From assembly GCA_965197905.1 (NCBI GenBank), contig CBDAOB010000004.1, positions 480,001 to 544,000 of the forward strand: 64,000 nt of DNA. Direction: 5' to 3'. Below, in pieces: positions 1-64,000 of this stretch (position 1 is the stretch's first letter; each line of letters starts with the position of its first letter). The stretch comes from Candidatus Latescibacterota bacterium (GTDB lineage Bacteria; Latescibacterota; UBA2968; UBA8231). A program made the position numbers and the translations under genes. Under the pieces are notes generated by a model. The model was not told the origin of the DNA. It saw only the letters and a program-made list of their open reading frames with translations, and searched no databases.

Positions 1-2
1 TC

Positions 3-485
3 GGCTCACCCCTGCTCACAGAGGGGTTGGACGCCAGCGGCCGCTTGAGAGAGGATACTCGCAAGAAGGTGCTCGGCGAGCTGCGTCAGCATTTCAAGCC
101 CGAGTTTCTCAATCGCGTAGACGATACGGTCCTGTTCAAACCGCTGACCCTGGATGAGATCAAGCAGATCGTCGGCCTTGTGTTGCAAGAATTGCGCCAG
201 CGCCTGGAAGACCGGCGTGTCGACCTGCAGCTGACGGAACGGGCCCGGGAATTCGTCGCTCGCGAGGGATTCGACCCGGTGTTCGGTGCGCGCCCGCTCA
301 AACGTTTCCTGCAGCACGAGCTGGAGACGCGCCTAGGTCGCGCCCTGATAGCGGGCGACCTCGCGGACGGCGCGAAAGTCACGGTTGACCTGGAGGGTAG
401 CGAGCTGGCAGTGCGAATCGAGAACCCTTCCTGCGAAAACGATATCGTTGACCAGGTCACCGAATCGGTTGCCAGTCAGAACTAG
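3..485 (+). CDS. clpB: ATP-dependent chaperone ClpB, C-terminal part (5' end outside the window)
   Basis: FKPEFLNRVDD and GFDPVFGARPLKR motifs of the Clp/Hsp100 D2-small domain; frame is open to the window edge. Confidence 0.85.
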   Translation, partial: GSPLLTEGLDASGRLREDTRKKVLGELRQHFKPEFLNRVDDTVLFKPLTLDEIKQIVGLVLQELRQRLEDRRVDLQLTERAREFVAREGFDPVFGARPLKRFLQHELETRLGRALIAGDLADGAKVTVDLEGSELAVRIENPSCENDIVDQVTESVASQN

Positions 486-665
486 CGGAGACCGCGTTTG
501 GATGCGCCGCAACCGCGATGGGTCAGCTAAAAGTGTCGATCCACAGCTTCAATGCCTGGTTCTTGGCAACCCGATCTACCCCCACTATCTTTAGTCCACA
601 GATAGCGGTACGCAATTTTCGACCGCCGGTTGCAGGCGCTATTGTTCCACCTCGCGGCAAATTGC

Positions 666-742
666 GGGCGATTAGCTCAGTTGGTTAGAGCGCTGGTCTC
701 ACATACCAGAGGTCACTGGTTCAAATCCAGTATCGCCCACCA
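666..742 (+). tRNA. tRNA-Val(CAC)
   Basis: GGGCGAT/ATCGCCC acceptor stem, anticodon arm CTGGT-CTCACAT-ACCAG, T-loop GTTCAAATC, encoded CCA. Confidence 0.95.
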
Positions 743-750
743 TTACAATG

Positions 751-859
751 GACGATGATCGGAGGCTCGTTGCCCCCGGCATGCTACGTCCTGCGACTCG
801 AGGTGGCAACCAACGACGCCACCTTCACCGCCAGCCGCGTCGTGTCCCTGGCCTACTGA
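751..859 (+). pseudogene. C-terminal fragment of a FlgD-Ig-like domain protein
   Basis: DDDRRLVAPG then (frameshift) YVLRLEVATNDATFTASRVVSLAY* resembles FlgD-type C-terminal domains. Confidence 0.5.
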
Positions 860-1015
860 GAGGTGCAGTGATGTGGCGAACTGCCACGTCCCCGTGTAAC
901 ACGGCCAGGGGAAGAAGAACCTCTGCGTCTGTCACGTTCGATATGAACCGAGAGATGGCGTGGCTATTGCGGATCGGCAGGCGCGGCTCCCGGCGCCATC
1001 CAGGTGGAGGATTCC

Positions 1016-1912
1016 ATGTCTGAACAGACCTATCGCGTAGCACCCAAGGGGTTCACGCCCCAGCAGTGGGAGCAATTCATGACGGAGGGTTTTCTCGTAA
1101 TCGAGAACGCCCTGTCTCAGGACGAGATAGACCACTATCTCGAAGTCATCGACCGGTGCTGCGCCGCTGACGCGAAATACGACCCCGGCAAGTTCTACAT
1201 GATCGAGAACATGGTCGAAAGAGACCCGGCTTTCGCAGAGTTGATCGACCACCCCCGGCACGTCGGATTTGTCTACGACATCTATGGAGAACTGCTGAAG
1301 CTGCACATATCACAAATCTTCATTCGTCCGCCTACCGATGCTCAAATGCATTGGCATCACGATGGCCCACGCGTTGTGCCGTATGCGGTTTTCGCACCGG
1401 AATTGTCGCTTCAGGTGAAGATCAGCTACTGGCTCACTGATCTGCCCCGTGACAGCATGGGCAACTTCGTCTACATGCCGGGAAGTCACCGGTCCCAATA
1501 CTCCGAGCATTACCACACACACGAGAGAGCGAAAGGCGAGAGAATTCTCTGCGTTCCCAGGGGGACAATGACGATTGTGCAGTGCAATACCTGGCATCGG
1601 GTAGAACCCAACGAGAGCGATGTGATGCGGAAAAACATCTTTCTGTCCTACTGCCCCTCGTGGATTTGTGAGGGTGACCGGTACGCGTCTTCTCCGGAGT
1701 GGCTCAAGACGTTAAATCGGGAACAGCGCATTATCATGCGGAGCTATTCCTACGGTTATTACCGGGCCAAGCCGCCCGCCGAAGACTTCCCGCTCTTCCT
1801 GGACCGCGAAACAGGCAGCGACTCGGACACCGACGCCGATACGCCAGTCCCGTTGAAACAGCGGAAGCGACGCACGATGCACGAGAAGCTTGAGATGCCT
1901 GTGTCTGCTTAA
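1016..1912 (+). CDS. Phytanoyl-CoA dioxygenase (PhyH) family protein
   Basis: EGFLVIENAL, WHHD (HxD) and distal WHR His; GGAGG RBS before the ATG. Confidence 0.9.
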   Translation: MSEQTYRVAPKGFTPQQWEQFMTEGFLVIENALSQDEIDHYLEVIDRCCAADAKYDPGKFYMIENMVERDPAFAELIDHPRHVGFVYDIYGELLKLHISQIFIRPPTDAQMHWHHDGPRVVPYAVFAPELSLQVKISYWLTDLPRDSMGNFVYMPGSHRSQYSEHYHTHERAKGERILCVPRGTMTIVQCNTWHRVEPNESDVMRKNIFLSYCPSWICEGDRYASSPEWLKTLNREQRIIMRSYSYGYYRAKPPAEDFPLFLDRETGSDSDTDADTPVPLKQRKRRTMHEKLEMPVSA

Positions 1913-2034
1913 CCTTAAATAGGCCGATGTGAGTATGCCCATCTGAGACATTAAAAATTGGAGCAATAGAGAAAGGGGATTCTCGCTCCAACCGACTCTC
2001 GACTACCCTCCAGATCTCTGTGTTCTCAGTGCCC

Positions 2035-3327
2035 TTAGTGGCTGTCTCGGTCCTCGGGAATGATCCTCACCCCAGGATCATCGGTCCGCTCGCACCACTC
2101 GCCGAGGCGATTGCGACACCACGACAGGGTCTCGGCGTGACGTGACTCGACAGCCAGATTTACCATTTCGCCGGGATCCGCGTTCAGATCCACCATTTGT
2201 TCTCGATGGCTTCCCATCACGTAGACGGAGTACTTTAACGAATCGGTGACGAGCGCGTAGGAGGGTTCGCCCGGTCCGCCGCCCAACCCGATCTCGGTTT
2301 CCACAACGAGCTCGTCCCGCCAGCTTCCGCCGTCACCGCCCTCGACTAGCGGACGGATGCTCAACCCGTCGCGCCCACTCGGGCACTCGATCCCCGCGTA
2401 GTCGCACACTGTCGGCAATAGATCCAATCCGTTCGAAACGAGATGGGTCGCATCAACGCGTCCCCCGTCCTGACCCGACCCAGAAACGATCATCGGAATG
2501 CGGATCACTTCTTCCCATAATGCCGTCTTCTGGTTCCAGTGATGGGCGCCGTGTCCGTCGCCGTGGTCGCTCGTGAAGATCACGACGGTGTTGTCGGCCT
2601 TGCCCGACGCCTCCAGCGCATCGAGCAGTCGCACGATCTCCGCATCCACCTTCTCGACCAACCGATAGTACTGATGCCGGAAGTGACGCCATTGATCGTC
2701 CGTCCACTCCAACGTCGGAAACGCGGCCGGCTTCACGCGTCGCAGCCACTGCAAGACATCCGGCGCGAACGGCGGAATCGCGAAGTTCGCGGGTAACGCA
2801 GGACAGTCCTCGAGCGGCGCCTGCGGGACAGGTCCTTGCGGCGGAGCCTGACCACGCGCGACCTGACAGATATCGTGGGGGTTGATGAACGAAGCGAACA
2901 GGAAGAAAGGGTTAGCTCGCTCCGCGCTAATGTAATCCGCTGATGCACTCGGCACACGCGCATCGTCCTTCGGACAGAGCCAATCGAACCCGCAATCCGA
3001 CGGCTCGCACCCCGGAGCGTGCCACTTCCCCGCAAGCGCCGCGTCGTAGCCGCCCTCGCGCAACACGTTCCCGATCGTCGTATCCAGCAGATCCTGCTCG
3101 AACGGCGACCCCGTCGCCCCCACTTGATGCGGCATCAGCCCCGTCACGAAGCTCGCCCGCGCCGGAACGCACGCCGGGTACGTACAATACGCCCGGTCGA
3201 ACCGCATACCCGCCGCCGCGATGCGATCCATCCCCGGCGTCACCAGGTTATCATTTCCAGCACAACTCATCGCCCCCGCAAACTGCTGGTCCGTACAGAT
3301 AAATAGTATGTTCGGCTGACCTGCCAT
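2035..3327 (-). CDS. Sulfatase (formylglycine-dependent, Cys-type)
   Basis: PNILFICTDQ, CVPAR (CxPxR), GKWH and SDHG motifs. Confidence 0.92.
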   Translation of the reverse strand: MAGQPNILFICTDQQFAGAMSCAGNDNLVTPGMDRIAAAGMRFDRAYCTYPACVPARASFVTGLMPHQVGATGSPFEQDLLDTTIGNVLREGGYDAALAGKWHAPGCEPSDCGFDWLCPKDDARVPSASADYISAERANPFFLFASFINPHDICQVARGQAPPQGPVPQAPLEDCPALPANFAIPPFAPDVLQWLRRVKPAAFPTLEWTDDQWRHFRHQYYRLVEKVDAEIVRLLDALEASGKADNTVVIFTSDHGDGHGAHHWNQKTALWEEVIRIPMIVSGSGQDGGRVDATHLVSNGLDLLPTVCDYAGIECPSGRDGLSIRPLVEGGDGGSWRDELVVETEIGLGGGPGEPSYALVTDSLKYSVYVMGSHREQMVDLNADPGEMVNLAVESRHAETLSWCRNRLGEWCERTDDPGVRIIPEDRDSH

Positions 3328-3784
3328 CATCACCACGATTCAGAAAAACGCTAGCCACCAAGACACGAAGAAAACACCAGAAGGGATATACACGAAGTGT
3401 AGGAATCATAAAGGGCCTTTTCGGGTGCATGGTCAAGTAAATAGGTTTTCACGATTCTTGTGCATTTGTTGTACCGATTTGATATGTAAACGCTTTCAGT
3501 CCTTCTTGAAGAATTGACCACTCGAACGGCTGCGTTAACTCACCCCGCCCTGTCCCGATGTGAGGTATCCCAGCGTATAGCCACACCGTCAAGGCGACAT
3601 AGATTGGAACATCCGGCTGACTCCGGGTCAGTTTCAAACCGCAGTAAAACTCGTCGCTGAGTTCAGTACGTTCCTCTGGAGAAAAGCTGTCCCGACGGGT
3701 CGGATTTCGTATTCTTTAGTGTTCCGCCTATCACGCAGCCATGGCTGTACAGACCGTCAACGAACGCGGAGGTGACCCACTAGC

Positions 3785-4735
3785 ATGTCAAACTTGAAGG
3801 TAGCAATCATCGGGTGCGGCGGTCGAGCTCGGGGATTACTGAACGACCTGCTCGGTTTTGATGATGTGGACATAGATGCAGTGTGTGATCCTGTCGAAGA
3901 AGCCCGCAACGCCTTGGGGGACGACGCGGGTGCCCAACGCCGCTTTGGCCACGTTGACGAGTTGCTGGATGCCGGAGGCCTCGATGGGGTATTCGTGACG
4001 CCGCCGCCGCATCTAAACGCGACCGTAGCCCTTCCATGCCTCAAACGCGGCATGGACACGTTTGTGGAAAAACCCCCGGGGATGAGCGTCGGGGAAACCA
4101 CGGCCTTGCGCGATGCTGCCGCTGCCAGCGGTGCCAAAGGAATGGTGGGGTGGAATCGCCGTATGAATCCCATGATAATTCGGGCACAGGAGATGGTCCG
4201 GGAGCGCGGACCGATCGTGCATATGGTGGGCGAGTTTCACAAAAGCCTCACCAAGTTTGAGCAGAGCGGTCTGTACGGCCCTGAGTTTTTGGACCACATG
4301 ATGTGGGAATCGATCAACCACACCGTAGACATCGTGCGGGCTATGGCGCAGTCGGACGTGTCGGAGGTTCACAGCGTCGTGCGTCGCGCCGCCCACAAAT
4401 ACAAGGACGTCTTCGGCGCTCTGGTTCTATTTGAAAACGGCTGTCTGGCCCATCTGATTTTCAATTGGACCACTGACGGCCGCTTGGAGCGCTACGAGAT
4501 CCACGGTCACGATATTTCCGCCTACCTGGAAGGGCTGAATCAGGGGGTGGTGTTCTGTGACGGTACGCGTCACGAACTACCGAATGGCGGCAATGGAGCG
4601 GAGGAGGAGGAGCGCTACTTTCTCGATTGCGTCAAGGAGAATCGACCGATCGAGTTACCGGCATGTAACGTGGAGGAAGCGATCAAAACCATGGAGCTGG
4701 CCGAGGCGATCCTCGCCGGATTGCGGGAAGACTGA
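3785..4735 (+). CDS. Gfo/Idh/MocA family oxidoreductase
   Basis: IIGCGG Rossmann motif and EKP motif; GGAGG RBS. Confidence 0.9.
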   Translation: MSNLKVAIIGCGGRARGLLNDLLGFDDVDIDAVCDPVEEARNALGDDAGAQRRFGHVDELLDAGGLDGVFVTPPPHLNATVALPCLKRGMDTFVEKPPGMSVGETTALRDAAAASGAKGMVGWNRRMNPMIIRAQEMVRERGPIVHMVGEFHKSLTKFEQSGLYGPEFLDHMMWESINHTVDIVRAMAQSDVSEVHSVVRRAAHKYKDVFGALVLFENGCLAHLIFNWTTDGRLERYEIHGHDISAYLEGLNQGVVFCDGTRHELPNGGNGAEEEERYFLDCVKENRPIELPACNVEEAIKTMELAEAILAGLRED

Positions 4736-5251
4736 TGTGCTTGGGTAGCCGACGGCGCCTCGTACCTCGTGGCGCTCTCTCGTGCTCGATGAAAATCGCC
4801 CGAAGATAGGGACGGTCACATGACGTATCCCCCTCGAGGACAAAGACTCGACAGAAACTCAAGCTGAATTGGCTCCATAACTTCAATCCAACGGATACGC
4901 GCAACCAACTGCACGCCCGTAATATTAGTCAACGAGCTTTTCCAACTTCGCCTCCATTGCAGGTCTACTCAAGGCGAACTATGATCGTCAAAAAGGGCCG
5001 CGCGACTTGGCCAGGAATATACTCTTGGCGGCGGCGCAGATGAGCGAAATGGAAACCAGATGGCGGACAGAAGAAGCAACGCCGACCGAGTGCCGCCGTA
5101 ATCGCCGCAGGTCGAATTTGCTTCCCTCCGGTTTGAGCGCATCACCCCTCAGAAAATCCCGCCAAGGAACGTACTGGAGCCTAGGTGCCATAGCTTGCTA
5201 TTAACAACCCAATAGGAAACAAGACGAATTGACATGAAAACGCTAAAACGA

Positions 5252-5298
5252 TCTCACATACTTATGAGGTCACTGGTTCAATCCAGTATCGCCCACCA
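5252..5298 (+). repeat. Degenerate duplicate of the tRNA-Val 3' half (attR-like)
   Basis: TCTCACATAC..GAGGTCACTGGTTCAA-TCCAGTATCGCCCACCA matches the 3' half of 666-742 with small indels. Confidence 0.9.
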
Positions 5299-5304
5299 TT
5301 GAAA

Positions 5305-5340
5305 AGCCCTCGGGATCTTTGATCTCGGGGGCTATCTTTT
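5305..5340 (+). terminator. Intrinsic terminator, probably the original tRNA-Val terminator
   Basis: AGCCCTCGGGATC-TTT-GATCTCGGGGGCT stem followed by ATCTTTT, directly after the tRNA duplicate. Confidence 0.7.
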
Positions 5341-5443
5341 GTCGACCAACAGTCTTGACCTATTCGCTTCACGACTGCATTTTAATTCTCGTATCACATT
5401 TGTCTGGCTGAACTTGCGTCGTTCTCTGGGAGGAGGTCTGGCC

Positions 5444-6154
5444 GTGCAAGAAGGTCTGCTTGAATTGATTCGGCTACAAGACGTAGACCTGGAACTGGGA
5501 GAACTGGAAAAGGTGCGCGATCACTATCCCAGCGAAATCAGCGTCCGCGAGAAAGAGATCGCCGATGCCCGTAGCGGTCTGGAGGAGCTTGAAAACACGG
5601 TCGAGGAACTTGCCCGACAACAGCGGCAGATTGAGCGGGAATTGGAGGATTCCAAGGTCAGCCTAAAGGAACACGAGGAACGATTCTCCGTAGTCTCGAC
5701 CAACAAGGAATACGATGCCTTGCAAATGGAAATCGAGGCCTGCAAGTCGAATATCTCCGAACGCGAAAGCCGCATTCTCGATATCATCGAAAACACCGAA
5801 AAAATCAACGAGCAGATCGCTGGGGAAAAAGACGGGGTTGAGGAGGTCTGTTCGGAACAACAGGTTCGCATTAACGAATTGCAGTCCAAGCTGGCGACTC
5901 TGCAGCAGGAAGTTGACGCGGTAACAGCTCGGCGGGAAGTGGTGAGCAAGAATATCGACGGCCGGTTATTGCAACACTACGATCGCCGGCGAAAAGGGAA
6001 CGGATTGAGTGTTTCTGGTGTCCGGAAGGGGGCCTGTGGCTCCTGCTTTCGGGAGCTGCCCGCTCAGCAAAAAAGCGATGTGCGTCGCAGCGAACGCTTG
6101 ATCACCTGTGAAAGCTGTGGAGCAATTCTCGTTTGGGACGATAATTCGAGTTAG
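5444..6154 (+). CDS. Coiled-coil, C4 zinc-ribbon domain protein (DUF164/CT398-like)
   Basis: Long coiled coil, NKEYDALQMEIE, CGSC...CESC; GTG start after AGGAGG. Confidence 0.88.
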   Translation: MQEGLLELIRLQDVDLELGELEKVRDHYPSEISVREKEIADARSGLEELENTVEELARQQRQIERELEDSKVSLKEHEERFSVVSTNKEYDALQMEIEACKSNISERESRILDIIENTEKINEQIAGEKDGVEEVCSEQQVRINELQSKLATLQQEVDAVTARREVVSKNIDGRLLQHYDRRRKGNGLSVSGVRKGACGSCFRELPAQQKSDVRRSERLITCESCGAILVWDDNSS

Positions 6155-6161
6155 AAGCCTT

Positions 6162-6523
6162 GGAGTGGGTCGGGTGATCGCGCTGATCAATCGATCGGTG
6201 AGGAAAGTCCGAGCTCCGCAGGACGGGATGCTGGGCAACGCCCAGGAGGGGCAACCCTACAGACAGTGCCACAGAAAAGACACCGCCCGACTTTCGAGCC
6301 GGGTAAGGGTGAAATGGTGAGGTAAGAGCTCACCGCGTTTCCGGCGACGGGGACGGCACGGTAAACCTCATCCGGAGCAAGGCCAAATAGGGGAAGAGAG
6401 GTGGTCCGCCTCGTTATAATTCCCGGGTAGGCCGCACCGAGGTATGCGGGTAACCGCTACCCCAGATGAATGATCGCCCTGCGCTTGACTGTGCAGACAG
6501 AACTCGGCTTACAGACCCACTCC
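6162..6523 (+). ncRNA. rnpB: RNase P RNA (type A)
   Basis: GAGGAAAGTCC, AGTGCCACAGAAA, GGTAAAC, GGAGCAAGGCC and ACAGAACTCGGCTTA conserved blocks; P1 GGAGTGGGTC/GACCCACTCC. Confidence 0.97.
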
Positions 6524-6555
6524 TCCTTCCACTACTATCGACTTACACCGCCCTC

Positions 6556-7590
6556 ATGATCTGGGTTTCTTCCTTCTGCAAAATCGCCACCCCGGCCACA
6601 GGTGTGTGTCGGCTCCGGGCCCTTCTTCTGTCACTCTTTCTGTTTTGCAGTGCTGCCATTGGTCAGGAAGTGGAAGAATCATTGAGCCTCGGCAGTGATG
6701 CCGGACCGATCATCGAAGGGCGCATTGATTGGACGAACAACGAGATCATCGCCTATGGCGAGGGTGTTGCTCCTGACGATCTAACCAATCCCGCCCGTCA
6801 GCGACTCATGGGGGCTCTTGCGGCAAAGGTGGTCGCTTACAGGAATCTTCTCGAATTGATTGGAGAGGTTCGCATAGACTCGAAGACGCAGGTGGGAATG
6901 GCGATGGTGCAGAGCGATTCGGTGCGGATCAGGTTAGAGGGCATCGTGCGCGGCGCCAGGATCGTGCAGGGAAGTCAGACGGAGGTAGACGGACTGTACA
7001 GAGTCGCGCTTAGACTGAAGCTGCTGAATGACTTCACCGAAGCGGTGTTGCCGGTTGCAGCGACAAACGCTGCGGAGGAAAACAGTTTCGACGAATCGGA
7101 GTTGGATTCGCTTCTAACCTACTTGCCGGAAGCGTACACCGGGTTGATCGTGGACGCCCGCGGCCTGGACCTGCAGCCCAGCATGGCGCCAAAGATTCTG
7201 GCGGCGAGTGGCGCACAGATATACGGAGTTGGAATCGCGGAGCAACATTTCATAACCAGCATCGGTTTGGTGGGATACCACAAGGATCCCGAACAGGCCG
7301 CCGGTTCCGACCGCCTCGGGGGGAACGAGGCGCACCCGCTGGTAGTAAAAGCGGAGAAGGTGTCGGGGTTATATAATGCCGACGTCGTCGTCAGCAACGA
7401 GGATGCAGCGAACATTCGATTTGCCGACACATCCGCCGAATTCCTCAAAGAATGCCGGGTCGCTCTGATCCTTGGGCCGGCGCCCGTTGACACGGTTCTG
7501 GCGGACTCTGTTCTTACCGATTCAACCAACCTGGAGGATCTCGACTTTGACTTTCGCGGAGAAGCTGAAGACAGCGACAGGACGGAATGA
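6556..7590 (+). CDS. Exported LPP20-like domain protein (start uncertain)
   Basis: Signal-like N-terminus; AAKVVAYRNLLE...VRIDS and YTGLIVDARGL...PSMAPKI motifs; the ORF-track start overlaps rnpB and is not used. Confidence 0.65.
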   Translation: MIWVSSFCKIATPATGVCRLRALLLSLFLFCSAAIGQEVEESLSLGSDAGPIIEGRIDWTNNEIIAYGEGVAPDDLTNPARQRLMGALAAKVVAYRNLLELIGEVRIDSKTQVGMAMVQSDSVRIRLEGIVRGARIVQGSQTEVDGLYRVALRLKLLNDFTEAVLPVAATNAAEENSFDESELDSLLTYLPEAYTGLIVDARGLDLQPSMAPKILAASGAQIYGVGIAEQHFITSIGLVGYHKDPEQAAGSDRLGGNEAHPLVVKAEKVSGLYNADVVVSNEDAANIRFADTSAEFLKECRVALILGPAPVDTVLADSVLTDSTNLEDLDFDFRGEAEDSDRTE

Positions 7591-8368
7591 TTCCCTCCTT
7601 TGCGTCGGCCTCGACCCGGTAGTCGATAGGCTGCCGGATAGCGTTCAATCCAAAGACAACCCCGCTCTTTACTTCTGCAAGAAAATCATTGATGCGACCA
7701 CCGATCTAGCCTGCGCCTACAAACCTAACTTCGGTTTCTTCGGCGCCTTGGGAGAATCGGGCTGGGCCACACTCAAGGCGACGTTGGATCACGTGCCGGC
7801 GGAGATCCCCACGATCATCGACGCCAAGGTCGGCGACATCGAATCCAGTGCCGTCCGCTACGCGGAGATGTATTTCGAGGTCCTTGGTGGTGATGCCGTG
7901 ACGGTCAATCCGTACATGGGAAGCGATGCGGTTCGGCCGTTTCTCGAGCGGCCAGACAAGGCCGCCTTCGTACTTTGTTTAACATCGAATAAATCTTCCG
8001 CGGAGTTCGAGACGCTGGCCACAGATGATGGCGCCTTCTACGAGCTCGTAGCTCGCAAAGCGGCTGAGTGGGGGAAATCAGGCAACTGCGGACTGGTCGT
8101 CGGCGCCACCAAATCCGAGATGATTAGCCGGATTCGGTCGCTTGCCCCCGAACTACCCATGCTGATACCAGGGGTCGGTGCGCAAGGCGGCGACCTCGCC
8201 TCCGCAGTCGCTTCAGGTGCGGACGCGGACGGGGCAGGAATTCTTATCAACGCTTCCCGTTCGATCCTGTACGCTGGAAGTGGAGCGGATTTCGACGGGG
8301 AGGCCAGAAGCGTGGCAAGCGATCTGCGGGACGAGATTAATCAGTACCGAAATCCAGTTACAGCGTAG
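7547..8368 (+). CDS. pyrF: Orotidine-5'-phosphate decarboxylase
   Basis: LCVGLDP, YKPN, DAKVGDI, LVVGAT, PGVGAQGG and INASRSI motifs; TTG start after GGAGG; overlaps the upstream gene by 44 bp. Confidence 0.95.
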   Translation: MTFAEKLKTATGRNDSLLCVGLDPVVDRLPDSVQSKDNPALYFCKKIIDATTDLACAYKPNFGFFGALGESGWATLKATLDHVPAEIPTIIDAKVGDIESSAVRYAEMYFEVLGGDAVTVNPYMGSDAVRPFLERPDKAAFVLCLTSNKSSAEFETLATDDGAFYELVARKAAEWGKSGNCGLVVGATKSEMISRIRSLAPELPMLIPGVGAQGGDLASAVASGADADGAGILINASRSILYAGSGADFDGEARSVASDLRDEINQYRNPVTA

Positions 8369-8405
8369 CGGCCCACGGCCTGGGGGCCCTATCGCAGCTT
8401 GTCGT

Positions 8406-8483
8406 CGGGGTGTAGCGCAGTCCGGCTAGCGCACCTGCTTTGGGAGCAGGGGGTCCCGGGTTCGAATCCCGGCACCCCGACCA
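8406..8483 (+). tRNA. tRNA-Pro(TGG)
   Basis: CGGGGTG/CACCCCG acceptor stem, CCTGC-TTTGGGA-GCAGG anticodon arm, GTTCGAATC, CCA. Confidence 0.96.
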
Positions 8484-8493
8484 TCTCTTTTAG

Positions 8494-8708
8494 AAACAAT
8501 CATTTAAGTACCTTCTGATCGCCCTCCGTTTTCGTTTACCAAGACAGGTGGCCATTTCGTCTGCGTAAGCGCACTAATATATTAAAAAACAAGATCTTAC
8601 GAGAGTTTTTCTTATGAGCACCTTGGTTCCTTGGTGACCTATAGGTGACATAATTGGCCAAGTATTGGTCTACCGAGGGCAACGTCCACACAACCTAAGT
8701 TGTTGTTT
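8494..8708. promoter_or_regulatory. att-arm-like region with IHF-like sites and ~11-bp-spaced repeats
   Basis: AAACAA-N4-TTA at 8494-8506, 8587-8599 and (reverse) 8696-8708; TTGGTGAC/TAGGTGAC/ATTGGCCA/ATTGGTCT series at 8631-8671. Confidence 0.5.
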
Positions 8709-8721
8709 GAAAGGCTGTGTT

Positions 8722-8767
8722 GCCGGCCTCTCACGTCGGTAACACGGGTTCGAATCCCGTACGGGCC
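8722..8767 (+). repeat. Orphan 3' half of tRNA-Glu(CTC) (att-like fragment)
   Basis: CCGGC-CTCTCAC-GTCGG anticodon arm, ACGGG-TTCGAAT-CCCGT T-arm, ACGGGCC; no D-arm, 5' acceptor strand or CCA. Confidence 0.8.
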
Positions 8768-9301
8768 TGAAGGTAAAATCAGGATCCCCTTTCTTTTATA
8801 ATATCACCCGAAAAATCACTGCATTAGGCAGTTTTCGACAGTGGACCTGTTGGCACCGGTCGCTGATGAAAAGCGCGACTTGTCCTGCGTTCGCGGTTCA
8901 AATTGATGTTGCTGGCTCCTGTCCAGCCTGATCGGACTGCTACGGAGTTGGCGATCGGCCGAGGGATGCACAGTTTTGCTCGGCTTACGATCTGCGCTCC
9001 AGCAGTCGTCGAGCACCCCGGCGAGCGCACCTCGCATCTATCAGATGCTGAATATGGTCAGCTCACGTAAGAAGATCAACGCGATCATTAGCGGAGCCAG
9101 CGGTCGCTAGCGGGTTCAGCCGTCCGAGCAGCCGGTGGCAACGCTGGACGACTTGGCGGCAGTGTCCTACGGCATCCAGAAATGCCCCGAGAATCGCCCC
9201 GGCCAACATGCGCGACCCACCGAGTCGCCGAGCTGTCGGAGGCTCTCTTTCCTCCGTAGATTCTGCCGGTAGTTAACGTTTGAAAGCAAGCTATCTCTAT
9301 C

Positions 9302-10795
9302 GTGTTTTCCTCCGCGCAGGCGTTCCGCGAACGAACCTTCGGTTCCAAGTTCTTTACATGCAGTGCTGACAGGGCGACCGTTTCGATTTTTTCGCGCAAC
9401 CTGAAGGCTGTGCTCGACCTCGCTATTGCCTGCACCTACGCGCTCGCCATCTCCTGTTCCCAACCTGAAACGCCCTCCGAGGCCACGTTTCCTCAGATCC
9501 TCGAAGGGAAGGATCCGAGCCTGGTCGCCCTGGTCCGGAAATCGTTGCGGGCGGCCAACGGCGATCCGCGCGACCAGGAGGCCTGGCTGCGTCTGGGGTT
9601 TGTCTATGAAGCCAACGGCCTGGATTCCCTCGCACTGACCATCTACGATCGTGCGCTGGCGGTCGCAGACACCAGCGCCCGCGCGTGGTACAGGATTTTT
9701 GTGGTAAGCAGCCGACAAGGAGATCTGGTGCGGGCTACGGAAGCGAACGCACAGACGTTGAAGCTCGCTCCGAGCTATGCGCCTTTGCACATCCGCTCGG
9801 GGCTCTGGCATCTGGACATGGAGCGAAGGGTGCAGGCCCGCAGGGCTCTCGAGCGCTCAATCGAGCTCGACCCGGAAAATCCGGGGGGCTATTGGGGCCT
9901 GGCGCGCATCATGATACTCGATGACGAGCCGGAGCAGGCAGTTATGCTCCTGGAGCGGCTGCTGCCCAAGCGCCCCGACGACCTTTACACATACCAGTTG
10001 CTGGGCAATGCCTACCGGCAAGTGGGTCAGTGGGAGAAGGCCCAGGTTGCGCTCGGAAAGGGCAAGGGGGGAGGTCCAACCTGGCGTGATCCGTGGCACG
10101 AGGAAGTCACACCCTACGAAACCGGTCTGCGGGTCGAGGTCGAGCGGGTGCGGGCTTTCATTGCGCGTGGTATTCCGCAACTCGCCGTCGTCGAACTACA
10201 GAAACTGCGACAGCTGCATCCAGGGAGCCTCATTGTGCTCAAAATGCTGGGCAAAGTATTGGTTCTAACGCAGCAATGGGAGAAGGCGCTCGAGGTTTAT
10301 GCACAGGCCCAGAGCAAACATCCCCAGGATGCCGAGCTCTCTCAAGGCATTGCTTCCGTCTATTTTGGTATGGGTGATCTCGACCGGGCGATGTCACAGT
10401 TGGAACTCGCCCTGGCCATCGACTCAACCCTTGCCAGCGCCCACGCTGGCCGCGGCAGCATACTAGTGCAGGAGCGCCAACTGCAGCAGGCAGCTGCGGC
10501 GTTTCAGCGTGCATCTGTATTAGAACCGAACAATCCAATCCATCTGGTGCGGCTGGGAATGGTTCAGTGCGAACTTCGGGAATGGGCGGCGGGACGCGAC
10601 AGCTTCAGAGGAGCGGTGGCGATCGATTCGATGCAACACGAGGGTTATCTCGGGTGGGCGGCGGCCGCCCGCGGCATGCAGAATCTCGAGGAGGCCGAAC
10701 GAGTGCTCCTGCGAGCTGTGGCGCTAATGCCAGAGTCGAAAACAGTGAGCTCCCTCCTGCAGGCCGTTCGCCGGCAGCGGTCGGAAGCGAACTGA
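9302..10795 (+). CDS. Tetratricopeptide repeat protein (start uncertain)
   Basis: Many TPR-like helical repeats, e.g. AWLRLGFVYEANG and YQLLGNAYRQVG. Confidence 0.85.
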   Translation: MFSSAQAFRERTFGSKFFTCSADRATVSIFSRNLKAVLDLAIACTYALAISCSQPETPSEATFPQILEGKDPSLVALVRKSLRAANGDPRDQEAWLRLGFVYEANGLDSLALTIYDRALAVADTSARAWYRIFVVSSRQGDLVRATEANAQTLKLAPSYAPLHIRSGLWHLDMERRVQARRALERSIELDPENPGGYWGLARIMILDDEPEQAVMLLERLLPKRPDDLYTYQLLGNAYRQVGQWEKAQVALGKGKGGGPTWRDPWHEEVTPYETGLRVEVERVRAFIARGIPQLAVVELQKLRQLHPGSLIVLKMLGKVLVLTQQWEKALEVYAQAQSKHPQDAELSQGIASVYFGMGDLDRAMSQLELALAIDSTLASAHAGRGSILVQERQLQQAAAAFQRASVLEPNNPIHLVRLGMVQCELREWAAGRDSFRGAVAIDSMQHEGYLGWAAAARGMQNLEEAERVLLRAVALMPESKTVSSLLQAVRRQRSEAN

Positions 10796-10808
10796 GTCAG
10801 CAAGTCCA

Positions 10809-12542
10809 TTGCGTCGTGTCAACGAACATCAACGCCGTCGTTTCCTCTCTTTTTTGAGTGCCCTGTTACTCCCCATGCTAGGGGTCGGGTGTGCTGACGA
10901 CCGCGGCGATCAGAAGGGGCTGTCGCAGGCAGCTAATTCGAGTCATCCCCAACAACGATCCTGGTTCCAGGAGGTTGCCCAGGAACGAGGAATTCGGTTC
11001 ATCCTCGATTCCGGATTCAGGGAGCACCATCGGCTTCCGGAGATCATGACAGGCGGTGCGGCGTTGTTCGACATGGATAACGATGGTGACCTGGATGCCT
11101 ATCTGGTACAAGCCGGAAGCCTGGAAGACAGCACCCGACTGACCGGGAATCGCCTCTTAAGCAACGACGGCAGCGGCTTCTTCACCGATGTCACGAAAGC
11201 CAGCGGAAGTGGTCACCGGGGGTACGGTATGGGGGCTGGCACCGGCGATTTTGATGGTGACGGCTTGACCGATCTTTTTGTATCGAATTTCGGCGCGAAC
11301 CTGCTGCTTGAGAACAAAGGTGACGGAGTGTTTGCCGATGTTTCGATGCCGGCGGGTGTAGACGACAACCGGTGGGGAACCGGCTCGACCTTCTTTGACA
11401 TGGATCGGGACGGCGATCTGGATCTCTACGTGGCGAACTATCTCGACTGGTCGGTGGAGACCGACCAGGAATGCGTTTCTTCACTTGGAGAACCCGATTA
11501 TTGTGCTCCGGTCAATTTCGAGGCACCGGTGGCAGACCTGATCTACCGCAATGACGGCGAGGGGCGCTTCGAGGATGTGTCACAGCGGGCCGGGTTGCAT
11601 GAGTCTTTTGGCGCGGGGCTCGGTGTGGTGAGCGCCGACTTCGATGAAGACGGTCGCCTCGACATTTTCGTGGCCAACGACGGCAGCGCCAACCAGCTGT
11701 GGATGAATCAGGGGGATGGCACCTTTGCCGATCATGCGGTGCTTCGGGGATGTGCCGTGGATGACACTGGCGGCCCGAAGGCGTGCATGGGGGTGAACGT
11801 TGTAGATATCGACGACAATGGCACCCTAGACCTACACGTGGTGAACCTGGAGAGCGAAACCGACTCGTTCTATCGAAACGAAGGTGCCTTTTTTACGGAT
11901 GTGACGACAACGACGGGACTGGCTATCGGAAGCGCCCTGTTTACCCGCTTCGGAACGGGGATACTAGACTTCGACAACGACGGTTGGCTCGATCTCTATT
12001 CCGCCAATGGACGAGTCTTCAAGAACAATCCTAAACGATATTCGGACGATCCATTTGCCGAACCGAACATCCTCTTCCGCGGATCACCAGGTCCTCGATT
12101 CGAGGAGGTTCTGCCTCGAGGCGGAACTGCCGAGTTGCTGGTGGCTACCAGCCGCGGGGCCGCCTTTGGCGACGTGGATAACGATGGAGGCGTTGATGTG
12201 TTGGTGATCAATCGCGACGCATCAGCCTATCTGTTACACAACCGCGCCTCGGACCGCGGAAACTGGTTGATGTTCTGGGTGCTCGATCGAACCGGCAGCC
12301 CGGCGGAAGGGGCGCGGGTGACCATGCGTGTAGGATCGAGCCGGAAGATGCGCGAGGTGCGCTCGGCCTACAGCTACCTCGTCGCCAACGATCCGCGGGT
12401 CCATATCGGACTGGGAGATCTGTCGAAGGTCGCGGATGTCGAGGTGCGGTGGCCCGGCGGTGAGACCGAGGGTTTCGGCGATTTCGCTGGCAACCAGATT
12501 GTCTATCTGAGGAGGGGTGCGGGATCTCCTACCATACCGTGA
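10809..12542 (+). CDS. CRTAC1-like FG-GAP/VCBS repeat and ASPIC/UnbV domain lipoprotein
   Basis: Repeated DxDxDGxxDL motifs, C-terminal SAYSYLVANDPRVHIGLG...VRWPGG, lipobox-like LGVGC. Confidence 0.9.
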   Translation: MRRVNEHQRRRFLSFLSALLLPMLGVGCADDRGDQKGLSQAANSSHPQQRSWFQEVAQERGIRFILDSGFREHHRLPEIMTGGAALFDMDNDGDLDAYLVQAGSLEDSTRLTGNRLLSNDGSGFFTDVTKASGSGHRGYGMGAGTGDFDGDGLTDLFVSNFGANLLLENKGDGVFADVSMPAGVDDNRWGTGSTFFDMDRDGDLDLYVANYLDWSVETDQECVSSLGEPDYCAPVNFEAPVADLIYRNDGEGRFEDVSQRAGLHESFGAGLGVVSADFDEDGRLDIFVANDGSANQLWMNQGDGTFADHAVLRGCAVDDTGGPKACMGVNVVDIDDNGTLDLHVVNLESETDSFYRNEGAFFTDVTTTTGLAIGSALFTRFGTGILDFDNDGWLDLYSANGRVFKNNPKRYSDDPFAEPNILFRGSPGPRFEEVLPRGGTAELLVATSRGAAFGDVDNDGGVDVLVINRDASAYLLHNRASDRGNWLMFWVLDRTGSPAEGARVTMRVGSSRKMREVRSAYSYLVANDPRVHIGLGDLSKVADVEVRWPGGETEGFGDFAGNQIVYLRRGAGSPTIP

Positions 12543-12599
12543 AAATCAGAAAATCGGCTCACAGCCCGGGTCTTTGTCTGCCGCTGTTAGCGCTGTCGG

Positions 12600-12690
12600 C
12601 CACAGAGGCTCAGCTCCGGCCTCTTGGCGTTGCCTTCGACGGTGCGGGCAACCTGTACATCGCAGAAAGAAGCAACAAGCTCGTGCTCTA
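12600..12690 (+). pseudogene. NHL-repeat fragment
   Basis: AQLRPLGVAFDGAGNLYIAE. Confidence 0.5.
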
Positions 12691-13491
12691 CCCCTGCCAG
12701 TTGATGGTGCTGAAGTCGAAGTCGGAGGGAAACGGCTGGTGGGGATCGACATATCTCACTAGGTCCCGGAGGGCGATAACTGTATAGTCATTCTTGGCAA
12801 GGTACTTCACCCCTGCTTCAAAGATCTCGGGATCGGTGCTGCAGAAAGGATGATCAAGATCCGGCACTCCGTGGAAAGTAAGGACGCTGATTTTTCCGTC
12901 CCGCGCCTGCTCCACGGCTTCGACGATCTCGTCGAAGGTCGAATCCGCGCCCGGATGACCAGTCGCCGGTATTAGGAGGGGATGGTCTTTCTTCGGATCG
13001 TAAGCAGGACCATTACCCCCGCGTTGGTAGTCGGGCAGTGCCGTAACCGGCTCACATGCGCGGCGGGCGAACAGGTAGCCCTTTGCTTTGATAACCTCTA
13101 CTGCCTCAGCACTGGTATGTGACCCCGGATAGCAGAAGGTCGTCGGCCTCGGAATGCCGTGCTCTTTGCAGCGTTCCTCTATCTGTTCCACGTCCGCCCT
13201 GATCGCTTCTTTCGTCTGCTCGCGCATATCTACATGCCGACCAAGATGATTGCCGATCTCGAAACCGTCTTCGTGTAGCTGCCGGATCTCGTCCCAGGTC
13301 ACGTAGTATTCCTTGTGGCTCAGAAAACGCAGCCCCTCGGTAATGAAGAAGGTGCCGCCAAATCCATAACGCTTGAGCAGTGGCGCTGCGAATGTAGCCT
13401 GCGATTTGGCCCCATCATCGAACGTCATCACAACCAGGCGATCCGGTATGGGCGCGAGGTCACTGCTTTGTTTGGATGCTGTGGGCTTCAT
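12688..13491 (-). CDS. Polysaccharide deacetylase (NodB/CE4) family protein
   Basis: TFDDG, EIGNHLGRH, FCYPG and LTFHG motifs. Confidence 0.9.
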   Translation of the reverse strand: MKPTASKQSSDLAPIPDRLVVMTFDDGAKSQATFAAPLLKRYGFGGTFFITEGLRFLSHKEYYVTWDEIRQLHEDGFEIGNHLGRHVDMREQTKEAIRADVEQIEERCKEHGIPRPTTFCYPGSHTSAEAVEVIKAKGYLFARRACEPVTALPDYQRGGNGPAYDPKKDHPLLIPATGHPGADSTFDEIVEAVEQARDGKISVLTFHGVPDLDHPFCSTDPEIFEAGVKYLAKNDYTVIALRDLVRYVDPHQPFPSDFDFSTINWQG

Positions 13492-13593
13492 AGTTCTCTC
13501 CCTTTCCAGTGCTCACGGTCTGTCCCGTAGTCTGTTCTAAGATATTCCGGCACAGTGCGGCTCGATCCGCTGGACAATTTGAGTCCCGCTGCG

Positions 13594-14349
13594 CTAGCTC
13601 CCTCGATGGACCTGCATAAAGCTACCCAGGATCTCGCTCTGGCAGGGATCGCGGAGGTCGCTCCGCGAATAGGCGACCATCAACATGTCCGGCGCCACCT
13701 CCTCAACCCAGCTGTGAGTGCAGCCGTCAAGAGACTGGGGACCGTGGTAATAGCAAAAGTGCCCGATCCAGTGGTGCCCCTCGTCCAGACTGAACGCCAA
13801 CCAATCCCCAGTGCGACCGTAGGCCACGACGAGTACGCCGCTGGCCATCCGACAGGCATTCGGCCACACCCCGCGATCGGCGATCTCGTCGGCGTGACTC
13901 CAGCTCTGTCCCCCATCGATCGAGCGGCTCAGGTAGAGGGGGGTGAAAGTAGAGTTCCAGGTCCCACCCGAACGTATGAAGCACAGAATCTCGCCGCTGG
14001 GCAAGACGAGCAGGCCCGGCTCGCAAAAGCCGTTCAGTCGGCGGTCGAATCCCGGGTCGAGGTCAAAGGCAACCGTTGACAAATAATGCCAGGTGTCGCC
14101 CCGATCAATCGAACGCACCACGAAGGTGCGCACCTTTACGTCATTCTCAAAAAAGCCGTGCAGCCCCGCCAGCAGGCTGCCGTCCTGGAGAACGGTTGTC
14201 GAATGGTCTACCCAGGTATGCGGCGCGGGCCGGCTAGAATGAAGTTTGGGCATGTCCACCAGGGTGGCGACTCCCTGCTCGTGCGTGTTCCGCACGAAGC
14301 GAATAATCTGGCGGGAGACCCTGCCGTCGCAGCGCAACTGGACAGGCAT
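13594..14349 (-). pseudogene. Sialidase/BNR (Asp-box) protein, probably 5'-truncated
   Basis: SIDRGDTW, SIDGGQSW and SLDEGHHW Asp-boxes; the N-terminal part of the ORF call overlaps the divergent gene. Confidence 0.65.
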
Positions 14350-14475
14350 CGCGCGCGCTGCGATGAGTGGAAGGCAAGGTTGCAGAGCAGCTGAACTAGA
14401 GAAGGCTCCCCTCGGTGACCACTGGAAAGGAAACGTCGTGACCTCAATAGGCGCCTGCACATGGAGAAACACAAA

Positions 14476-17190
14476 ATGGTGACTCCGATCGAGTTGAAGT
14501 GCGAATATGCCGTCAATCCCCTGGGTATCGATGTGAACCAGCCGCGTTTTTCCTGGGTGCTGGAGGCGGATCGACGCGGGCAACGGCAGTCCGCCTACCA
14601 AATCCTGGTCGTCGGCTCCAAAGAGGCCATCGCTTCCGGCAGCGGCGACAAATGGGACAGTGGCAAGGTAGAATCGGAGGGGTCGGTTAATGTAGTCTAC
14701 GAAGGCGAGACTTTAACCAGCGGTGAAGTGTGCTGGTGGAAGGTGCGCGTGTGGGATGTGGACGACAATCCCGGTCCGTGGAGTGAGGCAGCCACCTTCA
14801 GCATGGGCTTGTTGGAGACAGGTGACTGGCAGGGCAAGTGGATTGCCGCCGGAAAGGATATCTCTTCTCCGCTTCTGCGCAAGGAGATCGCGCTCGACAA
14901 GAAAGTCAAAAAGGCAAGCGTCTTTATCTCCGGCCTGGGATACTATGAACTCTACATCAATGGGGAAAGAGTGGGCGATCACGTCCTCGATCCAGGCACG
15001 ACCTACTACAACAACGACGAGCCGATCGAGCTGGGCGCGCGCGTGTTGTACGCGACTTACGAGGTGAGCACTCACCTCCAGGCCGGTGCCAATGCCCTCG
15101 GGGTGATGCTGGGCCATGGGTGGTACAGCGCCGAAGCCGACATCCCCCCCTCGCCGATCCATCGCGAGCCCTACGGCGACCGACCGCGTCTGATCCTGCA
15201 GATAGATGTCGAATTCGTCGATGGAGCGCGCGCGCATTTCGCCAGTGACGACACGTGGAAAGTGGCCGGCGGTCCGATCACCTACAACGATTACTGCCAC
15301 GGCGAAACCTATGACGCGCGCCTGGAAAAACCCGGCTGGGACAAGCCCGGTTGTGATGATTCGGCCTGGGAGCAGGCCTCGTTGGCAGAAGCGCCTGGCG
15401 GGGTTATGACCGCGCAGGCGCTGCCGCCGATCCGGGTGATGAAGACCCTGAAGCCGGTGCGGACACTCCGTCCCAACGAAGGCACCTATGTCTTTGATTT
15501 CGGCCAGCATTTCTGTGGCTGGTGCAGACTGCGCCTACGGGGACCGGGAGGCGCCCAGGTTAGATTGAAACACGGCGCCTGCGTGTACGACGATGGCACA
15601 TTGGATGCCAGAAGCAACCTGTTCGATCAGGGTCGTACCGACCATGTTGCCAGACAGACCGACACCTACATCTTGAAAGGTGAAGGTACCGAGGTGTGGG
15701 AGCCGCGCTTTACGCTGCACGGTTTTCGCTATGTAGAGATCAAGGGCTATCCCGGCGAGCCAGGCCCGGACAGCCTGGAGGGACGGGTTGTCTATTCCTC
15801 GGTGGACACTACCGGTAGTTTCACCTGCTCCAATGCCCTGATCAACCAGATTCACCACAACATCTGCTGGACATTTACTAGCAGTATGCAGGGTTTTCCT
15901 CAGGATGCGGCGGATCGCTCGGAACGAGTCGGGTGGTTGGGCGATCCCATAGCAGAAGATTACATCTTCAACTTTGACACCGCCTGCTTCTGGACGAAAT
16001 GGGCCGACGACTTAAAAGATGCGCAGAAGCCCGATGGGGATATTCCTGTTGTCTGTCCACTACACTGGCGACGCTCGCACGATGCTTTCAGAAAGATGCC
16101 TGTTTGGAAAAGCACGTATCCGCTCGTCGTCTGGTACGTCTACGAATTCTACGACGACGAGCGCATCCTGACCTCACATTACGACGGCATGGTCAAGCTG
16201 GTGGAATTCCTGCGCACCAAGTCGAGGGATCATATCATTTCTGAAGGTCTCGGCGACCACATGGAGCCCCAGACCGACGGCACCACCAGCCACCGGCCGC
16301 TGCACACGCCACCGGCGCTCACCTCGACGGCGTATTATTATTTTGACGCCTGGATTGTGGCCCTCGCAGCCAAGATTCTGGGCAAAAGCGGAGATGCAAG
16401 GGATTATGGAAAGCTAGCGGCAGAGATCAAAGAGGCGTTCAATCGGGAGTTCCTACACAGAGACACTCATCAGTATGCGTCCGGCAGCCAGACGGCCAAT
16501 GCGCTGCCCCTGGCTCTCGACATGGTCCCCGAAGACCGGGTCGAGGCGGTTGTGAAGAATCTACTCGACGACATCGCCACGCGGCACAACGGGCACCTGT
16601 CGACGGGCCTGATCGGCACCAACGCCCTGGCACTCGCCCTGCCCCGGTACGGCGCAGCGGACGTTTTGTACGGCATCGCGACCCAGACCTCCTTTCCAAG
16701 CTGGGGCTATCAAATCGAGCGCGGGGCGACTACCCTCTGGGAGACCTGGGACGGCAATCCAGAAGAGCAACTGAGCTACAACATGAAGATCTTCGCCAGC
16801 ATCGACAAGTTCTTCTACAAGGACCTGGCCGGTATTCGTCCTGCTGCTCCCGGGTTTCGGCGCATGGTGATCAAGCCATGCGTCGTGGGAGATTTGACCT
16901 ACGTCAGGGCATCGACGCACACCGTGAGAGGGTTGGTGGCGGTTGAGTGGAAAAGAGGAGATGCAGCTCTCGATATGAGCGTAACGATCCCGGTCAATAG
17001 CCGGGCCGAATTGAACGTCCCGAAGATCGGACTGCAGAATGTCAGCATCAAAGAGGGCTCCACAACAATCTGGGAAGATGGCACCTATAGAGGCGGAGTT
17101 GCAGGTATAGACGGAGGTAGTCAAACGCCCGACTATGTGACTTTCGATGTCGGATCTGGATCGTATGAGCTCCAATTGGCTGGCCATTAA
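14476..17190 (+). CDS. Alpha-L-rhamnosidase (GH78)
   Basis: NPLGID..PRFSW, GLGYYEL, DFGQ, FTLHGFRYVE, ERVGWLGD and GATTLWETW motifs. Confidence 0.92.
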   Translation: MVTPIELKCEYAVNPLGIDVNQPRFSWVLEADRRGQRQSAYQILVVGSKEAIASGSGDKWDSGKVESEGSVNVVYEGETLTSGEVCWWKVRVWDVDDNPGPWSEAATFSMGLLETGDWQGKWIAAGKDISSPLLRKEIALDKKVKKASVFISGLGYYELYINGERVGDHVLDPGTTYYNNDEPIELGARVLYATYEVSTHLQAGANALGVMLGHGWYSAEADIPPSPIHREPYGDRPRLILQIDVEFVDGARAHFASDDTWKVAGGPITYNDYCHGETYDARLEKPGWDKPGCDDSAWEQASLAEAPGGVMTAQALPPIRVMKTLKPVRTLRPNEGTYVFDFGQHFCGWCRLRLRGPGGAQVRLKHGACVYDDGTLDARSNLFDQGRTDHVARQTDTYILKGEGTEVWEPRFTLHGFRYVEIKGYPGEPGPDSLEGRVVYSSVDTTGSFTCSNALINQIHHNICWTFTSSMQGFPQDAADRSERVGWLGDPIAEDYIFNFDTACFWTKWADDLKDAQKPDGDIPVVCPLHWRRSHDAFRKMPVWKSTYPLVVWYVYEFYDDERILTSHYDGMVKLVEFLRTKSRDHIISEGLGDHMEPQTDGTTSHRPLHTPPALTSTAYYYFDAWIVALAAKILGKSGDARDYGKLAAEIKEAFNREFLHRDTHQYASGSQTANALPLALDMVPEDRVEAVVKNLLDDIATRHNGHLSTGLIGTNALALALPRYGAADVLYGIATQTSFPSWGYQIERGATTLWETWDGNPEEQLSYNMKIFASIDKFFYKDLAGIRPAAPGFRRMVIKPCVVGDLTYVRASTHTVRGLVAVEWKRGDAALDMSVTIPVNSRAELNVPKIGLQNVSIKEGSTTIWEDGTYRGGVAGIDGGSQTPDYVTFDVGSGSYELQLAGH

Positions 17191-17192
17191 CA

Positions 17193-19313
17193 ATGGACTT
17201 TATCGACCGCCGTACGCTGGTCTGCCGGCACAATCCCGTACTGCTGAGCTTCGAACCCGCCTCGCCGCTGTCCGTAGGAAACGGCGAGTTCGCCTTTACG
17301 GCCGATAGCACCGGTCTTCAGAGCTTCCCCGAACTCTACGACTCCAGCGTTGAACTCAGCTCGCAGTCCCATCTAAAGGGGTCTGCCGAACGCTCTTACT
17401 GCGGCGTACCGCTCTGCACGCAGTCCCAGTGGGGCTGGCACACTTTTCCCTTGCCTGAAGGATTGAGTATCTCCGATTTCCAAATGGAGCTCTTCGACGC
17501 GCATGGGCGCAAAGTGGGGTATCCCACAAACGAAAAAGGTCAGGAGGAACTCTACAGTTGGCTGCGCCAGAATCCCCACCGACTGAACCTGGGCCGTCTC
17601 GGCCTGCGGCTACGGGGGCGGAGCGATGGGCGCCTGCTTACACCCAGGGACTTTACAGACATCGTCCAGACGCTCGATTTGTGGACGGGAATCCTCGATA
17701 GCCGGTTCTGCGTGGAAGGCGAACGCGTGGTCGTGGCGACCTGCTGTCACCCGCAGATTGATATGGTAGCGGTACGGATCAGCTCGGGGCTCGTCGAACG
17801 CGGGCAATTGGAGATCGAATTGGTGTTTCCCTATGGCTCGCCCCACAAGGATATGATCACCGCGGACTGGTCCAGCCCGGAGCGCCACAAGACCCTTATC
17901 CTCGGACGCACTGGCGACACCGTGGATCTCCAGCGGAAGTTGGATCAAGATCAGTATTTCGTCCGCTTCGCCTGGAGGGGGGAGGCGGATTTTGAACAAC
18001 AGGGAGCGCATTCTCTTGTTCTGCGTCCGGATAAATCCAGCGGACGTTTCGAGTTTCAAGTTGCTTTCTCTGCCACAAGAATGGCCGGCGCCATACCCGC
18101 CCCAAAGCAGACGTTTTCAGTGAGCATTGAACACTGGGAGCGGTTCTGGTCCACCGGCGGCGCCGTTGCAGTGGAAGGCAGCCGCGATAAGCGCGCCCCA
18201 GAGTTGGAGCGGCGCATCGTGCTGTCGCAATACCTCGCAGCGATTCAGTGTTCGGGTTCACTGCCACCGCAGGAAACAGGGCTGACCTGCAATAGCTGGC
18301 ACGGCAAGTTTCATCTGGAAATGGCCTGGTGGCATGGAGTCCACTTTGTCCTATGGGACCGCGCTCACCTCTTTGAAAGGTGTATGCCCTGGTATAAGGA
18401 GATCCTGCCGAAAGCGCGTGAGTGGGCGCAGTATCAGGGCTATGCGGGTGCGCGCTGGCCCAAGATGGTCGGGCCAGAGGGCCGCGACAGTCCTTCCCTT
18501 ATCGGTCCACTCCTTATTTGGCAACAACCCCACCCCATCGTTTTTGCCGAACTGTTCTATCGAGAGCACCCCGATCGTGAAACTCTGGAAAACTATCTGG
18601 AGATCGTCTCCGCCACGGCCGAGTTCATGGCGTCTTACGCCATTCTAAATCCAGTGACGGGATACTACGACCTGGGCCCACCAGTCATTCCCATGCAGGA
18701 GAATCACCCTCCAAGAGAGACCTGGAATCCCACCTATGAGCTGGAGTACTGGGCGTTTGGCCTCGAACTGGCGCAGCAATGGCGCGAGAGGATGGGCTTG
18801 GAGCGCGACTCAGAATGGGAAAAGGTAAGAACAAATCTGGCACCACTGCCGGTGAAAAACGGTCTGTATCTGGCGCACGAAAACTGCCCGCAGACGTACA
18901 CCGAAAGGAACTGGGACCATGCCGTGATGCTCAACGCGCTGGGCGTGATACCCGGCCCGCGGGTGGATCGCGAGACCATGCGCCGTACTCTGAAGAAGGT
19001 TGCGGATGTATGGCAGTGGGAGCGCGACTGGGGCACGGACTTCTTCACAGCGGCCATGACCGCAGCGCGAGTAGGCGAACCCCAACTGGCAGTTGATTTT
19101 TTGATGATGGAAACACCCAGGAACACCTATCTGGCCAACGGCCACAATGCAGGATGGCAATATCCGGTGTACCTGCCCGGCAATAACGGACTCCTGACTG
19201 CCGTGGCGTTGATGGCGGCAGGCTGGCAGGGACAACCAGAGTCGCATGCACCTGGCTTCCCCTCGGATGGGTCGTGGGCAGTGCGCTGGGAAGGATTGCG
19301 CGCCCGACTCTAG
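17193..19313 (+). CDS. Six-hairpin glycoside hydrolase (GH65/GH95-like)
   Basis: LSVGNGEFAFTAD, PPQETGL, WHGKFHLEM, LIWQQPHP and YLPGNNGLL motifs. Confidence 0.75.
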   Translation: MDFIDRRTLVCRHNPVLLSFEPASPLSVGNGEFAFTADSTGLQSFPELYDSSVELSSQSHLKGSAERSYCGVPLCTQSQWGWHTFPLPEGLSISDFQMELFDAHGRKVGYPTNEKGQEELYSWLRQNPHRLNLGRLGLRLRGRSDGRLLTPRDFTDIVQTLDLWTGILDSRFCVEGERVVVATCCHPQIDMVAVRISSGLVERGQLEIELVFPYGSPHKDMITADWSSPERHKTLILGRTGDTVDLQRKLDQDQYFVRFAWRGEADFEQQGAHSLVLRPDKSSGRFEFQVAFSATRMAGAIPAPKQTFSVSIEHWERFWSTGGAVAVEGSRDKRAPELERRIVLSQYLAAIQCSGSLPPQETGLTCNSWHGKFHLEMAWWHGVHFVLWDRAHLFERCMPWYKEILPKAREWAQYQGYAGARWPKMVGPEGRDSPSLIGPLLIWQQPHPIVFAELFYREHPDRETLENYLEIVSATAEFMASYAILNPVTGYYDLGPPVIPMQENHPPRETWNPTYELEYWAFGLELAQQWRERMGLERDSEWEKVRTNLAPLPVKNGLYLAHENCPQTYTERNWDHAVMLNALGVIPGPRVDRETMRRTLKKVADVWQWERDWGTDFFTAAMTAARVGEPQLAVDFLMMETPRNTYLANGHNAGWQYPVYLPGNNGLLTAVALMAAGWQGQPESHAPGFPSDGSWAVRWEGLRARL

Positions 19314-19315
19314 GT

Positions 19316-21289
19316 ATGAGGCGAAACAATACGGATGACGACCTAAGAGTGATGATCGACGACTCTTCGCCGATCATCACTCTTCGCGCTCTGGTCTTGG
19401 GTGTACTGACCATCGCTGTCGTGTTCTACTACGTTGTCCATATAGGACAGGGAATGCGCGTGGGGAGTTATGTGAAGTCGCAGTTCCCCATGACGGTATG
19501 GATTCCGTTCGTGCTGTGGTTGTTAGTGAATGCAGCGCTCAAACGATTGTTGCCACGCCTGGTTCTACGCCGTGGTGAAATACTGGCCATTTTCACGATG
19601 CTCTGGGTGGTGGGCACAATCCCGCAGGACGGGTGGATCAATTACTGGATAAGCGTACTGACGACGGCTAGCTATTTTGCCTCTCCGGAGAACCAGTGGG
19701 CCGAGACAATATTCGATTTTCTGCCCTGGAAGCTGTTTCCGCCTACGGCACCGGAAGTGATCGATGCCTTCTGGTTGGGTCTCCCCGAAGGAGCGGGCAC
19801 ACCTTGGATTAGATGGCTGGGCGTGATCAATTAGTGGCTGCTCGTGTCAGTGGCGATGGTGGTGGTTGGATTCTGTCTGATGGTTCTCTTTCAACGGCAT
19901 TGGGTTGAAGGGGAGAAGTTGACCTTCCCATTGGCGCAGATGCCGCTGGATTTGACGCAGGGGCTAGAGGGGTCGCGGCGAATACCGGATATTTTTAGCT
20001 CACGTCTGTTCCAGATCGGGGTTGCACTAGTTCTTGTTCCTACCTTCTACAATATCGGGACCTATTTTGCACCGGGGCTGCCGACTGTAGATCTCTATTT
20101 CAGGCACTACAACCTCCAGATCGAACCAGGCCTGCCGCTTACGATATGGTTCAGGGTGATGCCGCTGGTACTGGCCGTGGCCTATCTCTGTCCTCTGGAT
20201 ATCCTGAGCAGCCTAATCTTCTTCTACTGGATCTCCCTAGTCAAAGAGTGGGCGATGTGGAGGGTGGGATTCACTGTGGGGGACGAGGGCCAACAGATCA
20301 GTGGTGCGGAGATTCTCTACATGGAGAGCTACGGTGCTCTGCTTTTCGTGGCGTTGTGGTCGATCTGGTTGGCGCGACGGCACCTGCGAAACGTCTGGCA
20401 TCAGGTACGCACTGGGGAAGGCGAAAAGGGCGAGATACTCCACTACCGCCTGGCCCTTATCGGCTTGGTTTTGTCAGCAGCCTACGTGATCAACTGGTCC
20501 GTGGATTTGGGAATGAGCCTGACGTTAGCTCTTGGAACATTCGTACTGATGACACTGGTGTACTTTGTCACAGTCAAGCTGATAGCGGCTACGGGTTTTG
20601 CATATCTCTTTCCCAACATACCGCATGTCAAGGGCGAGAGTTTCATCGTCGAGTTGGTCGGTTCGATTCACCTGTCTCAGCAGAACCTGGTTGCCTTCAA
20701 AATGTTTACCAGCCACGCATTTTTTGGAACCTTCCGCATACCAGCGTGGCCGGCTATCCCCCATCACCTGCGGGTATTCTCTCTGCGGCACCAGCCCGGG
20801 TTGGTGACGGCGACGGTGTTGATCGCGTTTCCGGTGGGCTTTTTGGTGGCCGTGGGAGCGACTATTGAGATGGCCTATGACAGCGGGGCATCGGTCGTCC
20901 TATCGTGGGAGCCACGGTTCTTCAATGGCATGGTCCGTCTGTTGAATGAACCTACTGTTCCGGATTTGGGAAAGTGGGCTGTCTGGCTCTGGGGCTTTTT
21001 TGAGGCGGCGGGGATCGCCTTTTTACGAGCGCGCTTTCACTGGTTTCCATTCCATCCCATAGGTCTGGCCTTCCAGCATACTTTTGGTACCTGGCTCTAC
21101 TGGTTCAGTCTGCTTCTAGTTTGCATTGTCAAGTTAAGCCTGCTGCGCTATGGCGGAGTGCGGGCTTATCAGGCAACGAAGCCTCTTTTCTACGGGCTCG
21201 CCATAGGGTATGTGGTTGGGGTGATGCTTTCGGTGGTAGCGGATCTGATATGGTTTCCGGAAGCTGCTCATTTTCTGCATCGGTGGTAG
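19316..21289 (+). pseudogene. DUF6785/DUF6784-type polytopic membrane protein (putative transporter) with an in-frame TAG at 19832-19834
   Basis: The two ORFs are in the same frame; RHWVEGEKLTFPLAQMP and WFPFHPIG motifs; many TM helices. Confidence 0.75.
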
Positions 21290-21522
21290 ATGAATTACCC
21301 TTGGGGTGCAAGTTTTTTGTGGGGCAGCTTACTGCACCATTGGCACTTTCCAGTATCCGGTTAGTTGCAGCCAACAATTATCGTTTGCTTCGAGACGACG
21401 TACTCAGTGCCTGATTATCTCGTCAACGTTTCCCGCAGATCGGCATTCTTGAATTCTATGGTTGCGTCGGCTTCCAATCGGGTAACAGTAGGGAATCCTC
21501 AATAGAAAGCGCTCGATTCGGC

Positions 21523-24243
21523 ATGGCAGAAAATCAAGAAGAGCACCCTCAAAAAGGTGCTCCGGTAGATCTGCGCACGGAATATTTGGAATCTCCGATT
21601 GGACTCGAAGTCCGGCGGCCGGTGCTTTCCTGGCGATTGCCCTGGACAACACGCGGGGCCGCACAAACGGGCTTCCGCGTCGTGGCCGCGTCCTCTTTTG
21701 CCCTGCTAGAGCAGAGCGGGCCTTATGTCTGGGACTCCGGCAGAGTTGCTTCAGGCAATACATCAGTTGGTTACGCAGGCCCTGGGATCTCCAGCGGGGA
21801 CCGTCTCTATTTCAAGGTTCAGGCATGGGATGAGACGGGAAAGCCCACTGCATGGAGCCAGACGGCATTCTTTGAAATGGGTTTGCTCCATGCCGGCGAA
21901 TGGCAAGGTCCTTGGATGGCCGCACCTGGCATTCTGGTACCTCTGTTTCGCTCTACTTTCAATCTTGCAGATCCGGAAGACGTAATTGCGCACGCGCGGC
22001 TCTACGTTTCAGGGCTTGGCTATTTCGAAGCGCGGCTCAACGGGGAAAAGCTCGGCACACAAGTGCTGGCACCGGAGTATTCGGACTACACACAGCAAAT
22101 CTATTACCTCACGTTTGACGTAGAACCTCACCTGCGCCAAGGGGAAAACGTTCTTGGCCTTATTCTGGGACGCGGCTGGTTCGAGCACTTTGAATACGGC
22201 CAGTCTCAGTTTCGCTGCCAACTGCAGATTGCCCGCCGCGACGGCTCTACACAAATCATTGCCGCGCGTCCTGACGAGTGGCGGATGGCCACCGGCCCCT
22301 GGCTCGAGTGCGACATCTACAATGGCGAAAGTTACGACGCGCGGCTGGAAAAGGAGGGCTGGGACTGGCCTGGCTACGACGAGAGAGGCGAATGGAGCAG
22401 GGTCAAAGCCGCCCGCAAGCAGGCGCCGGGGAAACTGGTTGGCTTGCGTACTCAACCTATCAGCGTAACCCAGGATCTGAAGCCCGTGGCAGTGAATGAA
22501 GCTAGGTCGGGTACCATTGTTCTGGATTTCGGCCAGAATATGGCGGGCTGGGTGAAACTGCGCCTGAGCGGAAGATCCGGCACCGTCGTCCGCATGCGCT
22601 TTGCCGAGTGGCGCGGTGACGATGGCACCGTGGATCAGGAAAACCTAGAGGGAGCCCGGGCCACTGATCATTACACCCTAAAGGGCTCCGGAATCGAGAC
22701 CTGGGAACCACGGTTTACCTACCATGGATTTCGCTACGTTCAGCTCGATGGACTACCTGCACTTCCCGAAGAGTGGTCTGCCAGCGCCCGCTGCGTGCAT
22801 TCCGACGTTCCGCGCCGCGGTCGCTTTGTCTGCTCGGACGAGCGTCTTACTCGACTCAGCCTCAACGTCGACTGGTCCCTGCGCAGCAATATGATGAGCA
22901 TCTTTACGGATTGTCCGCAGCGCGATGAACGCCAAGGATGGCTAGGTGACGGGCATCTTGTGGCGGAAACAGTCTTCCATCACTTCAATCCAGGTGCTTT
23001 TTACCGCAAATGGCTGGAAGACATTCGCGGGACCCAGGACGAAGAGGGTCGACGCTGGTCCCCTACCGCACCGGTTTGGGTATTGGACCGAGACGATGCC
23101 ACCGGCGGCAAAGTTGGTTATTTCAGCAAGCCGGAACGCGTGACTCAAGAAGATGTTGTATGGACGGCGGCAGGGACGTCGATCCCCTGGTATCTCTACC
23201 TGTACAATAACGATGTCCGCGTTATTGAAGAGCATTTGCCGGTTATTGAAAAACACATTGACTTTATCATGTCCCAACCGCACGCTCCGCTCGTTCCTTT
23301 CAACAGATTTGGAGATTGGATGTACGTGGATTTTGCCGACCCCAAGGGTCCGACCGATAGGGTCCTACTTTCCACTGCTATCTTTCTCGAGCAGGTGAAT
23401 TGCGCGGTCGGCATGGCGGCGGCGCTTCAGCGCTTGCCGTTGCAGGCAAAACTGGAGAAGTATGGGGCAGAAATATCAAGAGCCTTGCGCACTCGCTTCT
23501 ACCAATCGGAGCACCATACGTTTGGCAGCCAGACGGCTGATGCGCTTGCGCTCACGGTTGGATTTGTGCCCCAGACAGAACGGCAAAGCGTTGTCGATCA
23601 TCTCGTCGAAGATATCCGGGAAAACCATTCCGGCCACCTCGCTGCGGGGATCGTCGGCACGAGATTCCTGTTGGAAGCGCTCTCTCGCGAAGGTCGTTTC
23701 GACGTGGCCTACGGCATCGTCACCGCAGAAGGATTTCCAGGCTGGATGGAGATGTTGAAGAACGGAGCCACCACCATTACGGAACGCTGGCACTACAAAG
23801 GCCATGTGGACAATTCCCACAACCATGCAGCATTCGGTGTTGTGAGCGCCTGGATGTTCCGCTGGATCGGTGGGGTGCGAATCGATCCTGACTTTCCCGG
23901 GTACGGACATTTCACGGTGGCACCGGAAACACCGGCAGATCTGGATTTCGCCAGGGTCGAGCTCGATACAGTTCGCGGCCCACTCGTCGCCGGCTGGGAG
24001 CAGACCGAGATGGGATTCATTCTCGATCTGCAAGTCCCTCCGACTGCTCTGGCTACGGTCGTCTTTCCGGGCAGTGAACGTGCGGATGTAGTGCTGCTCG
24101 AGAGCGACAAACTCTGTGTTGCGACGGATTTCTTGACACTGAAGGATCCCGATCCAGACAACGGAAGGAAGAGGGTCAGCGTAAAAAGTGGGGAGTATCA
24201 TTTTTCGGTGGTTAATCACAACCCTCAGATTCGTCCGACATAA
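21523..24243 (+). CDS. Alpha-L-rhamnosidase (GH78), second paralog
   Basis: TDCPQRDERQGWLGD, FTYHGFRYVQ, GATTITERW and SHNH motifs. Confidence 0.93.
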   Translation: MAENQEEHPQKGAPVDLRTEYLESPIGLEVRRPVLSWRLPWTTRGAAQTGFRVVAASSFALLEQSGPYVWDSGRVASGNTSVGYAGPGISSGDRLYFKVQAWDETGKPTAWSQTAFFEMGLLHAGEWQGPWMAAPGILVPLFRSTFNLADPEDVIAHARLYVSGLGYFEARLNGEKLGTQVLAPEYSDYTQQIYYLTFDVEPHLRQGENVLGLILGRGWFEHFEYGQSQFRCQLQIARRDGSTQIIAARPDEWRMATGPWLECDIYNGESYDARLEKEGWDWPGYDERGEWSRVKAARKQAPGKLVGLRTQPISVTQDLKPVAVNEARSGTIVLDFGQNMAGWVKLRLSGRSGTVVRMRFAEWRGDDGTVDQENLEGARATDHYTLKGSGIETWEPRFTYHGFRYVQLDGLPALPEEWSASARCVHSDVPRRGRFVCSDERLTRLSLNVDWSLRSNMMSIFTDCPQRDERQGWLGDGHLVAETVFHHFNPGAFYRKWLEDIRGTQDEEGRRWSPTAPVWVLDRDDATGGKVGYFSKPERVTQEDVVWTAAGTSIPWYLYLYNNDVRVIEEHLPVIEKHIDFIMSQPHAPLVPFNRFGDWMYVDFADPKGPTDRVLLSTAIFLEQVNCAVGMAAALQRLPLQAKLEKYGAEISRALRTRFYQSEHHTFGSQTADALALTVGFVPQTERQSVVDHLVEDIRENHSGHLAAGIVGTRFLLEALSREGRFDVAYGIVTAEGFPGWMEMLKNGATTITERWHYKGHVDNSHNHAAFGVVSAWMFRWIGGVRIDPDFPGYGHFTVAPETPADLDFARVELDTVRGPLVAGWEQTEMGFILDLQVPPTALATVVFPGSERADVVLLESDKLCVATDFLTLKDPDPDNGRKRVSVKSGEYHFSVVNHNPQIRPT

Positions 24244-24696
24244 GTTCTGCCCTGATTGCGCGTCAAGGAAGGATATATTGAGGTCGCCGCTGCTTAGGCG
24301 AAGGATGCTGTTTAGACCTGCCAGGTTGGTAAGCGAGGCATTAAGCTGAAGAATTACGCTCCCGCCTAGTTAGATTACTTAGTCTCTCAAGGTTGGTGCC
24401 TCGGGGGAACGGGTGACGAATGCGGCGCCCATGCCAAGTGCTCGGGGACGCATGCCGGTGTTGCCCATCTTGCGTCGCGGTAGTTCGGTCAATCAGGTTT
24501 TCCCCTTCCTAACTACGTACACCGGTGCTGCTCAAATGAACCGTGGACGTGAGTCGCGAATACTACCGATCGTCGGGACTTGCGGTCAAATCGGAAGAGA
24601 CTGACCGGGTCGCCACCGCGCTTAATCCGCCGCTTATCGCCCAGTACCTGGCACACCGACGGAGGACGATGGCGCCTGACCGTGCCTGTCCGTACA

Positions 24697-25383
24697 ATGC
24701 CGTTCATGTTTGCGATCTTCAAGAGGCTGCTACGTCAAGCCAGACAAAAGCGGTGGGCTAACCTGCTGGTGGTAACTCTGCGCATCGGCCTCGCCTTTGC
24801 CTTTGTGCCGGCGGGGCTGAAGAAGGTGATATATCAGCCCTTTACCGATCCGCAGAACACGGGTCTCTTTCATGAATTTCTCCACGCCTTCTACGCCACG
24901 GGCGCCTTCTACTCATTCGTTGGAATCATGCAACTCCTGGCGGCCCTGCTGCTCCTTTCTCAGCGTTTTGCCTTGGTGGGGGCGCTCATCCTTCTGCCCA
25001 TTGTTTCGACCATTCTCGTGTTTTGCTGGAGTACGAAGGTCTACCCCACGGCGACGGTTGTGACGTTCATGTTTGCCGCCACATCGGGCCTTGTCCTGTG
25101 GGACTGGCAGAAATGGCGCACTGTTTTCTTCCAGGATCAGCGGGGTGGTGAGATTCGGATGGAGCCCCCCTCTGTCTCCGTGGACCTGAATCTGTGGACC
25201 GGGTGCGGAATCCTGGTCACGTCGCTGTACCTGTTGGTCTGTGTCCTGACGGGTGGCGTCTACCGCCCTAAAGATGCCGAGTTCGACCGTCCTGCTTTTT
25301 ACATCTTCCCCCTGATGCTCCTGATCGTCGCCGCGACCTTCATCATCGACCAAATCCGATACCGACGGTCGATCCGGGGCTGA
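24697..25383 (+). CDS. DoxX family membrane protein
   Basis: LRIGLAFAFVPAGLKKV and YSFVGIMQLLAALLLL; several TM segments. Confidence 0.75.
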   Translation: MPFMFAIFKRLLRQARQKRWANLLVVTLRIGLAFAFVPAGLKKVIYQPFTDPQNTGLFHEFLHAFYATGAFYSFVGIMQLLAALLLLSQRFALVGALILLPIVSTILVFCWSTKVYPTATVVTFMFAATSGLVLWDWQKWRTVFFQDQRGGEIRMEPPSVSVDLNLWTGCGILVTSLYLLVCVLTGGVYRPKDAEFDRPAFYIFPLMLLIVAATFIIDQIRYRRSIRG

Positions 25384-25522
25384 GTTTACTTGCCGATGCG
25401 CTCTTCGCTGAGACCGTAGTCAGGGGATGTATCGACCGCGGCCGGCCTCTTCTTCACATCTCGCCGATCGACGTGAGAGAGGGGGACTTCTCCCGGGAAA
25501 TTATGGTTGCAGTGGGCCGATA

Positions 25523-25645
25523 TTACCCAGCCACATTCACCTGCTGCTCAGCGATATTAATCTGCACGTTCACGCCCAGCAGCTTCCGCACCTGAGCCAG
25601 CGACCATCATCCAATGTCCGTCGCACCTGCTTCTGCCATCATCTC
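25523..25645 (-). repeat. Element tail module, copy A (TerS-like stop + WSLAQVRKLLGVNVQINIAEQQVNVAG*)
   Basis: Homologous to 30820-30900, 54220-54307, 57075-57135 and 59629-59680. Confidence 0.85.
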
Positions 25646-25924
25646 GTTTAGAGAACGAACTGCTTCTTCTATCGACACCGTTGTCCGGTTCGAATTTTCG
25701 ATCTGCTGCTCTACCTGCTTCGGATACAGATCTCGGAACAGCTGGAAAAACACCCTGGGCTCGGTATCGAGCAGTTCCGCCAGCTTGATGCGGCCCAGAC
25801 CACCTTCGTTGTAGACTTCGATAAACTCCTGCTTCAGTGAAGTAAATCGATTTCTACTGCCCTTCCGGCGCCCCGGATTGCCAGCGGCAAACCTACCTTT
25901 TCCATCTCGTCCGTTCTCTGTCAT
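25607..25924 (-). CDS. DUF5681/terminase small-subunit-like protein
   Basis: GRDGKGRFAAGNPGRRKGSRNR N-terminal motif typical of small phage packaging-region proteins. Confidence 0.65.
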   Translation of the reverse strand: MTENGRDGKGRFAAGNPGRRKGSRNRFTSLKQEFIEVYNEGGLGRIKLAELLDTEPRVFFQLFRDLYPKQVEQQIENSNRTTVSIEEAVRSLNEMMAEAGATDIG

Positions 25925-25993
25925 CCGTACATCTCCGTTGTTTGCGGCATCGAGGAAGTCCCCTTTCGGTGCTGTTGCATTATCTCTCCCAGG

Positions 25994-26278
25994 TCAGTTT
26001 CGTTTCAGCCACGGTGCATGTGTGTGCCGAATGGGTTTTCCGAGGGAATCGCAATCCGAAAGGAAATGATGAAGATCTTGGTGTGCTTCCGGCCAGCACC
26101 GCGGAACATCCGGGTACCAGACGGTCCTTCCTGGTGGATCTCCCCTACCATAACGGATTTCCAGCGTAGGGATGCTCCCCCCAGGGGTTGGGATGCGTTT
26201 AATTTGCACGGAAACCCCCTTCAAACTGCGGAAATTTCCATCTTCGGGTGGTTTTGGTGTCTGATGATTCCAGAGAAG
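25994..26278 (-). pseudogene. 3' part of element hypothetical gene orfX (...WYPDVPRCWPEAHQDLHHFL...WLKRN*), copy 1
   Basis: ~270-bp homology with 31649-31913; differences are mostly synonymous in this frame. Confidence 0.65.
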
Positions 26279-26377
26279 CTAAGGCCCGACTTTAGCGCCC
26301 GCCTCAAGCTCTATCAGGCGCGGAAGCCCTATCGAACTGGGTCGGGGAGATAGAGAAACTCTCCCCCGCGAGGCTAA

Positions 26378-27232
26378 CTACTCTTCCAACTCGCCGGCGA
26401 GACGTTTGAGGTGATTCTCCCGGGGCTCATGAGCCCTTATCAAAGCAGCCCGGGGCACTTCGATGTGGGGCAACAACTCAGGGCCGGAGCGCACGAAGCC
26501 CTCGGCGAAATCGGTCCCCCCGCGCCAACCGAAGGATCCGGTCTGGATCTCTACCCGCTTGCGGCCGAAGGCCTCGCTTTGCGACTGGCTGGCGAACAGC
26601 ATTTCGGCCTGGATCCGTCGCTCCTTCCAGGCGGAGATGTCCACGTAAAAATCGATTTCATCCGGCTGGAAGTAGACGGCGGGATAATAGGTGGCGGCGA
26701 TCGTGTGAGGCGTCTGGGTGCTGCCAAAGTCCGGAATGCCCGCCAGGGCCTGCGCTTCCATGGTTGCGAACGCGGTTTCGAGGTGATCGTCGTGGCCGGC
26801 ATTCGTCAGGCGTTTAGGTCCATTCAGGAACGGGCTCTGCGGAACGAGGACGTCGGGGCGCACTTCCAGGATTATGTCCCTGAGCGCCTCGACTGCTGCC
26901 GGGGTTCTCTTGAACGGCTTATCGGGGAAGTCCAACACGCGGACATCGGCAATCCCGAACAGGGCGCAGACCTGGCCCAGCTCCTTCTTCTTGGTGGCCA
27001 TGTAGTCATCGCCGGACTGCTCGAGGACCGCGGGATCGCGCTCGGCCTCCGGCTTCAGCAGTTCGTCGTGGAGTTTCTCGTTGTGGGTGTGGCCGCCGCC
27101 GGTCACGGAGACCACGGTGACTTCGTCACCCATGGCCGCGTGGATTCCACACGTCCCCGAGCAGTGGGTGAAGTCGTGCGGGTGGGCGGTTATTACCAAA
27201 AACTTCAGCTTTTTGCGCTCGGCCACGGCCAT
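26378..27232 (-). CDS. PIG-L/LmbE family deacetylase
   Basis: AHPHD and HDDH motifs; AEGF near the C-terminus. Confidence 0.88.
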   Translation of the reverse strand: MAVAERKKLKFLVITAHPHDFTHCSGTCGIHAAMGDEVTVVSVTGGGHTHNEKLHDELLKPEAERDPAVLEQSGDDYMATKKKELGQVCALFGIADVRVLDFPDKPFKRTPAAVEALRDIILEVRPDVLVPQSPFLNGPKRLTNAGHDDHLETAFATMEAQALAGIPDFGSTQTPHTIAATYYPAVYFQPDEIDFYVDISAWKERRIQAEMLFASQSQSEAFGRKRVEIQTGSFGWRGGTDFAEGFVRSGPELLPHIEVPRAALIRAHEPRENHLKRLAGELEE

Positions 27233-27505
27233 TTCCTTTCGCTGTCGGGTGTCGGCAGCATGAACATATTTTCACACCGACCCAGAGTCAAAGATGCGCT
27301 GACCCGTAGGGCCGGGATTCATCGTCCACCATGGTCACGATGTAGCTCCGGTCACGTTCGAGACGTGCTGAAGGGTCGTAGCAGCCGAATGTGTATTCAG
27401 CGTCGACTCAAGTCGTCGCCAAGATCCGTCGAGTCGAATTGTCCCTTCTGGCTGCAGACGGCGACGACCAGCAGTTCGAAGTCCTCTTCCGTGGTGGCGA
27501 CGGCG

Positions 27506-28243
27506 CTACTGCATGACTTGCGGGTGCGCCTCCGCGGACGGTGGGGCCATGACGCGCTTCTGCTGTTCGGTCAATTCGCCGTAGAGCTCGAGATCGTAGA
27601 AGCTCTTCATCCAGGTGGAATGGCCGGGGCTGTACTTGTAGAGCAGAGTGCGGCGCTGGTGCCGGGCGCGCCAGGACATGGTGCCGTGAACGAGGGCTTC
27701 GGTGAAGATCAAGGCGTCTCCGGTCTTGGCTGGTGGCTGTCTCACGTAGTGGGCCGGACGTTCGAATCTGCGGACCTCTGCCGGGATGTACGCCATGAAG
27801 TTGGACTTGTGGCTGCCCGGTATGCAGGCGAAGCCGCCGTCTCCCTGGTTGGCGTCGGTCAGGAAGAAGGTGACGACGGTGAGCCCGTTGCGCATGACGC
27901 CATCGCGATAGCTATACCAGTGCGTGCCGCCCAGACCTGGTCCGCCGTGGAGGCCGCCGCGCTCATCCCCTTCATTCATTATGATGGCATAGTCGTGATC
28001 GATCCGGAAGGTGGGGCCGATCATCTCGACGAGGTAGGGTACGATGCGGGGGTGGTCGATGAGGTTTTTCGTGGCCTCGCCCCATTGACTGATCGTGTTG
28101 AAATCGTTGGAGGGGTCGTTGTCCCAGCCGTCGGCATGCTGGTCGACGAGGGCATTGAGCTTTTCCAATTCCCCCTTATTCAACACGTTCTCGATGACCA
28201 GATAACCTTCGAGGTCGAACTGGAACTTTTCGGCGTCTGTCAT
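27506..28243 (-). CDS. PhyH family dioxygenase
   Basis: FDLEGYLVIENVL, LHGG, CIPGSHKSN and EALVHGT motifs; AGGAG RBS. Confidence 0.9.
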   Translation of the reverse strand: MTDAEKFQFDLEGYLVIENVLNKGELEKLNALVDQHADGWDNDPSNDFNTISQWGEATKNLIDHPRIVPYLVEMIGPTFRIDHDYAIIMNEGDERGGLHGGPGLGGTHWYSYRDGVMRNGLTVVTFFLTDANQGDGGFACIPGSHKSNFMAYIPAEVRRFERPAHYVRQPPAKTGDALIFTEALVHGTMSWRARHQRRTLLYKYSPGHSTWMKSFYDLELYGELTEQQKRVMAPPSAEAHPQVMQ

Positions 28244-28457
28244 GGTAACGCTCCTGTGGAATTCGGCGAATTCGCGCGGAAAATTACCCTGGCCGTTTGA
28301 GAGTGTCAAGCAAGTGAGGGAGGCGCCCGAGCGCGGCGCCTGCGTTTCTATTGGAGGCAACAGGGAATGAAAATCACCGACGTAAGGTCCTTTCCAGCGC
28401 CGGGGCCTCGGCGAAGAAGACGATCGCTCGGGTCCAGCCGCTGAGGGAGATCGGACA

Positions 28458-28635
28458 ATGAGCAAGGACATCTGTTACGCCGACGCCACCGAGCTGGCCG
28501 AAGGGATTCGCACCAGAACCCTTTCCCCGATGGAGGTGCCGCGCGCCCACCTGGATCGCATCGAAGCCGTTAATCCAAAGATCAACGCCTTGGTCACTCT
28601 GGCCGACGATGCCCTGGAGCAGGCGCAAGAGGCAG
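28458..28635 (+). pseudogene. Amidase (GatA-like) N-terminal fragment
   Basis: DATELAEGIRTRTLSPMEV..AHLDRIEAVNPKINALVT, then homology is lost. Confidence 0.75.
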
Positions 28636-28699
28636 GCGCACTGTTTACATCGCCACTGTGGACCAGCACGAGTGCTTTGTGTTTTGCGGCTCTAAAAGT

Positions 28700-28893
28700 A
28701 AAGCAATGGATACCTATCTCTAATCGGTGAATGTGAACATGGAGATCGTGATAATTCGGAAGAACAAGGCCGTTCTTGATGCAGAAATATGTCCGTGGAG
28801 CAAAGTGGACGGCCATTCCTTATTATCAAACAGAGTCGAGTTCAATCTAAACCCCAACTGATTTTGATATGGGGAATACCCGCTAAATTACCT
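28700..28893 (+). repeat. ~190-bp repeat, copy 1 (shared with 60116-60300)
   Basis: Shared blocks TCTCTAATCGGTGA, GGAGATCGTGA, GTGGAGCAAAGTGGA, TTCAATCTAAA, CCAACTGATTTTGAT and AATACCCG. Confidence 0.8.
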
Positions 28894-28920
28894 GCACGGC
28901 GTTGACCGAGGTTGGAGATC

Positions 28921-29961
28921 ATGAAAACGCATCCTGAATTCGTCGATGTGGTGCCCGGTGACCAGACCAACATGCGCACCGGAGAGGCCGATATCGTCCA
29001 GAGCCAGGATGGCAGCCTGTTCATGGCCTACACCCACTTCCGTTCGTGGGAGGACGATGCGGCAGCCGAGATCCTCAGTCGCCGTTCCACCGACGGGGGT
29101 CGTTCGTGGAGCGAACCGCAGGTAGTCGTGGAAAACGAGGGTCGCAAGAACGTGGCGTCAGTCAGCATGCTGCAACTCAGGCCGGATCGTCTCTTCCTGT
29201 TTTATCAGCGTCAGCATTCGGAGCAGTCTTGCATAATCTGCTCCCGTCTTTCAACGGACGAGGGAAAGACCTTTGGTCCGGCGACGTTTCTGACCTCGGA
29301 AGACCGCTACTACTGTTTGTGCAACGACAGCGCCTTGCGACTTTCCGGTGGGCGTTTCGTTCTGCCCTATACCCTGAAAGTCGAACCCCCCGGTACGCCA
29401 ACAAGGTTAGAGGCCGGTTGCCTCTATTCGGATGACAACGGAGCATCGTGGCATTCGAGCAACACGGTGTTCGCACCCGAATCCGGAGCGATGGAGCCCA
29501 AGGTCGTCGAGCTCAAGGATGGTCGATTGTGGATGTTGCTGCGCACGGACCAGGGCACGCTTTACCAGGCGTATTCGGAAAATGGCGGCGAGCGTTGGAG
29601 CGAAACGGAATCTTCGGGCATCGCGGCGCCGCAGGCACCGTTTGTATTGCAGCGGATTCCGACAACGGGCGATATCATCCTCATTCGCAATCCGACCGTC
29701 GACCTGGAGCACCATCACCAGGGAATGCGCAACCCCCTCACCTGCACGATATCCACGGATGAAGGGAAGAACTGGCATTATTCGAAGGAACTGGAATCTG
29801 ACCGTTCCCTGGCTTACTGTTACGCCAGTTTAAGTTTGTTCGACGAAACCGCTGTTCTAAGCTATTACGTCGTACTCTTGGACAGACCGGCGGGGGACTC
29901 CACGGTGGGAGTCCATACCCTCCGGGTAACCCACGTGCCCGTGGACTGGTTTTATCACTGA
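28921..29961 (+). CDS. Sialidase-like BNR/Asp-box beta-propeller protein
   Basis: STDGGRSW, STDEGKTF, SDDNGASW, SENGGERW and STDEGKNW repeats. Confidence 0.88.
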   Translation: MKTHPEFVDVVPGDQTNMRTGEADIVQSQDGSLFMAYTHFRSWEDDAAAEILSRRSTDGGRSWSEPQVVVENEGRKNVASVSMLQLRPDRLFLFYQRQHSEQSCIICSRLSTDEGKTFGPATFLTSEDRYYCLCNDSALRLSGGRFVLPYTLKVEPPGTPTRLEAGCLYSDDNGASWHSSNTVFAPESGAMEPKVVELKDGRLWMLLRTDQGTLYQAYSENGGERWSETESSGIAAPQAPFVLQRIPTTGDIILIRNPTVDLEHHHQGMRNPLTCTISTDEGKNWHYSKELESDRSLAYCYASLSLFDETAVLSYYVVLLDRPAGDSTVGVHTLRVTHVPVDWFYH

Positions 29962-30078
29962 AGCGGCGTCTGCCGGCCTCAAGCCTTCTGGCGACTTCGT
30001 CTCTATCCACGATCGCGCACCTGGGCAAAGGCGCGGGCGATGCGCCATAACATGGGCTTCTAACCGAAGAGATGTACG

Positions 30079-30651
30079 AATCTGGCTCCGACTCTGACCC
30101 CCTACGTCGAAGCCTTTCTCGGCACAGAGCTGCGTCTGGGGTACGTGCACCTGCGGAACGCGGCTGGCAGCTACGATACCGGCTGGCACCGCGACGTGGG
30201 TGACAGCCGCCGCGACCTGCCGTACGAAGAAGAGATGAACCTGCTGAACGGGCCGATGACGGCGTTGCGCTGGCAGCTGGCCCTGATCGACCCCTGCTTG
30301 TGGCTCGTTCCGCACAGTCAGCGGCGCTACCGCACCGACGAGGAACGGGAAGCCCTCGTAGTCGACAGGCATATGGATATCGCCGGAATGGAGAACTTGA
30401 TGCTCAAGAGGGGGCAGACGCTGTTCTGGGATGGGAACACCATTCACCGGGGCATTCTGCCGCCGGCATTGAACGAGCGGCTGGTCCTGGCAGGCGGGCT
30501 GTGCAAATACCAGCGGGACGAGCCGCTGATGGATCTGGACGAGAGGTTCCGCTGGCGCATGGCCGACAACATCGGACTCGCCCTGCCCGACAAGGTGCGG
30601 CTCTGGTGGGAGCGCTGGCTGTCACTGCAGAAGGTCTCGGGGCCATGTTGA
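30079..30651 (+). pseudogene. 5'-truncated PhyH-like dioxygenase
   Basis: WHRD, LWLVPHSQRR and NTIHRG; in-frame stop upstream and no convincing start. Confidence 0.65.
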
Positions 30652-30729
30652 GGATCTTGCATCCGAGATCATTGATCGCTGGAGCGAATGCGGACCTCGA
30701 TCAAAACAGGCGCTCCGCAGACGACAGAC

Positions 30730-30769
30730 AGCCCTCGGTTAACTCAGGTTAGCCGGGGGCTTTTTCTTT
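30730..30769 (+). terminator. Intrinsic terminator
   Basis: AGCCCTCGGTTAAC-TCAG-GTTAGCCGGGGGCT followed by a T-rich tract. Confidence 0.75.
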
Positions 30770-30819
30770 GCCATGGTTACAGCCGAAGTATCTGCATGTG
30801 TGTCGCTACAGATCTTACT

Positions 30820-31192
30820 TTATCCAGCCACATTCACCTGCTGCTCAGCAATATTGATCTGGACATTCACGCCCAGCAGCTTGCGCACCTGCGCCAGAGT
30901 CTTGCACGCCGACAGAAACCGTCGGTGGCACCGTTCCTGCCATTTCTGATAGAACGCGTGTTTATCAATAAGTGCGAGTTGGAACTCTAGTTTGTCGAGG
31001 CACAGACCTACGCAGATCTCTACCCAGATTGCCATCAGCCTCTAACGCCTTCGGGGCTTCGGCGAAAACTACGCTCAAACGCATTGAGAGCGTCTTATCG
31101 CCCTTCTTGGCCTTGTCGTAAAGCTTCCGCACTTTCCGATGTTCGGCCTTGGTGAGCTCGTGTATCGACTTCTGAAGGCTGTTCTCACCCAC
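30820..31192 (-). pseudogene. Element gene orfB (..CHRRFLSACKTLAQVRKLLGVNVQINIAEQQVNVAG*), frameshifted or internally deleted; contains tail copy B
   Basis: The GTG start overlaps the orfA stop; N- and C-terminal halves lie in different frames. Confidence 0.65.
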
Positions 31193-31488
31193 GCCGTTTC
31201 CTCCATTCCCCTCGGTGATTGAAGAAGCCCGCACCTTCCAGTACCCGGGCTACCGCGGTCTTGCAAACAGCTTCGTGGTCCCTCATTTCACGCTCCATAG
31301 CCGCAATCTCTGCCTTCTCCTGCCTCCACGCCCTGCGCTCTTCCTCGCGCTGCTGACGCGCCTCAGCATCGAACCGACGCCTCCTGGCCCCGTATTCCAC
31401 CACCGATATACTCACGGATCTGGTGGCCATTTACACGGCGGGTACGGGTATAGTAGGGCCCACCGCGTTCCCTCATTTCCCAGGACAT
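31185..31488 (-). pseudogene. Element gene orfA (MSWEMRERGGPYYTRTRRVNG..EYIGGG / ..AGFFNHRGEWRKRRG*), frameshift near 31375
   Basis: Two frames join into one coherent basic and coiled-coil protein. Confidence 0.65.
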
Positions 31489-31650
31489 TGGCGGTCAACC
31501 CAGGCTCTGTTGTGTAGCTGTGTGGGTAGCTCCCAAGCTTTCGTCCCGATGCAGAGCAGCTCCTTTTTCGCGCTCTCCGCCCCCGCCAGAACCGGGGCAG
31601 CGGTAGCACTCCGCCTACCCCAGTGCCAGGGCCGGACAGTTTAGGGCCGG

Positions 31651-31913
31651 TCAGTTTCGTTTCAGCCACGGTGTATGAGCATGTCGGATTGGTTTTCCGA
31701 GGTTATCGCAATCCGCAAGGAAATGATGGAGATCTTGGTGTGCTTCCGGCCAGCACCGTGGAACATCCGGGTACCAGACGGTCCTTCCAGGCCGATCACC
31801 TCTTCCCTACCGGAGTTCCCATAGAGGTATCCTCCTTAGGTGTTGGGATGAGTCTAACTTCGACGGAGCCCCTCGAAACTGAGGAAATTTCCATCTTCGG
31901 GTGGTTTTGTGTC
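31651..31913 (-). pseudogene. orfX copy 2 (frameshifts and a TAG)
   Basis: Homolog of 25994-26278. Confidence 0.6.
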
Positions 31914-32074
31914 CCAACTCTACCTGGGGGTTGAACGATCTGATTCCCCAGTTCGGTGTTTAATGTGGACGGCACGCTATCAAGAGGGGAACGGTGGACT
32001 CCTGTTGGCCTGGTAAAGCGGCCGCTAACCTCTCGTTTGCTCATATTCGTTTAATCTCCACTGCTGCAGTTGCG

Positions 32075-32449
32075 CTATTTTGATCCAGACCTTTCAGGCG
32101 CCTCCAGTTCGCCTATTGCCTCCGCCAGCATCTCCTTAACCTCGAGCAATTGGTCCGGGGTATCGGCGTACCATAGCCGCAGGGGGTGAGCTGAACCGCC
32201 CAGATAACCCCAGCGTCTGAAGCCAACCGGTTCACCGCCAAGCACCAGCTCTTTCGCGTAAATCAAGACTTCGAGGTCGTCTTGATAGCCGAAGCGTTCA
32301 ATCAAGTCCACCGACGACAATCCCTGCGGTCCGGCTCCCCGCAGGATCTGAAGGAGTGCTTTTCTGGGGGCAACTCTTACCAAATCTCTAAATTCACACA
32401 TCGTTGGTGTTGGTTGGTATACCGCCCACATGACATACCGTAGCCCCAT
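32075..32449 (-). CDS. Hypothetical protein of the element remnant (possible winged-helix)
   Basis: ORF in tandem with neighbouring element ORFs; LLQILRGAGPQGLSSVDLIERFG. Confidence 0.4.
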   Translation of the reverse strand: MGLRYVMWAVYQPTPTMCEFRDLVRVAPRKALLQILRGAGPQGLSSVDLIERFGYQDDLEVLIYAKELVLGGEPVGFRRWGYLGGSAHPLRLWYADTPDQLLEVKEMLAEAIGELEAPERSGSK

Positions 32450-32451
32450 AT

Positions 32452-32763
32452 TCACTTCTTTTGGCCTCGAACAACCGCCAAAATCTGTGCTTTCTCCGAA
32501 GTCGATAGTCGATCCCATGCCTCCGCGACTTCAGCCAAACCTGCGGGCGGATTCTCGTACATACATGGTACATACTTTTCGTGCAAAGTTGTGTCTGGGT
32601 TGTGTTCGGGTTTTGCAGGGATTTGTTTTTTGAGGCCTTGAACGGGATTCCCTATCTTCTTTTTCTGTAATGGATTTGCAGAGTTCTGTCCGGCTTCTGT
32701 CGGAGAAGTGTCAGAATCGACAGTACCCTCGGAATGGGGTTCGAATCCCGGCACCCCGACCAT
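32452..32763 (-). CDS. ORF starting in the att core; possible integrase C-terminal tail
   Basis: Begins MVGVPGFEP (antisense tRNA end) and ends PAGLAEVAEAWDRLSTSEKAQILAVVRG. Confidence 0.4.
   Translation of the reverse strand: MVGVPGFEPHSEGTVDSDTSPTEAGQNSANPLQKKKIGNPVQGLKKQIPAKPEHNPDTTLHEKYVPCMYENPPAGLAEVAEAWDRLSTSEKAQILAVVRGQKK
32737..32763 (+). repeat. tRNA-Pro 3'-end duplicate (attR)
   Basis: GGGTTCGAATCCCGGCACCCCGACCAT, identical to 8458-8484. Confidence 0.92.
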
Positions 32764-32847
32764 TGTAAACCCTTGTGAGACACCCCCGCGCTAATCGTAG
32801 CGCGACCCGACTCATGGTGAGGTTGGTAGCCGCGCTGCCCCACTATT

Positions 32848-33855
32848 TTGTGCAAGGCAAGAGTGGAAAAGTCATTATCGAAGGAAAGTGAGAGATCGCA
32901 TCGAGAATTCACCCTCGAGTTGATCGACGCGACGCTGCAAACCCACCCGCCGGCCCTGCCGGAGCCACCGGAGCGGCGGCTGGCGCTGCTGCTTCTGGAC
33001 CACTTGCTGCATGAGGAACCGGCGCCCGGAAGGCCGGTGATTCAAGCCTTCCACCACCGCCGCACGGCCGACGCGGCCGCCGACATCGCCGCTACCGTCG
33101 TCAGCTCGGGCGCTGCAATGTGGAAATTCTACGATCATGCCTTCGTCGTGCGCACGCCGGAGGTGACCCTTGGGTTCGACCTGACCCGCGAACACCTGGT
33201 GGGCGACCGCCGCTCGGATGACGTGCTCGACCGGATTTCCGACGCCTGCGACGTGCTGTTCATCAGCCATTTCCACGATGATCATGCCGATGCGCACGTG
33301 GCGGCCCGGTTCCTGGACCAGAACAAACCGGTAGTCGCGCCGCCCCAGGTGCTCAGCGAGCAGCCGTTCCACGAGCGCATCACTCACCTGCCGCGCGAAC
33401 CCCACCTGCTCCACGAACTGCCCGTGCGCGGCGGGGAAGTGCTCCTGCGCGTCGCCGCCAACCCCGGCCACCAGGGAGCGGATACCGAGAACAATCACCA
33501 CGTGGTGATCGCCCCGGGCGGGTTCACCGCGGTCCACACCGGCGACCAGGGGAACTGCGATGACCTCGACTGGCTGGACAGCGCCCACGACCACTACCAG
33601 GTCGATCTGCTGCTCCCACATTGCTGGGTGCCCGACTTGCAGCGGCTCGTAGCCGCCTATGCGCCGCGCTTCATCGTGCCCGGTCACGAGCGCGGCGAAT
33701 ACGAGTCGGTCTACGCACGGTTGAACGAGCTGAGCCATGATATCACTCACCGCGAACCGTACTGGCTCTCCTACAAGCGATTGACGACGCATCTCGACAA
33801 AATGCTGGTGATGACCTGGGGCGAGCGCTTCGACGCAGACAGCGGCTCGCAGTGA
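32848..33855 (+). CDS. MBL-fold metallo-hydrolase (start uncertain, may be 5'-truncated)
   Basis: SHFHDDHAD, HTGD and PGHE motifs. Confidence 0.8.
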   Translation: MCKARVEKSLSKESERSHREFTLELIDATLQTHPPALPEPPERRLALLLLDHLLHEEPAPGRPVIQAFHHRRTADAAADIAATVVSSGAAMWKFYDHAFVVRTPEVTLGFDLTREHLVGDRRSDDVLDRISDACDVLFISHFHDDHADAHVAARFLDQNKPVVAPPQVLSEQPFHERITHLPREPHLLHELPVRGGEVLLRVAANPGHQGADTENNHHVVIAPGGFTAVHTGDQGNCDDLDWLDSAHDHYQVDLLLPHCWVPDLQRLVAAYAPRFIVPGHERGEYESVYARLNELSHDITHREPYWLSYKRLTTHLDKMLVMTWGERFDADSGSQ

Positions 33856-33873
33856 CTCGCCGCGAACCCGGTA

Positions 33874-34027
33874 CTACTCCCCGAAAGAGGTAGGCGAGAA
33901 GCTTGTCCGCCTCGCACCAATCGGGCACGAGCATTTGCGCCCCCACCTCGAGGAGGCGATTCCGCTTCCAGTGATCCCAGCCGCCGTCGGTCTCGTTGCT
34001 GGCGATGCCGGCGGTGACCGCCCCCAC
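33874..34027 (-). pseudogene. C-terminal fragment of a HAD-like hydrolase
   Basis: GIASNE..WKRNRLLEVGAQMLVPDW. Confidence 0.45.
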
Positions 34028-34112
34028 CTCGGCGCCGTTTTCGATCTAAAGATGTCGTCCACCGTTGACTCCCTTCAAGTAGGGGGTTAGCCAAACGCCC
34101 CATCGGAAAGGT

Positions 34113-34300
34113 TTGATTGCTCTAGACGAGCATGGGTGTATCGAAGCCGAGGTTGCCGCCCGAATGGAGTGGGTACCCATAGAGACGTTGCCAGGTGACG
34201 TTTTGTGTTTCAGCTCATACGTACCTCACAAGAGTGATGGCAACCATTCAACACACCCACGAAGAATCTTTACGTTAACGTATAGGAAAAATAAAGACCG
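34113..34300 (+). pseudogene. PhyH-family internal or C-terminal fragment
   Basis: PGDVLCFSSYVPHKSDGNHSTHPRRIFTLTY. Confidence 0.7.
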
Positions 34301-34376
34301 TTATCGACAGTTGCGCCGAGGGTCCGAGCCGGTCTAGTGCGGCGTTTGTCGGGACATTTGCAACGTGTGGTCGGCT

Positions 34377-34850
34377 GGCCATGAGAAACGGCCGCGAAGC
34401 GCTAGTGCGGATCTATTTCGGGCACCTGAACGCCGCTTTTGAGCAACCGCTCAAAACGGGTAGACATACCTCGCCCTCAGCCAATCAGGCGTAGTCGAAT
34501 TGCGGTTGGGGATCTGGGCGCGAGGGTGCGATGCCGGCGGCGCCCGCGCCGGGTGGTGCCGTCCGACCACGGGGTTTTCAAAGTGTAGGTCAGGGTATCG
34601 GCGTCGAGCGGGCGCAAGCGGCCTGAAGCCAGGGGCGGGCGCATCACGTAGCGGCACAGTTGTTCCAGGCGGCTGCGGTGGTCGGCGGCAATTCGGGTAG
34701 CTGCATGCAGCGAAAACCCGCGGGCGGCGAAGCACAGGGGACCGGCGCAAACGCCCTGCTGCGGATCGACCAGGCGACGCCGGACCCGTTGCCCGACGCG
34801 TTCACCGGTAGTACCTTCCTCGAGCAGGCCGCGGCGAATATTTGGTTGTT
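34377..34850 (-). mobile_element. IS91/ISCR-family transposase remnant with 3' non-coding end
   Basis: GFSLHAA..RLEQLCRYVMRPPLA..LKTPWSDGTT, then IAPSRPDPQPQFDYA*. Confidence 0.85.
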
Positions 34851-34920
34851 GTGAAAACGAGAAATGCGACGAGAGGCGTCTTTTTAGGGAACTCGCGTCC
34901 TTACGAAAGGAGTGCCAACG

Positions 34921-37920
34921 GTGGACTTTTCTCATTTGCTTCGGGGGTGCTTGCCACGTCGGTCGCTGTGCGCCCTGGTTCTTGCAACAACAGCCTGGGC
35001 CCCAAGTGGGGAGGCGCAGGAGTACCCCTGGAAACATGTAAACGACGCCCAGTCGGCGCGGCCCTTTCTGCGCTGGGAGCGGCCCACCTACTCGAACTAC
35101 GCGCACCAGCATTTCGCCAACTACCAAGACCACTCCGCCCCCTACGAAGATTCGCCGCGGGCGTACTACGGATCGATGGGGAATTATCTCATTTCGGGGT
35201 ATTCGTTGTACGAATGGAGGGAAGAACGCACTCCTGGTCATGAGTGGACCAGCACCATTTTCAAACATTCCGACAGGGGCTCAGGCCCCTGGGTGACCGC
35301 TTTCGACAACATGGTCATGGCCAGGGACGGCTACGGGGACTGGGGCTACTCCCTGGTCGCCGGGGACGGGCTGATAGCGCGTTTCTCACCATTGGTGCTG
35401 TCCATGGTCGACCTGAACGGGGTGCGCATGGATGTGGCGGTTCCGAATCTGCGTTTTACCGGTATCGCGTCGCGCATCGAACGCCCCAAGATCTACCTCG
35501 AGAGCCCGGAGAAATGGGCGTTCGAGAGGTTCCACCTCGCCGACGATTCCACCCTCTTGCTGGGGGGGCGCGCCCTGTTCGACCTGAGCCGTCTACAGCT
35601 GGGTTTCAGTGGCGCCAACATTCATATCTATCGCAGCACCGAACCGGGCAACAGCCTCAAGGGTCGATTGCGCCCGGGACAGCCCGCGATCGAATGGCTG
35701 CTGGTCCGGTTCTCCGATGACTCCCCTGAGGACGGTATCGCGGGGGCGCTGGTGCAGGAAGTACAACTGGTGGTGAACGGGGAGACGCGCCCCGACCTGG
35801 TGCCCCGCGTCGTGTCTCATCAGGAAGGAATAACACCGCAGGTGGGTCGTTTTTCTTCGGCCACAGGCCGTTTTCAGCCGGTCGACTACACCAACACCGG
35901 CGGTTCCAATCTCTTCTACCACGGACGCCGGGATCTACCCCTCTTCTCGGACTATCTCTACCGCCTCGACCACGACGCCGACATCGACATAAGCGATGTC
36001 GCCAACATACCCGGGTTGGTGAGCGGAATCTCCGTACTCCGACCGGGTGACCTCGTGCGCGCCGACGGTGACGATCAGGTGATCTACCTCTTCGACATGA
36101 CCGGGGAACAGACGATAGAGTCGGTGAAGGTGGAGGCCCTGGTCGGCAACGACTTTCGGGTCGACGTGGCGCACCTGAACACCGTCAATACCCGTGGTCG
36201 CACCTACCATCAGCAGTTCCAGAGCACCTTCTATCGCACCGTAGCGCGGTCGAAGGGGAACGTACAGGATGTAGGCAATCTGAAACGGCGGCGGTTCGCC
36301 GTGAGCGAGGACACGGGCCTCTTCACTTACGGCACCGATCTCCGCCTGGCGCTGCCGGGTATGGAGGTGACTGCGGAGTACGCCGGCTCAGCCCGGTATG
36401 GCCGCTATCCCGCACTCATGGAAGGGGAGAACGACTTTCGCGCCGGACCGCGTTCGGTGGAGCGGGGCTCGGCCTTCTTTGTCAACGCCAGCCACTGGTT
36501 GTCCCGCGGCCGGATCGGGGGCGAGTACTTCCGCATCGGTCCGAGCTTCCGCACTGAGATGCGCAACTACCTAAGCGAATTCGGCCTCGAAAGTACCAAC
36601 CTGCAGCATATAACCAACAGGACCGTCTACTGGGACCTGGTGCAAGACAACGACGATGGCGATCGCTTCTCCGACAAGCGGGCGGGCAATCTGCCCGGGT
36701 TTCCCAACGATGCGTCCTCGCGACGAGACAATCGAGGCTCTAACCGAGACGACGACGATCTGAATGGCGTCACCCTGGGTCAGGACGCCGACAACGACGG
36801 CTTTCCCGACGTCAACCGGAACGGCGACCTGGTTCCCGATTTCGAAGAGCCGTTCCTCATGTACGAGGTGGAGCCGAACAAGTATGTCTACGGCCTGGAT
36901 CGGAACAACAACAACGAGCCAGACCTACGGGAGGACGATAACGATCCAGATTATCCGTACGACCTCGATAACAAAGGGTTCCACCTCTTCGGGCAGGTGG
37001 ATCTGAGTCGGCACTGGTCACTCGCCGTGGGACACTACGACGTGGAGCAGATCGCCGGCGCCGGCCGCAACCGATCCACTTATTCGCTGCTCACCTACCA
37101 ACGGTTGGGTAGGAATTGGCTGCCCCAACTGCTCTTCGAAAATAATCTCCGGCGCGTGCGGGACGATATTCCGGACGAATACCTCGCCCTGGATGTGCTT
37201 CCGACGCGGACATTCGATTATTACTCTGGAGGACTCAGGGCGGAACGCGGCGGAGGTGTCGGCAGGCTGCTGGACGGCCCCCCGATCTTCGGAACTCGCT
37301 TCGTGCCCGACCTGGTGGAATACCAGGACAGCTTCGTGAACGAGATGTACCTGGAAGCCCGTGTGATGCCGGTACCGGGGTTGAACCTGCACCAGAAGAT
37401 GCGCTGGCGCTTGAATTGGCAGCAAGGTGGGCAGTTGCGCCCGGGTATTTTCCAGCTCGAGCGCCGGGTCGATCTGTGGACTTGGGTGAGCCGGATCGAC
37501 TACCCCCTGCAGCTGGGACGCGTGACCATCATACCACAGTACAAATACATGCTCTTCCGGCTGTACGACCAGGAAAGGGACCGGGGCATCGAGTTCGAGA
37601 CCCGATCTATTCCGATCCTGCGCGTCGAATATCCCTTCTTGCCCCGCACCGTCCTCCGGGCCGGCTTCCAGGGAGTCGGTCCGTTGCCGTACCGATCAAA
37701 GGACCGCCTCGCCGGCCGGAACAGTTTCGAGCAGCGGACCGCCTTCCTGACCGCGACGAACCGGTCGAAATACTTCGGCTACGACCTGGTCACTGTCGTC
37801 GGTCTCAAGAGAGACCGACGCACCTTCGACGACCCGGGTCAGGAGCTCAACGAGTTCGATGTCTGGTCCTTCTTCGTTCGTGGGTTAATCGGATTTACCG
37901 AACACGGCCGGCCGATATAG
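34921..37920 (+). CDS. Large exported protein of unknown family, paralog 1 (putative outer-membrane protein with acidic repeats)
   Basis: Signal peptide, DxDxDG-rich segment, amphipathic C-terminal strands; AAGGAG RBS. Confidence 0.85.
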   Translation: MDFSHLLRGCLPRRSLCALVLATTAWAPSGEAQEYPWKHVNDAQSARPFLRWERPTYSNYAHQHFANYQDHSAPYEDSPRAYYGSMGNYLISGYSLYEWREERTPGHEWTSTIFKHSDRGSGPWVTAFDNMVMARDGYGDWGYSLVAGDGLIARFSPLVLSMVDLNGVRMDVAVPNLRFTGIASRIERPKIYLESPEKWAFERFHLADDSTLLLGGRALFDLSRLQLGFSGANIHIYRSTEPGNSLKGRLRPGQPAIEWLLVRFSDDSPEDGIAGALVQEVQLVVNGETRPDLVPRVVSHQEGITPQVGRFSSATGRFQPVDYTNTGGSNLFYHGRRDLPLFSDYLYRLDHDADIDISDVANIPGLVSGISVLRPGDLVRADGDDQVIYLFDMTGEQTIESVKVEALVGNDFRVDVAHLNTVNTRGRTYHQQFQSTFYRTVARSKGNVQDVGNLKRRRFAVSEDTGLFTYGTDLRLALPGMEVTAEYAGSARYGRYPALMEGENDFRAGPRSVERGSAFFVNASHWLSRGRIGGEYFRIGPSFRTEMRNYLSEFGLESTNLQHITNRTVYWDLVQDNDDGDRFSDKRAGNLPGFPNDASSRRDNRGSNRDDDDLNGVTLGQDADNDGFPDVNRNGDLVPDFEEPFLMYEVEPNKYVYGLDRNNNNEPDLREDDNDPDYPYDLDNKGFHLFGQVDLSRHWSLAVGHYDVEQIAGAGRNRSTYSLLTYQRLGRNWLPQLLFENNLRRVRDDIPDEYLALDVLPTRTFDYYSGGLRAERGGGVGRLLDGPPIFGTRFVPDLVEYQDSFVNEMYLEARVMPVPGLNLHQKMRWRLNWQQGGQLRPGIFQLERRVDLWTWVSRIDYPLQLGRVTIIPQYKYMLFRLYDQERDRGIEFETRSIPILRVEYPFLPRTVLRAGFQGVGPLPYRSKDRLAGRNSFEQRTAFLTATNRSKYFGYDLVTVVGLKRDRRTFDDPGQELNEFDVWSFFVRGLIGFTEHGRPI

Positions 37921-37940
37921 TTCGATACGAGAGGAACAGG

Positions 37941-38015
37941 ATGAGTCAGTTCAAGGGTGTGTTCCCGGCGACCATTACGCCGATGCAGGCGGATGGCCGT
38001 TTCGACGAACAGGCG
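37941..38015 (+). pseudogene. DapA/NAL-family aldolase N-terminal fragment
   Basis: MSQFKGVFPATITPMQADGRFDEQA after a GAGG RBS. Confidence 0.7.
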
Positions 38016-38043
38016 GCCGGCGGCGTGACAAAGGTAAATTGAG

Positions 38044-38240
38044 ATGACAGGGTTAAATCTTGATGATCGACTGCGACTCCCCTACTCCATCGCTACGGGT
38101 ATGCCCAAAGGTGGTGACGCGGAGATCGAGGGGTACCTGCAATCGTTGCGAGTCCAGGGTTTCTGTGTCGTCGAGAGGGTGACCCCTGAGGGCGAAATCA
38201 GCACGGTGCGCGAGAGCGTGCACCGGGGGAGCCGGCTGTT
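38044..38240 (+). pseudogene. N-terminal fragment of a PhyH gene; inverted near-copy of 42830-43017
   Basis: 188-bp collinear match (38053-38240 vs 42830-43017). Confidence 0.85.
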
Positions 38241-38243
38241 CGT

Positions 38244-38531
38244 CGGGGTCTTGCAGGAATCGAAGTATTCAACTCGTTCTGCGAGAACTCTGCTGAAGTG
38301 GGCAACTCGAGTAGGTTGTGGGACGAATTATCCGCGCACAAGATACGCCTCTTGGGGTTGGCGGTTGACGATGGCCACTGGCGGTCTGATCCGATAAGCG
38401 AGGGAAAGGGCTTTGTTACGGTACGAGCGCAGGCTTTGACCGAAGTGGATCTGCTTCAGGCGATTCGCCGTGGGCATTTCTACGCAAGTACGGGACCGAC
38501 ATTCACAAATATTTCACTAACCCTATGTTAA
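38244..38531 (+). pseudogene. PHP (CehA/McbA-like) C-terminal fragment
   Basis: GIEVFNS..WDEL..AVDDGH..AIRRGHFYASTGP. Confidence 0.7.
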
Positions 38532-38556
38532 TGTAAATGTGAGAATAGTTACCGGC

Positions 38557-40197
38557 ATGAATCTAAACCGCCCACTGAAAAAGAAGCTCGAGATACCTGA
38601 ATCAATAGAGAAAATCATAATCGTTAGTGACATACACGCGTTTCTATCACCGCTTAGAGAAATCGAGAAACTCATCGGCGATAGGCGAGCAACAACCCAG
38701 GTGATGTTCAACGGAGATGTATTCGGCATTGGACCAGAACCAATAGAATCGCTCGAGTGGGTGATGGAGCACGCAGGTGACTATTTCGCCGCGGGGAATA
38801 ATGACGACAATGTGGCGTTTCTCGAGCCGACGGACGGAACGTTTCCTATCAGCTCCTTTGAAGGTATACGGCAGGCGCTTACCGAAAACCACTTGAAATA
38901 CCTGCTGGATAAGCCGTACGTAATCGACGCGACCTGGCGCGGATACACAATTCGTCTACTCCATAGTCATCGGTTAGCGTCGGGTGAAATCTGGACAGAC
39001 CGTCCTCTAGTGCCGTCTCTCGAAGATTTTGCGAAAGATTTCATGGAGGACGGAGTTTCTCTCACGGTCGCTGGCAATATACATATCCCATTCGTGCGTA
39101 TGATAGACGGAAAACTGATGGCCAACGCCGGATCAACAGGCTGCACGTTGGAAGGCTTGATTGGCAACGACGGGAAACTGGTTTATTACGGCTATAAGAA
39201 CCCGATTTGGGATGATCGGCAGAGTTTTTTGCAGGTTATGCTTTCAGATGGGGAGCTTACCGCGGAAGTCGTGCGGTTTTATGCCGGCGGACACGTCGCG
39301 GCGCTCGAAAAAATGACACCTGCTGAAGAACCTGGTTTAGAGAAACACAATGTCATTATGCGAGAGCAAGTCAACATAGTCGCAGAGATATACGAGAAGC
39401 TTCGCGATAGAAAGGACGTCAGCGTACTCGAACACGTACGGCTTCTAAAGGATCGCATGATCCTTGAACAAACGGCGAAAACTATTACGAAGCACTATGA
39501 CGAACGACGGATTTTACCGCTGGACGGTACGCGAAACACGAGGGATGTAGGCGGCTATCCAACCATAGACGGTGGAGTCACGCGATGGCGCAGGTTCTAC
39601 CGGTCCGACACCTTGCACCGTGTTTCGCCTGCATCGCAAGCAATGCTCATTGAGTACGGACTTCGCACGGTAATCGATTTGCGGCTCAATAGGGAACTCC
39701 GGAAGGAACCAAACGTCTTCGCCGAATCTGAAAGGGTGACATACCATCATAAGATGATTATCGATGAAGAACTGGAGCCGGAGCTTAATGCGAAGCAGGC
39801 ACATTGGACGGATCATGAGAGCTTCATGCACTCGTACACAACTGTGCTCGATCGCCGGCAGCAGCAGCATTGCGAAATTGTATCGTTATTGGGTTCGGCT
39901 GGCGCACTTCCTGCGCTGGTGCATTGTCGCGGGGGAAAGGATCGGACAGGTACTATGACTATGTTGGTTTTAGGCGTCGTCGGTGTAGCCAACGAAGCTA
40001 TAATAGAGGATTACACGCTTAGCGACCTCTACCTTCGAGATCGGACGGATCTTCAGCGCCGTAGAACCATGGCTGAAAACATGAGAGCTTTTCTTGATTA
40101 CATAGACGAAAAGTACGGCGGGATAGAATCATATCTTACCGGGGGCGGCGTCACCGGAGCGCAGATCGCGTATCTTCGCAAGGCGTTGGTCGAGTAA
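38557..40197 (+). CDS. Fusion of a metallophosphoesterase-like domain and a tyrosine-protein phosphatase (Y_phosphatase3-like)
   Basis: SDIH/NGD/GNND/GNIH, then NTRDVGGY, VIDLR and HCRGGKDRTG. Confidence 0.85.
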   Translation: MNLNRPLKKKLEIPESIEKIIIVSDIHAFLSPLREIEKLIGDRRATTQVMFNGDVFGIGPEPIESLEWVMEHAGDYFAAGNNDDNVAFLEPTDGTFPISSFEGIRQALTENHLKYLLDKPYVIDATWRGYTIRLLHSHRLASGEIWTDRPLVPSLEDFAKDFMEDGVSLTVAGNIHIPFVRMIDGKLMANAGSTGCTLEGLIGNDGKLVYYGYKNPIWDDRQSFLQVMLSDGELTAEVVRFYAGGHVAALEKMTPAEEPGLEKHNVIMREQVNIVAEIYEKLRDRKDVSVLEHVRLLKDRMILEQTAKTITKHYDERRILPLDGTRNTRDVGGYPTIDGGVTRWRRFYRSDTLHRVSPASQAMLIEYGLRTVIDLRLNRELRKEPNVFAESERVTYHHKMIIDEELEPELNAKQAHWTDHESFMHSYTTVLDRRQQQHCEIVSLLGSAGALPALVHCRGGKDRTGTMTMLVLGVVGVANEAIIEDYTLSDLYLRDRTDLQRRRTMAENMRAFLDYIDEKYGGIESYLTGGGVTGAQIAYLRKALVE

Positions 40198-40234
40198 CGA
40201 AGTTCCGCTACGAGTAACTAGACGCGACCGGAAG

Positions 40235-40392
40235 ATCCCGGCGTCACGACCCCAGAATCCTCAACCGCAATTGGAACGTCTGATTGGCTGCGGGCGAGGT
40301 GCGCCTGCCCGTATTGAGCGCCTGACCAAAGAGCGGCGTTCAGGCGCCTGAAATAGATCCGCGCCAACGCTTCGGGGTCGTTTCCCATGGCC
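40235..40392 (+). mobile_element. Second IS91-like 3'-end remnant
   Basis: Matches the reverse complement of 34377-34535 (CAACCGCAATT..TGATTGGCTG..AGCGGCGTTCAGG..GAAATAGATCCGC..CATGGCC). Confidence 0.75.
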
Positions 40393-40401
40393 GTGGACGG
40401 A

Positions 40402-40560
40402 CTCCACGCTCAGCCATCAACGCAGTAGAAGCGTCCATCACACGGCTCGCGTATCCTTGCGTCGATGTTCCCGCCGCGTTCCAACCCCGGCAATACCGCC
40501 AAAACGCACGGTTGCTTCGCCGATGCGCATGGTCTTCTCCACAACCCACAACCGACTTGC
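40402..40560 (-). pseudogene. GNAT acetyltransferase internal fragment
   Basis: MRIGEATVRFGGIAGVGTRREHRR / GYASRVMDASTALMAERG. Confidence 0.6.
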
Positions 40561-40700
40561 ATTACCGTCATCCCCCACCTGGAGCGCCAGCTTCCATACG
40601 GGCCAGAGGCCCTCGCTGGCTCCTCCGACTCTTCTTGTTTAATGTGAATATCTGTAACGAGGCGTTCGAAAGGTAGCTCATTCTCCGGGAGATCAAAAAC

Positions 40701-41750
40701 ATGGCCAAACTCACCGACAAGGAACGAAAGCAGAAAGCCCTGGCCCGCAAGCGCGCCGCCTATCCCGACCAGGTTATCGGCTTCTGGAAGGACGCGATGC
40801 GCGACCGCATCGATGCGACTCGAAAGCTGGCCTCCTTCAAAGTCCGTCGAGGAGATTGTCACAGCCATTCGACCTACAGCGATGGAATCGGAACCGTGCC
40901 AGAGATCGCGAGCTGGGTCGACAGGGCGGGACTGGACTTCTTCTTCTTGACGGACCACCACACCGTTCGGCAGAAGACGGAATGCGTCAAATACAGGAAC
41001 ATGTGGTGGGGTCAGGAGCCGGGGACACAGTATCACCACCTGGGTATCCTCGGTCTGGACAGGAAGTACACGGTGAAACAAGATCTGGTCAAAGACTACC
41101 AGGCGGTCATAGCGCGCGGTGGTTTTCCTTTCATCCCCCACCCCAACGGCTGGTTTCCGCGCCGGCGCTACACCAAGCAGCAGGTTGACTCGTTGAATCT
41201 GCTTGGAGACGACTTTACGATGGAACTGATCAACGGCGCCAACAACATCTTCGACTGCTTTGATATCACCGACAGGTGGTCGGTCGAGCTTTGGGACCGA
41301 TTTCTCTGTCAAGGCAAAGTGGTCCGAGGCATGGGAAACACGGATGCGCACTTGCCGCAAGCCATCGGAGATGTATGGAACGGCGTCTCCGTGGATCGCT
41401 TGACCAAAAAGAACGTGCTGGACGCCTTCTGGGCAGGCCACTTCTTCGCTTCCGACGCGCCGTTCATCAATTTGAGGTGTGGCCGAAGTCAAATGGGCGA
41501 CACGGTCAGGAAGCGGAAGGGCAGCAGCGTCGAAGTGCGTTTCGAGTGCGTCGACAGCATGGGACTGCAGCACGTACGAATCGTCGCCGATGGCAAGGTG
41601 GTCAAGGAGATCTGGCCCAAGGACGAGCAGGTTGTCAAGGGAACACACAGATTGAGATTCAGGAGCGGAACATCCTACATCCGCGTCGAGTGCTTCGCCA
41701 GGGATAACCGGAAAGCCTTCGCGAATCCGAGCTACATCCGGGAGGCCTAG
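40701..41750 (+). CDS. PHP-domain (CehA/McbA family) metallohydrolase
   Basis: GDCHSHSTYSDG, TDHH, PHP and NTDAH motifs. Confidence 0.88.
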   Translation: MAKLTDKERKQKALARKRAAYPDQVIGFWKDAMRDRIDATRKLASFKVRRGDCHSHSTYSDGIGTVPEIASWVDRAGLDFFFLTDHHTVRQKTECVKYRNMWWGQEPGTQYHHLGILGLDRKYTVKQDLVKDYQAVIARGGFPFIPHPNGWFPRRRYTKQQVDSLNLLGDDFTMELINGANNIFDCFDITDRWSVELWDRFLCQGKVVRGMGNTDAHLPQAIGDVWNGVSVDRLTKKNVLDAFWAGHFFASDAPFINLRCGRSQMGDTVRKRKGSSVEVRFECVDSMGLQHVRIVADGKVVKEIWPKDEQVVKGTHRLRFRSGTSYIRVECFARDNRKAFANPSYIREA

Positions 41751-41753
41751 CCT

Positions 41754-41976
41754 CTAGGCTCGTCGCGCCAGCTTATTAGCGAAAACCGCGATCAGCCCCC
41801 CCAGCATGATATAGCCGAGGATCACCTCCAGGCTCGTCCAGAACAGGGCGGCGGCGTTTTGCAGCTGCACGGCGCAATAAAAACCCGAAGTCGTAAAGGT
41901 AGCCAGGCTAAAATAGAGCGGCGTCCAGAACCCGTGGTGGTACTGCTGAGGATCCAGGTAGATTTGCGGCATGGCC
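41754..41976 (-). pseudogene. Ion-channel (Ion_trans_2-like) C-terminal fragment
   Basis: PLYFSLATFTTSGF..EVILGYIMLGGLIAVFANKLARRA. Confidence 0.65.
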
Positions 41977-41979
41977 CAG

Positions 41980-43035
41980 CTAAGCAATTTCGGAAGGGGG
42001 GGCCTTGTGCTGGTTCTCGGGCTGCAGGACGTCTTCCTCGCCCTCGGCGAGGTGCCGGTACAGAAGCTTCAGCTCGGGGGAAAACCTTGAGTACACCTCC
42101 CGCGGCACGTACGTCCTGAGCGTGTTGCCGCCCGAGTGTAGGTTGCCGAACTCGCTACCCGACAGCCACCACGGCGCGTAACGGCACACAACCGTCGTGC
42201 GCTCGTGCTCGCTCTGGTTGGCAGCACCCCCGTGCCAGAGCCGCGTGTCCTGCATAAAGACCGAGCCCGCGGGCGCCGAGATTTGGAACTCGCCCGGGAT
42301 CGGCGCTCGTTCGTCGATCCCGTCATCGGGGCCGCGCGGGTTGCGCGGGTCTATGTGCGACCCCGGAACAACCCACGTGCCGCCGTTATACGGGGTCACA
42401 TCCTCCGGACCGAGGTACCAGATCGTGGACAGCGCCATGCAGACATCGGGGAATGGCTGGGCGACCGCGCCGGAGTGATACCACGGCTCCTCGCTGCTCC
42501 CCCCGTACGCAGTCAGATCATGCGGCCAGTCGGAATGCCAGCGGCGAAGCAGCAGTTGCTCCTCGGATATCGCCTCCCCCTTCGGCTTCGACGACTTGGT
42601 GACCTCCGTCTGCGCAATGCAGACGTGCGTATCGAGCATCGCCTTAGCCACCCGGAGCACGCGCGGCTCCACGAGGTACTCGGCGAAGGTCTCGTTCCGC
42701 GCGATGTCGCAGAGCTCGGCGTTGGGCGCCATCGGCGGCCGCACAGGGCCGCTGCCAGGCTGGAAGTCGGGATTTCTGCGGCGTTCCAGCTCTATGCGTT
42801 TGCTCTGCTCCGCCTCCCGGTCCTGCTGCAACAGCCGGCGCCCCCGGTACACGCTCTCGCGCACCGTGCTGACTTCTCCCTCAGGGATCACCCTCTCGAC
42901 GACGCAGAAACCCTGGACTCGCAGCGATTGCAGGTACCCCTCGATCTCCGCGTCACCACCTTTGGGAATACCCGTACCGATGGAGTAGGGGAGTCGCAGC
43001 CGATCATCAAGATTTAAGAGTTTTGACAAAATCAA
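41980..43035 (-). CDS. PhyH family dioxygenase
   Basis: QGFCVVERVI, WHSD, GGTWVVPGSH and DTRLWHG motifs. Confidence 0.88.
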   Translation of the reverse strand: MILSKLLNLDDRLRLPYSIGTGIPKGGDAEIEGYLQSLRVQGFCVVERVIPEGEVSTVRESVYRGRRLLQQDREAEQSKRIELERRRNPDFQPGSGPVRPPMAPNAELCDIARNETFAEYLVEPRVLRVAKAMLDTHVCIAQTEVTKSSKPKGEAISEEQLLLRRWHSDWPHDLTAYGGSSEEPWYHSGAVAQPFPDVCMALSTIWYLGPEDVTPYNGGTWVVPGSHIDPRNPRGPDDGIDERAPIPGEFQISAPAGSVFMQDTRLWHGGAANQSEHERTTVVCRYAPWWLSGSEFGNLHSGGNTLRTYVPREVYSRFSPELKLLYRHLAEGEEDVLQPENQHKAPPSEIA

Positions 43036-43138
43036 TTCAGCTAGTTTATGGTTTAAAAAAAATGTCTCAATCTTTACTAAAAATTACGATAACAACGTAA
43101 ACCCTCCTTGTCGCTGCCTTTCTTTCGCTCCAGAGATC

Positions 43139-44297
43139 CTACACCCCGTCCTGCGTTGGCCAGGAGAGCGGCAGCGGACACCAGGCTTGCAGCACCGCTG
43201 CCTCTTGGGGAAGCGCGGTGACCGCACACGGAGGCAAGGGCCCGAAGAACACCCGCATGGCCGTGAACGGATGCCATGCCCGAGTTGATGCATAGCCAAC
43301 TCTCTCCACCCGTGGTTCGCCTCCCACCACTTGAACCCTCAACGTGCCGTGCTCCTCGATCCCGATAAACGCCTCGCCATCGACGAGCTCACCACCGGTG
43401 GCGCTCACCTTCAAGAGCGCCTCCACTGTCGCCACCCAGTCGAAGATTTGCCAGTTGTCGGCCTGGTGCACACTTTGACTTTCTCCCAGTGCCGCAATGC
43501 GACGAACCAGATCGTAGTTCACCGCCGACAACTCAAAATTTGTGCTACGGGGTTCGGCGTCAGCCTCCACCCAGCCGCGAGCGATGTCAACGGCTGTGTC
43601 TGTGTCTGCAGCGACGAGTTCGCTGACCCTAGAACCGTCGCTCGTGGCCACCAGATACCCCACCATGGCGCCGTGTTCGTCGAGGGCGGCAAAGGGTTTG
43701 TGATACCAGCTGACGAGAAAGCGGCCGAAATGCGCTGGGTCGCGTAGATGATGGACGAGCTGCGCGTCGTGCAGTCGCTGCGCCACCGCGATACGGTCCA
43801 CATCATCAACGGCAATGGCCTCGAAGCACAGGCTGGACGGCGTGTCGAAAACATGTCGGATGTTCCGCTTCCCCTATCGGTACCAAAAACCTCTGGCCGC
43901 ACGTTTCATACCCGGAGTAGCCGTAGCGCTGTCGCTGACCACTTAGGTACGACAGATGGAAGTCTTGCGCCTTCATATGCTGCACGCAGTGGTTCATGAG
44001 CAGCGACATGTACCCCTTATCCCGATGTGCCGAATGCGTCGACACACCACCGATTCCTCCGACCTTGAGCACGGTCTCGCCTACTTGCCAGTCCATCGGG
44101 AAGAGACCGACGATGGCGCGAATCTCTCCGTTCTCACGCACTGCGTGGTTGCACGCCATCAACTCGTCCGTGGGTTGATAGATTGATGGCAGCATGGCGT
44201 GGAAGTCGTAAGGCCTTTCCTCACCAAAGACAGCGTTGAGAAAAGCCATGCCCTCGTCGAAATCGGCGGCTGTTAGCTGGACCACCTCGTTACTCAT
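43139..44297 (-). pseudogene. Eis-like GNAT acetyltransferase with a +1 frameshift at the C4 run 43871-43874
   Basis: GGIGGVSTHSAHRDKGYMS and GQRQRYGYSGYE; removing one G joins the two ORFs. Confidence 0.75.
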
Positions 44298-44300
44298 CTG

Positions 44301-45674
44301 TCAGCGCGGCCAGGCAGTATGGTGGTCGTCGATTACGTAGGTGTGCGAGTGATCGAGTCGGTGGTGGCGATGGGGATGGGAGTGGGGCTGGTCGTCCGGC
44401 CAATCCTCGTGCCCATGGCCGTGGTGCTCGTCGTGCACATGCTCGTGTTCATGCTCGATCTCTTCGTGGACATGGTCCAGGATCACGTCGTCCCGTTTCG
44501 GCCACAAAAACGCGGCGGCCGCGGTAAACACGACAACGCCGGCAGCCAGCACCCATGCCGTCGCCTCGATGCCGATCCGGGTACCCAGCTGGCCCGCCAA
44601 CGGGTAGAAGAGGAGCCAGCAGGCGTGGGACAACGCAAACTGGGCGGAGAAGTAGGCCTGCCGATCGCCCGGGAGCGCGGAACGATTGACCAGCCGCCCC
44701 GCCGGTGTCTGCACCGCCGACCATCCGGCACCAACCAGAAACCACGCCGGCAGCAGCGCCGCAAATCCGGGTCCGGTGCCGGCCGCGCCCAAACCTGCGG
44801 CCATCAGCAGGGCGCCCCACAACATGACCGGCCGGTCGCGGACGTGGTCGAGCAGCCGTGGAAGGACCAAGGCCACCAGCATCGAGCCGCTGCCCGCGGC
44901 AGCCATTGCCAGGGCGACCTCCGAGGCGGTGCCGCCAAGGGTTTGGCGCACGTACACCACCGTATTGACGATGACCATGGCACTGGCGCTGGATACCCCC
45001 AGGTAGAGCACCAGCAGCCCCCGCAGCCGCGGTGTCTTCAGATATGAGATAACGCCGAAGCTGATCTGCCGGATCAAACTACCCAGCCGCTCCGTCGGTC
45101 GCGGTGCCGGCAAACGCGTCATGACAATCAACAATGCCGACAGGCCGAAGGCGACGGCATTAGCCGCGAACAATCCGGAAGAGGTGACGACCAGCAGGGC
45201 CAGACCGGCGAACAACGGGCTGACCAGGTTCTCGAGGTCGTACGCCAGCCGTGACATGGACAGCGCGCGGGTGTACTGGCGCTCGTCGGGAAGGATGTCC
45301 GGTATGGTGGCGGCGAAGACCGGCTTGAAGCCGGCGGAGAGCAGGTTGAGCAGGAAGATAAGCCCGTAGACCTGCCACACCTGGGTCGCCAGCGGGAAGG
45401 CGAGCACAACTATTACCCTCACCAGGTCCATGGCGATGAGAAAGGGACGCCGCCGCAATCGATGCGCCAACCCGCCGACAATCGGCGCGAAGACAACGTA
45501 GGCAACCATCTTGAATGCGAGCGCCGTGCCCAGCACGGCGGCTGCGTGCCCTCCTGCGAGATCGTACGCCAGGAGGGTCAGAGCGACCGTGCTCAAGCCG
45601 GTGCCGACCAGGGCGATCACCTGCGCCGAGAACAACCGGCGGAAGCTCGGATTGGCCAGGGGGTTGGCGTGCAT
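44301..45674 (-). CDS. nreB: NreB-like MFS transporter with a His-rich tail (Ni/Co resistance)
   Basis: AQVIALVGTGL, SRLAYDLE and AQFALSHACWL motifs; C-terminal HxH repeats. Confidence 0.8.
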   Translation of the reverse strand: MHANPLANPSFRRLFSAQVIALVGTGLSTVALTLLAYDLAGGHAAAVLGTALAFKMVAYVVFAPIVGGLAHRLRRRPFLIAMDLVRVIVVLAFPLATQVWQVYGLIFLLNLLSAGFKPVFAATIPDILPDERQYTRALSMSRLAYDLENLVSPLFAGLALLVVTSSGLFAANAVAFGLSALLIVMTRLPAPRPTERLGSLIRQISFGVISYLKTPRLRGLLVLYLGVSSASAMVIVNTVVYVRQTLGGTASEVALAMAAAGSGSMLVALVLPRLLDHVRDRPVMLWGALLMAAGLGAAGTGPGFAALLPAWFLVGAGWSAVQTPAGRLVNRSALPGDRQAYFSAQFALSHACWLLFYPLAGQLGTRIGIEATAWVLAAGVVVFTAAAAFLWPKRDDVILDHVHEEIEHEHEHVHDEHHGHGHEDWPDDQPHSHPHRHHRLDHSHTYVIDDHHTAWPR

Positions 45675-45873
45675 TCGAGACGTCAGCCTATGGGACTCAT
45701 CAGTTTACCAGCAGATTGACTTGATTGTGGAACTTGCGAACAACCTGCAGGATGGCGGCATCGTCCGGTGGAAACGAGAACCGCATCGACGTCGGGAACG
45801 TCGAGCAATTCCTGGGTCCGGCGGCTACGGAACCCCGTTGGCCGGAGCCACTTCCCGCGCGGCACAGAGCTGA

Positions 45874-47841
45874 TCAATCTGGTGGCACCGCCCGCTGACG
45901 CCACGCTTGGATGGTTTCATCCCGGAATGGAGCGCGGAAGCCGCTCTTGACGGCGTGAACCTTGTTCTTCTTGGCGGTCTGCTCGAATTCGTCGATGAGT
46001 TTCACGTAGCCTGCCGTATCGCCGGCCGGTCCTTCTTCAAGCAGAAGATAAAGGATCGGCAGCTTGGCCAGCGCAATCCGGTCCTGAAGCTCGGCATCGT
46101 CGCCGGCCAGCGCTTCGGCGCCCGCGAATATTTGCCTCGCCTGTTCGACAAACTCCGGGGTGAGATAGGCCGCCTTGGCGCCGGGACCGTGTTCTTTGTG
46201 CAGCTTCCGGAGGTTCTCGGGATCGGCGTGCAGCCGCTCCCAGATCTCCCAGAGCATGTCGCAATACTCCTGCATCGGTTCGGCGGCTGTACCGTAGAAG
46301 CCATAGTTGAAGTCGCGGATCAGCTGCCGGGTGGACCGGGCCGGGTCCCACAACTGCTTGGTCCAGACCCAGCTTCGCATCAGACTGCGGTCCACGCCGT
46401 TGGTGGGATGGTGCTGCGCCTGCAGGAACACACCCGTTACGCCGTGCTCGATGTAGTAGCGCAGGTTGGGAGCTACCACCGGCATGTTCGGCAGCGGCAC
46501 GATGTAGTTGTGGAAGTCGATCGTATAGTCCCAGATAATCACGCGCGCCCCGGTCTTCGACCAGGCTTTCAGCGCCGTGGAAAACTTCTCGGTTTCCCAG
46601 ACATGCAACAACAGATATTCCCAGTTATGGTCGTCGGTGGCCAGCCAGATCAGCACATTGTCGCGTGGCCGCAGGTTCTTCGGCGGCGTCTTCGTGTCCA
46701 GATAAGCGAGGGTCGTGACCCGCAGCTCGGGATACTCTTGCGCCACGGCATCCGCCACCGCGTTCACCAGATCAAGCAGGGGTCCCATGTTGGAACCCTC
46801 GGCATCGCTGATCGCCTTGCAGGCCCCACAGGCGCAGGTCCCCCCACCGTCATTCGGGGAGATGTCCACGATCTTGCTGTCCGGTTTTTTCTCGAGGCGC
46901 TCGAGCGTGGTCTCGATGAGAATCCGCCGGACCTCCGGATTGGTCAGGCACAGCTGGTGCGGGTTCCGTTGGCCATCCTTCATCATGAAATATTCCGGAT
47001 GCTGCTCGAACTCGGAGCGCCGGATAAACTCATTGAAAGAATGAACGAAGCGCGCCAGAGGTTTGGGGTGGCCTCCCCATTCCATCGGCACCGCCACGCC
47101 TATGGCAAAGGTGCGATTGCGCAGCGACCAATCCAGGTCCTGCACCTCGGTGTAGTACGGGTCCCTTCGGTCGACCAGGGCCGGAACGTAGGTTCGGGAT
47201 ACAGGACGAAACTGCAGCGTCGGTTTGCTCGGAATCGAAGTGGCACCTGGCGTGTACCAGCGGCAGCCCAGGTCCTCCTCCAGCAAGGCGTAGACCGCGT
47301 TGACAATGCCGCGACCGCGACCACCTAGAAGGTAGAGGCCGCCCTCGCGCTGGGCGACTCGGTATGCGTCCTGCTGATGAATCAGCTCCCCGAGCCCTAC
47401 CTTCGCCCGGGACGCCAGTCGGGTCTGCCCTATGCTGATGAACCTTTCCGGGCGGGCGCCCACTTCTACCCCACTGCCCGCGCCCGGGACCACGTACCCA
47501 CCCTCGTCTGCCGGGTCCTCCTGGATTGTCTGGAACGATGCCCCGGTCATTTCGTGTAGCCAATATGCCAGATCCTGCACCGCCTTTACGTCCTGCGTCG
47601 TCGGCTCGGCTCCGTAGACGATGTAGGTTTCGGTATGCCCGTTCTCTGCCAACGTGATCGGCCGGCCGGGCTTGCCTGGCGGTGTCAAGGCGTTGGCCCA
47701 GGACGGATGGCGCGGTACATCGACAGTTTCAGATGATCCTGGATTCTTCATCGCAACCTTCCTCTCTGACCGCGCGCCCACGGGCAGCAAGGCAACCAGA
47801 GGGAATACCACTGCAATCTGTAGGATTCTTTTTTTCATCAT
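45874..47841 (-). CDS. DUF4838-like exported putative glycan-modifying hydrolase
   Basis: Signal peptide; NAVYALLEEDLGCRWYTP, HPEYF, QLCLTNPEV, SPNDG and TLAY motifs. Confidence 0.8.
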   Translation of the reverse strand: MMKKRILQIAVVFPLVALLPVGARSERKVAMKNPGSSETVDVPRHPSWANALTPPGKPGRPITLAENGHTETYIVYGAEPTTQDVKAVQDLAYWLHEMTGASFQTIQEDPADEGGYVVPGAGSGVEVGARPERFISIGQTRLASRAKVGLGELIHQQDAYRVAQREGGLYLLGGRGRGIVNAVYALLEEDLGCRWYTPGATSIPSKPTLQFRPVSRTYVPALVDRRDPYYTEVQDLDWSLRNRTFAIGVAVPMEWGGHPKPLARFVHSFNEFIRRSEFEQHPEYFMMKDGQRNPHQLCLTNPEVRRILIETTLERLEKKPDSKIVDISPNDGGGTCACGACKAISDAEGSNMGPLLDLVNAVADAVAQEYPELRVTTLAYLDTKTPPKNLRPRDNVLIWLATDDHNWEYLLLHVWETEKFSTALKAWSKTGARVIIWDYTIDFHNYIVPLPNMPVVAPNLRYYIEHGVTGVFLQAQHHPTNGVDRSLMRSWVWTKQLWDPARSTRQLIRDFNYGFYGTAAEPMQEYCDMLWEIWERLHADPENLRKLHKEHGPGAKAAYLTPEFVEQARQIFAGAEALAGDDAELQDRIALAKLPILYLLLEEGPAGDTAGYVKLIDEFEQTAKKNKVHAVKSGFRAPFRDETIQAWRQRAVPPD

Positions 47842-48052
47842 CTGTCGCTCGGTCGTCTCGGGATCTGCTGCGCGCAAGCGAATAAAGGGAGCAATGGGTA
47901 AGCGGGTCAAGAAGATCAATCAGCGGGGAGCCCGGCGCTTGGTACCCGAAATCCGATCTGCCTTTACCAACAAGAAGAACTGGCGCTCTTCTAACACAAT
48001 CTTGTATTTCTCTAAAGAACGACATTCGAGAGGGTAAAAAGAGAGGGTAATA

Positions 48053-49654
48053 ATGACCAAGATAAAAGACGTGAACACCACCGACATCCGCGACGCCATC
48101 CGGCTCGGGTGTCACACCATGTGCAACTCATTTAACGCCGACGATGCCGATATCCCTTACGGCGCTGCCCAGGCTCGACCCCAGGCCGAGGCTCTGTTTA
48201 GACCGGGCCATGAGGCTCATCACCCGGGACGTCACCTGAACGCCCTGCTCAACGCTGAGGATGCGGCCGGCATCGAGATCGACGAGGATTGCATCGAGAA
48301 GCACACAAGGGCGGCTTTCTTCTCCTACTCTCAAGTTGCTTTACCACTTGAGCGAATCGGCAGGTACACAGGGGGGAAGGGTATCCCCATCGAGCTCGGG
48401 GACCACAGTATCCGTGAGGGCTTTCATGCCCTATACGCTTTGACCAAATATCGTGGGTCCAACCGAGCCCGGGAGCTCGCCGAGGCCAGCATTCAAATCA
48501 TATTCGACTACTGGGTCCCCAACGAGCATTGGGACTACGAGCGGATCGAAAAAGAGCTGCCGGTGAAGATCGAGCGCATTGACGAGACACATAAATTCAT
48601 CCAGCGTCTGGCCCGAGCCATCGGCCCCCTGGTCAAGCTCTACCGGGTTACGGGCCACGAGCCGGCCCTCCAGCTCGCCGAGGTTTTGAAGGAAAAGGCG
48701 GTCCGCGATTGCTATCGAGAGGACGGCGCCTTTTCCACGGCACGCTTCGGCAACCACGCCCACTCCACCACATCCGTGATGTCATCGTTGGCCCAGTTGG
48801 CGGATCTTACCCGCGACGCTGGTCTGATTGCTCGCGTGAAGGCTTTCTACGACAACGGGCTGTGGGAAATGCGTGACCAGATAGGCTGGAGTATCGAAGT
48901 AACAAGCCTGTGGGACAACTACCCGGACAGGGGCGAAGGCAACAACACGGGCGACATCGTGGAGACTGCATTGATTTTAAGCCGCTGGGGACATCCCGGT
49001 TACTACGCCGACGCCGAGCGCATGCTGCGTAGCCATCTGCTCCCCTCTCAGCTCAGGGACGTCTCCTTCATCGTCGAAGCGGATAACCCGGATGGAGTGG
49101 ACGCCGCGACGAATTTTGCCCAGAGAATTCGCGGCGCCTGGGGGTTTCCGGCTCAGTACGGCCACGAGCCAGCCGGCATTTGGGAGACCGACAACGCTCG
49201 CATCGGCTTTCACCAGGACATCGTGGGTGGAGTGGTCGGTTCCCTGTGCGAGGCCTACCGGGAGGTCACACGTTTCGATGAGGCGGGGCACTGGGTGAAC
49301 CTGCTATTCGATCACGAGACGACGGATATCCAGGTCCGGTCGCCCTACACCCATCCCAGGTTGGAGGTGAAGGTCAAGCGGCCCGGTGCGCTCCACGTGC
49401 GAATCCCGCCTTGGGTGGAGCGTAGTGGGATTAACGTGGCTGGAGCGGCGGGAACTCCTCACTTCAGCGACGACTATATGGTCTGTGCGGAGCCGGAGGT
49501 CGACCAATGGATTGCCTTCGAATTTGATTTGCCGGAATACGAGATGACGCTGACCTTCCGAGACACCGAGACCCGCGCGCGCTTCCGTGGCGACGAGGTT
49601 GTAGCTATGGACAATTTCGGCACTGACCTCACCTTCTTCGACCCCTTCGAGTAG
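48053..49654 (+). CDS. GH127/DUF1680-like (alpha/alpha)6 protein, paralog 1
   Basis: HAHS, EGNNTGD, YADAERMLRSHLLPSQL, WVNLL and LHVRIPPW motifs. Confidence 0.6.
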   Translation: MTKIKDVNTTDIRDAIRLGCHTMCNSFNADDADIPYGAAQARPQAEALFRPGHEAHHPGRHLNALLNAEDAAGIEIDEDCIEKHTRAAFFSYSQVALPLERIGRYTGGKGIPIELGDHSIREGFHALYALTKYRGSNRARELAEASIQIIFDYWVPNEHWDYERIEKELPVKIERIDETHKFIQRLARAIGPLVKLYRVTGHEPALQLAEVLKEKAVRDCYREDGAFSTARFGNHAHSTTSVMSSLAQLADLTRDAGLIARVKAFYDNGLWEMRDQIGWSIEVTSLWDNYPDRGEGNNTGDIVETALILSRWGHPGYYADAERMLRSHLLPSQLRDVSFIVEADNPDGVDAATNFAQRIRGAWGFPAQYGHEPAGIWETDNARIGFHQDIVGGVVGSLCEAYREVTRFDEAGHWVNLLFDHETTDIQVRSPYTHPRLEVKVKRPGALHVRIPPWVERSGINVAGAAGTPHFSDDYMVCAEPEVDQWIAFEFDLPEYEMTLTFRDTETRARFRGDEVVAMDNFGTDLTFFDPFE

Positions 49655-49666
49655 GAAGGGCAGATT

Positions 49667-50425
49667 GTGGGCGACGGGGTCTTCAGTTTCGCGTTCATCA
49701 CCGATCCTCAAATCGGAATGGACAGGGCCTCGGGCTTGCATGAACCCGGGTCTGACAAAAAGCGTCTGGATCGCGCCATCACCTACGTAAACGAGAGTGG
49801 GGTCGACTTTGTTGTGTTCGGCGGCGATCAAATAGAGAACCCGAACGACGAGTACACAGATTTACAACTGGATGACCTGCAGCAGTCGCTGTCCGGCTTG
49901 ACCGTCCCGTACTACGGCGTTGTCGGAAATCATGAGCAGGGGGATCCGGCGCAGCGTTGGAAATACGTTGAGCGCGGACTCCCGGTCCGCTTCTCGCTCT
50001 CCCATAAAAACGCCTTCCTGGTTGGTATCAATGCCTGGTGGCTTAGGGGGGAGTTCGGCGATGAGTACGCCGAGAAGGAGCGGGATTATTTGGCGAGCCA
50101 GTTGTCTCAGGTATCATCGGACTGCAGGCACCGTTTCGTCGTCATGCACTGGCCTCTGTTCAATATTCATCCGCAGGAAGAGGACACCTACTGGAATATG
50201 TCCAACAGAAACAGCCTTATCGATCTATTCAGGAGGCATGAGGTTTCGTGTGTTCTCAGCGGTCACTGGCACCAAGACATCGATGCACGCTGGCATGGCA
50301 TCAGCCTGGTTACGAGCGTGGGAACCGCCGGAGCTCTTCAGTATCCCGAAGAGCTCTCTTTCAAGGTCGTAACCGTGTTTGACGACGGGTGGTCGGTCCG
50401 CCGGGTATCGGTCGGACGTAGCTGA
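49667..50425 (+). CDS. Calcineurin-like metallophosphoesterase (CPPED1-like)
   Basis: DPQIG, GGD, GNHE, MHWP and GHWH motifs. Confidence 0.88.
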   Translation: MGDGVFSFAFITDPQIGMDRASGLHEPGSDKKRLDRAITYVNESGVDFVVFGGDQIENPNDEYTDLQLDDLQQSLSGLTVPYYGVVGNHEQGDPAQRWKYVERGLPVRFSLSHKNAFLVGINAWWLRGEFGDEYAEKERDYLASQLSQVSSDCRHRFVVMHWPLFNIHPQEEDTYWNMSNRNSLIDLFRRHEVSCVLSGHWHQDIDARWHGISLVTSVGTAGALQYPEELSFKVVTVFDDGWSVRRVSVGRS

Positions 50426-50438
50426 CTTGAGGCGAGCC

Positions 50439-53369
50439 ATGCGCGAGTCAATCCGGCAACTTGTCGCCGTTTCCGTGATCGGGATCCTGGCCTGGGTATC
50501 GGCGCTGGCGGCTCAGGAGCAGCCCACCTCGGGGGCCGCGAAGATCCACAGCTCGCGACCGTACCTGCGCTGGGACCGACCGCGATACCACAATTTCGCC
50601 TACCAGAACTTCAGTAACTACCCGGATCATACGGTGCCTTACGAAGACTCGCGGCGGACCTACTTCGGTCCCATGGGCGACTATCTGACCACGGGCTACG
50701 ATCTCTACAAGTGGGAGGAAGTGCGCACCCCGGGACAGCAGTACGGCAGCGGCATATTCAAACCCAACATCATGTATAACTTGCAATGGGAAAAGGTCTA
50801 CCACGCGGTAGCGGTCTTCCGGGACGGCTATCGTGACTGGGGTTTCAGTTTCATTGCGGGCGACCATCTGATCGCCCGCCTGTCGCCTCTGGTCCTGTCT
50901 ATGACCGACTTCAACGGTTTGCGCTTCGATCTGTCGACCCGCTATCTCAAAGCAACGGCATTGGCCTCGCGGATCGAGCGGCCCCACAGTTACCAGGAGT
51001 TGGCCAATTTTTGGGCCGTGGAGTACACGCACTTCGCCGACGACTCGACCCTGTTGCTGGGTGGGCGGTTGCAGGCAGATCTAGGGATCGGCACTCTGGG
51101 CTTCAACCTGGCCAACTCCCACGTGTACCAGAGCACGCGGTCGGGGAACAGTCTCCAGGGGCGCCTGCGCCCGGACCAGCCGCTGATGGACTGGGTGGTC
51201 GTGCGTTTTTCGGACGACTCGCCCAGGGATGGGATTGCCGGAGCTCACATTCAGGATGTGAGACTCATCGTCAACGGCTCGTCGCGCCCCGATATCGTGC
51301 CTCTGGTGGTGAGCAATCCGGCCGGAACACGGCCTCAGGTGGGCACGATTTCGTCGGCGACAGGCGACTTTCGCAACACGGACTACACTCGCTTTCAAGG
51401 GCATCGGCTCTATTACCGGGGGCGGGACGACCTACCTCTATATTCCGACTACTTCGTGCGCCGGGACCACGAGAAGGGCGAGGACGTCAGTTCGATCTCA
51501 AACCTCAAGGGTTTGCTGTCTAGCTTCCAGGTCGAATCGCCGAGCGGATCGCTGGCCGCCGACGGCGACAAGGAGATCGCCTTTCTCTACGATTTGTCGG
51601 AAGAGCCAGTGGTGGAGTCGGTGGAGATCGAGGTCTTGCTGGGCAACGACTACCGGGCAGACGTGGCCACCCTCTACGAGGTGAATCCGAGAGGCAAGAC
51701 TTATCATTCGCAGTATTCCGCGACTTTCTACGAAACCGCGGTTCGCGCTCGTGACAACGTACAGGATATGACCAACCTGAAGCGCGTGTCTTTTCATGTG
51801 GGCGAAGATACGGGCATCTTTACCTACAGCGCCGATCTCGACCTGACGTTGCCCGGTCTGGAAATCAATGGCGAGTACGCGCGCTCGGCGCTGTATGCGC
51901 GCTATCCGGCGCACATGCAGGGTGCCGCGGAATTCGACGCGAGCCCGCGCTTTGCCCAGAAGGATGACGCCTTCTACCTCAACGCGACGCACTGGTTTGA
52001 ACACGGCCGCCTCGGTGCGGAGGCGTTCTCCATCAATCCCGAATTCACCACCACATTCCGGAGCTACCTGGTCAAGCAGAACTTTCGACACACCCATCTC
52101 ATGGGCTTGTTGAACGAGACGATCTATTGGGATTTGGTGGAGGACAACGACGACGGTGATCGTTTTCCCGATCGACGCTACGGCAACCTCGTAGGTTTCC
52201 ACAACGACGACAAGTCCTGGGACCTAGACGGCGTGTTTCTCAACCAGGACGAAGACAACGACGGGTTCTCGGACGTCAATCGGGATGGCGATATCCTTCC
52301 CGACTACGAAGAGCCGTTTCTGATGTACGACGTGGAGCCCAATGCCTATGTCTATGGTCTCGATCGCAACAACAACGACGAACCGGATATCCGCGAAGAC
52401 GACGGCCAGGTGGACTATCCCTACGATCCCGATCAGCGGGGCTACCACCTTTTTGCCCAGTACGATCTGACGCCAAGACTCTCGTTCGGCGCGGGCCACT
52501 ACTCGGTAAACGAGATTGCCGGACCCGGCCGCAATCGCACCTCCTACGTTTTGCTGACCCTGGACATCCGCGGCGTGGGCGGCCGCCGCCTGTTCTTCGC
52601 CGAGAACAACCTCCGTCGGGTGCAGGACGATATCGCCGACGAGTATCGGGTGCTGGACGACACGCCCATACGCGAATGGGTCTTTGGCTTCCGCGGTGTG
52701 AACCCGTTGCCGGAAGCCCGTGAGTATCAACCTTTTTACACCAGTGAGTTTGTGGCGGACGTGCTGCACTATGAGGACAGTTACGTCAACGAGTCCTACG
52801 CGGATTTGAACATCAGGCCGTGGTCCACCCTGAAGCTGCGCCAGAAACTGCGGGCGCGGTTCAACTGGCAGCGGGGCGGCTGGCTCTACAACGACACCTT
52901 TCAAGTGAAGCGCCGGCTGGACCTCTACGCTTGGGTCAGTAGGCTGGAGTTTACCAAACGCTGGGGAAGGCTCAGCCTCATCCCCCAATACAAGCTCATG
53001 CTGCTGCGTTTGGTGGACCGCGAGCGCGACGTGGATCTGATCTCCGAGTATCGCTCCATTCCTATCCTGCGGCTGGAGTATCAGCTGCTTGAACGCACCT
53101 CGGCGCGGGCGGGTGTGCAGGGCTTCGGCCCGATTCCGTACCTCCGTCGGGACGGCACAGCCAGCCGCCAAAGCTTCGAACAACGCACCGCGTTCCTAAC
53201 CATAACCAATCGCGCCGACTACTTCGGCTACGAGCTGGTCACGATCATCGGCGTCCACAAAGACCAACGGGATTTCGACACCAATTTTCAGGACGTGCGC
53301 GATTTCGACAGCATGTCCTTGTTTGTGCGCGCGCTGGTTGGATTCACCGAATACGGTCGGCCTATCTAG
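50439..53369 (+). CDS. Large exported protein of unknown family, paralog 2
   Basis: Signal peptide MRESIRQLVAVSVIGILAWVSALAA; full-length homology to 34921-37920. Confidence 0.85.
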   Translation: MRESIRQLVAVSVIGILAWVSALAAQEQPTSGAAKIHSSRPYLRWDRPRYHNFAYQNFSNYPDHTVPYEDSRRTYFGPMGDYLTTGYDLYKWEEVRTPGQQYGSGIFKPNIMYNLQWEKVYHAVAVFRDGYRDWGFSFIAGDHLIARLSPLVLSMTDFNGLRFDLSTRYLKATALASRIERPHSYQELANFWAVEYTHFADDSTLLLGGRLQADLGIGTLGFNLANSHVYQSTRSGNSLQGRLRPDQPLMDWVVVRFSDDSPRDGIAGAHIQDVRLIVNGSSRPDIVPLVVSNPAGTRPQVGTISSATGDFRNTDYTRFQGHRLYYRGRDDLPLYSDYFVRRDHEKGEDVSSISNLKGLLSSFQVESPSGSLAADGDKEIAFLYDLSEEPVVESVEIEVLLGNDYRADVATLYEVNPRGKTYHSQYSATFYETAVRARDNVQDMTNLKRVSFHVGEDTGIFTYSADLDLTLPGLEINGEYARSALYARYPAHMQGAAEFDASPRFAQKDDAFYLNATHWFEHGRLGAEAFSINPEFTTTFRSYLVKQNFRHTHLMGLLNETIYWDLVEDNDDGDRFPDRRYGNLVGFHNDDKSWDLDGVFLNQDEDNDGFSDVNRDGDILPDYEEPFLMYDVEPNAYVYGLDRNNNDEPDIREDDGQVDYPYDPDQRGYHLFAQYDLTPRLSFGAGHYSVNEIAGPGRNRTSYVLLTLDIRGVGGRRLFFAENNLRRVQDDIADEYRVLDDTPIREWVFGFRGVNPLPEAREYQPFYTSEFVADVLHYEDSYVNESYADLNIRPWSTLKLRQKLRARFNWQRGGWLYNDTFQVKRRLDLYAWVSRLEFTKRWGRLSLIPQYKLMLLRLVDRERDVDLISEYRSIPILRLEYQLLERTSARAGVQGFGPIPYLRRDGTASRQSFEQRTAFLTITNRADYFGYELVTIIGVHKDQRDFDTNFQDVRDFDSMSLFVRALVGFTEYGRPI

Positions 53370-53752
53370 TCAGTGGACCGGTGGGCCCTTGGTCCGCATC
53401 CAGTCGCGCTATTTGCTTTGGTGCCGGTCGGCTGATTATATTAGTGGCCGGATGTACGAAGAAAATTCTGCGACCCGGTCGCAGATTAACAACCGCAACG
53501 ACGTCGGGCTGCAGCAAGAAACCGGCGCATACCGAAAGGAGGTGGTCCATTGAGTAGTACATCAACCACAGGGAGGTGGATCACCTGATAGCAGCCGGGT
53601 GGTTAACCACCTGGACTGGTGGACGTGAATCCCGAGTAGGGATTTTCGTCTATTGGTTTTAGCCGGGCGTGCCCCAGTGGCACGTCCGGCTTCTGTGTTC
53701 TAATGTCACGGGGAGTGAAGGCAGCTCCGATCGTCAGGTCGGTGCCCGGCGC

Positions 53753-54169
53753 TTACCTACCTTCGAAATCGACCCCCGCCGCTTCGAGCACTTCCGGGGT
53801 GATGAAGATCGGTGCGTTCCCCCGTTTGGCCATTACCATACCGTCGCTGGGACGACAGTCGATCAACAGCGGTTGTGCTCCATGCTCGATACTGAGATAG
53901 GCGAAAAAGGTGTTTTCGCGCAGCGTGTGGATCACCAGCTGGCGCACCGCTGCGTTTCTCTTCCCCATAACCGATTCCATGATGTCGTAGGCTCCCGAAT
54001 GCTCGGGTTGCTTGCCTTGTATCGCCAGGTGCAGCGAGTGTGCCTCGGAGGCTCCAATAAGGATCGGAACTACGCGCGGCTCTGGCCCTTTGAGGAACAC
54101 CGCGACTACTTCCACATGGGGTTGAAGCTCGATGATGTTGACAGATATGAGGTGGTTGCCGGCGGTCAT
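53753..54169 (-). CDS. Bifunctional nuclease (DUF151/BFN) family protein
   Basis: VPILIGASEA, FFAYL and IDCRPSDG..APIF motifs. Confidence 0.85.
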   Translation of the reverse strand: MTAGNHLISVNIIELQPHVEVVAVFLKGPEPRVVPILIGASEAHSLHLAIQGKQPEHSGAYDIMESVMGKRNAAVRQLVIHTLRENTFFAYLSIEHGAQPLLIDCRPSDGMVMAKRGNAPIFITPEVLEAAGVDFEGR

Positions 54170-54187
54170 GGTGTAGCAACAAACAAC

Positions 54188-54226
54188 TGGCGCACCCAGA
54201 AGGACTCGAACCCTCAACCTAATGGT
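54188..54226 (-). repeat. Orphan tRNA 3' fragment (probably Arg; attR-like)
   Basis: ACCATTAGGTTGAGGG-TTCGAGT-CCTTCTGGGTGCG-CCA; anticodon absent, so the isotype is inferred. Confidence 0.75.
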
Positions 54227-54307
54227 CGCTGGCTCAGGTGCGCAAGCTGATGGGCGTGAAGGTGCAGACCAAATATAGCTGAGTAAAAGGTGAATGTAGC
54301 TGGTTGA
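54220..54307 (+). repeat. Element tail module, copy C (degenerate)
   Basis: TAATGGTCGCTGGCTCAGGTGCGCAAGCTGATGGGCGTG...GTGAATGTAGCTGGTTGA. Confidence 0.8.
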
Positions 54308-54499
54308 GTAACTGCCATTCGGGATGCTGGACGCCAAATCCAGTATTGCGGACAATCCCAGTGGCAATTCCTCGCCGTTAAAACCCCGGTTCATTCTCCG
54401 TAACTAGCTTTTCCCCAATCATTTAGCGTCTATCCCTGGACGCTTTTTCATTGTTGGCCCCCTCTTTGCATGGTATTATTCAGATCCAGGAATCCTGTT

Positions 54500-54960
54500 A
54501 TGAATTTGCCGTTGGCTGTGGTGGGGTTGCTTACTTCGGGGATTGTCGGCTGTCACGATGCTCCCCAGAAGAACCCGTTTGATCCGGCGTCCGGCGGCAT
54601 CAAGACCTGGAGGGCGACTTCGTCATCGAAAGCCAAGAAGATCTCGATGCCCTGATCGAGCAAGGCGGACGCGCCTTTGAGATCGCTGGCTCGCTGATCA
54701 TGGAAGAGCCGTCGTTCACAACCTTGGAGGGTTTGAAGAATCTGACCCGTGTCGGCGGGGACCTGATTATCGGCATCGGCCGGTACACGGGCTTCATTCA
54801 CTTTGATGTCACCGTTGATGCCGACTTCCTCACGAGTCTGCGCGGCCTGGATAACCTGACTGAGGTAGGAGGCTCGCTGTGGATCATCGGGCACAGCGGA
54901 CTGACAAGTCTGGACGGGTTGCAGAACCTGCGCCAGATCGGCGGGCACCCCGGCGTCACG
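54500..54960 (+). pseudogene. Lipoprotein with receptor-L/LRR-like repeats, frameshifted near 54608 and truncated
   Basis: GIVGC lipobox; LEGLKNLTRVGGDL, LRGLDNLTEVGGSL and LDGLQNLRQIGG repeats. Confidence 0.7.
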
Positions 54961-55270
54961 CTGAGTTCCGCAGTTACCTCGAAGGCATGGGGCTGCCGTC
55001 ACGGGCGCAGAATTCGATTACGTGAGCTGACCATCGTCAGGTGTCCGGCAGGCGAAGTATGCCCCCGGTGCTGCTCAAGGACGGCAGGAACGGTCGCCGC
55101 TGCGCAGACCCTTCGTCCTTGGACTGATCACCAACTACAAATCCACTCACTTGGTCAAAAGTCCGCAGCCCGGTGCTGTCGATCTCCTTGCTCGAACTAC
55201 CGATAATGTCTATCTGTGCTAGTCGTTCCGCTTTCCTCCCACACCTTTCACTAAATGGCGAGACGAGTTC

Positions 55271-56851
55271 ATGAGCGAGCAATCTCCTTTCACCGAACCG
55301 CAAAAGAGACCTCCCCGAATTCGACGCAACTGCGGCGCCTGGAATCCACTCGTCGACCTTACCGACATTTTTGCCGGAAATCGCAGCATCGATCAAAAGG
55401 GGGTGTTCGACCTCTTCGATGCCCCCGTTGGCGTAGCACTGCGGGTCGAGCCGGCCGAACGGTCGGAACCGCTGATAGAAGCGGCGACACCATGGGAGAT
55501 CGGGGACGCCATCGGCCCGCTATTCATCTGGAAGACAGAGGCCGGGTTCAACCTCCTGTACGGATCAAAGAATGGCACTTGTTATGCGACGAGTGACGAT
55601 GCCTACCAGTGGCAGCGGCCCGAGTTGGGCGAGGTTACCTTCAACGGCTCCACCGCCAACAACCTTCTCGGCCAGGGGATCTCCGGATCTACCGCCGTCT
55701 TCATCGACGCCCATGCTCCTCCAGAAGAACGCTTCAAAGCCATGGGCGGCGACATGGCGTGGTACGATCCGACCACATGCCAATCGCTGGATGACGAGGA
55801 AGCGAAGAAACGCTATGATGCCGAGGGATATCAGGGGGATAGCTACGACGGCCCCCGGGCAGAGATCTGGGGACGAACGCTCGGTTGGACGTCGCCCGAC
55901 GGATTGCATTGGCAACCGCTGCCCAACGCCCTGGGTAATCGTCCGGTAAATGGCGGCATCTCCGCGCGCTACGACGAGGCCACAAAACAGTACATTTGCT
56001 ACCAGCAAATCATGGGGTATGAGGCCGAAGTCTTAAACGGGATCGGTACCGCGAGTATCGAGGAGGAAACCCACCGCCGGACCATCGCCTTTTCGTGCAC
56101 CCGGGACTTCCGCACCTGGCCGGCGCCCAAACTGATTTTGGCTCCGGATGCCCAGGACGATCTCGACATCGATTTCTACGGCGCCAACTACTTCCCCTAC
56201 CCCGAACGCACCGACCTCCATGCCATGATCGTTCCGATCTTTCACCGGGAGGCGGGCCACGTCGACAACCAGATCGCCTTCAGTCGCGACGGATTGTTTT
56301 GGACGCGCCCCGAGCGCCGCGCCATTCATACGGTGGGAGTTCCCGGCAGCGGCGAAGACTGCCAGGTGCACACCTGGCGCAACGGCCTGGTGGAGTTGCT
56401 CGACGGCCATTGGGCCATTGCCTACACGGGACACTCGGTGCTGCACAACGTACAGAAGGGGGACCGAGACCGGCTCTTCCCGCGCGGTCGCGCCATACAG
56501 ATCCGCTACGCGCTCTGGCGTCCGCACCGCTTGTGTGGAATCGAAGCGGCAGGCGAGGGACGGTTCACCATGCCATGCCTGTACCGACAGGGCGATCAGC
56601 TGCGGCTGAACTACCGCTGCGCCCCCGGCGGCTGGATCGCCGTCGAGCTGCTCCCCAAGACGCCCCACAGACTCCAGCCCGATCTCGAGCCTGTCGCTGG
56701 ATTCACTTTTGCCGACTGCGACCGCTTGATGGGCGACGAGTCCGACCGCGCCGTCACCTGGAAGGGAAAGAGCGATATCTCTTTCATCGGTGAAACAGTG
56801 GCTATTCGTCTGAAGATGTTTCAGGCGAAGCTTTTTGCTTACAAGGTGTAA
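55271..56851 (+). CDS. Hypothetical glycosyl-hydrolase-like beta-propeller protein
   Basis: SDDAYQWQRPELG, SPDGLHW and FSRDGLFW repeats; C-terminal beta domain. Confidence 0.65.
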   Translation: MSEQSPFTEPQKRPPRIRRNCGAWNPLVDLTDIFAGNRSIDQKGVFDLFDAPVGVALRVEPAERSEPLIEAATPWEIGDAIGPLFIWKTEAGFNLLYGSKNGTCYATSDDAYQWQRPELGEVTFNGSTANNLLGQGISGSTAVFIDAHAPPEERFKAMGGDMAWYDPTTCQSLDDEEAKKRYDAEGYQGDSYDGPRAEIWGRTLGWTSPDGLHWQPLPNALGNRPVNGGISARYDEATKQYICYQQIMGYEAEVLNGIGTASIEEETHRRTIAFSCTRDFRTWPAPKLILAPDAQDDLDIDFYGANYFPYPERTDLHAMIVPIFHREAGHVDNQIAFSRDGLFWTRPERRAIHTVGVPGSGEDCQVHTWRNGLVELLDGHWAIAYTGHSVLHNVQKGDRDRLFPRGRAIQIRYALWRPHRLCGIEAAGEGRFTMPCLYRQGDQLRLNYRCAPGGWIAVELLPKTPHRLQPDLEPVAGFTFADCDRLMGDESDRAVTWKGKSDISFIGETVAIRLKMFQAKLFAYKV

Positions 56852-57074
56852 GTGGGGGCGGTAACAGACACTCCGCCTGGATCGTCCTGGCGGCCGAGTA
56901 CGGACCGTGTATTTGGTGTCCTGCGCCGCCGATCCCTCGGACCAGAACGAGTAGAGGCTCGCCTGGCGCAAGGTGAAACGCAGTTGCACTGCCTTCGCCT
57001 CATGCGGCGATATTCCCATCCTGCCAGACCACCTCGGCGCGGGGCTGTCCCCAAAAGCGGTGCAGACACAGGGT

Positions 57075-57135
57075 AATGGCGGAATATGCGGCGGCGGACG
57101 TGGATAATGGTCGCTGGTGCGGAAACTGATGGGCC
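57075..57135 (+). repeat. Element tail module, copy E (end of TerS-like gene + truncated tail)
   Basis: ATGGCGGAATATGCGGCGGCGGACGT-GGATAATGGTCGCTGG..TGCGGAAACTGATGGGC aligns to the reverse complement of ~25575-25640. Confidence 0.65.
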
Positions 57136-57302
57136 ATCTCGCCTGGGGTTCAATATCTCTAACTCAACTAATAACACTTAGGGATATTCGCTTTACGCCG
57201 CCGCGTGGAAAGGCGCTCGCGAGTCGCGTTGGGAAGGCCGTGGGCCCTGATCACGGATCTTGAGATCGGGTGCCCACGTACGGGTCCCTGCACCCAGGTA
57301 TC

Positions 57303-58127
57303 TCATGCAAGGTGGGGGATCTCAGCCACAAAGAGGCTCCCCGATCCGATGGTGCTGGTGACCTCCACGCCCCCACCCAAAAGCCTGCCAAACTCTCGAA
57401 CAATGGACAGGCCCAGACCAGTACCGCCATGGACGCGCGTGCTACTGGAGTCCGCCTGCGTAAAGGGCTCAAACACACGCTCGATCTGCTCGTCGGTCAT
57501 GCCCACTCCAGTGTCCGATACCAGGAAACGCAGCGACGGACCGCCATCGCCTTCGACTTGCTCGATGCGCAGTTCAATGTTCCCCTGTTCGGTAAACTTG
57601 CAAGCATTGGACAGAAGATTCAGCAGCAATTGGCGCAGCTTTGCGCAGTCAGTGCGAATTTGGGGCAGGTGGGACGCCCGAACAATCTCAAATGCATTGC
57701 TGTTGGCCTTGGCCAACTGCGTTGTGGTCGCCTCCACGCTCCTAAGCAGGACATCCAGATCAAGCGGCTGGCAGTCCAGCTCCATGTGGCCAGCTTCTAT
57801 CTTGGACAGGTCTAGCACTTGATTGATCAGAGACAGCAGGTCCTGCCCGGAATTCTTGATCTTGATCAGGTCCGCCGCCGCATCACTGAACTCACCCGCG
57901 TTGGCCTCCTCCTCCATCATTTCGGCGTAGCCAATGATGGCGTTCAGGGGCGTGCGCAGCTCATGACTCATGGTGTTCAAGAACTCCGATTTTGCCTGGG
58001 TTGCCTTCAGCAGACCCTGATTTGCCAGAAAGAGCGCACGCGTTTTCTCCTCGGCGATTTTCTCTGCGGCCTTGCGAGCCTGGACCTCTCTCTTGAGACG
58101 TCGTTTGAGCAACTCGATGGAATCCAT
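57303..58127 (-). CDS. Soluble sensor histidine kinase (HisKA + HATPase)
   Basis: MSHELRTPLNAIIG, NLLSNACKFT, DTGVG and GGTGLGL motifs. Confidence 0.93.
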   Translation of the reverse strand: MDSIELLKRRLKREVQARKAAEKIAEEKTRALFLANQGLLKATQAKSEFLNTMSHELRTPLNAIIGYAEMMEEEANAGEFSDAAADLIKIKNSGQDLLSLINQVLDLSKIEAGHMELDCQPLDLDVLLRSVEATTTQLAKANSNAFEIVRASHLPQIRTDCAKLRQLLLNLLSNACKFTEQGNIELRIEQVEGDGGPSLRFLVSDTGVGMTDEQIERVFEPFTQADSSSTRVHGGTGLGLSIVREFGRLLGGGVEVTSTIGSGSLFVAEIPHLA

Positions 58128-58132
58128 TGGAA

Positions 58133-58684
58133 TCAGCCGGCACCGCTTCGACGGAGGCTGAAACGAACTTCCGACCGGTGGCCATCTGACAGTTCCTCCT
58201 CTTGGACGATCATCGGCTCGGAGAAATGTGCAAGGCAGCCCTGAATCAAACCGGCCGCAAGGTCGCCCAGACAGCGAGGAGACTTGTAGACAAGCTCCAG
58301 CCGCTCGTCGCCTGTCCGGGTCACGGCGAACCTGGGCAACTCCGCGTCCGGGTAGAGCTTCTTGACCTCCACATGAATCTTGGCATCAATTCCTTCAAGG
58401 AAGTCGAAAGCCGAAGTGACACCCACAAAGAAGCTCGGGTAGGCGCTCGCAAAGCGACCGAAAAGGTGCTCTCCAAAGGCACGAACCAAAGCGGGCGCTG
58501 GAGTCCCCGTTTCTTGGGCCAGGGCCGCAACCAGGTTTGTCATTTCCTTGGCATCGTAAGTGCCGATGGCAGTGTAGGCACCACCTGACGGAAGGTCGCA
58601 GCGGTCAATCAGAGTCTCGGTAAGCTCGGGAGAAAAGTGGCTGTCCACCATTTCCATAAATTCCGTGAACACAACGCCCTTCAT
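58133..58684 (-). CDS. Heme NO-binding (H-NOX/HNOB) protein
   Basis: MKGVVFTEF, IHVEVKKLYPDAELP and YKSPR (YxSxR). Confidence 0.92.
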   Translation of the reverse strand: MKGVVFTEFMEMVDSHFSPELTETLIDRCDLPSGGAYTAIGTYDAKEMTNLVAALAQETGTPAPALVRAFGEHLFGRFASAYPSFFVGVTSAFDFLEGIDAKIHVEVKKLYPDAELPRFAVTRTGDERLELVYKSPRCLGDLAAGLIQGCLAHFSEPMIVQEEELSDGHRSEVRFSLRRSGAG

Positions 58685-58868
58685 TCGTCACTCCTTTCGT
58701 TGACCGGCCAGTTCGAGGAACCGCACTACACCACGATTCCGCCTGACCCAAAGTAATCAAGCGCACCTTGACGCGCCAAAAGCTGCAGTCTCGGAACAGA
58801 TACAATCCCTCGTGAGGGAGTCAACGTATTACACGAGGTGGAATAGGCCCATTTCTGTAGTCCATGTC

Positions 58869-59235
58869 GGCGTTGTTGCATGGCTCGCCACAGGTGCATT
58901 TTCCCGTTTGGTCACTCGCGTCACGCCACAATCTTCACTGATTCGGGCATGCCAAGTGCCGTCATCCGATTGATGACATTGACGGCGATCAACGCCTCCC
59001 GCTTCTGGGACTCGCGATGCTGGGCTCGGAGACGATCTGCGATAATGCGTTTGTATCGGTACATCCCGTTCCCGGCGCGAGCCTGGTAGTGAGCGCCCGA
59101 CTCCTTGCGTCATTGTCGTCGACCGACTTCGCCAATCCTCTCGATCGCGTCGTCGGTTGGCACCGAAGTCCCTTGGCTCGCGAATCCGCGGTGGCCGTCT
59201 TTTTCGGCGGGATCACGATCTTGATGTTGGCACCT
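58869..59235 (-). mobile_element. IS5-family (IS903-like) 3' remnant with terminal inverted repeat
   Basis: IVIPPKKTA / RAENGMYRYKRII..NVINRMTALGMP; GGCGTTGTTGCAT IR at 58869. Confidence 0.85.
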
Positions 59236-59628
59236 GTTCCTCTATGAAGAACCGAGAGAACTGACAAAAGGGTCTTCTGTCGGTTTTGTCGGTGCTTTCT
59301 TATAGGTATCTACGAATTTTTCAAGCTGGTTCATCCACTTACCCCGCAATTTCGGCCACCAGCAGGTCGATCTACTGAACTTCATCAATGGTGATTGCAA
59401 TCGGGGTGACAGACTCGTCCGTGCTCCGTGCGACCAACTGCCTCAAAGTGGACAGGCCTGGCTTCACAAAGCACTGTCATACGAGATGTTAGGCGAAAAC
59501 GAAAACTCACTGAAGGCTGCGAGAGGTCGCTTCAACTCGAGCCCGGTAAGCCGACTGCGATCGAGCTTAGAGAAACCATGTTGATGGCGCTAGGCTATAT
59601 CCTCTACTTCGTGCAGCTGTTCGGGGGT

Positions 59629-59680
59629 ATGGGCGTACCAGATCAATATCGCTGAACAGCAGGTGAACGTGGCTGAATAA
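59629..59680 (+). repeat. Element tail module, copy D (QINIAEQQVNVAE*)
   Basis: CAGATCAATATCGCTGAACAGCAGGTGAACGTGGCTGAATAA. Confidence 0.8.
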
Positions 59681-60110
59681 GTTTCAGCTTCTTTTCGGTC
59701 CAACCTTCAGTGCACCCTCCTCCAGGTAGGACGTACAAGTGCCAGGGACTCCTTGGTGCACCCTCGGAATCTTCGTACTATACCGGCACAGACGATGACG
59801 GAAGATTTCATCTGGATTGCTCACATCTAGTTGATGCCCCACTGTGCCATATAACCCTTTCTGGAACACAGAAGAAAAGACTTCGATTAGATAAAGCGTG
59901 TCAGTAACGAATTGAAAGCGAAAATTGACGACCTACCTTGGGCACTCATGAACTAGAAGCCACCAAGGTCTTCGTGCCGATAGAAACGATGGATCGGAGT
60001 ACTACAAGATTTTATGAGCGGTGTATTAACAAACAAGCGATCCATCACTCTCCAAGGACGACGGATAAGGGCACCGCGCAATTAGACTATATGACGCGTT
60101 GATGAACTGA

Positions 60111-60139
60111 TTGACAAAGCACTGATACGTTTCTCTAAT
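60111..60139 (+). promoter_or_regulatory. Sigma70-like promoter
   Basis: TTGACA-17 bp-TCTAAT. Confidence 0.55.
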
Positions 60140-60300
60140 CGGTGAGTCTAAACGTGGAGATCGTGACCATGCAGAAGAACAGGTCCGTTCCTGAGGGTGT
60201 GGAGCAAAGTGGAAGGCCGTTCCCTATTCTCCAGCAGAATCGACTTCAATCTAAAACCCACCAACTGATTTTGATGTGGGTAATACCCGTTAACCTTCCT
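60116..60300 (+). repeat. ~190-bp repeat, copy 2
   Basis: Homologous to 28700-28893. Confidence 0.8.
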
Positions 60301-63258
60301 AGACGGCCGGCGCCGAATCGAAACCGCGCCGGTCTTTTTCTTCTCGTTGCAGCGCTAACCGTCCAATTGAGCTTTGCTCAAACCCTGCCGCTCCTGGAGG
60401 TCGCGAAACCTCGGTTGTTGATGCGCCAGGAGCGCACGGCCTACCGCAACTTCGCCTTCGATAACTGGGTCAACTATCCGAACCACGCCTCTCCGTACGA
60501 AGATGCGCCGAAGGCAATCTATGGTAGCATGGGGAACTATCTCCTCAGCGGCTACCCCGCCTACGAATGGCTCGAAACCCGGCGCCCGGACCAGAAGTGG
60601 GGTAGCTCTATCTTCAAGGATGTACCGCTTCAGGCACTCTCCGGGAGTGATTGGGTCACCATCTTCGACAGCATGCTCGTGGGAAAGGACGGATATGGAA
60701 ACTGGGGCTACAGCCTGATTGTCGGCGATGCGCTGCTGGCACGCCTGACTCCCTTGACCTTGTCGAAGGCCAACTTCAACGGGTTTCGGATGGATATCGC
60801 CACGCCGTACCTGCAGCTCACCGGCATGGCCTCTCGCTTCGAACGGCCGCACTCGTTTCAGGAGGTGGTGACGCCCTGGATGGTCGACGACTACTTCCAC
60901 ATGGCCGACGATTCGACGCTCATGCTGGCGGGACGTGCGCAGGGGCAGTTCGGAGGATTGCAGCTGGGGTTGAATTGGGTCAACCAACATCTCTACCAGA
61001 GCACCAAGCCGGGGAACAGTCTCAAGGGCATCCTCCGACCCGGGCAGGCATTGATCGATCAGGTTCTGGTGCGCATCTCCGACGACTCCCCATTGGACGG
61101 GAGCGGTGGCGCCGTCGTACAGGATATTCAGATACGGGTCAACGGTGAATTGCGTCCTGACTTGAAGCGACCACCCATCCTCCACGCCAGCGGTGTCCAG
61201 ATTCAAGTCGGGCGAATCTCCCAGGAGACGGGCTCGTTTTCACCTATATCCTACAACACGCCGAGCCCCAGCCTTGACGTAGAAGGGCTCGTCTTTTACC
61301 GCGAACGAGAAATTCCCCTCTACGCCGATTACCTCTACCGGCTGGATCACGAGGCGGGCATTGACGTCAGCAAACAGACCAACCTCAAGGGATTGGTATC
61401 CAGCTTTCGCATACATCCGGGTGGAGTAGCGCGGGTGGACGGTAACGAGCAGCTGGTCTACCTGTTCGACCTGACCCAGGAGGGCTCGCCGCAATCGGTC
61501 GAGCTGGAGGCGATGTTGGCAAACGACTACAAGGTCGAGATCGCCCTCTTGAGCAACCGGAGTCCCCGCGCCAGGGGGTTACACGCCCAGTACATCAGCT
61601 CCTTCTATCGCACGGTGGCACGCGCAAAAGGGAATGTGCGGGATGAAACCAACATCCGGCAGTTGCGTATTCCGATCGACGAGAACACCGGACAGTTCGT
61701 CTACAGCGCCGACTTTTCGCTGCAAACTCTCGGTCTGGAGATCAAAGGAGAATTCGCTCGCTCGGCACTGCACTCGCGCTTTCCGGCTCACCTGGATCGG
61801 GAACCCACTTTCGCCGACGGCGCCCATTCGGTCGATCGCGGCAATGCCTATTTCATCAACGCCACGCGCTGGTTTGGCCGCGCGCGGTTTGGGGCCGAAT
61901 ATTTCTCCATCAATCCCGAATTCCAGACGGAGATTCGCACCTTTTTCGATCCAACCTTCGAGATCGAAGTGACCAATCTCTACGGCCTCGCCAATCGCAC
62001 CCTCTACTGGCAGCTGGTTGACGACAACGAGGATGGCGATGCGTATCCCGACCGGCGCATCGGCAATCTTCCCGGACTCATCAACGACTCCAAAGCGTAC
62101 GACATCGACGGAGTGTTTCCCGGCCAGGATGAGGATCGAGACGGCGCACCGCGGACCAACCGCAACCTGAATACGGTGCCGGACTACGAAGAGCCGTTCC
62201 TGATGTTCGACATCGAGCCCAACGAATACATCTACGGCCTCGATCGCAACAACAATGACGAACCCGACTTCAGGGAGGATGATGGGGCGGTGGATTACCC
62301 GTACGACTACGACCAGCACGGCTACCACCTGTTCGGCCAGTTCGATCTCACTAGACGATGGAAGCTGGCCGTCGGTCAGCATCGCGTGGATGAAGTGGCG
62401 GGGGGAGGCCGCAACCATTCCTCATACGCGATTCTCACTTTCCGGCGAGAAGGGGTCGCTATGATCCGGCGCATCTTCCTCGAAAATCACCTGCGGCGGG
62501 TCCGAGACGATATATCCGACGAGTACGTCGTGGTGGACGAGGTTCCCATTCGCCAGGGGCAGTTCGGCCAGCTCGGCCTCACTTTCTACTACGAAAAGCA
62601 CGACGGATCGCTGCCCCCGCCGCGGTTCGTGCAGCGGTTTCGTCGCGATCCGGTCTGGTACGCGGACAGCTACGTGAACGAGTCCTACGCCGAGGCGCGG
62701 GTGCGTCCCGTTCCGAATCTCGAGCTCACCCAAACGTTGCGCGCGCGTTTCAACTGGCAGCAGGGGGGGCGTCTCTACAATGGGCAGTATCAACGCAGCC
62801 GCCGGCTCGACTTCTGGTCGTGGGTGGGGAGCGTCGATTACGAACATCATTGGGGCCGAGCGACCATTCGACCCCAGTACAAGTTCATGTTGCTCCGCCT
62901 CGTCGATCAGGAACGGAACCTGAGTTTCAGTTCGGAGACTCGTTCAATTCCCATACTGCGTTTCTCCATGCTGGTGGTGAGCCGCACCGTGCTTCAGGCT
63001 GGCGTCCAGGGATTTGGACCTTTGCCCTACCGTCACGACGATCGCATCGCCAAACGGAACAGCTTCGAGCAGCGCACCTCCTTCGTCACCTTGACCAACC
63101 GCAGCGCCTATTTCGGCTACGAGCTGGTGACCATCTTCGGAGTAGGCAAGGACGAAAAGAAGCTAAAAGGCGAATTCCAGGATCACCGCGCCTTCCACGA
63201 CCTGACCCTGTTTGCAAGGGCGATCATCGGTTTCACCGAATACGGCCGCCTGATATAG
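60274..63258 (+). CDS. Large exported protein of unknown family, paralog 3 (start uncertain; frame open from 60142)
   Basis: Signal-like GLFLLVAALTVQLSFAQ; homology to the other two paralogs through to the C-terminal IIGFTEYGRLI. Confidence 0.85.
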   Translation: MWVIPVNLPRRPAPNRNRAGLFLLVAALTVQLSFAQTLPLLEVAKPRLLMRQERTAYRNFAFDNWVNYPNHASPYEDAPKAIYGSMGNYLLSGYPAYEWLETRRPDQKWGSSIFKDVPLQALSGSDWVTIFDSMLVGKDGYGNWGYSLIVGDALLARLTPLTLSKANFNGFRMDIATPYLQLTGMASRFERPHSFQEVVTPWMVDDYFHMADDSTLMLAGRAQGQFGGLQLGLNWVNQHLYQSTKPGNSLKGILRPGQALIDQVLVRISDDSPLDGSGGAVVQDIQIRVNGELRPDLKRPPILHASGVQIQVGRISQETGSFSPISYNTPSPSLDVEGLVFYREREIPLYADYLYRLDHEAGIDVSKQTNLKGLVSSFRIHPGGVARVDGNEQLVYLFDLTQEGSPQSVELEAMLANDYKVEIALLSNRSPRARGLHAQYISSFYRTVARAKGNVRDETNIRQLRIPIDENTGQFVYSADFSLQTLGLEIKGEFARSALHSRFPAHLDREPTFADGAHSVDRGNAYFINATRWFGRARFGAEYFSINPEFQTEIRTFFDPTFEIEVTNLYGLANRTLYWQLVDDNEDGDAYPDRRIGNLPGLINDSKAYDIDGVFPGQDEDRDGAPRTNRNLNTVPDYEEPFLMFDIEPNEYIYGLDRNNNDEPDFREDDGAVDYPYDYDQHGYHLFGQFDLTRRWKLAVGQHRVDEVAGGGRNHSSYAILTFRREGVAMIRRIFLENHLRRVRDDISDEYVVVDEVPIRQGQFGQLGLTFYYEKHDGSLPPPRFVQRFRRDPVWYADSYVNESYAEARVRPVPNLELTQTLRARFNWQQGGRLYNGQYQRSRRLDFWSWVGSVDYEHHWGRATIRPQYKFMLLRLVDQERNLSFSSETRSIPILRFSMLVVSRTVLQAGVQGFGPLPYRHDDRIAKRNSFEQRTSFVTLTNRSAYFGYELVTIFGVGKDEKKLKGEFQDHRAFHDLTLFARAIIGFTEYGRLI

Positions 63259-63327
63259 TGTCCTGTATCAAAAGTATCGACGAGGACAGTTTCGCCGAGT
63301 GGATCGGCCGTTGACAAGGGGCCTGCC

Positions 63328-64000
63328 TTGACCCACTTGACTGACGTCAACACGAGTGACATCGAGGACGCGGTCCGCCTCGGGTGTCACTGCATGTGCA
63401 ACATGTTCGATGCCGACGATGGCGACGTGCCGTACTTCCGCGTGGTCGCCAGGCCGGACGCGTTTCTAGGCATCCCCCTGATCGAGCACGTTCCCGGCCG
63501 GCACCTCAACGCCCTTCTCAACGCCGAGGACGTCGTCGAGGTGGCCATCGACGAAGAGGCCATCGACAAGCACGCGCGGGTGGCCTTCCTGTCCTACTGC
63601 GGCCCGCTGCCACTGTCCCTCGGCCGGCAGGACGGGGCGGGGCCGCCGCGCATGTTCGTGCCGCACCACGTGCGCGAGGGCTTCCACGCCCTGTACGCCC
63701 TCGTCGAGTTCCGGGGATCACTCCGGGCCCGCGATCTCGCTGAGGCGAGCATACAGACCATCCTCGATTACTGGAATCCTGAGACCGAGTGGGACGCGGC
63801 GCGGCTCGAGCAGCAGGGCATCGTGTTCAATGATTCCGGCACGTTCATCTCCGGGGTTGCGCGCACGATCGGTCCCCTGGTGAAGTACTATCGCTCCACG
63901 GGTCACGCCGCCGCGCTCGAGCTCGCGCTACTGCTGAAGGAGAAGGCGATCGGCCGCTACTTCACCGCGGACGGCTCCTACGACCGCGAGCTGTTCGGCA
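63328..64000 (+). CDS. GH127/DUF1680-like protein, paralog 2 (runs off the window; absent from the ORF track)
   Basis: DVNTSDIEDAVRLGCH, PGRHLNALLNAED and REGFHALYAL match 48053-49654. Confidence 0.8.
   Translation, partial: MTHLTDVNTSDIEDAVRLGCHCMCNMFDADDGDVPYFRVVARPDAFLGIPLIEHVPGRHLNALLNAEDVVEVAIDEEAIDKHARVAFLSYCGPLPLSLGRQDGAGPPRMFVPHHVREGFHALYALVEFRGSLRARDLAEASIQTILDYWNPETEWDAARLEQQGIVFNDSGTFISGVARTIGPLVKYYRSTGHAAALELALLLKEKAIGRYFTADGSYDRELFG

What the first reader, a model, noticed from the sequence alone, without database searches (positions are those of the whole stretch)
25523..59680. One short element tail module recurs five times, always antisense to the associated tRNA sequence
Seen: segments encoding part or all of WSLAQVRKL(L/M)GVNVQINIAEQQVNVAG* occur at 25523-25606 (-), 30820-30900 (-, inside orfB), 54220-54307 (+), 57075-57135 (+) and 59629-59680 (+). 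Three copies start at the same junction, (TGA/TAA)TGGTCGCTGG. In two of them the preceding bases are the end of the TerS/DUF5681-like gene (MAEAGATDIG* vs MAEYAAADVG*, the latter with a 1-nt gap). The copies in the tRNA-Pro island read toward that tRNA. The copies beyond the minus-strand tRNA fragment at 54188 read toward where its parent tRNA should lie. Inference: related elements inserted serially at different tRNAs, each bringing cargo. The ~85-bp tail survives after the genes decay, possibly because it is a cis-acting site (packaging, nicking or recombination) of a non-autonomous cargo-capturing element family, analogous to tycheposons or PICIs.
Basis: partly seen in the sequence, partly recalled or inferred. 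Interest (0 to 1): 0.8.

Follow-up and report, generated by a model that had tools for sequence, protein, structure and literature searches.

The report
Leftover gene ends in tRNA islands
The repeated 80-base piece is the last scrap of an unnamed gene from small mobile elements that insert at tRNA genes; it mostly looks like a scar left beside the useful cargo genes when the element decays, not a working signal.

Summary
The five copies are real. They are the last 7-26 codons of orfB, an unannotated gene (7,000 clusters at 50% identity) of small tRNA/tmRNA-integrated elements that also carry integrase, primase and DUF5681-like genes, here in a Ca. Latescibacterota genome. All 8 clear copies in this genome lie within 23 kb downstream of a tRNA or tmRNA. 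Seven are antisense and one is sense; relatives show both orientations, so 'always antisense' fails. The shared junction occurs in 3 of 23 copies and is an inherited three-part scar containing 13 bp of a cargo gene. A dedicated cis site is not supported: differences follow codons (40 synonymous, 28 not), no sub-region is kept in every copy, there is no fold or promoter, and other genes leave the same stubs. Best reading: stubs left next to the terminator or promoter of retained cargo after element cores are deleted or displaced. Tail alleles and right flanks are reassorted, so the tail also serves as a crossover point for cargo exchange. Serial insertion at tRNAs is supported. The overall process is known from tycheposon islands; the orfA-orfB family itself appears undescribed.

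The parts
8406..8483 (+). tRNA-Pro(TGG), target and proximal end of the first island
   Evidence: ARAGORN, Rfam; its last 27 nt are repeated at 32737-32763
25523..25600 (-). m1: last 26 codons of orfB, peptide intact
   Evidence: 6 synonymous, 0 other differences from the majority sequence
25601..25613 (-). 13-nt scrap of the 3' end of a DUF6785/DUF6784 cargo gene; it supplies the apparent stop of the upstream gene and the shared junction
   Evidence: in G002 the same fusion goes on for the gene's last 19 codons and into the next operon gene, 79% identical over 207 nt to G000 C5:833774-833572
25614..25924 (-). DUF5681-like (TerS-like) gene, truncated at its 3' end by the fusion
   Evidence: Pfam DUF5681 E 0.019, under the cut-off; Atlas feature score 0.95 to a DUF5681 cluster and phage proteins for homolog P0265; homologs have other C-termini
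25992..26261 (-). 3' part of an unnamed element gene (orfX), 83% identical to 31649-31913
   Evidence: no Pfam family
30730..30761 (+). intrinsic terminator of the convergent cargo ORF 30145-30651, 59 bp from the orfB stop
   Evidence: 14 pairs, T tail; 19 copies in selected loci of relatives, 4 with a tail beside them
30820..31190 (-). orfB, internally deleted and frameshifted; m2 is its last 81 nt
31188..31488 (-). orfA, frameshifted; overlaps the orfB start; the pair is conserved in relatives
31649..31913 (-). second copy of the orfX 3' part
32078..32449 (-). orfC, unnamed element gene; its first half is also in the tmRNA island
   Evidence: 65% over 43 aa
32452..32736 (-). att-adjacent arm; 72% aa identical to the frame that continues an integrase C-terminus through the att in the tmRNA island
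   Evidence: phrog_1 integrase E 3.7e-9 for L001:19326-19970
32737..32763 (+). att duplication of the tRNA-Pro 3' end; the next 20 nt match the arm that follows tRNA-Pro(CGG) on C5, so it is probably a junction between tandem insertions
34280..34968 (-). Y2 (IS91-family) transposase remnant and its downstream end, a separate repeat
   Evidence: Pfam Y2_Tnp E 7e-8; 13 copies of the end in G000; the label 'ori end' is recalled, not from a call
54188..54219 (-). att duplication of the tRNA-Arg(TCG) 3' end, clipped where it meets m3
   Evidence: G002 keeps a longer att at the same gene and has no tail there
54220..54307 (+). m3: 9 nt of the cargo-gene scrap plus the tail, with a 1-nt insertion and a nonsense codon
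54320..54505 (+). upstream region of a cargo gene family, beginning 13 bp after the m3 stop; found elsewhere without a tail
57075..57134 (+). m4: 3' scrap of the DUF5681-like gene, junction, and about 21 nt of tail
59629..59680 (+). m5: last 43-52 nt of orfB; shares its right flank with the sense copy at C5:1563126

Best explanation
The repeat is a passive boundary scar. Steps: (1) small integrative elements carrying orfA-orfB insert at tRNA/tmRNA 3' ends, one after another, each with cargo placed just downstream of orfB [att duplications, element genes and cargo are shown; the order of events is inferred]. (2) Site-specific integration fixes the orientation for a given element type, hence the shared antisense direction in this genus [inferred]. 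(3) While an element is alive, selection on orfB stops rearrangements at its stop codon, giving the fixed right end and codon-shaped differences [pattern shown, cause inferred]. (4) The core is then lost, by deletions or by displacement when a newer core-plus-cargo piece recombines in (homology-facilitated illegitimate recombination). The loss stops short of the terminator or promoter of the retained cargo, so a stub of variable length stays [pattern shown; deletion against displacement not resolved]. (5) Stub-plus-cargo blocks move on between islands as passengers, sometimes by crossing over in the tail. The stub has no selected function of its own.
For: Left ends are spread over at least 14-250 nt from the stop and no part of the tail is in every copy: m4 covers consensus 8-30, m5 40-81, G002:1023k 34-68, G002:5661k 67-81. 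In 11 short copies, 40 differences are synonymous and 28 are not, against 26% synonymous expected; third positions 40/216, second 10/220 (binomial 1e-8, rows not independent), with nonsense and frameshift damage on top. Right flanks are cargo control regions: a terminator beside m2 that G002 keeps with only 14 nt of tail, and a cargo gene's upstream region 13 bp after m3. In 4 of 13 relics tested the left junction lies 0-7 nt after the stop of a co-oriented ORF of 60 or more codons (null 6.9%, p 0.01). Other genes leave the same 3' stubs before retained cargo: a DUF6785 gene's last 19 codons, a cysteine-motif element gene at C4:562791, the DUF5681-like end. Genome-wide control: of 76 isolated single-hit relics, 22 touch a gene's 3' end (2.0 expected) and 16 the 5' end (2.9 expected). 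The pattern matches the island-accretion model of Hackl et al. and the displaced 3' ends described by Kirchberger et al..
Against: The tail is kept at 8-9 places against 2 for the rest of orfB in G000, and 8 of the short relics begin 56-78 nt from the stop, more clustered than plain erosion would suggest (read, not tested formally). G001:C111 and G018:C356 differ at 27 of 115 nt up to 7 nt before the end of the last codon, yet at only 2 of 1,500 nt beyond it: a crossover within a few bases of the gene end is not predicted by erosion. At least five unrelated right flanks begin within 10 nt of the stop. The genome-wide control rests on a home-made gene caller and includes repeats that overlap gene ends. 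No complete element with both att sites, an intact integrase and orfA-orfB was found, so the parent's gene order is pieced together.
Confidence: 0.62

Rival explanations
1. The tail is a recombination hub: as the best-conserved 80-120 bp shared by all element lineages and sitting right before the cargo, it is the preferred crossover point for RecA-type exchange or for homology-facilitated illegitimate recombination. Cargo swapping and unequal crossing-over between co-oriented tails are then the main reason for the many copies, with no dedicated recombinase.
For: All four combinations of two tail types and two right flanks occur: m2 and G001:C111 share 59 of the last 60 nt but not the flank; G001:C111 and G018:C356 share the flank (99/100) but only 53 of 66 tail bases; m2 and G002:3777k share 94/100 flank and 55/66 tail. 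The shared left junction is joined to different right flanks in m1 and m3. Only the last 105-120 nt align between lineages at DNA level. Co-oriented arrays with one cargo block between tails occur in both window islands and in G002.
Against: The longest identical stretches between tail types are about 14 nt and the inferred crossover window in the clearest case is 6 nt, short for homologous recombination. Exchange at a tail swaps flanks but does not by itself add copies. Both genomes in the clearest pair are fragmented assemblies. [quoted passage not shown]
Confidence: 0.22
2. The tail holds a dedicated cis site: orfB is a divergent small-terminase-like protein with its packaging site in its own 3' end (scattered cuts give scattered left ends and packaging runs into the cargo and toward the tRNA), or a site-specific crossover lies at the stop codon.
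For: orfB follows the HTH and primase genes, the slot of terS in PICIs (L053; PICI order). Its model ends in a long helical hairpin. Four copies of residues 48-175 score 0.71 against a best control of 0.00 (mark reached by 20 of 30 solved pairs and 1 of 23 single chains; runs agree in at least 82% of contacts, pLDDT at least 75; four copies and my own alignment are unlike the calibration), with two different faces in contact as in a ring. Fixed right end, variable left end, and 7 of 8 copies pointing at the tRNA fit directional packaging; pac cleavage is imprecise. One crossover maps to the last 6 nt.
Against: No sub-region is shared by all copies and differences follow codons. Left neighbours are mostly co-oriented element parts, att arms or stops of upstream genes, as deletions give. 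Terminase small subunit is matched by only 2 of 86 members, best E 0.02. The elements carry a separate DUF5681-like gene. No unusual fold (z -1.06 to +0.27) and no promoter. That pac lies inside terS in P22 and SaPIs is recalled, not read here.
Confidence: 0.1
3. The tail is itself a non-autonomous transposon end (MITE-like, or a rolling-circle origin used by the IS91-family transposase present in these islands).
For: IS91-family ends show the same fixed-right, variable-left pattern and are common (13 in G000); three flank a tail-bearing block in G002; 4 of 8 G000 copies have one within 9 kb.
Against: No terminal inverted repeat, hairpin or target duplication is seen; the tail is the end of a protein gene unrelated to Y2 transposases; 4 of 8 copies are 20-174 kb from the nearest such end; copies are confined to tRNA islands.
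Confidence: 0.04
4. The tail is kept as a translated peptide, by read-through from the DUF5681-like gene or as a small ORF.
For: In m1 the tail is in frame behind the TGA and its peptide is intact.
Against: The TGA comes from an out-of-frame cargo-gene scrap; m3, m4, m5 and the tmRNA copy carry nonsense, frameshift or missense damage.
Confidence: 0.02

Closest known systems
Tycheposons and tRNA-seeded additive islands of Prochlorococcus (Hackl et al., 10.1101/2020.12.28.424599; parts 1-3 of 6 of the text read)
   Same: Serial integration at tRNA/tmRNA 3' ends, partial tRNAs between tandem insertions, integrase plus primase/helicase, metabolic cargo, degenerate remnants scattered through the island.
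   Different: The integrase in the G000 tmRNA island reads outward to the tmRNA, not inward; orfA-orfB is not among the hallmark genes named in the text I read; integrase clade not tested; the profiles are in supplements that I could not see.
Phage-inducible chromosomal islands (components as in PMC10085698; passages read)
   Same: Order HTH regulator, primase, small genes, then a late gene followed by accessory cargo (L053); a DUF5681/TerS-like gene in the G000 lineage.
   Different: No capsid-morphogenesis gene, TerS identity unproven, no helper phage known, no complete element found; the local copies are dead.
Sequential displacement arrays of V. cholerae T6SS effector-immunity modules and Rhs orphan tips (PMC5361080; passages read)
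   Same: Co-oriented arrays in which the 3' end of a displaced gene stays in front of the retained downstream gene; proposed mechanism is homology-facilitated illegitimate recombination.
   Different: Here the displaced gene is a mobile-element gene and the retained genes are metabolic cargo, often convergent; plain deletion explains the data as well.
IS91/ISCR rolling-circle ends (definition recalled)
   Same: Fixed right end with variable left truncation; present in the same islands.
   Different: The tail has no hairpin, is not downstream of a Y2 transposase and is a protein-coding gene end.

Membership tests
Tycheposon | site-specific integrase targeting a tRNA/tmRNA | tested here: met
   phrog_1 integrase E 1.9e-29 beside the tmRNA (L001:269-2428, fused in frame to a helicase remnant) and att duplications; no integrase remains in the two window islands
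Tycheposon | integrase of the tycheposon-specific tyrosine recombinase clade | not tested
   no tycheposon integrase sequences were fetched and no tree was built
Tycheposon | shared tycheposon hallmark gene profiles | not testable with these tools
Tycheposon | [quoted passage not shown] | tested here: not met
   in the one island with an integrase next to its target, it reads toward the tmRNA; one case only
Tycheposon | adaptive cargo | tested here: met
   rhamnosidases, sialidase-like, PhyH, deacetylases, DUF6785 and others in the islands; adaptive value is assumed
PICI | integrase | tested here: inconclusive
   present in the G000 tmRNA island; not recognised in L053, the least decayed relative (405-aa ORF without a family)
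PICI | AlpA/MerR/Stl-type regulator | tested here: met
   HTH_17 E 6e-9 in L053 and 1.6e-14 in L056; not found in the window copies
PICI | primase-replicase | tested here: met
   primase families in L053 and L001, DUF3987 in L059 and L056, D5-type in L063
PICI | small terminase subunit | tested here: inconclusive
   DUF5681-like gene under the Pfam cut-off, Atlas 0.95; orfB has no consistent TerS match
PICI | capsid morphogenesis gene | tested here: inconclusive
   none recognised in the ORFs scanned; elements are incomplete and several ORFs have no family
PICI | induction and packaging by a helper phage | not testable with these tools
   needs an experiment or virion reads
Cis-acting site (pac, nick or att type) | a core motif kept in all functional copies and conserved regardless of codon position | tested here: not met
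   non-overlapping relics and third-position bias
MITE / IS91-type end / integron attC | terminal inverted repeats, stable single-strand hairpin or target duplication | tested here: not met
   fold z-scores -1.06 to +0.27 for both strands of m1 and m2; no duplication in the flanks by inspection; no Rfam match

The most novel reading that the evidence does not exclude
orfA-orfB is the hallmark packaging module of a very large, undescribed family of satellite-like integrative elements of Planctomycetota, Latescibacterota, Chloroflexota and others. orfB is a ring-forming, small-terminase-like protein whose own 3' end is the packaging or crossover site. That site stays active in trans after the genes die, so relic tails keep launching transfer of the cargo downstream of them and act as docking points where new cargo is swapped in, building the tRNA islands of these bacteria.
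Probability: 0.1. Interest if true: 0.8.

Novelty: new variant of a known kind. Interest (0 to 1): 0.33.

Why it matters
As a scar the repeat is ordinary, but useful: it marks and orients past insertions in the cargo islands of an uncultured phylum and shows how stubs and junctions are inherited. The by-product of more value is orfA-orfB: a family of about 7,000 clusters at 50% identity without a Pfam or PHROG model, tied to integrase, HTH and primase genes at tRNAs in the loci seen here. It could serve as a marker for satellite-like elements that current detectors miss. If the tail proved to be a packaging or crossover site that works in trans, it would give a direct mechanism for how flanking cargo enters tRNA islands, which the tycheposon work leaves as a hypothesis.

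Tried and rejected
Fold searches with the orfB model gave nothing specific: Foldseek PDB and BFVD had no match at E 0.001 or better, VIA-align best Z 9.2 to generic helical hairpins; no PDB sequence match; absence there does not exclude TerS. No orfB match in 50,697 phage records; viral contigs gave 0, 0 and 1 loci; one plasmid of 72,556. The metagenome pattern scan gave 1 locus, so no intact parent of this lineage was found. Laid contigs of 4 runs showed no joint that reads as a circle; only the best-supported 15 of 39 joints were shown and contigs drop rare forms, so this is no evidence of absence; the one joint touching the tail (25578 to 32783) fits the C5 sense locus. Five hits in four genomes (G005, G010, G020, G024) were 25-30-nt chance matches inside other genes and were dropped. 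My first idea that the six bases before the tail were a tRNA-Pro att remnant, and my second that they were the native flank of the DUF5681-like gene (note 1), were both overturned. The idea that m5 is followed by an IS91-type end was dropped. A 16-nt match at C4:63859 was not counted. Earlier-findings look-ups returned nothing. Paper searches listed no paper on this gene pair or on Latescibacterota islands, but an unnamed gene cannot be searched by words and I saw only listings for most.

Full report
1. Observation. The five segments are present as described. Against the whole genome (G000, 6.69 Mb, 5 contigs; window = C4:480001-544000) BLASTN finds the same sequence at three more places: C4:1319775-1319845 (-), C5:1392890-1392964 (+) and C5:1563126-1563181 (+), E 1e-14 or better, plus a weak 73% match at C3:12265 (E 0.008). 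The organism is a Ca. Latescibacterota by the names attached to relatives of the same class.

2. What the sequence is. It is the 3' end of orfB. The window's copy (30820-31190) and the C5 copy are both broken by internal deletions and follow a broken orfA. Whole orfA-orfB pairs occur in relatives. A profile of 86 homologs finds 7,000 clusters at 50% identity among 1.84 billion proteins, 5,204 at E 1e-10 or better; nearest Atlas clusters are unnamed and mostly Planctomycetota or Thermomicrobiota. No Pfam or PHROG family is matched by more than 8 of the 86 members at E 0.5. The model (mean pLDDT 89) is helical with a long hairpin at 96-155 and a low-confidence end; four copies are predicted to pack through the hairpin (0.71 against 0.00, limits given under the third explanation). 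In the phylum, 8 of 168 genomes match the profile; at DNA level 4 of 41 relatives hold real copies.

3. The elements. Neighbours of orfB in relatives are tRNA genes, HTH_17 genes, primases (DUF3987, D5-type, AAA) and recombinases. In G000 the tmRNA island runs: tmRNA, integrase fused to a helicase remnant, primase pieces, about 12 kb of cargo, tail, DUF5681-like gene, half of orfC, att. The tRNA-Pro island of the window repeats these parts between the tRNA and a 27-nt att at 32737-32763. No locus examined had both att sites, an intact integrase and orfA-orfB together.

4. Placement and orientation. All 8 clear G000 copies lie 94 bp to 22.3 kb downstream of a tRNA or tmRNA 3' end, in 5 islands; 12.6% of the genome lies within 25 kb downstream of one of 48 genes (6 of 54 ARAGORN calls were dropped as spurious). 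For the 3 copies outside the window the chance is about 0.002. Seven are antisense; the copy behind tRNA-Pro(CGG) is sense. In G002, 2 of 4 loci are antisense next to a tRNA, one is 83 kb and one 173 kb from the nearest listed tRNA (150 of 170 candidates scored). In G028 (two loci) and G162 orfB is sense to the tRNA, in G094 antisense. Orientation is therefore a property of the element type, as site-specific integration would give.

5. The shared junction. It is found in 3 of 23 copies tabulated (9 from G000 counting the weak one, 14 from elsewhere), all in the window. In G002 the DUF5681-like gene is fused at the same base to the last 19 codons of a DUF6785 cargo gene and the next operon gene. 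The window's junction is that fusion cut back to 13 nt and joined to the tail. So m1, m3 and m4 descend from one composite scar, and the apparent stop of the TerS-like gene is borrowed. At m3 the att-Arg was clipped as well: G002 keeps a longer att at the same gene, without a tail.

6. Is it a cis site? (b) Conservation follows codons: 40 synonymous and 28 other differences in 11 short copies, 26% expected; third positions 40/216, first 19/217, second 10/220. (c) Relics do not overlap in a common core. (d) No fold, promoter or RNA family. (e) No circle junction seen in contigs, a weak test.

7. Why the end survives. What lies beyond the stop is cargo control sequence: a terminator beside m2, seen 19 times in loci chosen for it, 4 times with a tail and once with only 14 nt of it; a cargo gene's upstream region beside m3. 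On the left, 4 of 13 relics start 0-7 nt after the stop of a co-oriented ORF of 60 or more codons (null 6.9%, p 0.01; the three shared-junction copies, five long copies, one contig-edge copy and the 14-nt relic were not in this test). Other genes leave the same stubs. With a home-made gene caller, 54 of 162 isolated short intergenic relics touch a gene's 3' end and 44 its 5' end (4.5 and 6.5 expected, many being repeats); after keeping single-hit genes only, 22 and 16 of 76 (2.0 and 2.9 expected). Gene-end stubs of 30-150 bp are thus common in this genome.

8. Results against the plain-scar reading. Tail types and right flanks are reassorted in all four combinations, and in one pair the switch lies within 6 nt of the gene end (27 differences in 115 nt before, 2 in 1,500 after). 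At least five unrelated flanks start at the stop. Eight short relics begin 56-78 nt from the stop. orfB sits in the terS slot and is predicted to self-associate. These keep the recombination-hub (0.22) and cis-site (0.10) readings alive.

9. Comparison with what is known. The islands work like the tRNA-seeded additive islands of Hackl et al. (10.1101/2020.12.28.424599, parts 1-3 of 6 read); the arrays of co-oriented stubs work like the displaced 3' ends of Kirchberger et al. (PMC5361080, passages). Membership in tycheposons is not claimed (integrase direction not met in the one case; clade and profiles untested), nor in PICIs (components from PMC10085698, passages; TerS, capsid gene and helper unproven). 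Passages of PMC9006064 and PMC12597102 were read for pac packaging. All other papers were seen as listings only; no supplements were read, and the tycheposon profiles there may include this gene pair.

10. Verdict. Observation confirmed; interpretation partly supported. A decay scar of an apparently undescribed family of tRNA-integrated, satellite-like elements: new variant of a known kind, interest 0.33.

Noticed in passing
window 34280-34968 (-); 13 places in G000; L100 (G002) three tandem copies: IS91-family transposase remnants whose downstream ends survive in many copies, 98-100% identical and in tandem around cargo in G002, suggesting recent rolling-circle shuffling of island cargo.
   Followed up: partly
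G000 C4:1320337-1320920 (-), L001/L079; window 32452-32762: An integrase C-terminal frame stays open through the tmRNA att into a 100-codon extension, as if the attachment site lies inside the integrase gene; the extension is what remains next to the att in the window.
   Followed up: partly
window 30718-30780; L105-L112 (G001): The terminator after m2 is part of a short repeat with at least 15 copies in G001, often preceded by a shared stretch with a promoter-like motif facing a divergent gene.
   Followed up: partly
window 8727-8766 and G000 C4:485266-485298: Further partial tRNAs (Glu 3' part just after tRNA-Pro; Val fragment downstream of tRNA-Val), marking older insertions.
   Followed up: no
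window 34912-37920, 50379-53369, 60142-63258: Three paralogs of a 1,000-residue protein with only a weak SlpA_C match; the family has dozens of copies in G002.
   Followed up: no
window 17189-24260 and 48053-54219 against G002: Island blocks 93-98% identical to G002 lie at distant places there, several bounded by partial tRNAs, so whole cargo blocks move between islands.
   Followed up: partly
L035 760-1695 (G028:C70), P0002: orfA and orfB are fused in one frame, a hint that the two proteins act together.
   Followed up: no
L062 2464-2676, L016, G000 C4:562791-562925: 3' end of a cysteine-motif element gene without a PHROG family; it precedes the tail in two loci and a cargo gene in a third, inside the tRNA-Arg(ACG) island.
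   Followed up: partly
window 57303-58684 (-): Haem-NO-binding gene followed by a histidine kinase, carried as cargo between m4 and m5.
   Followed up: no
window 6162-6527 (+): RNase P RNA, class A.
   Followed up: no
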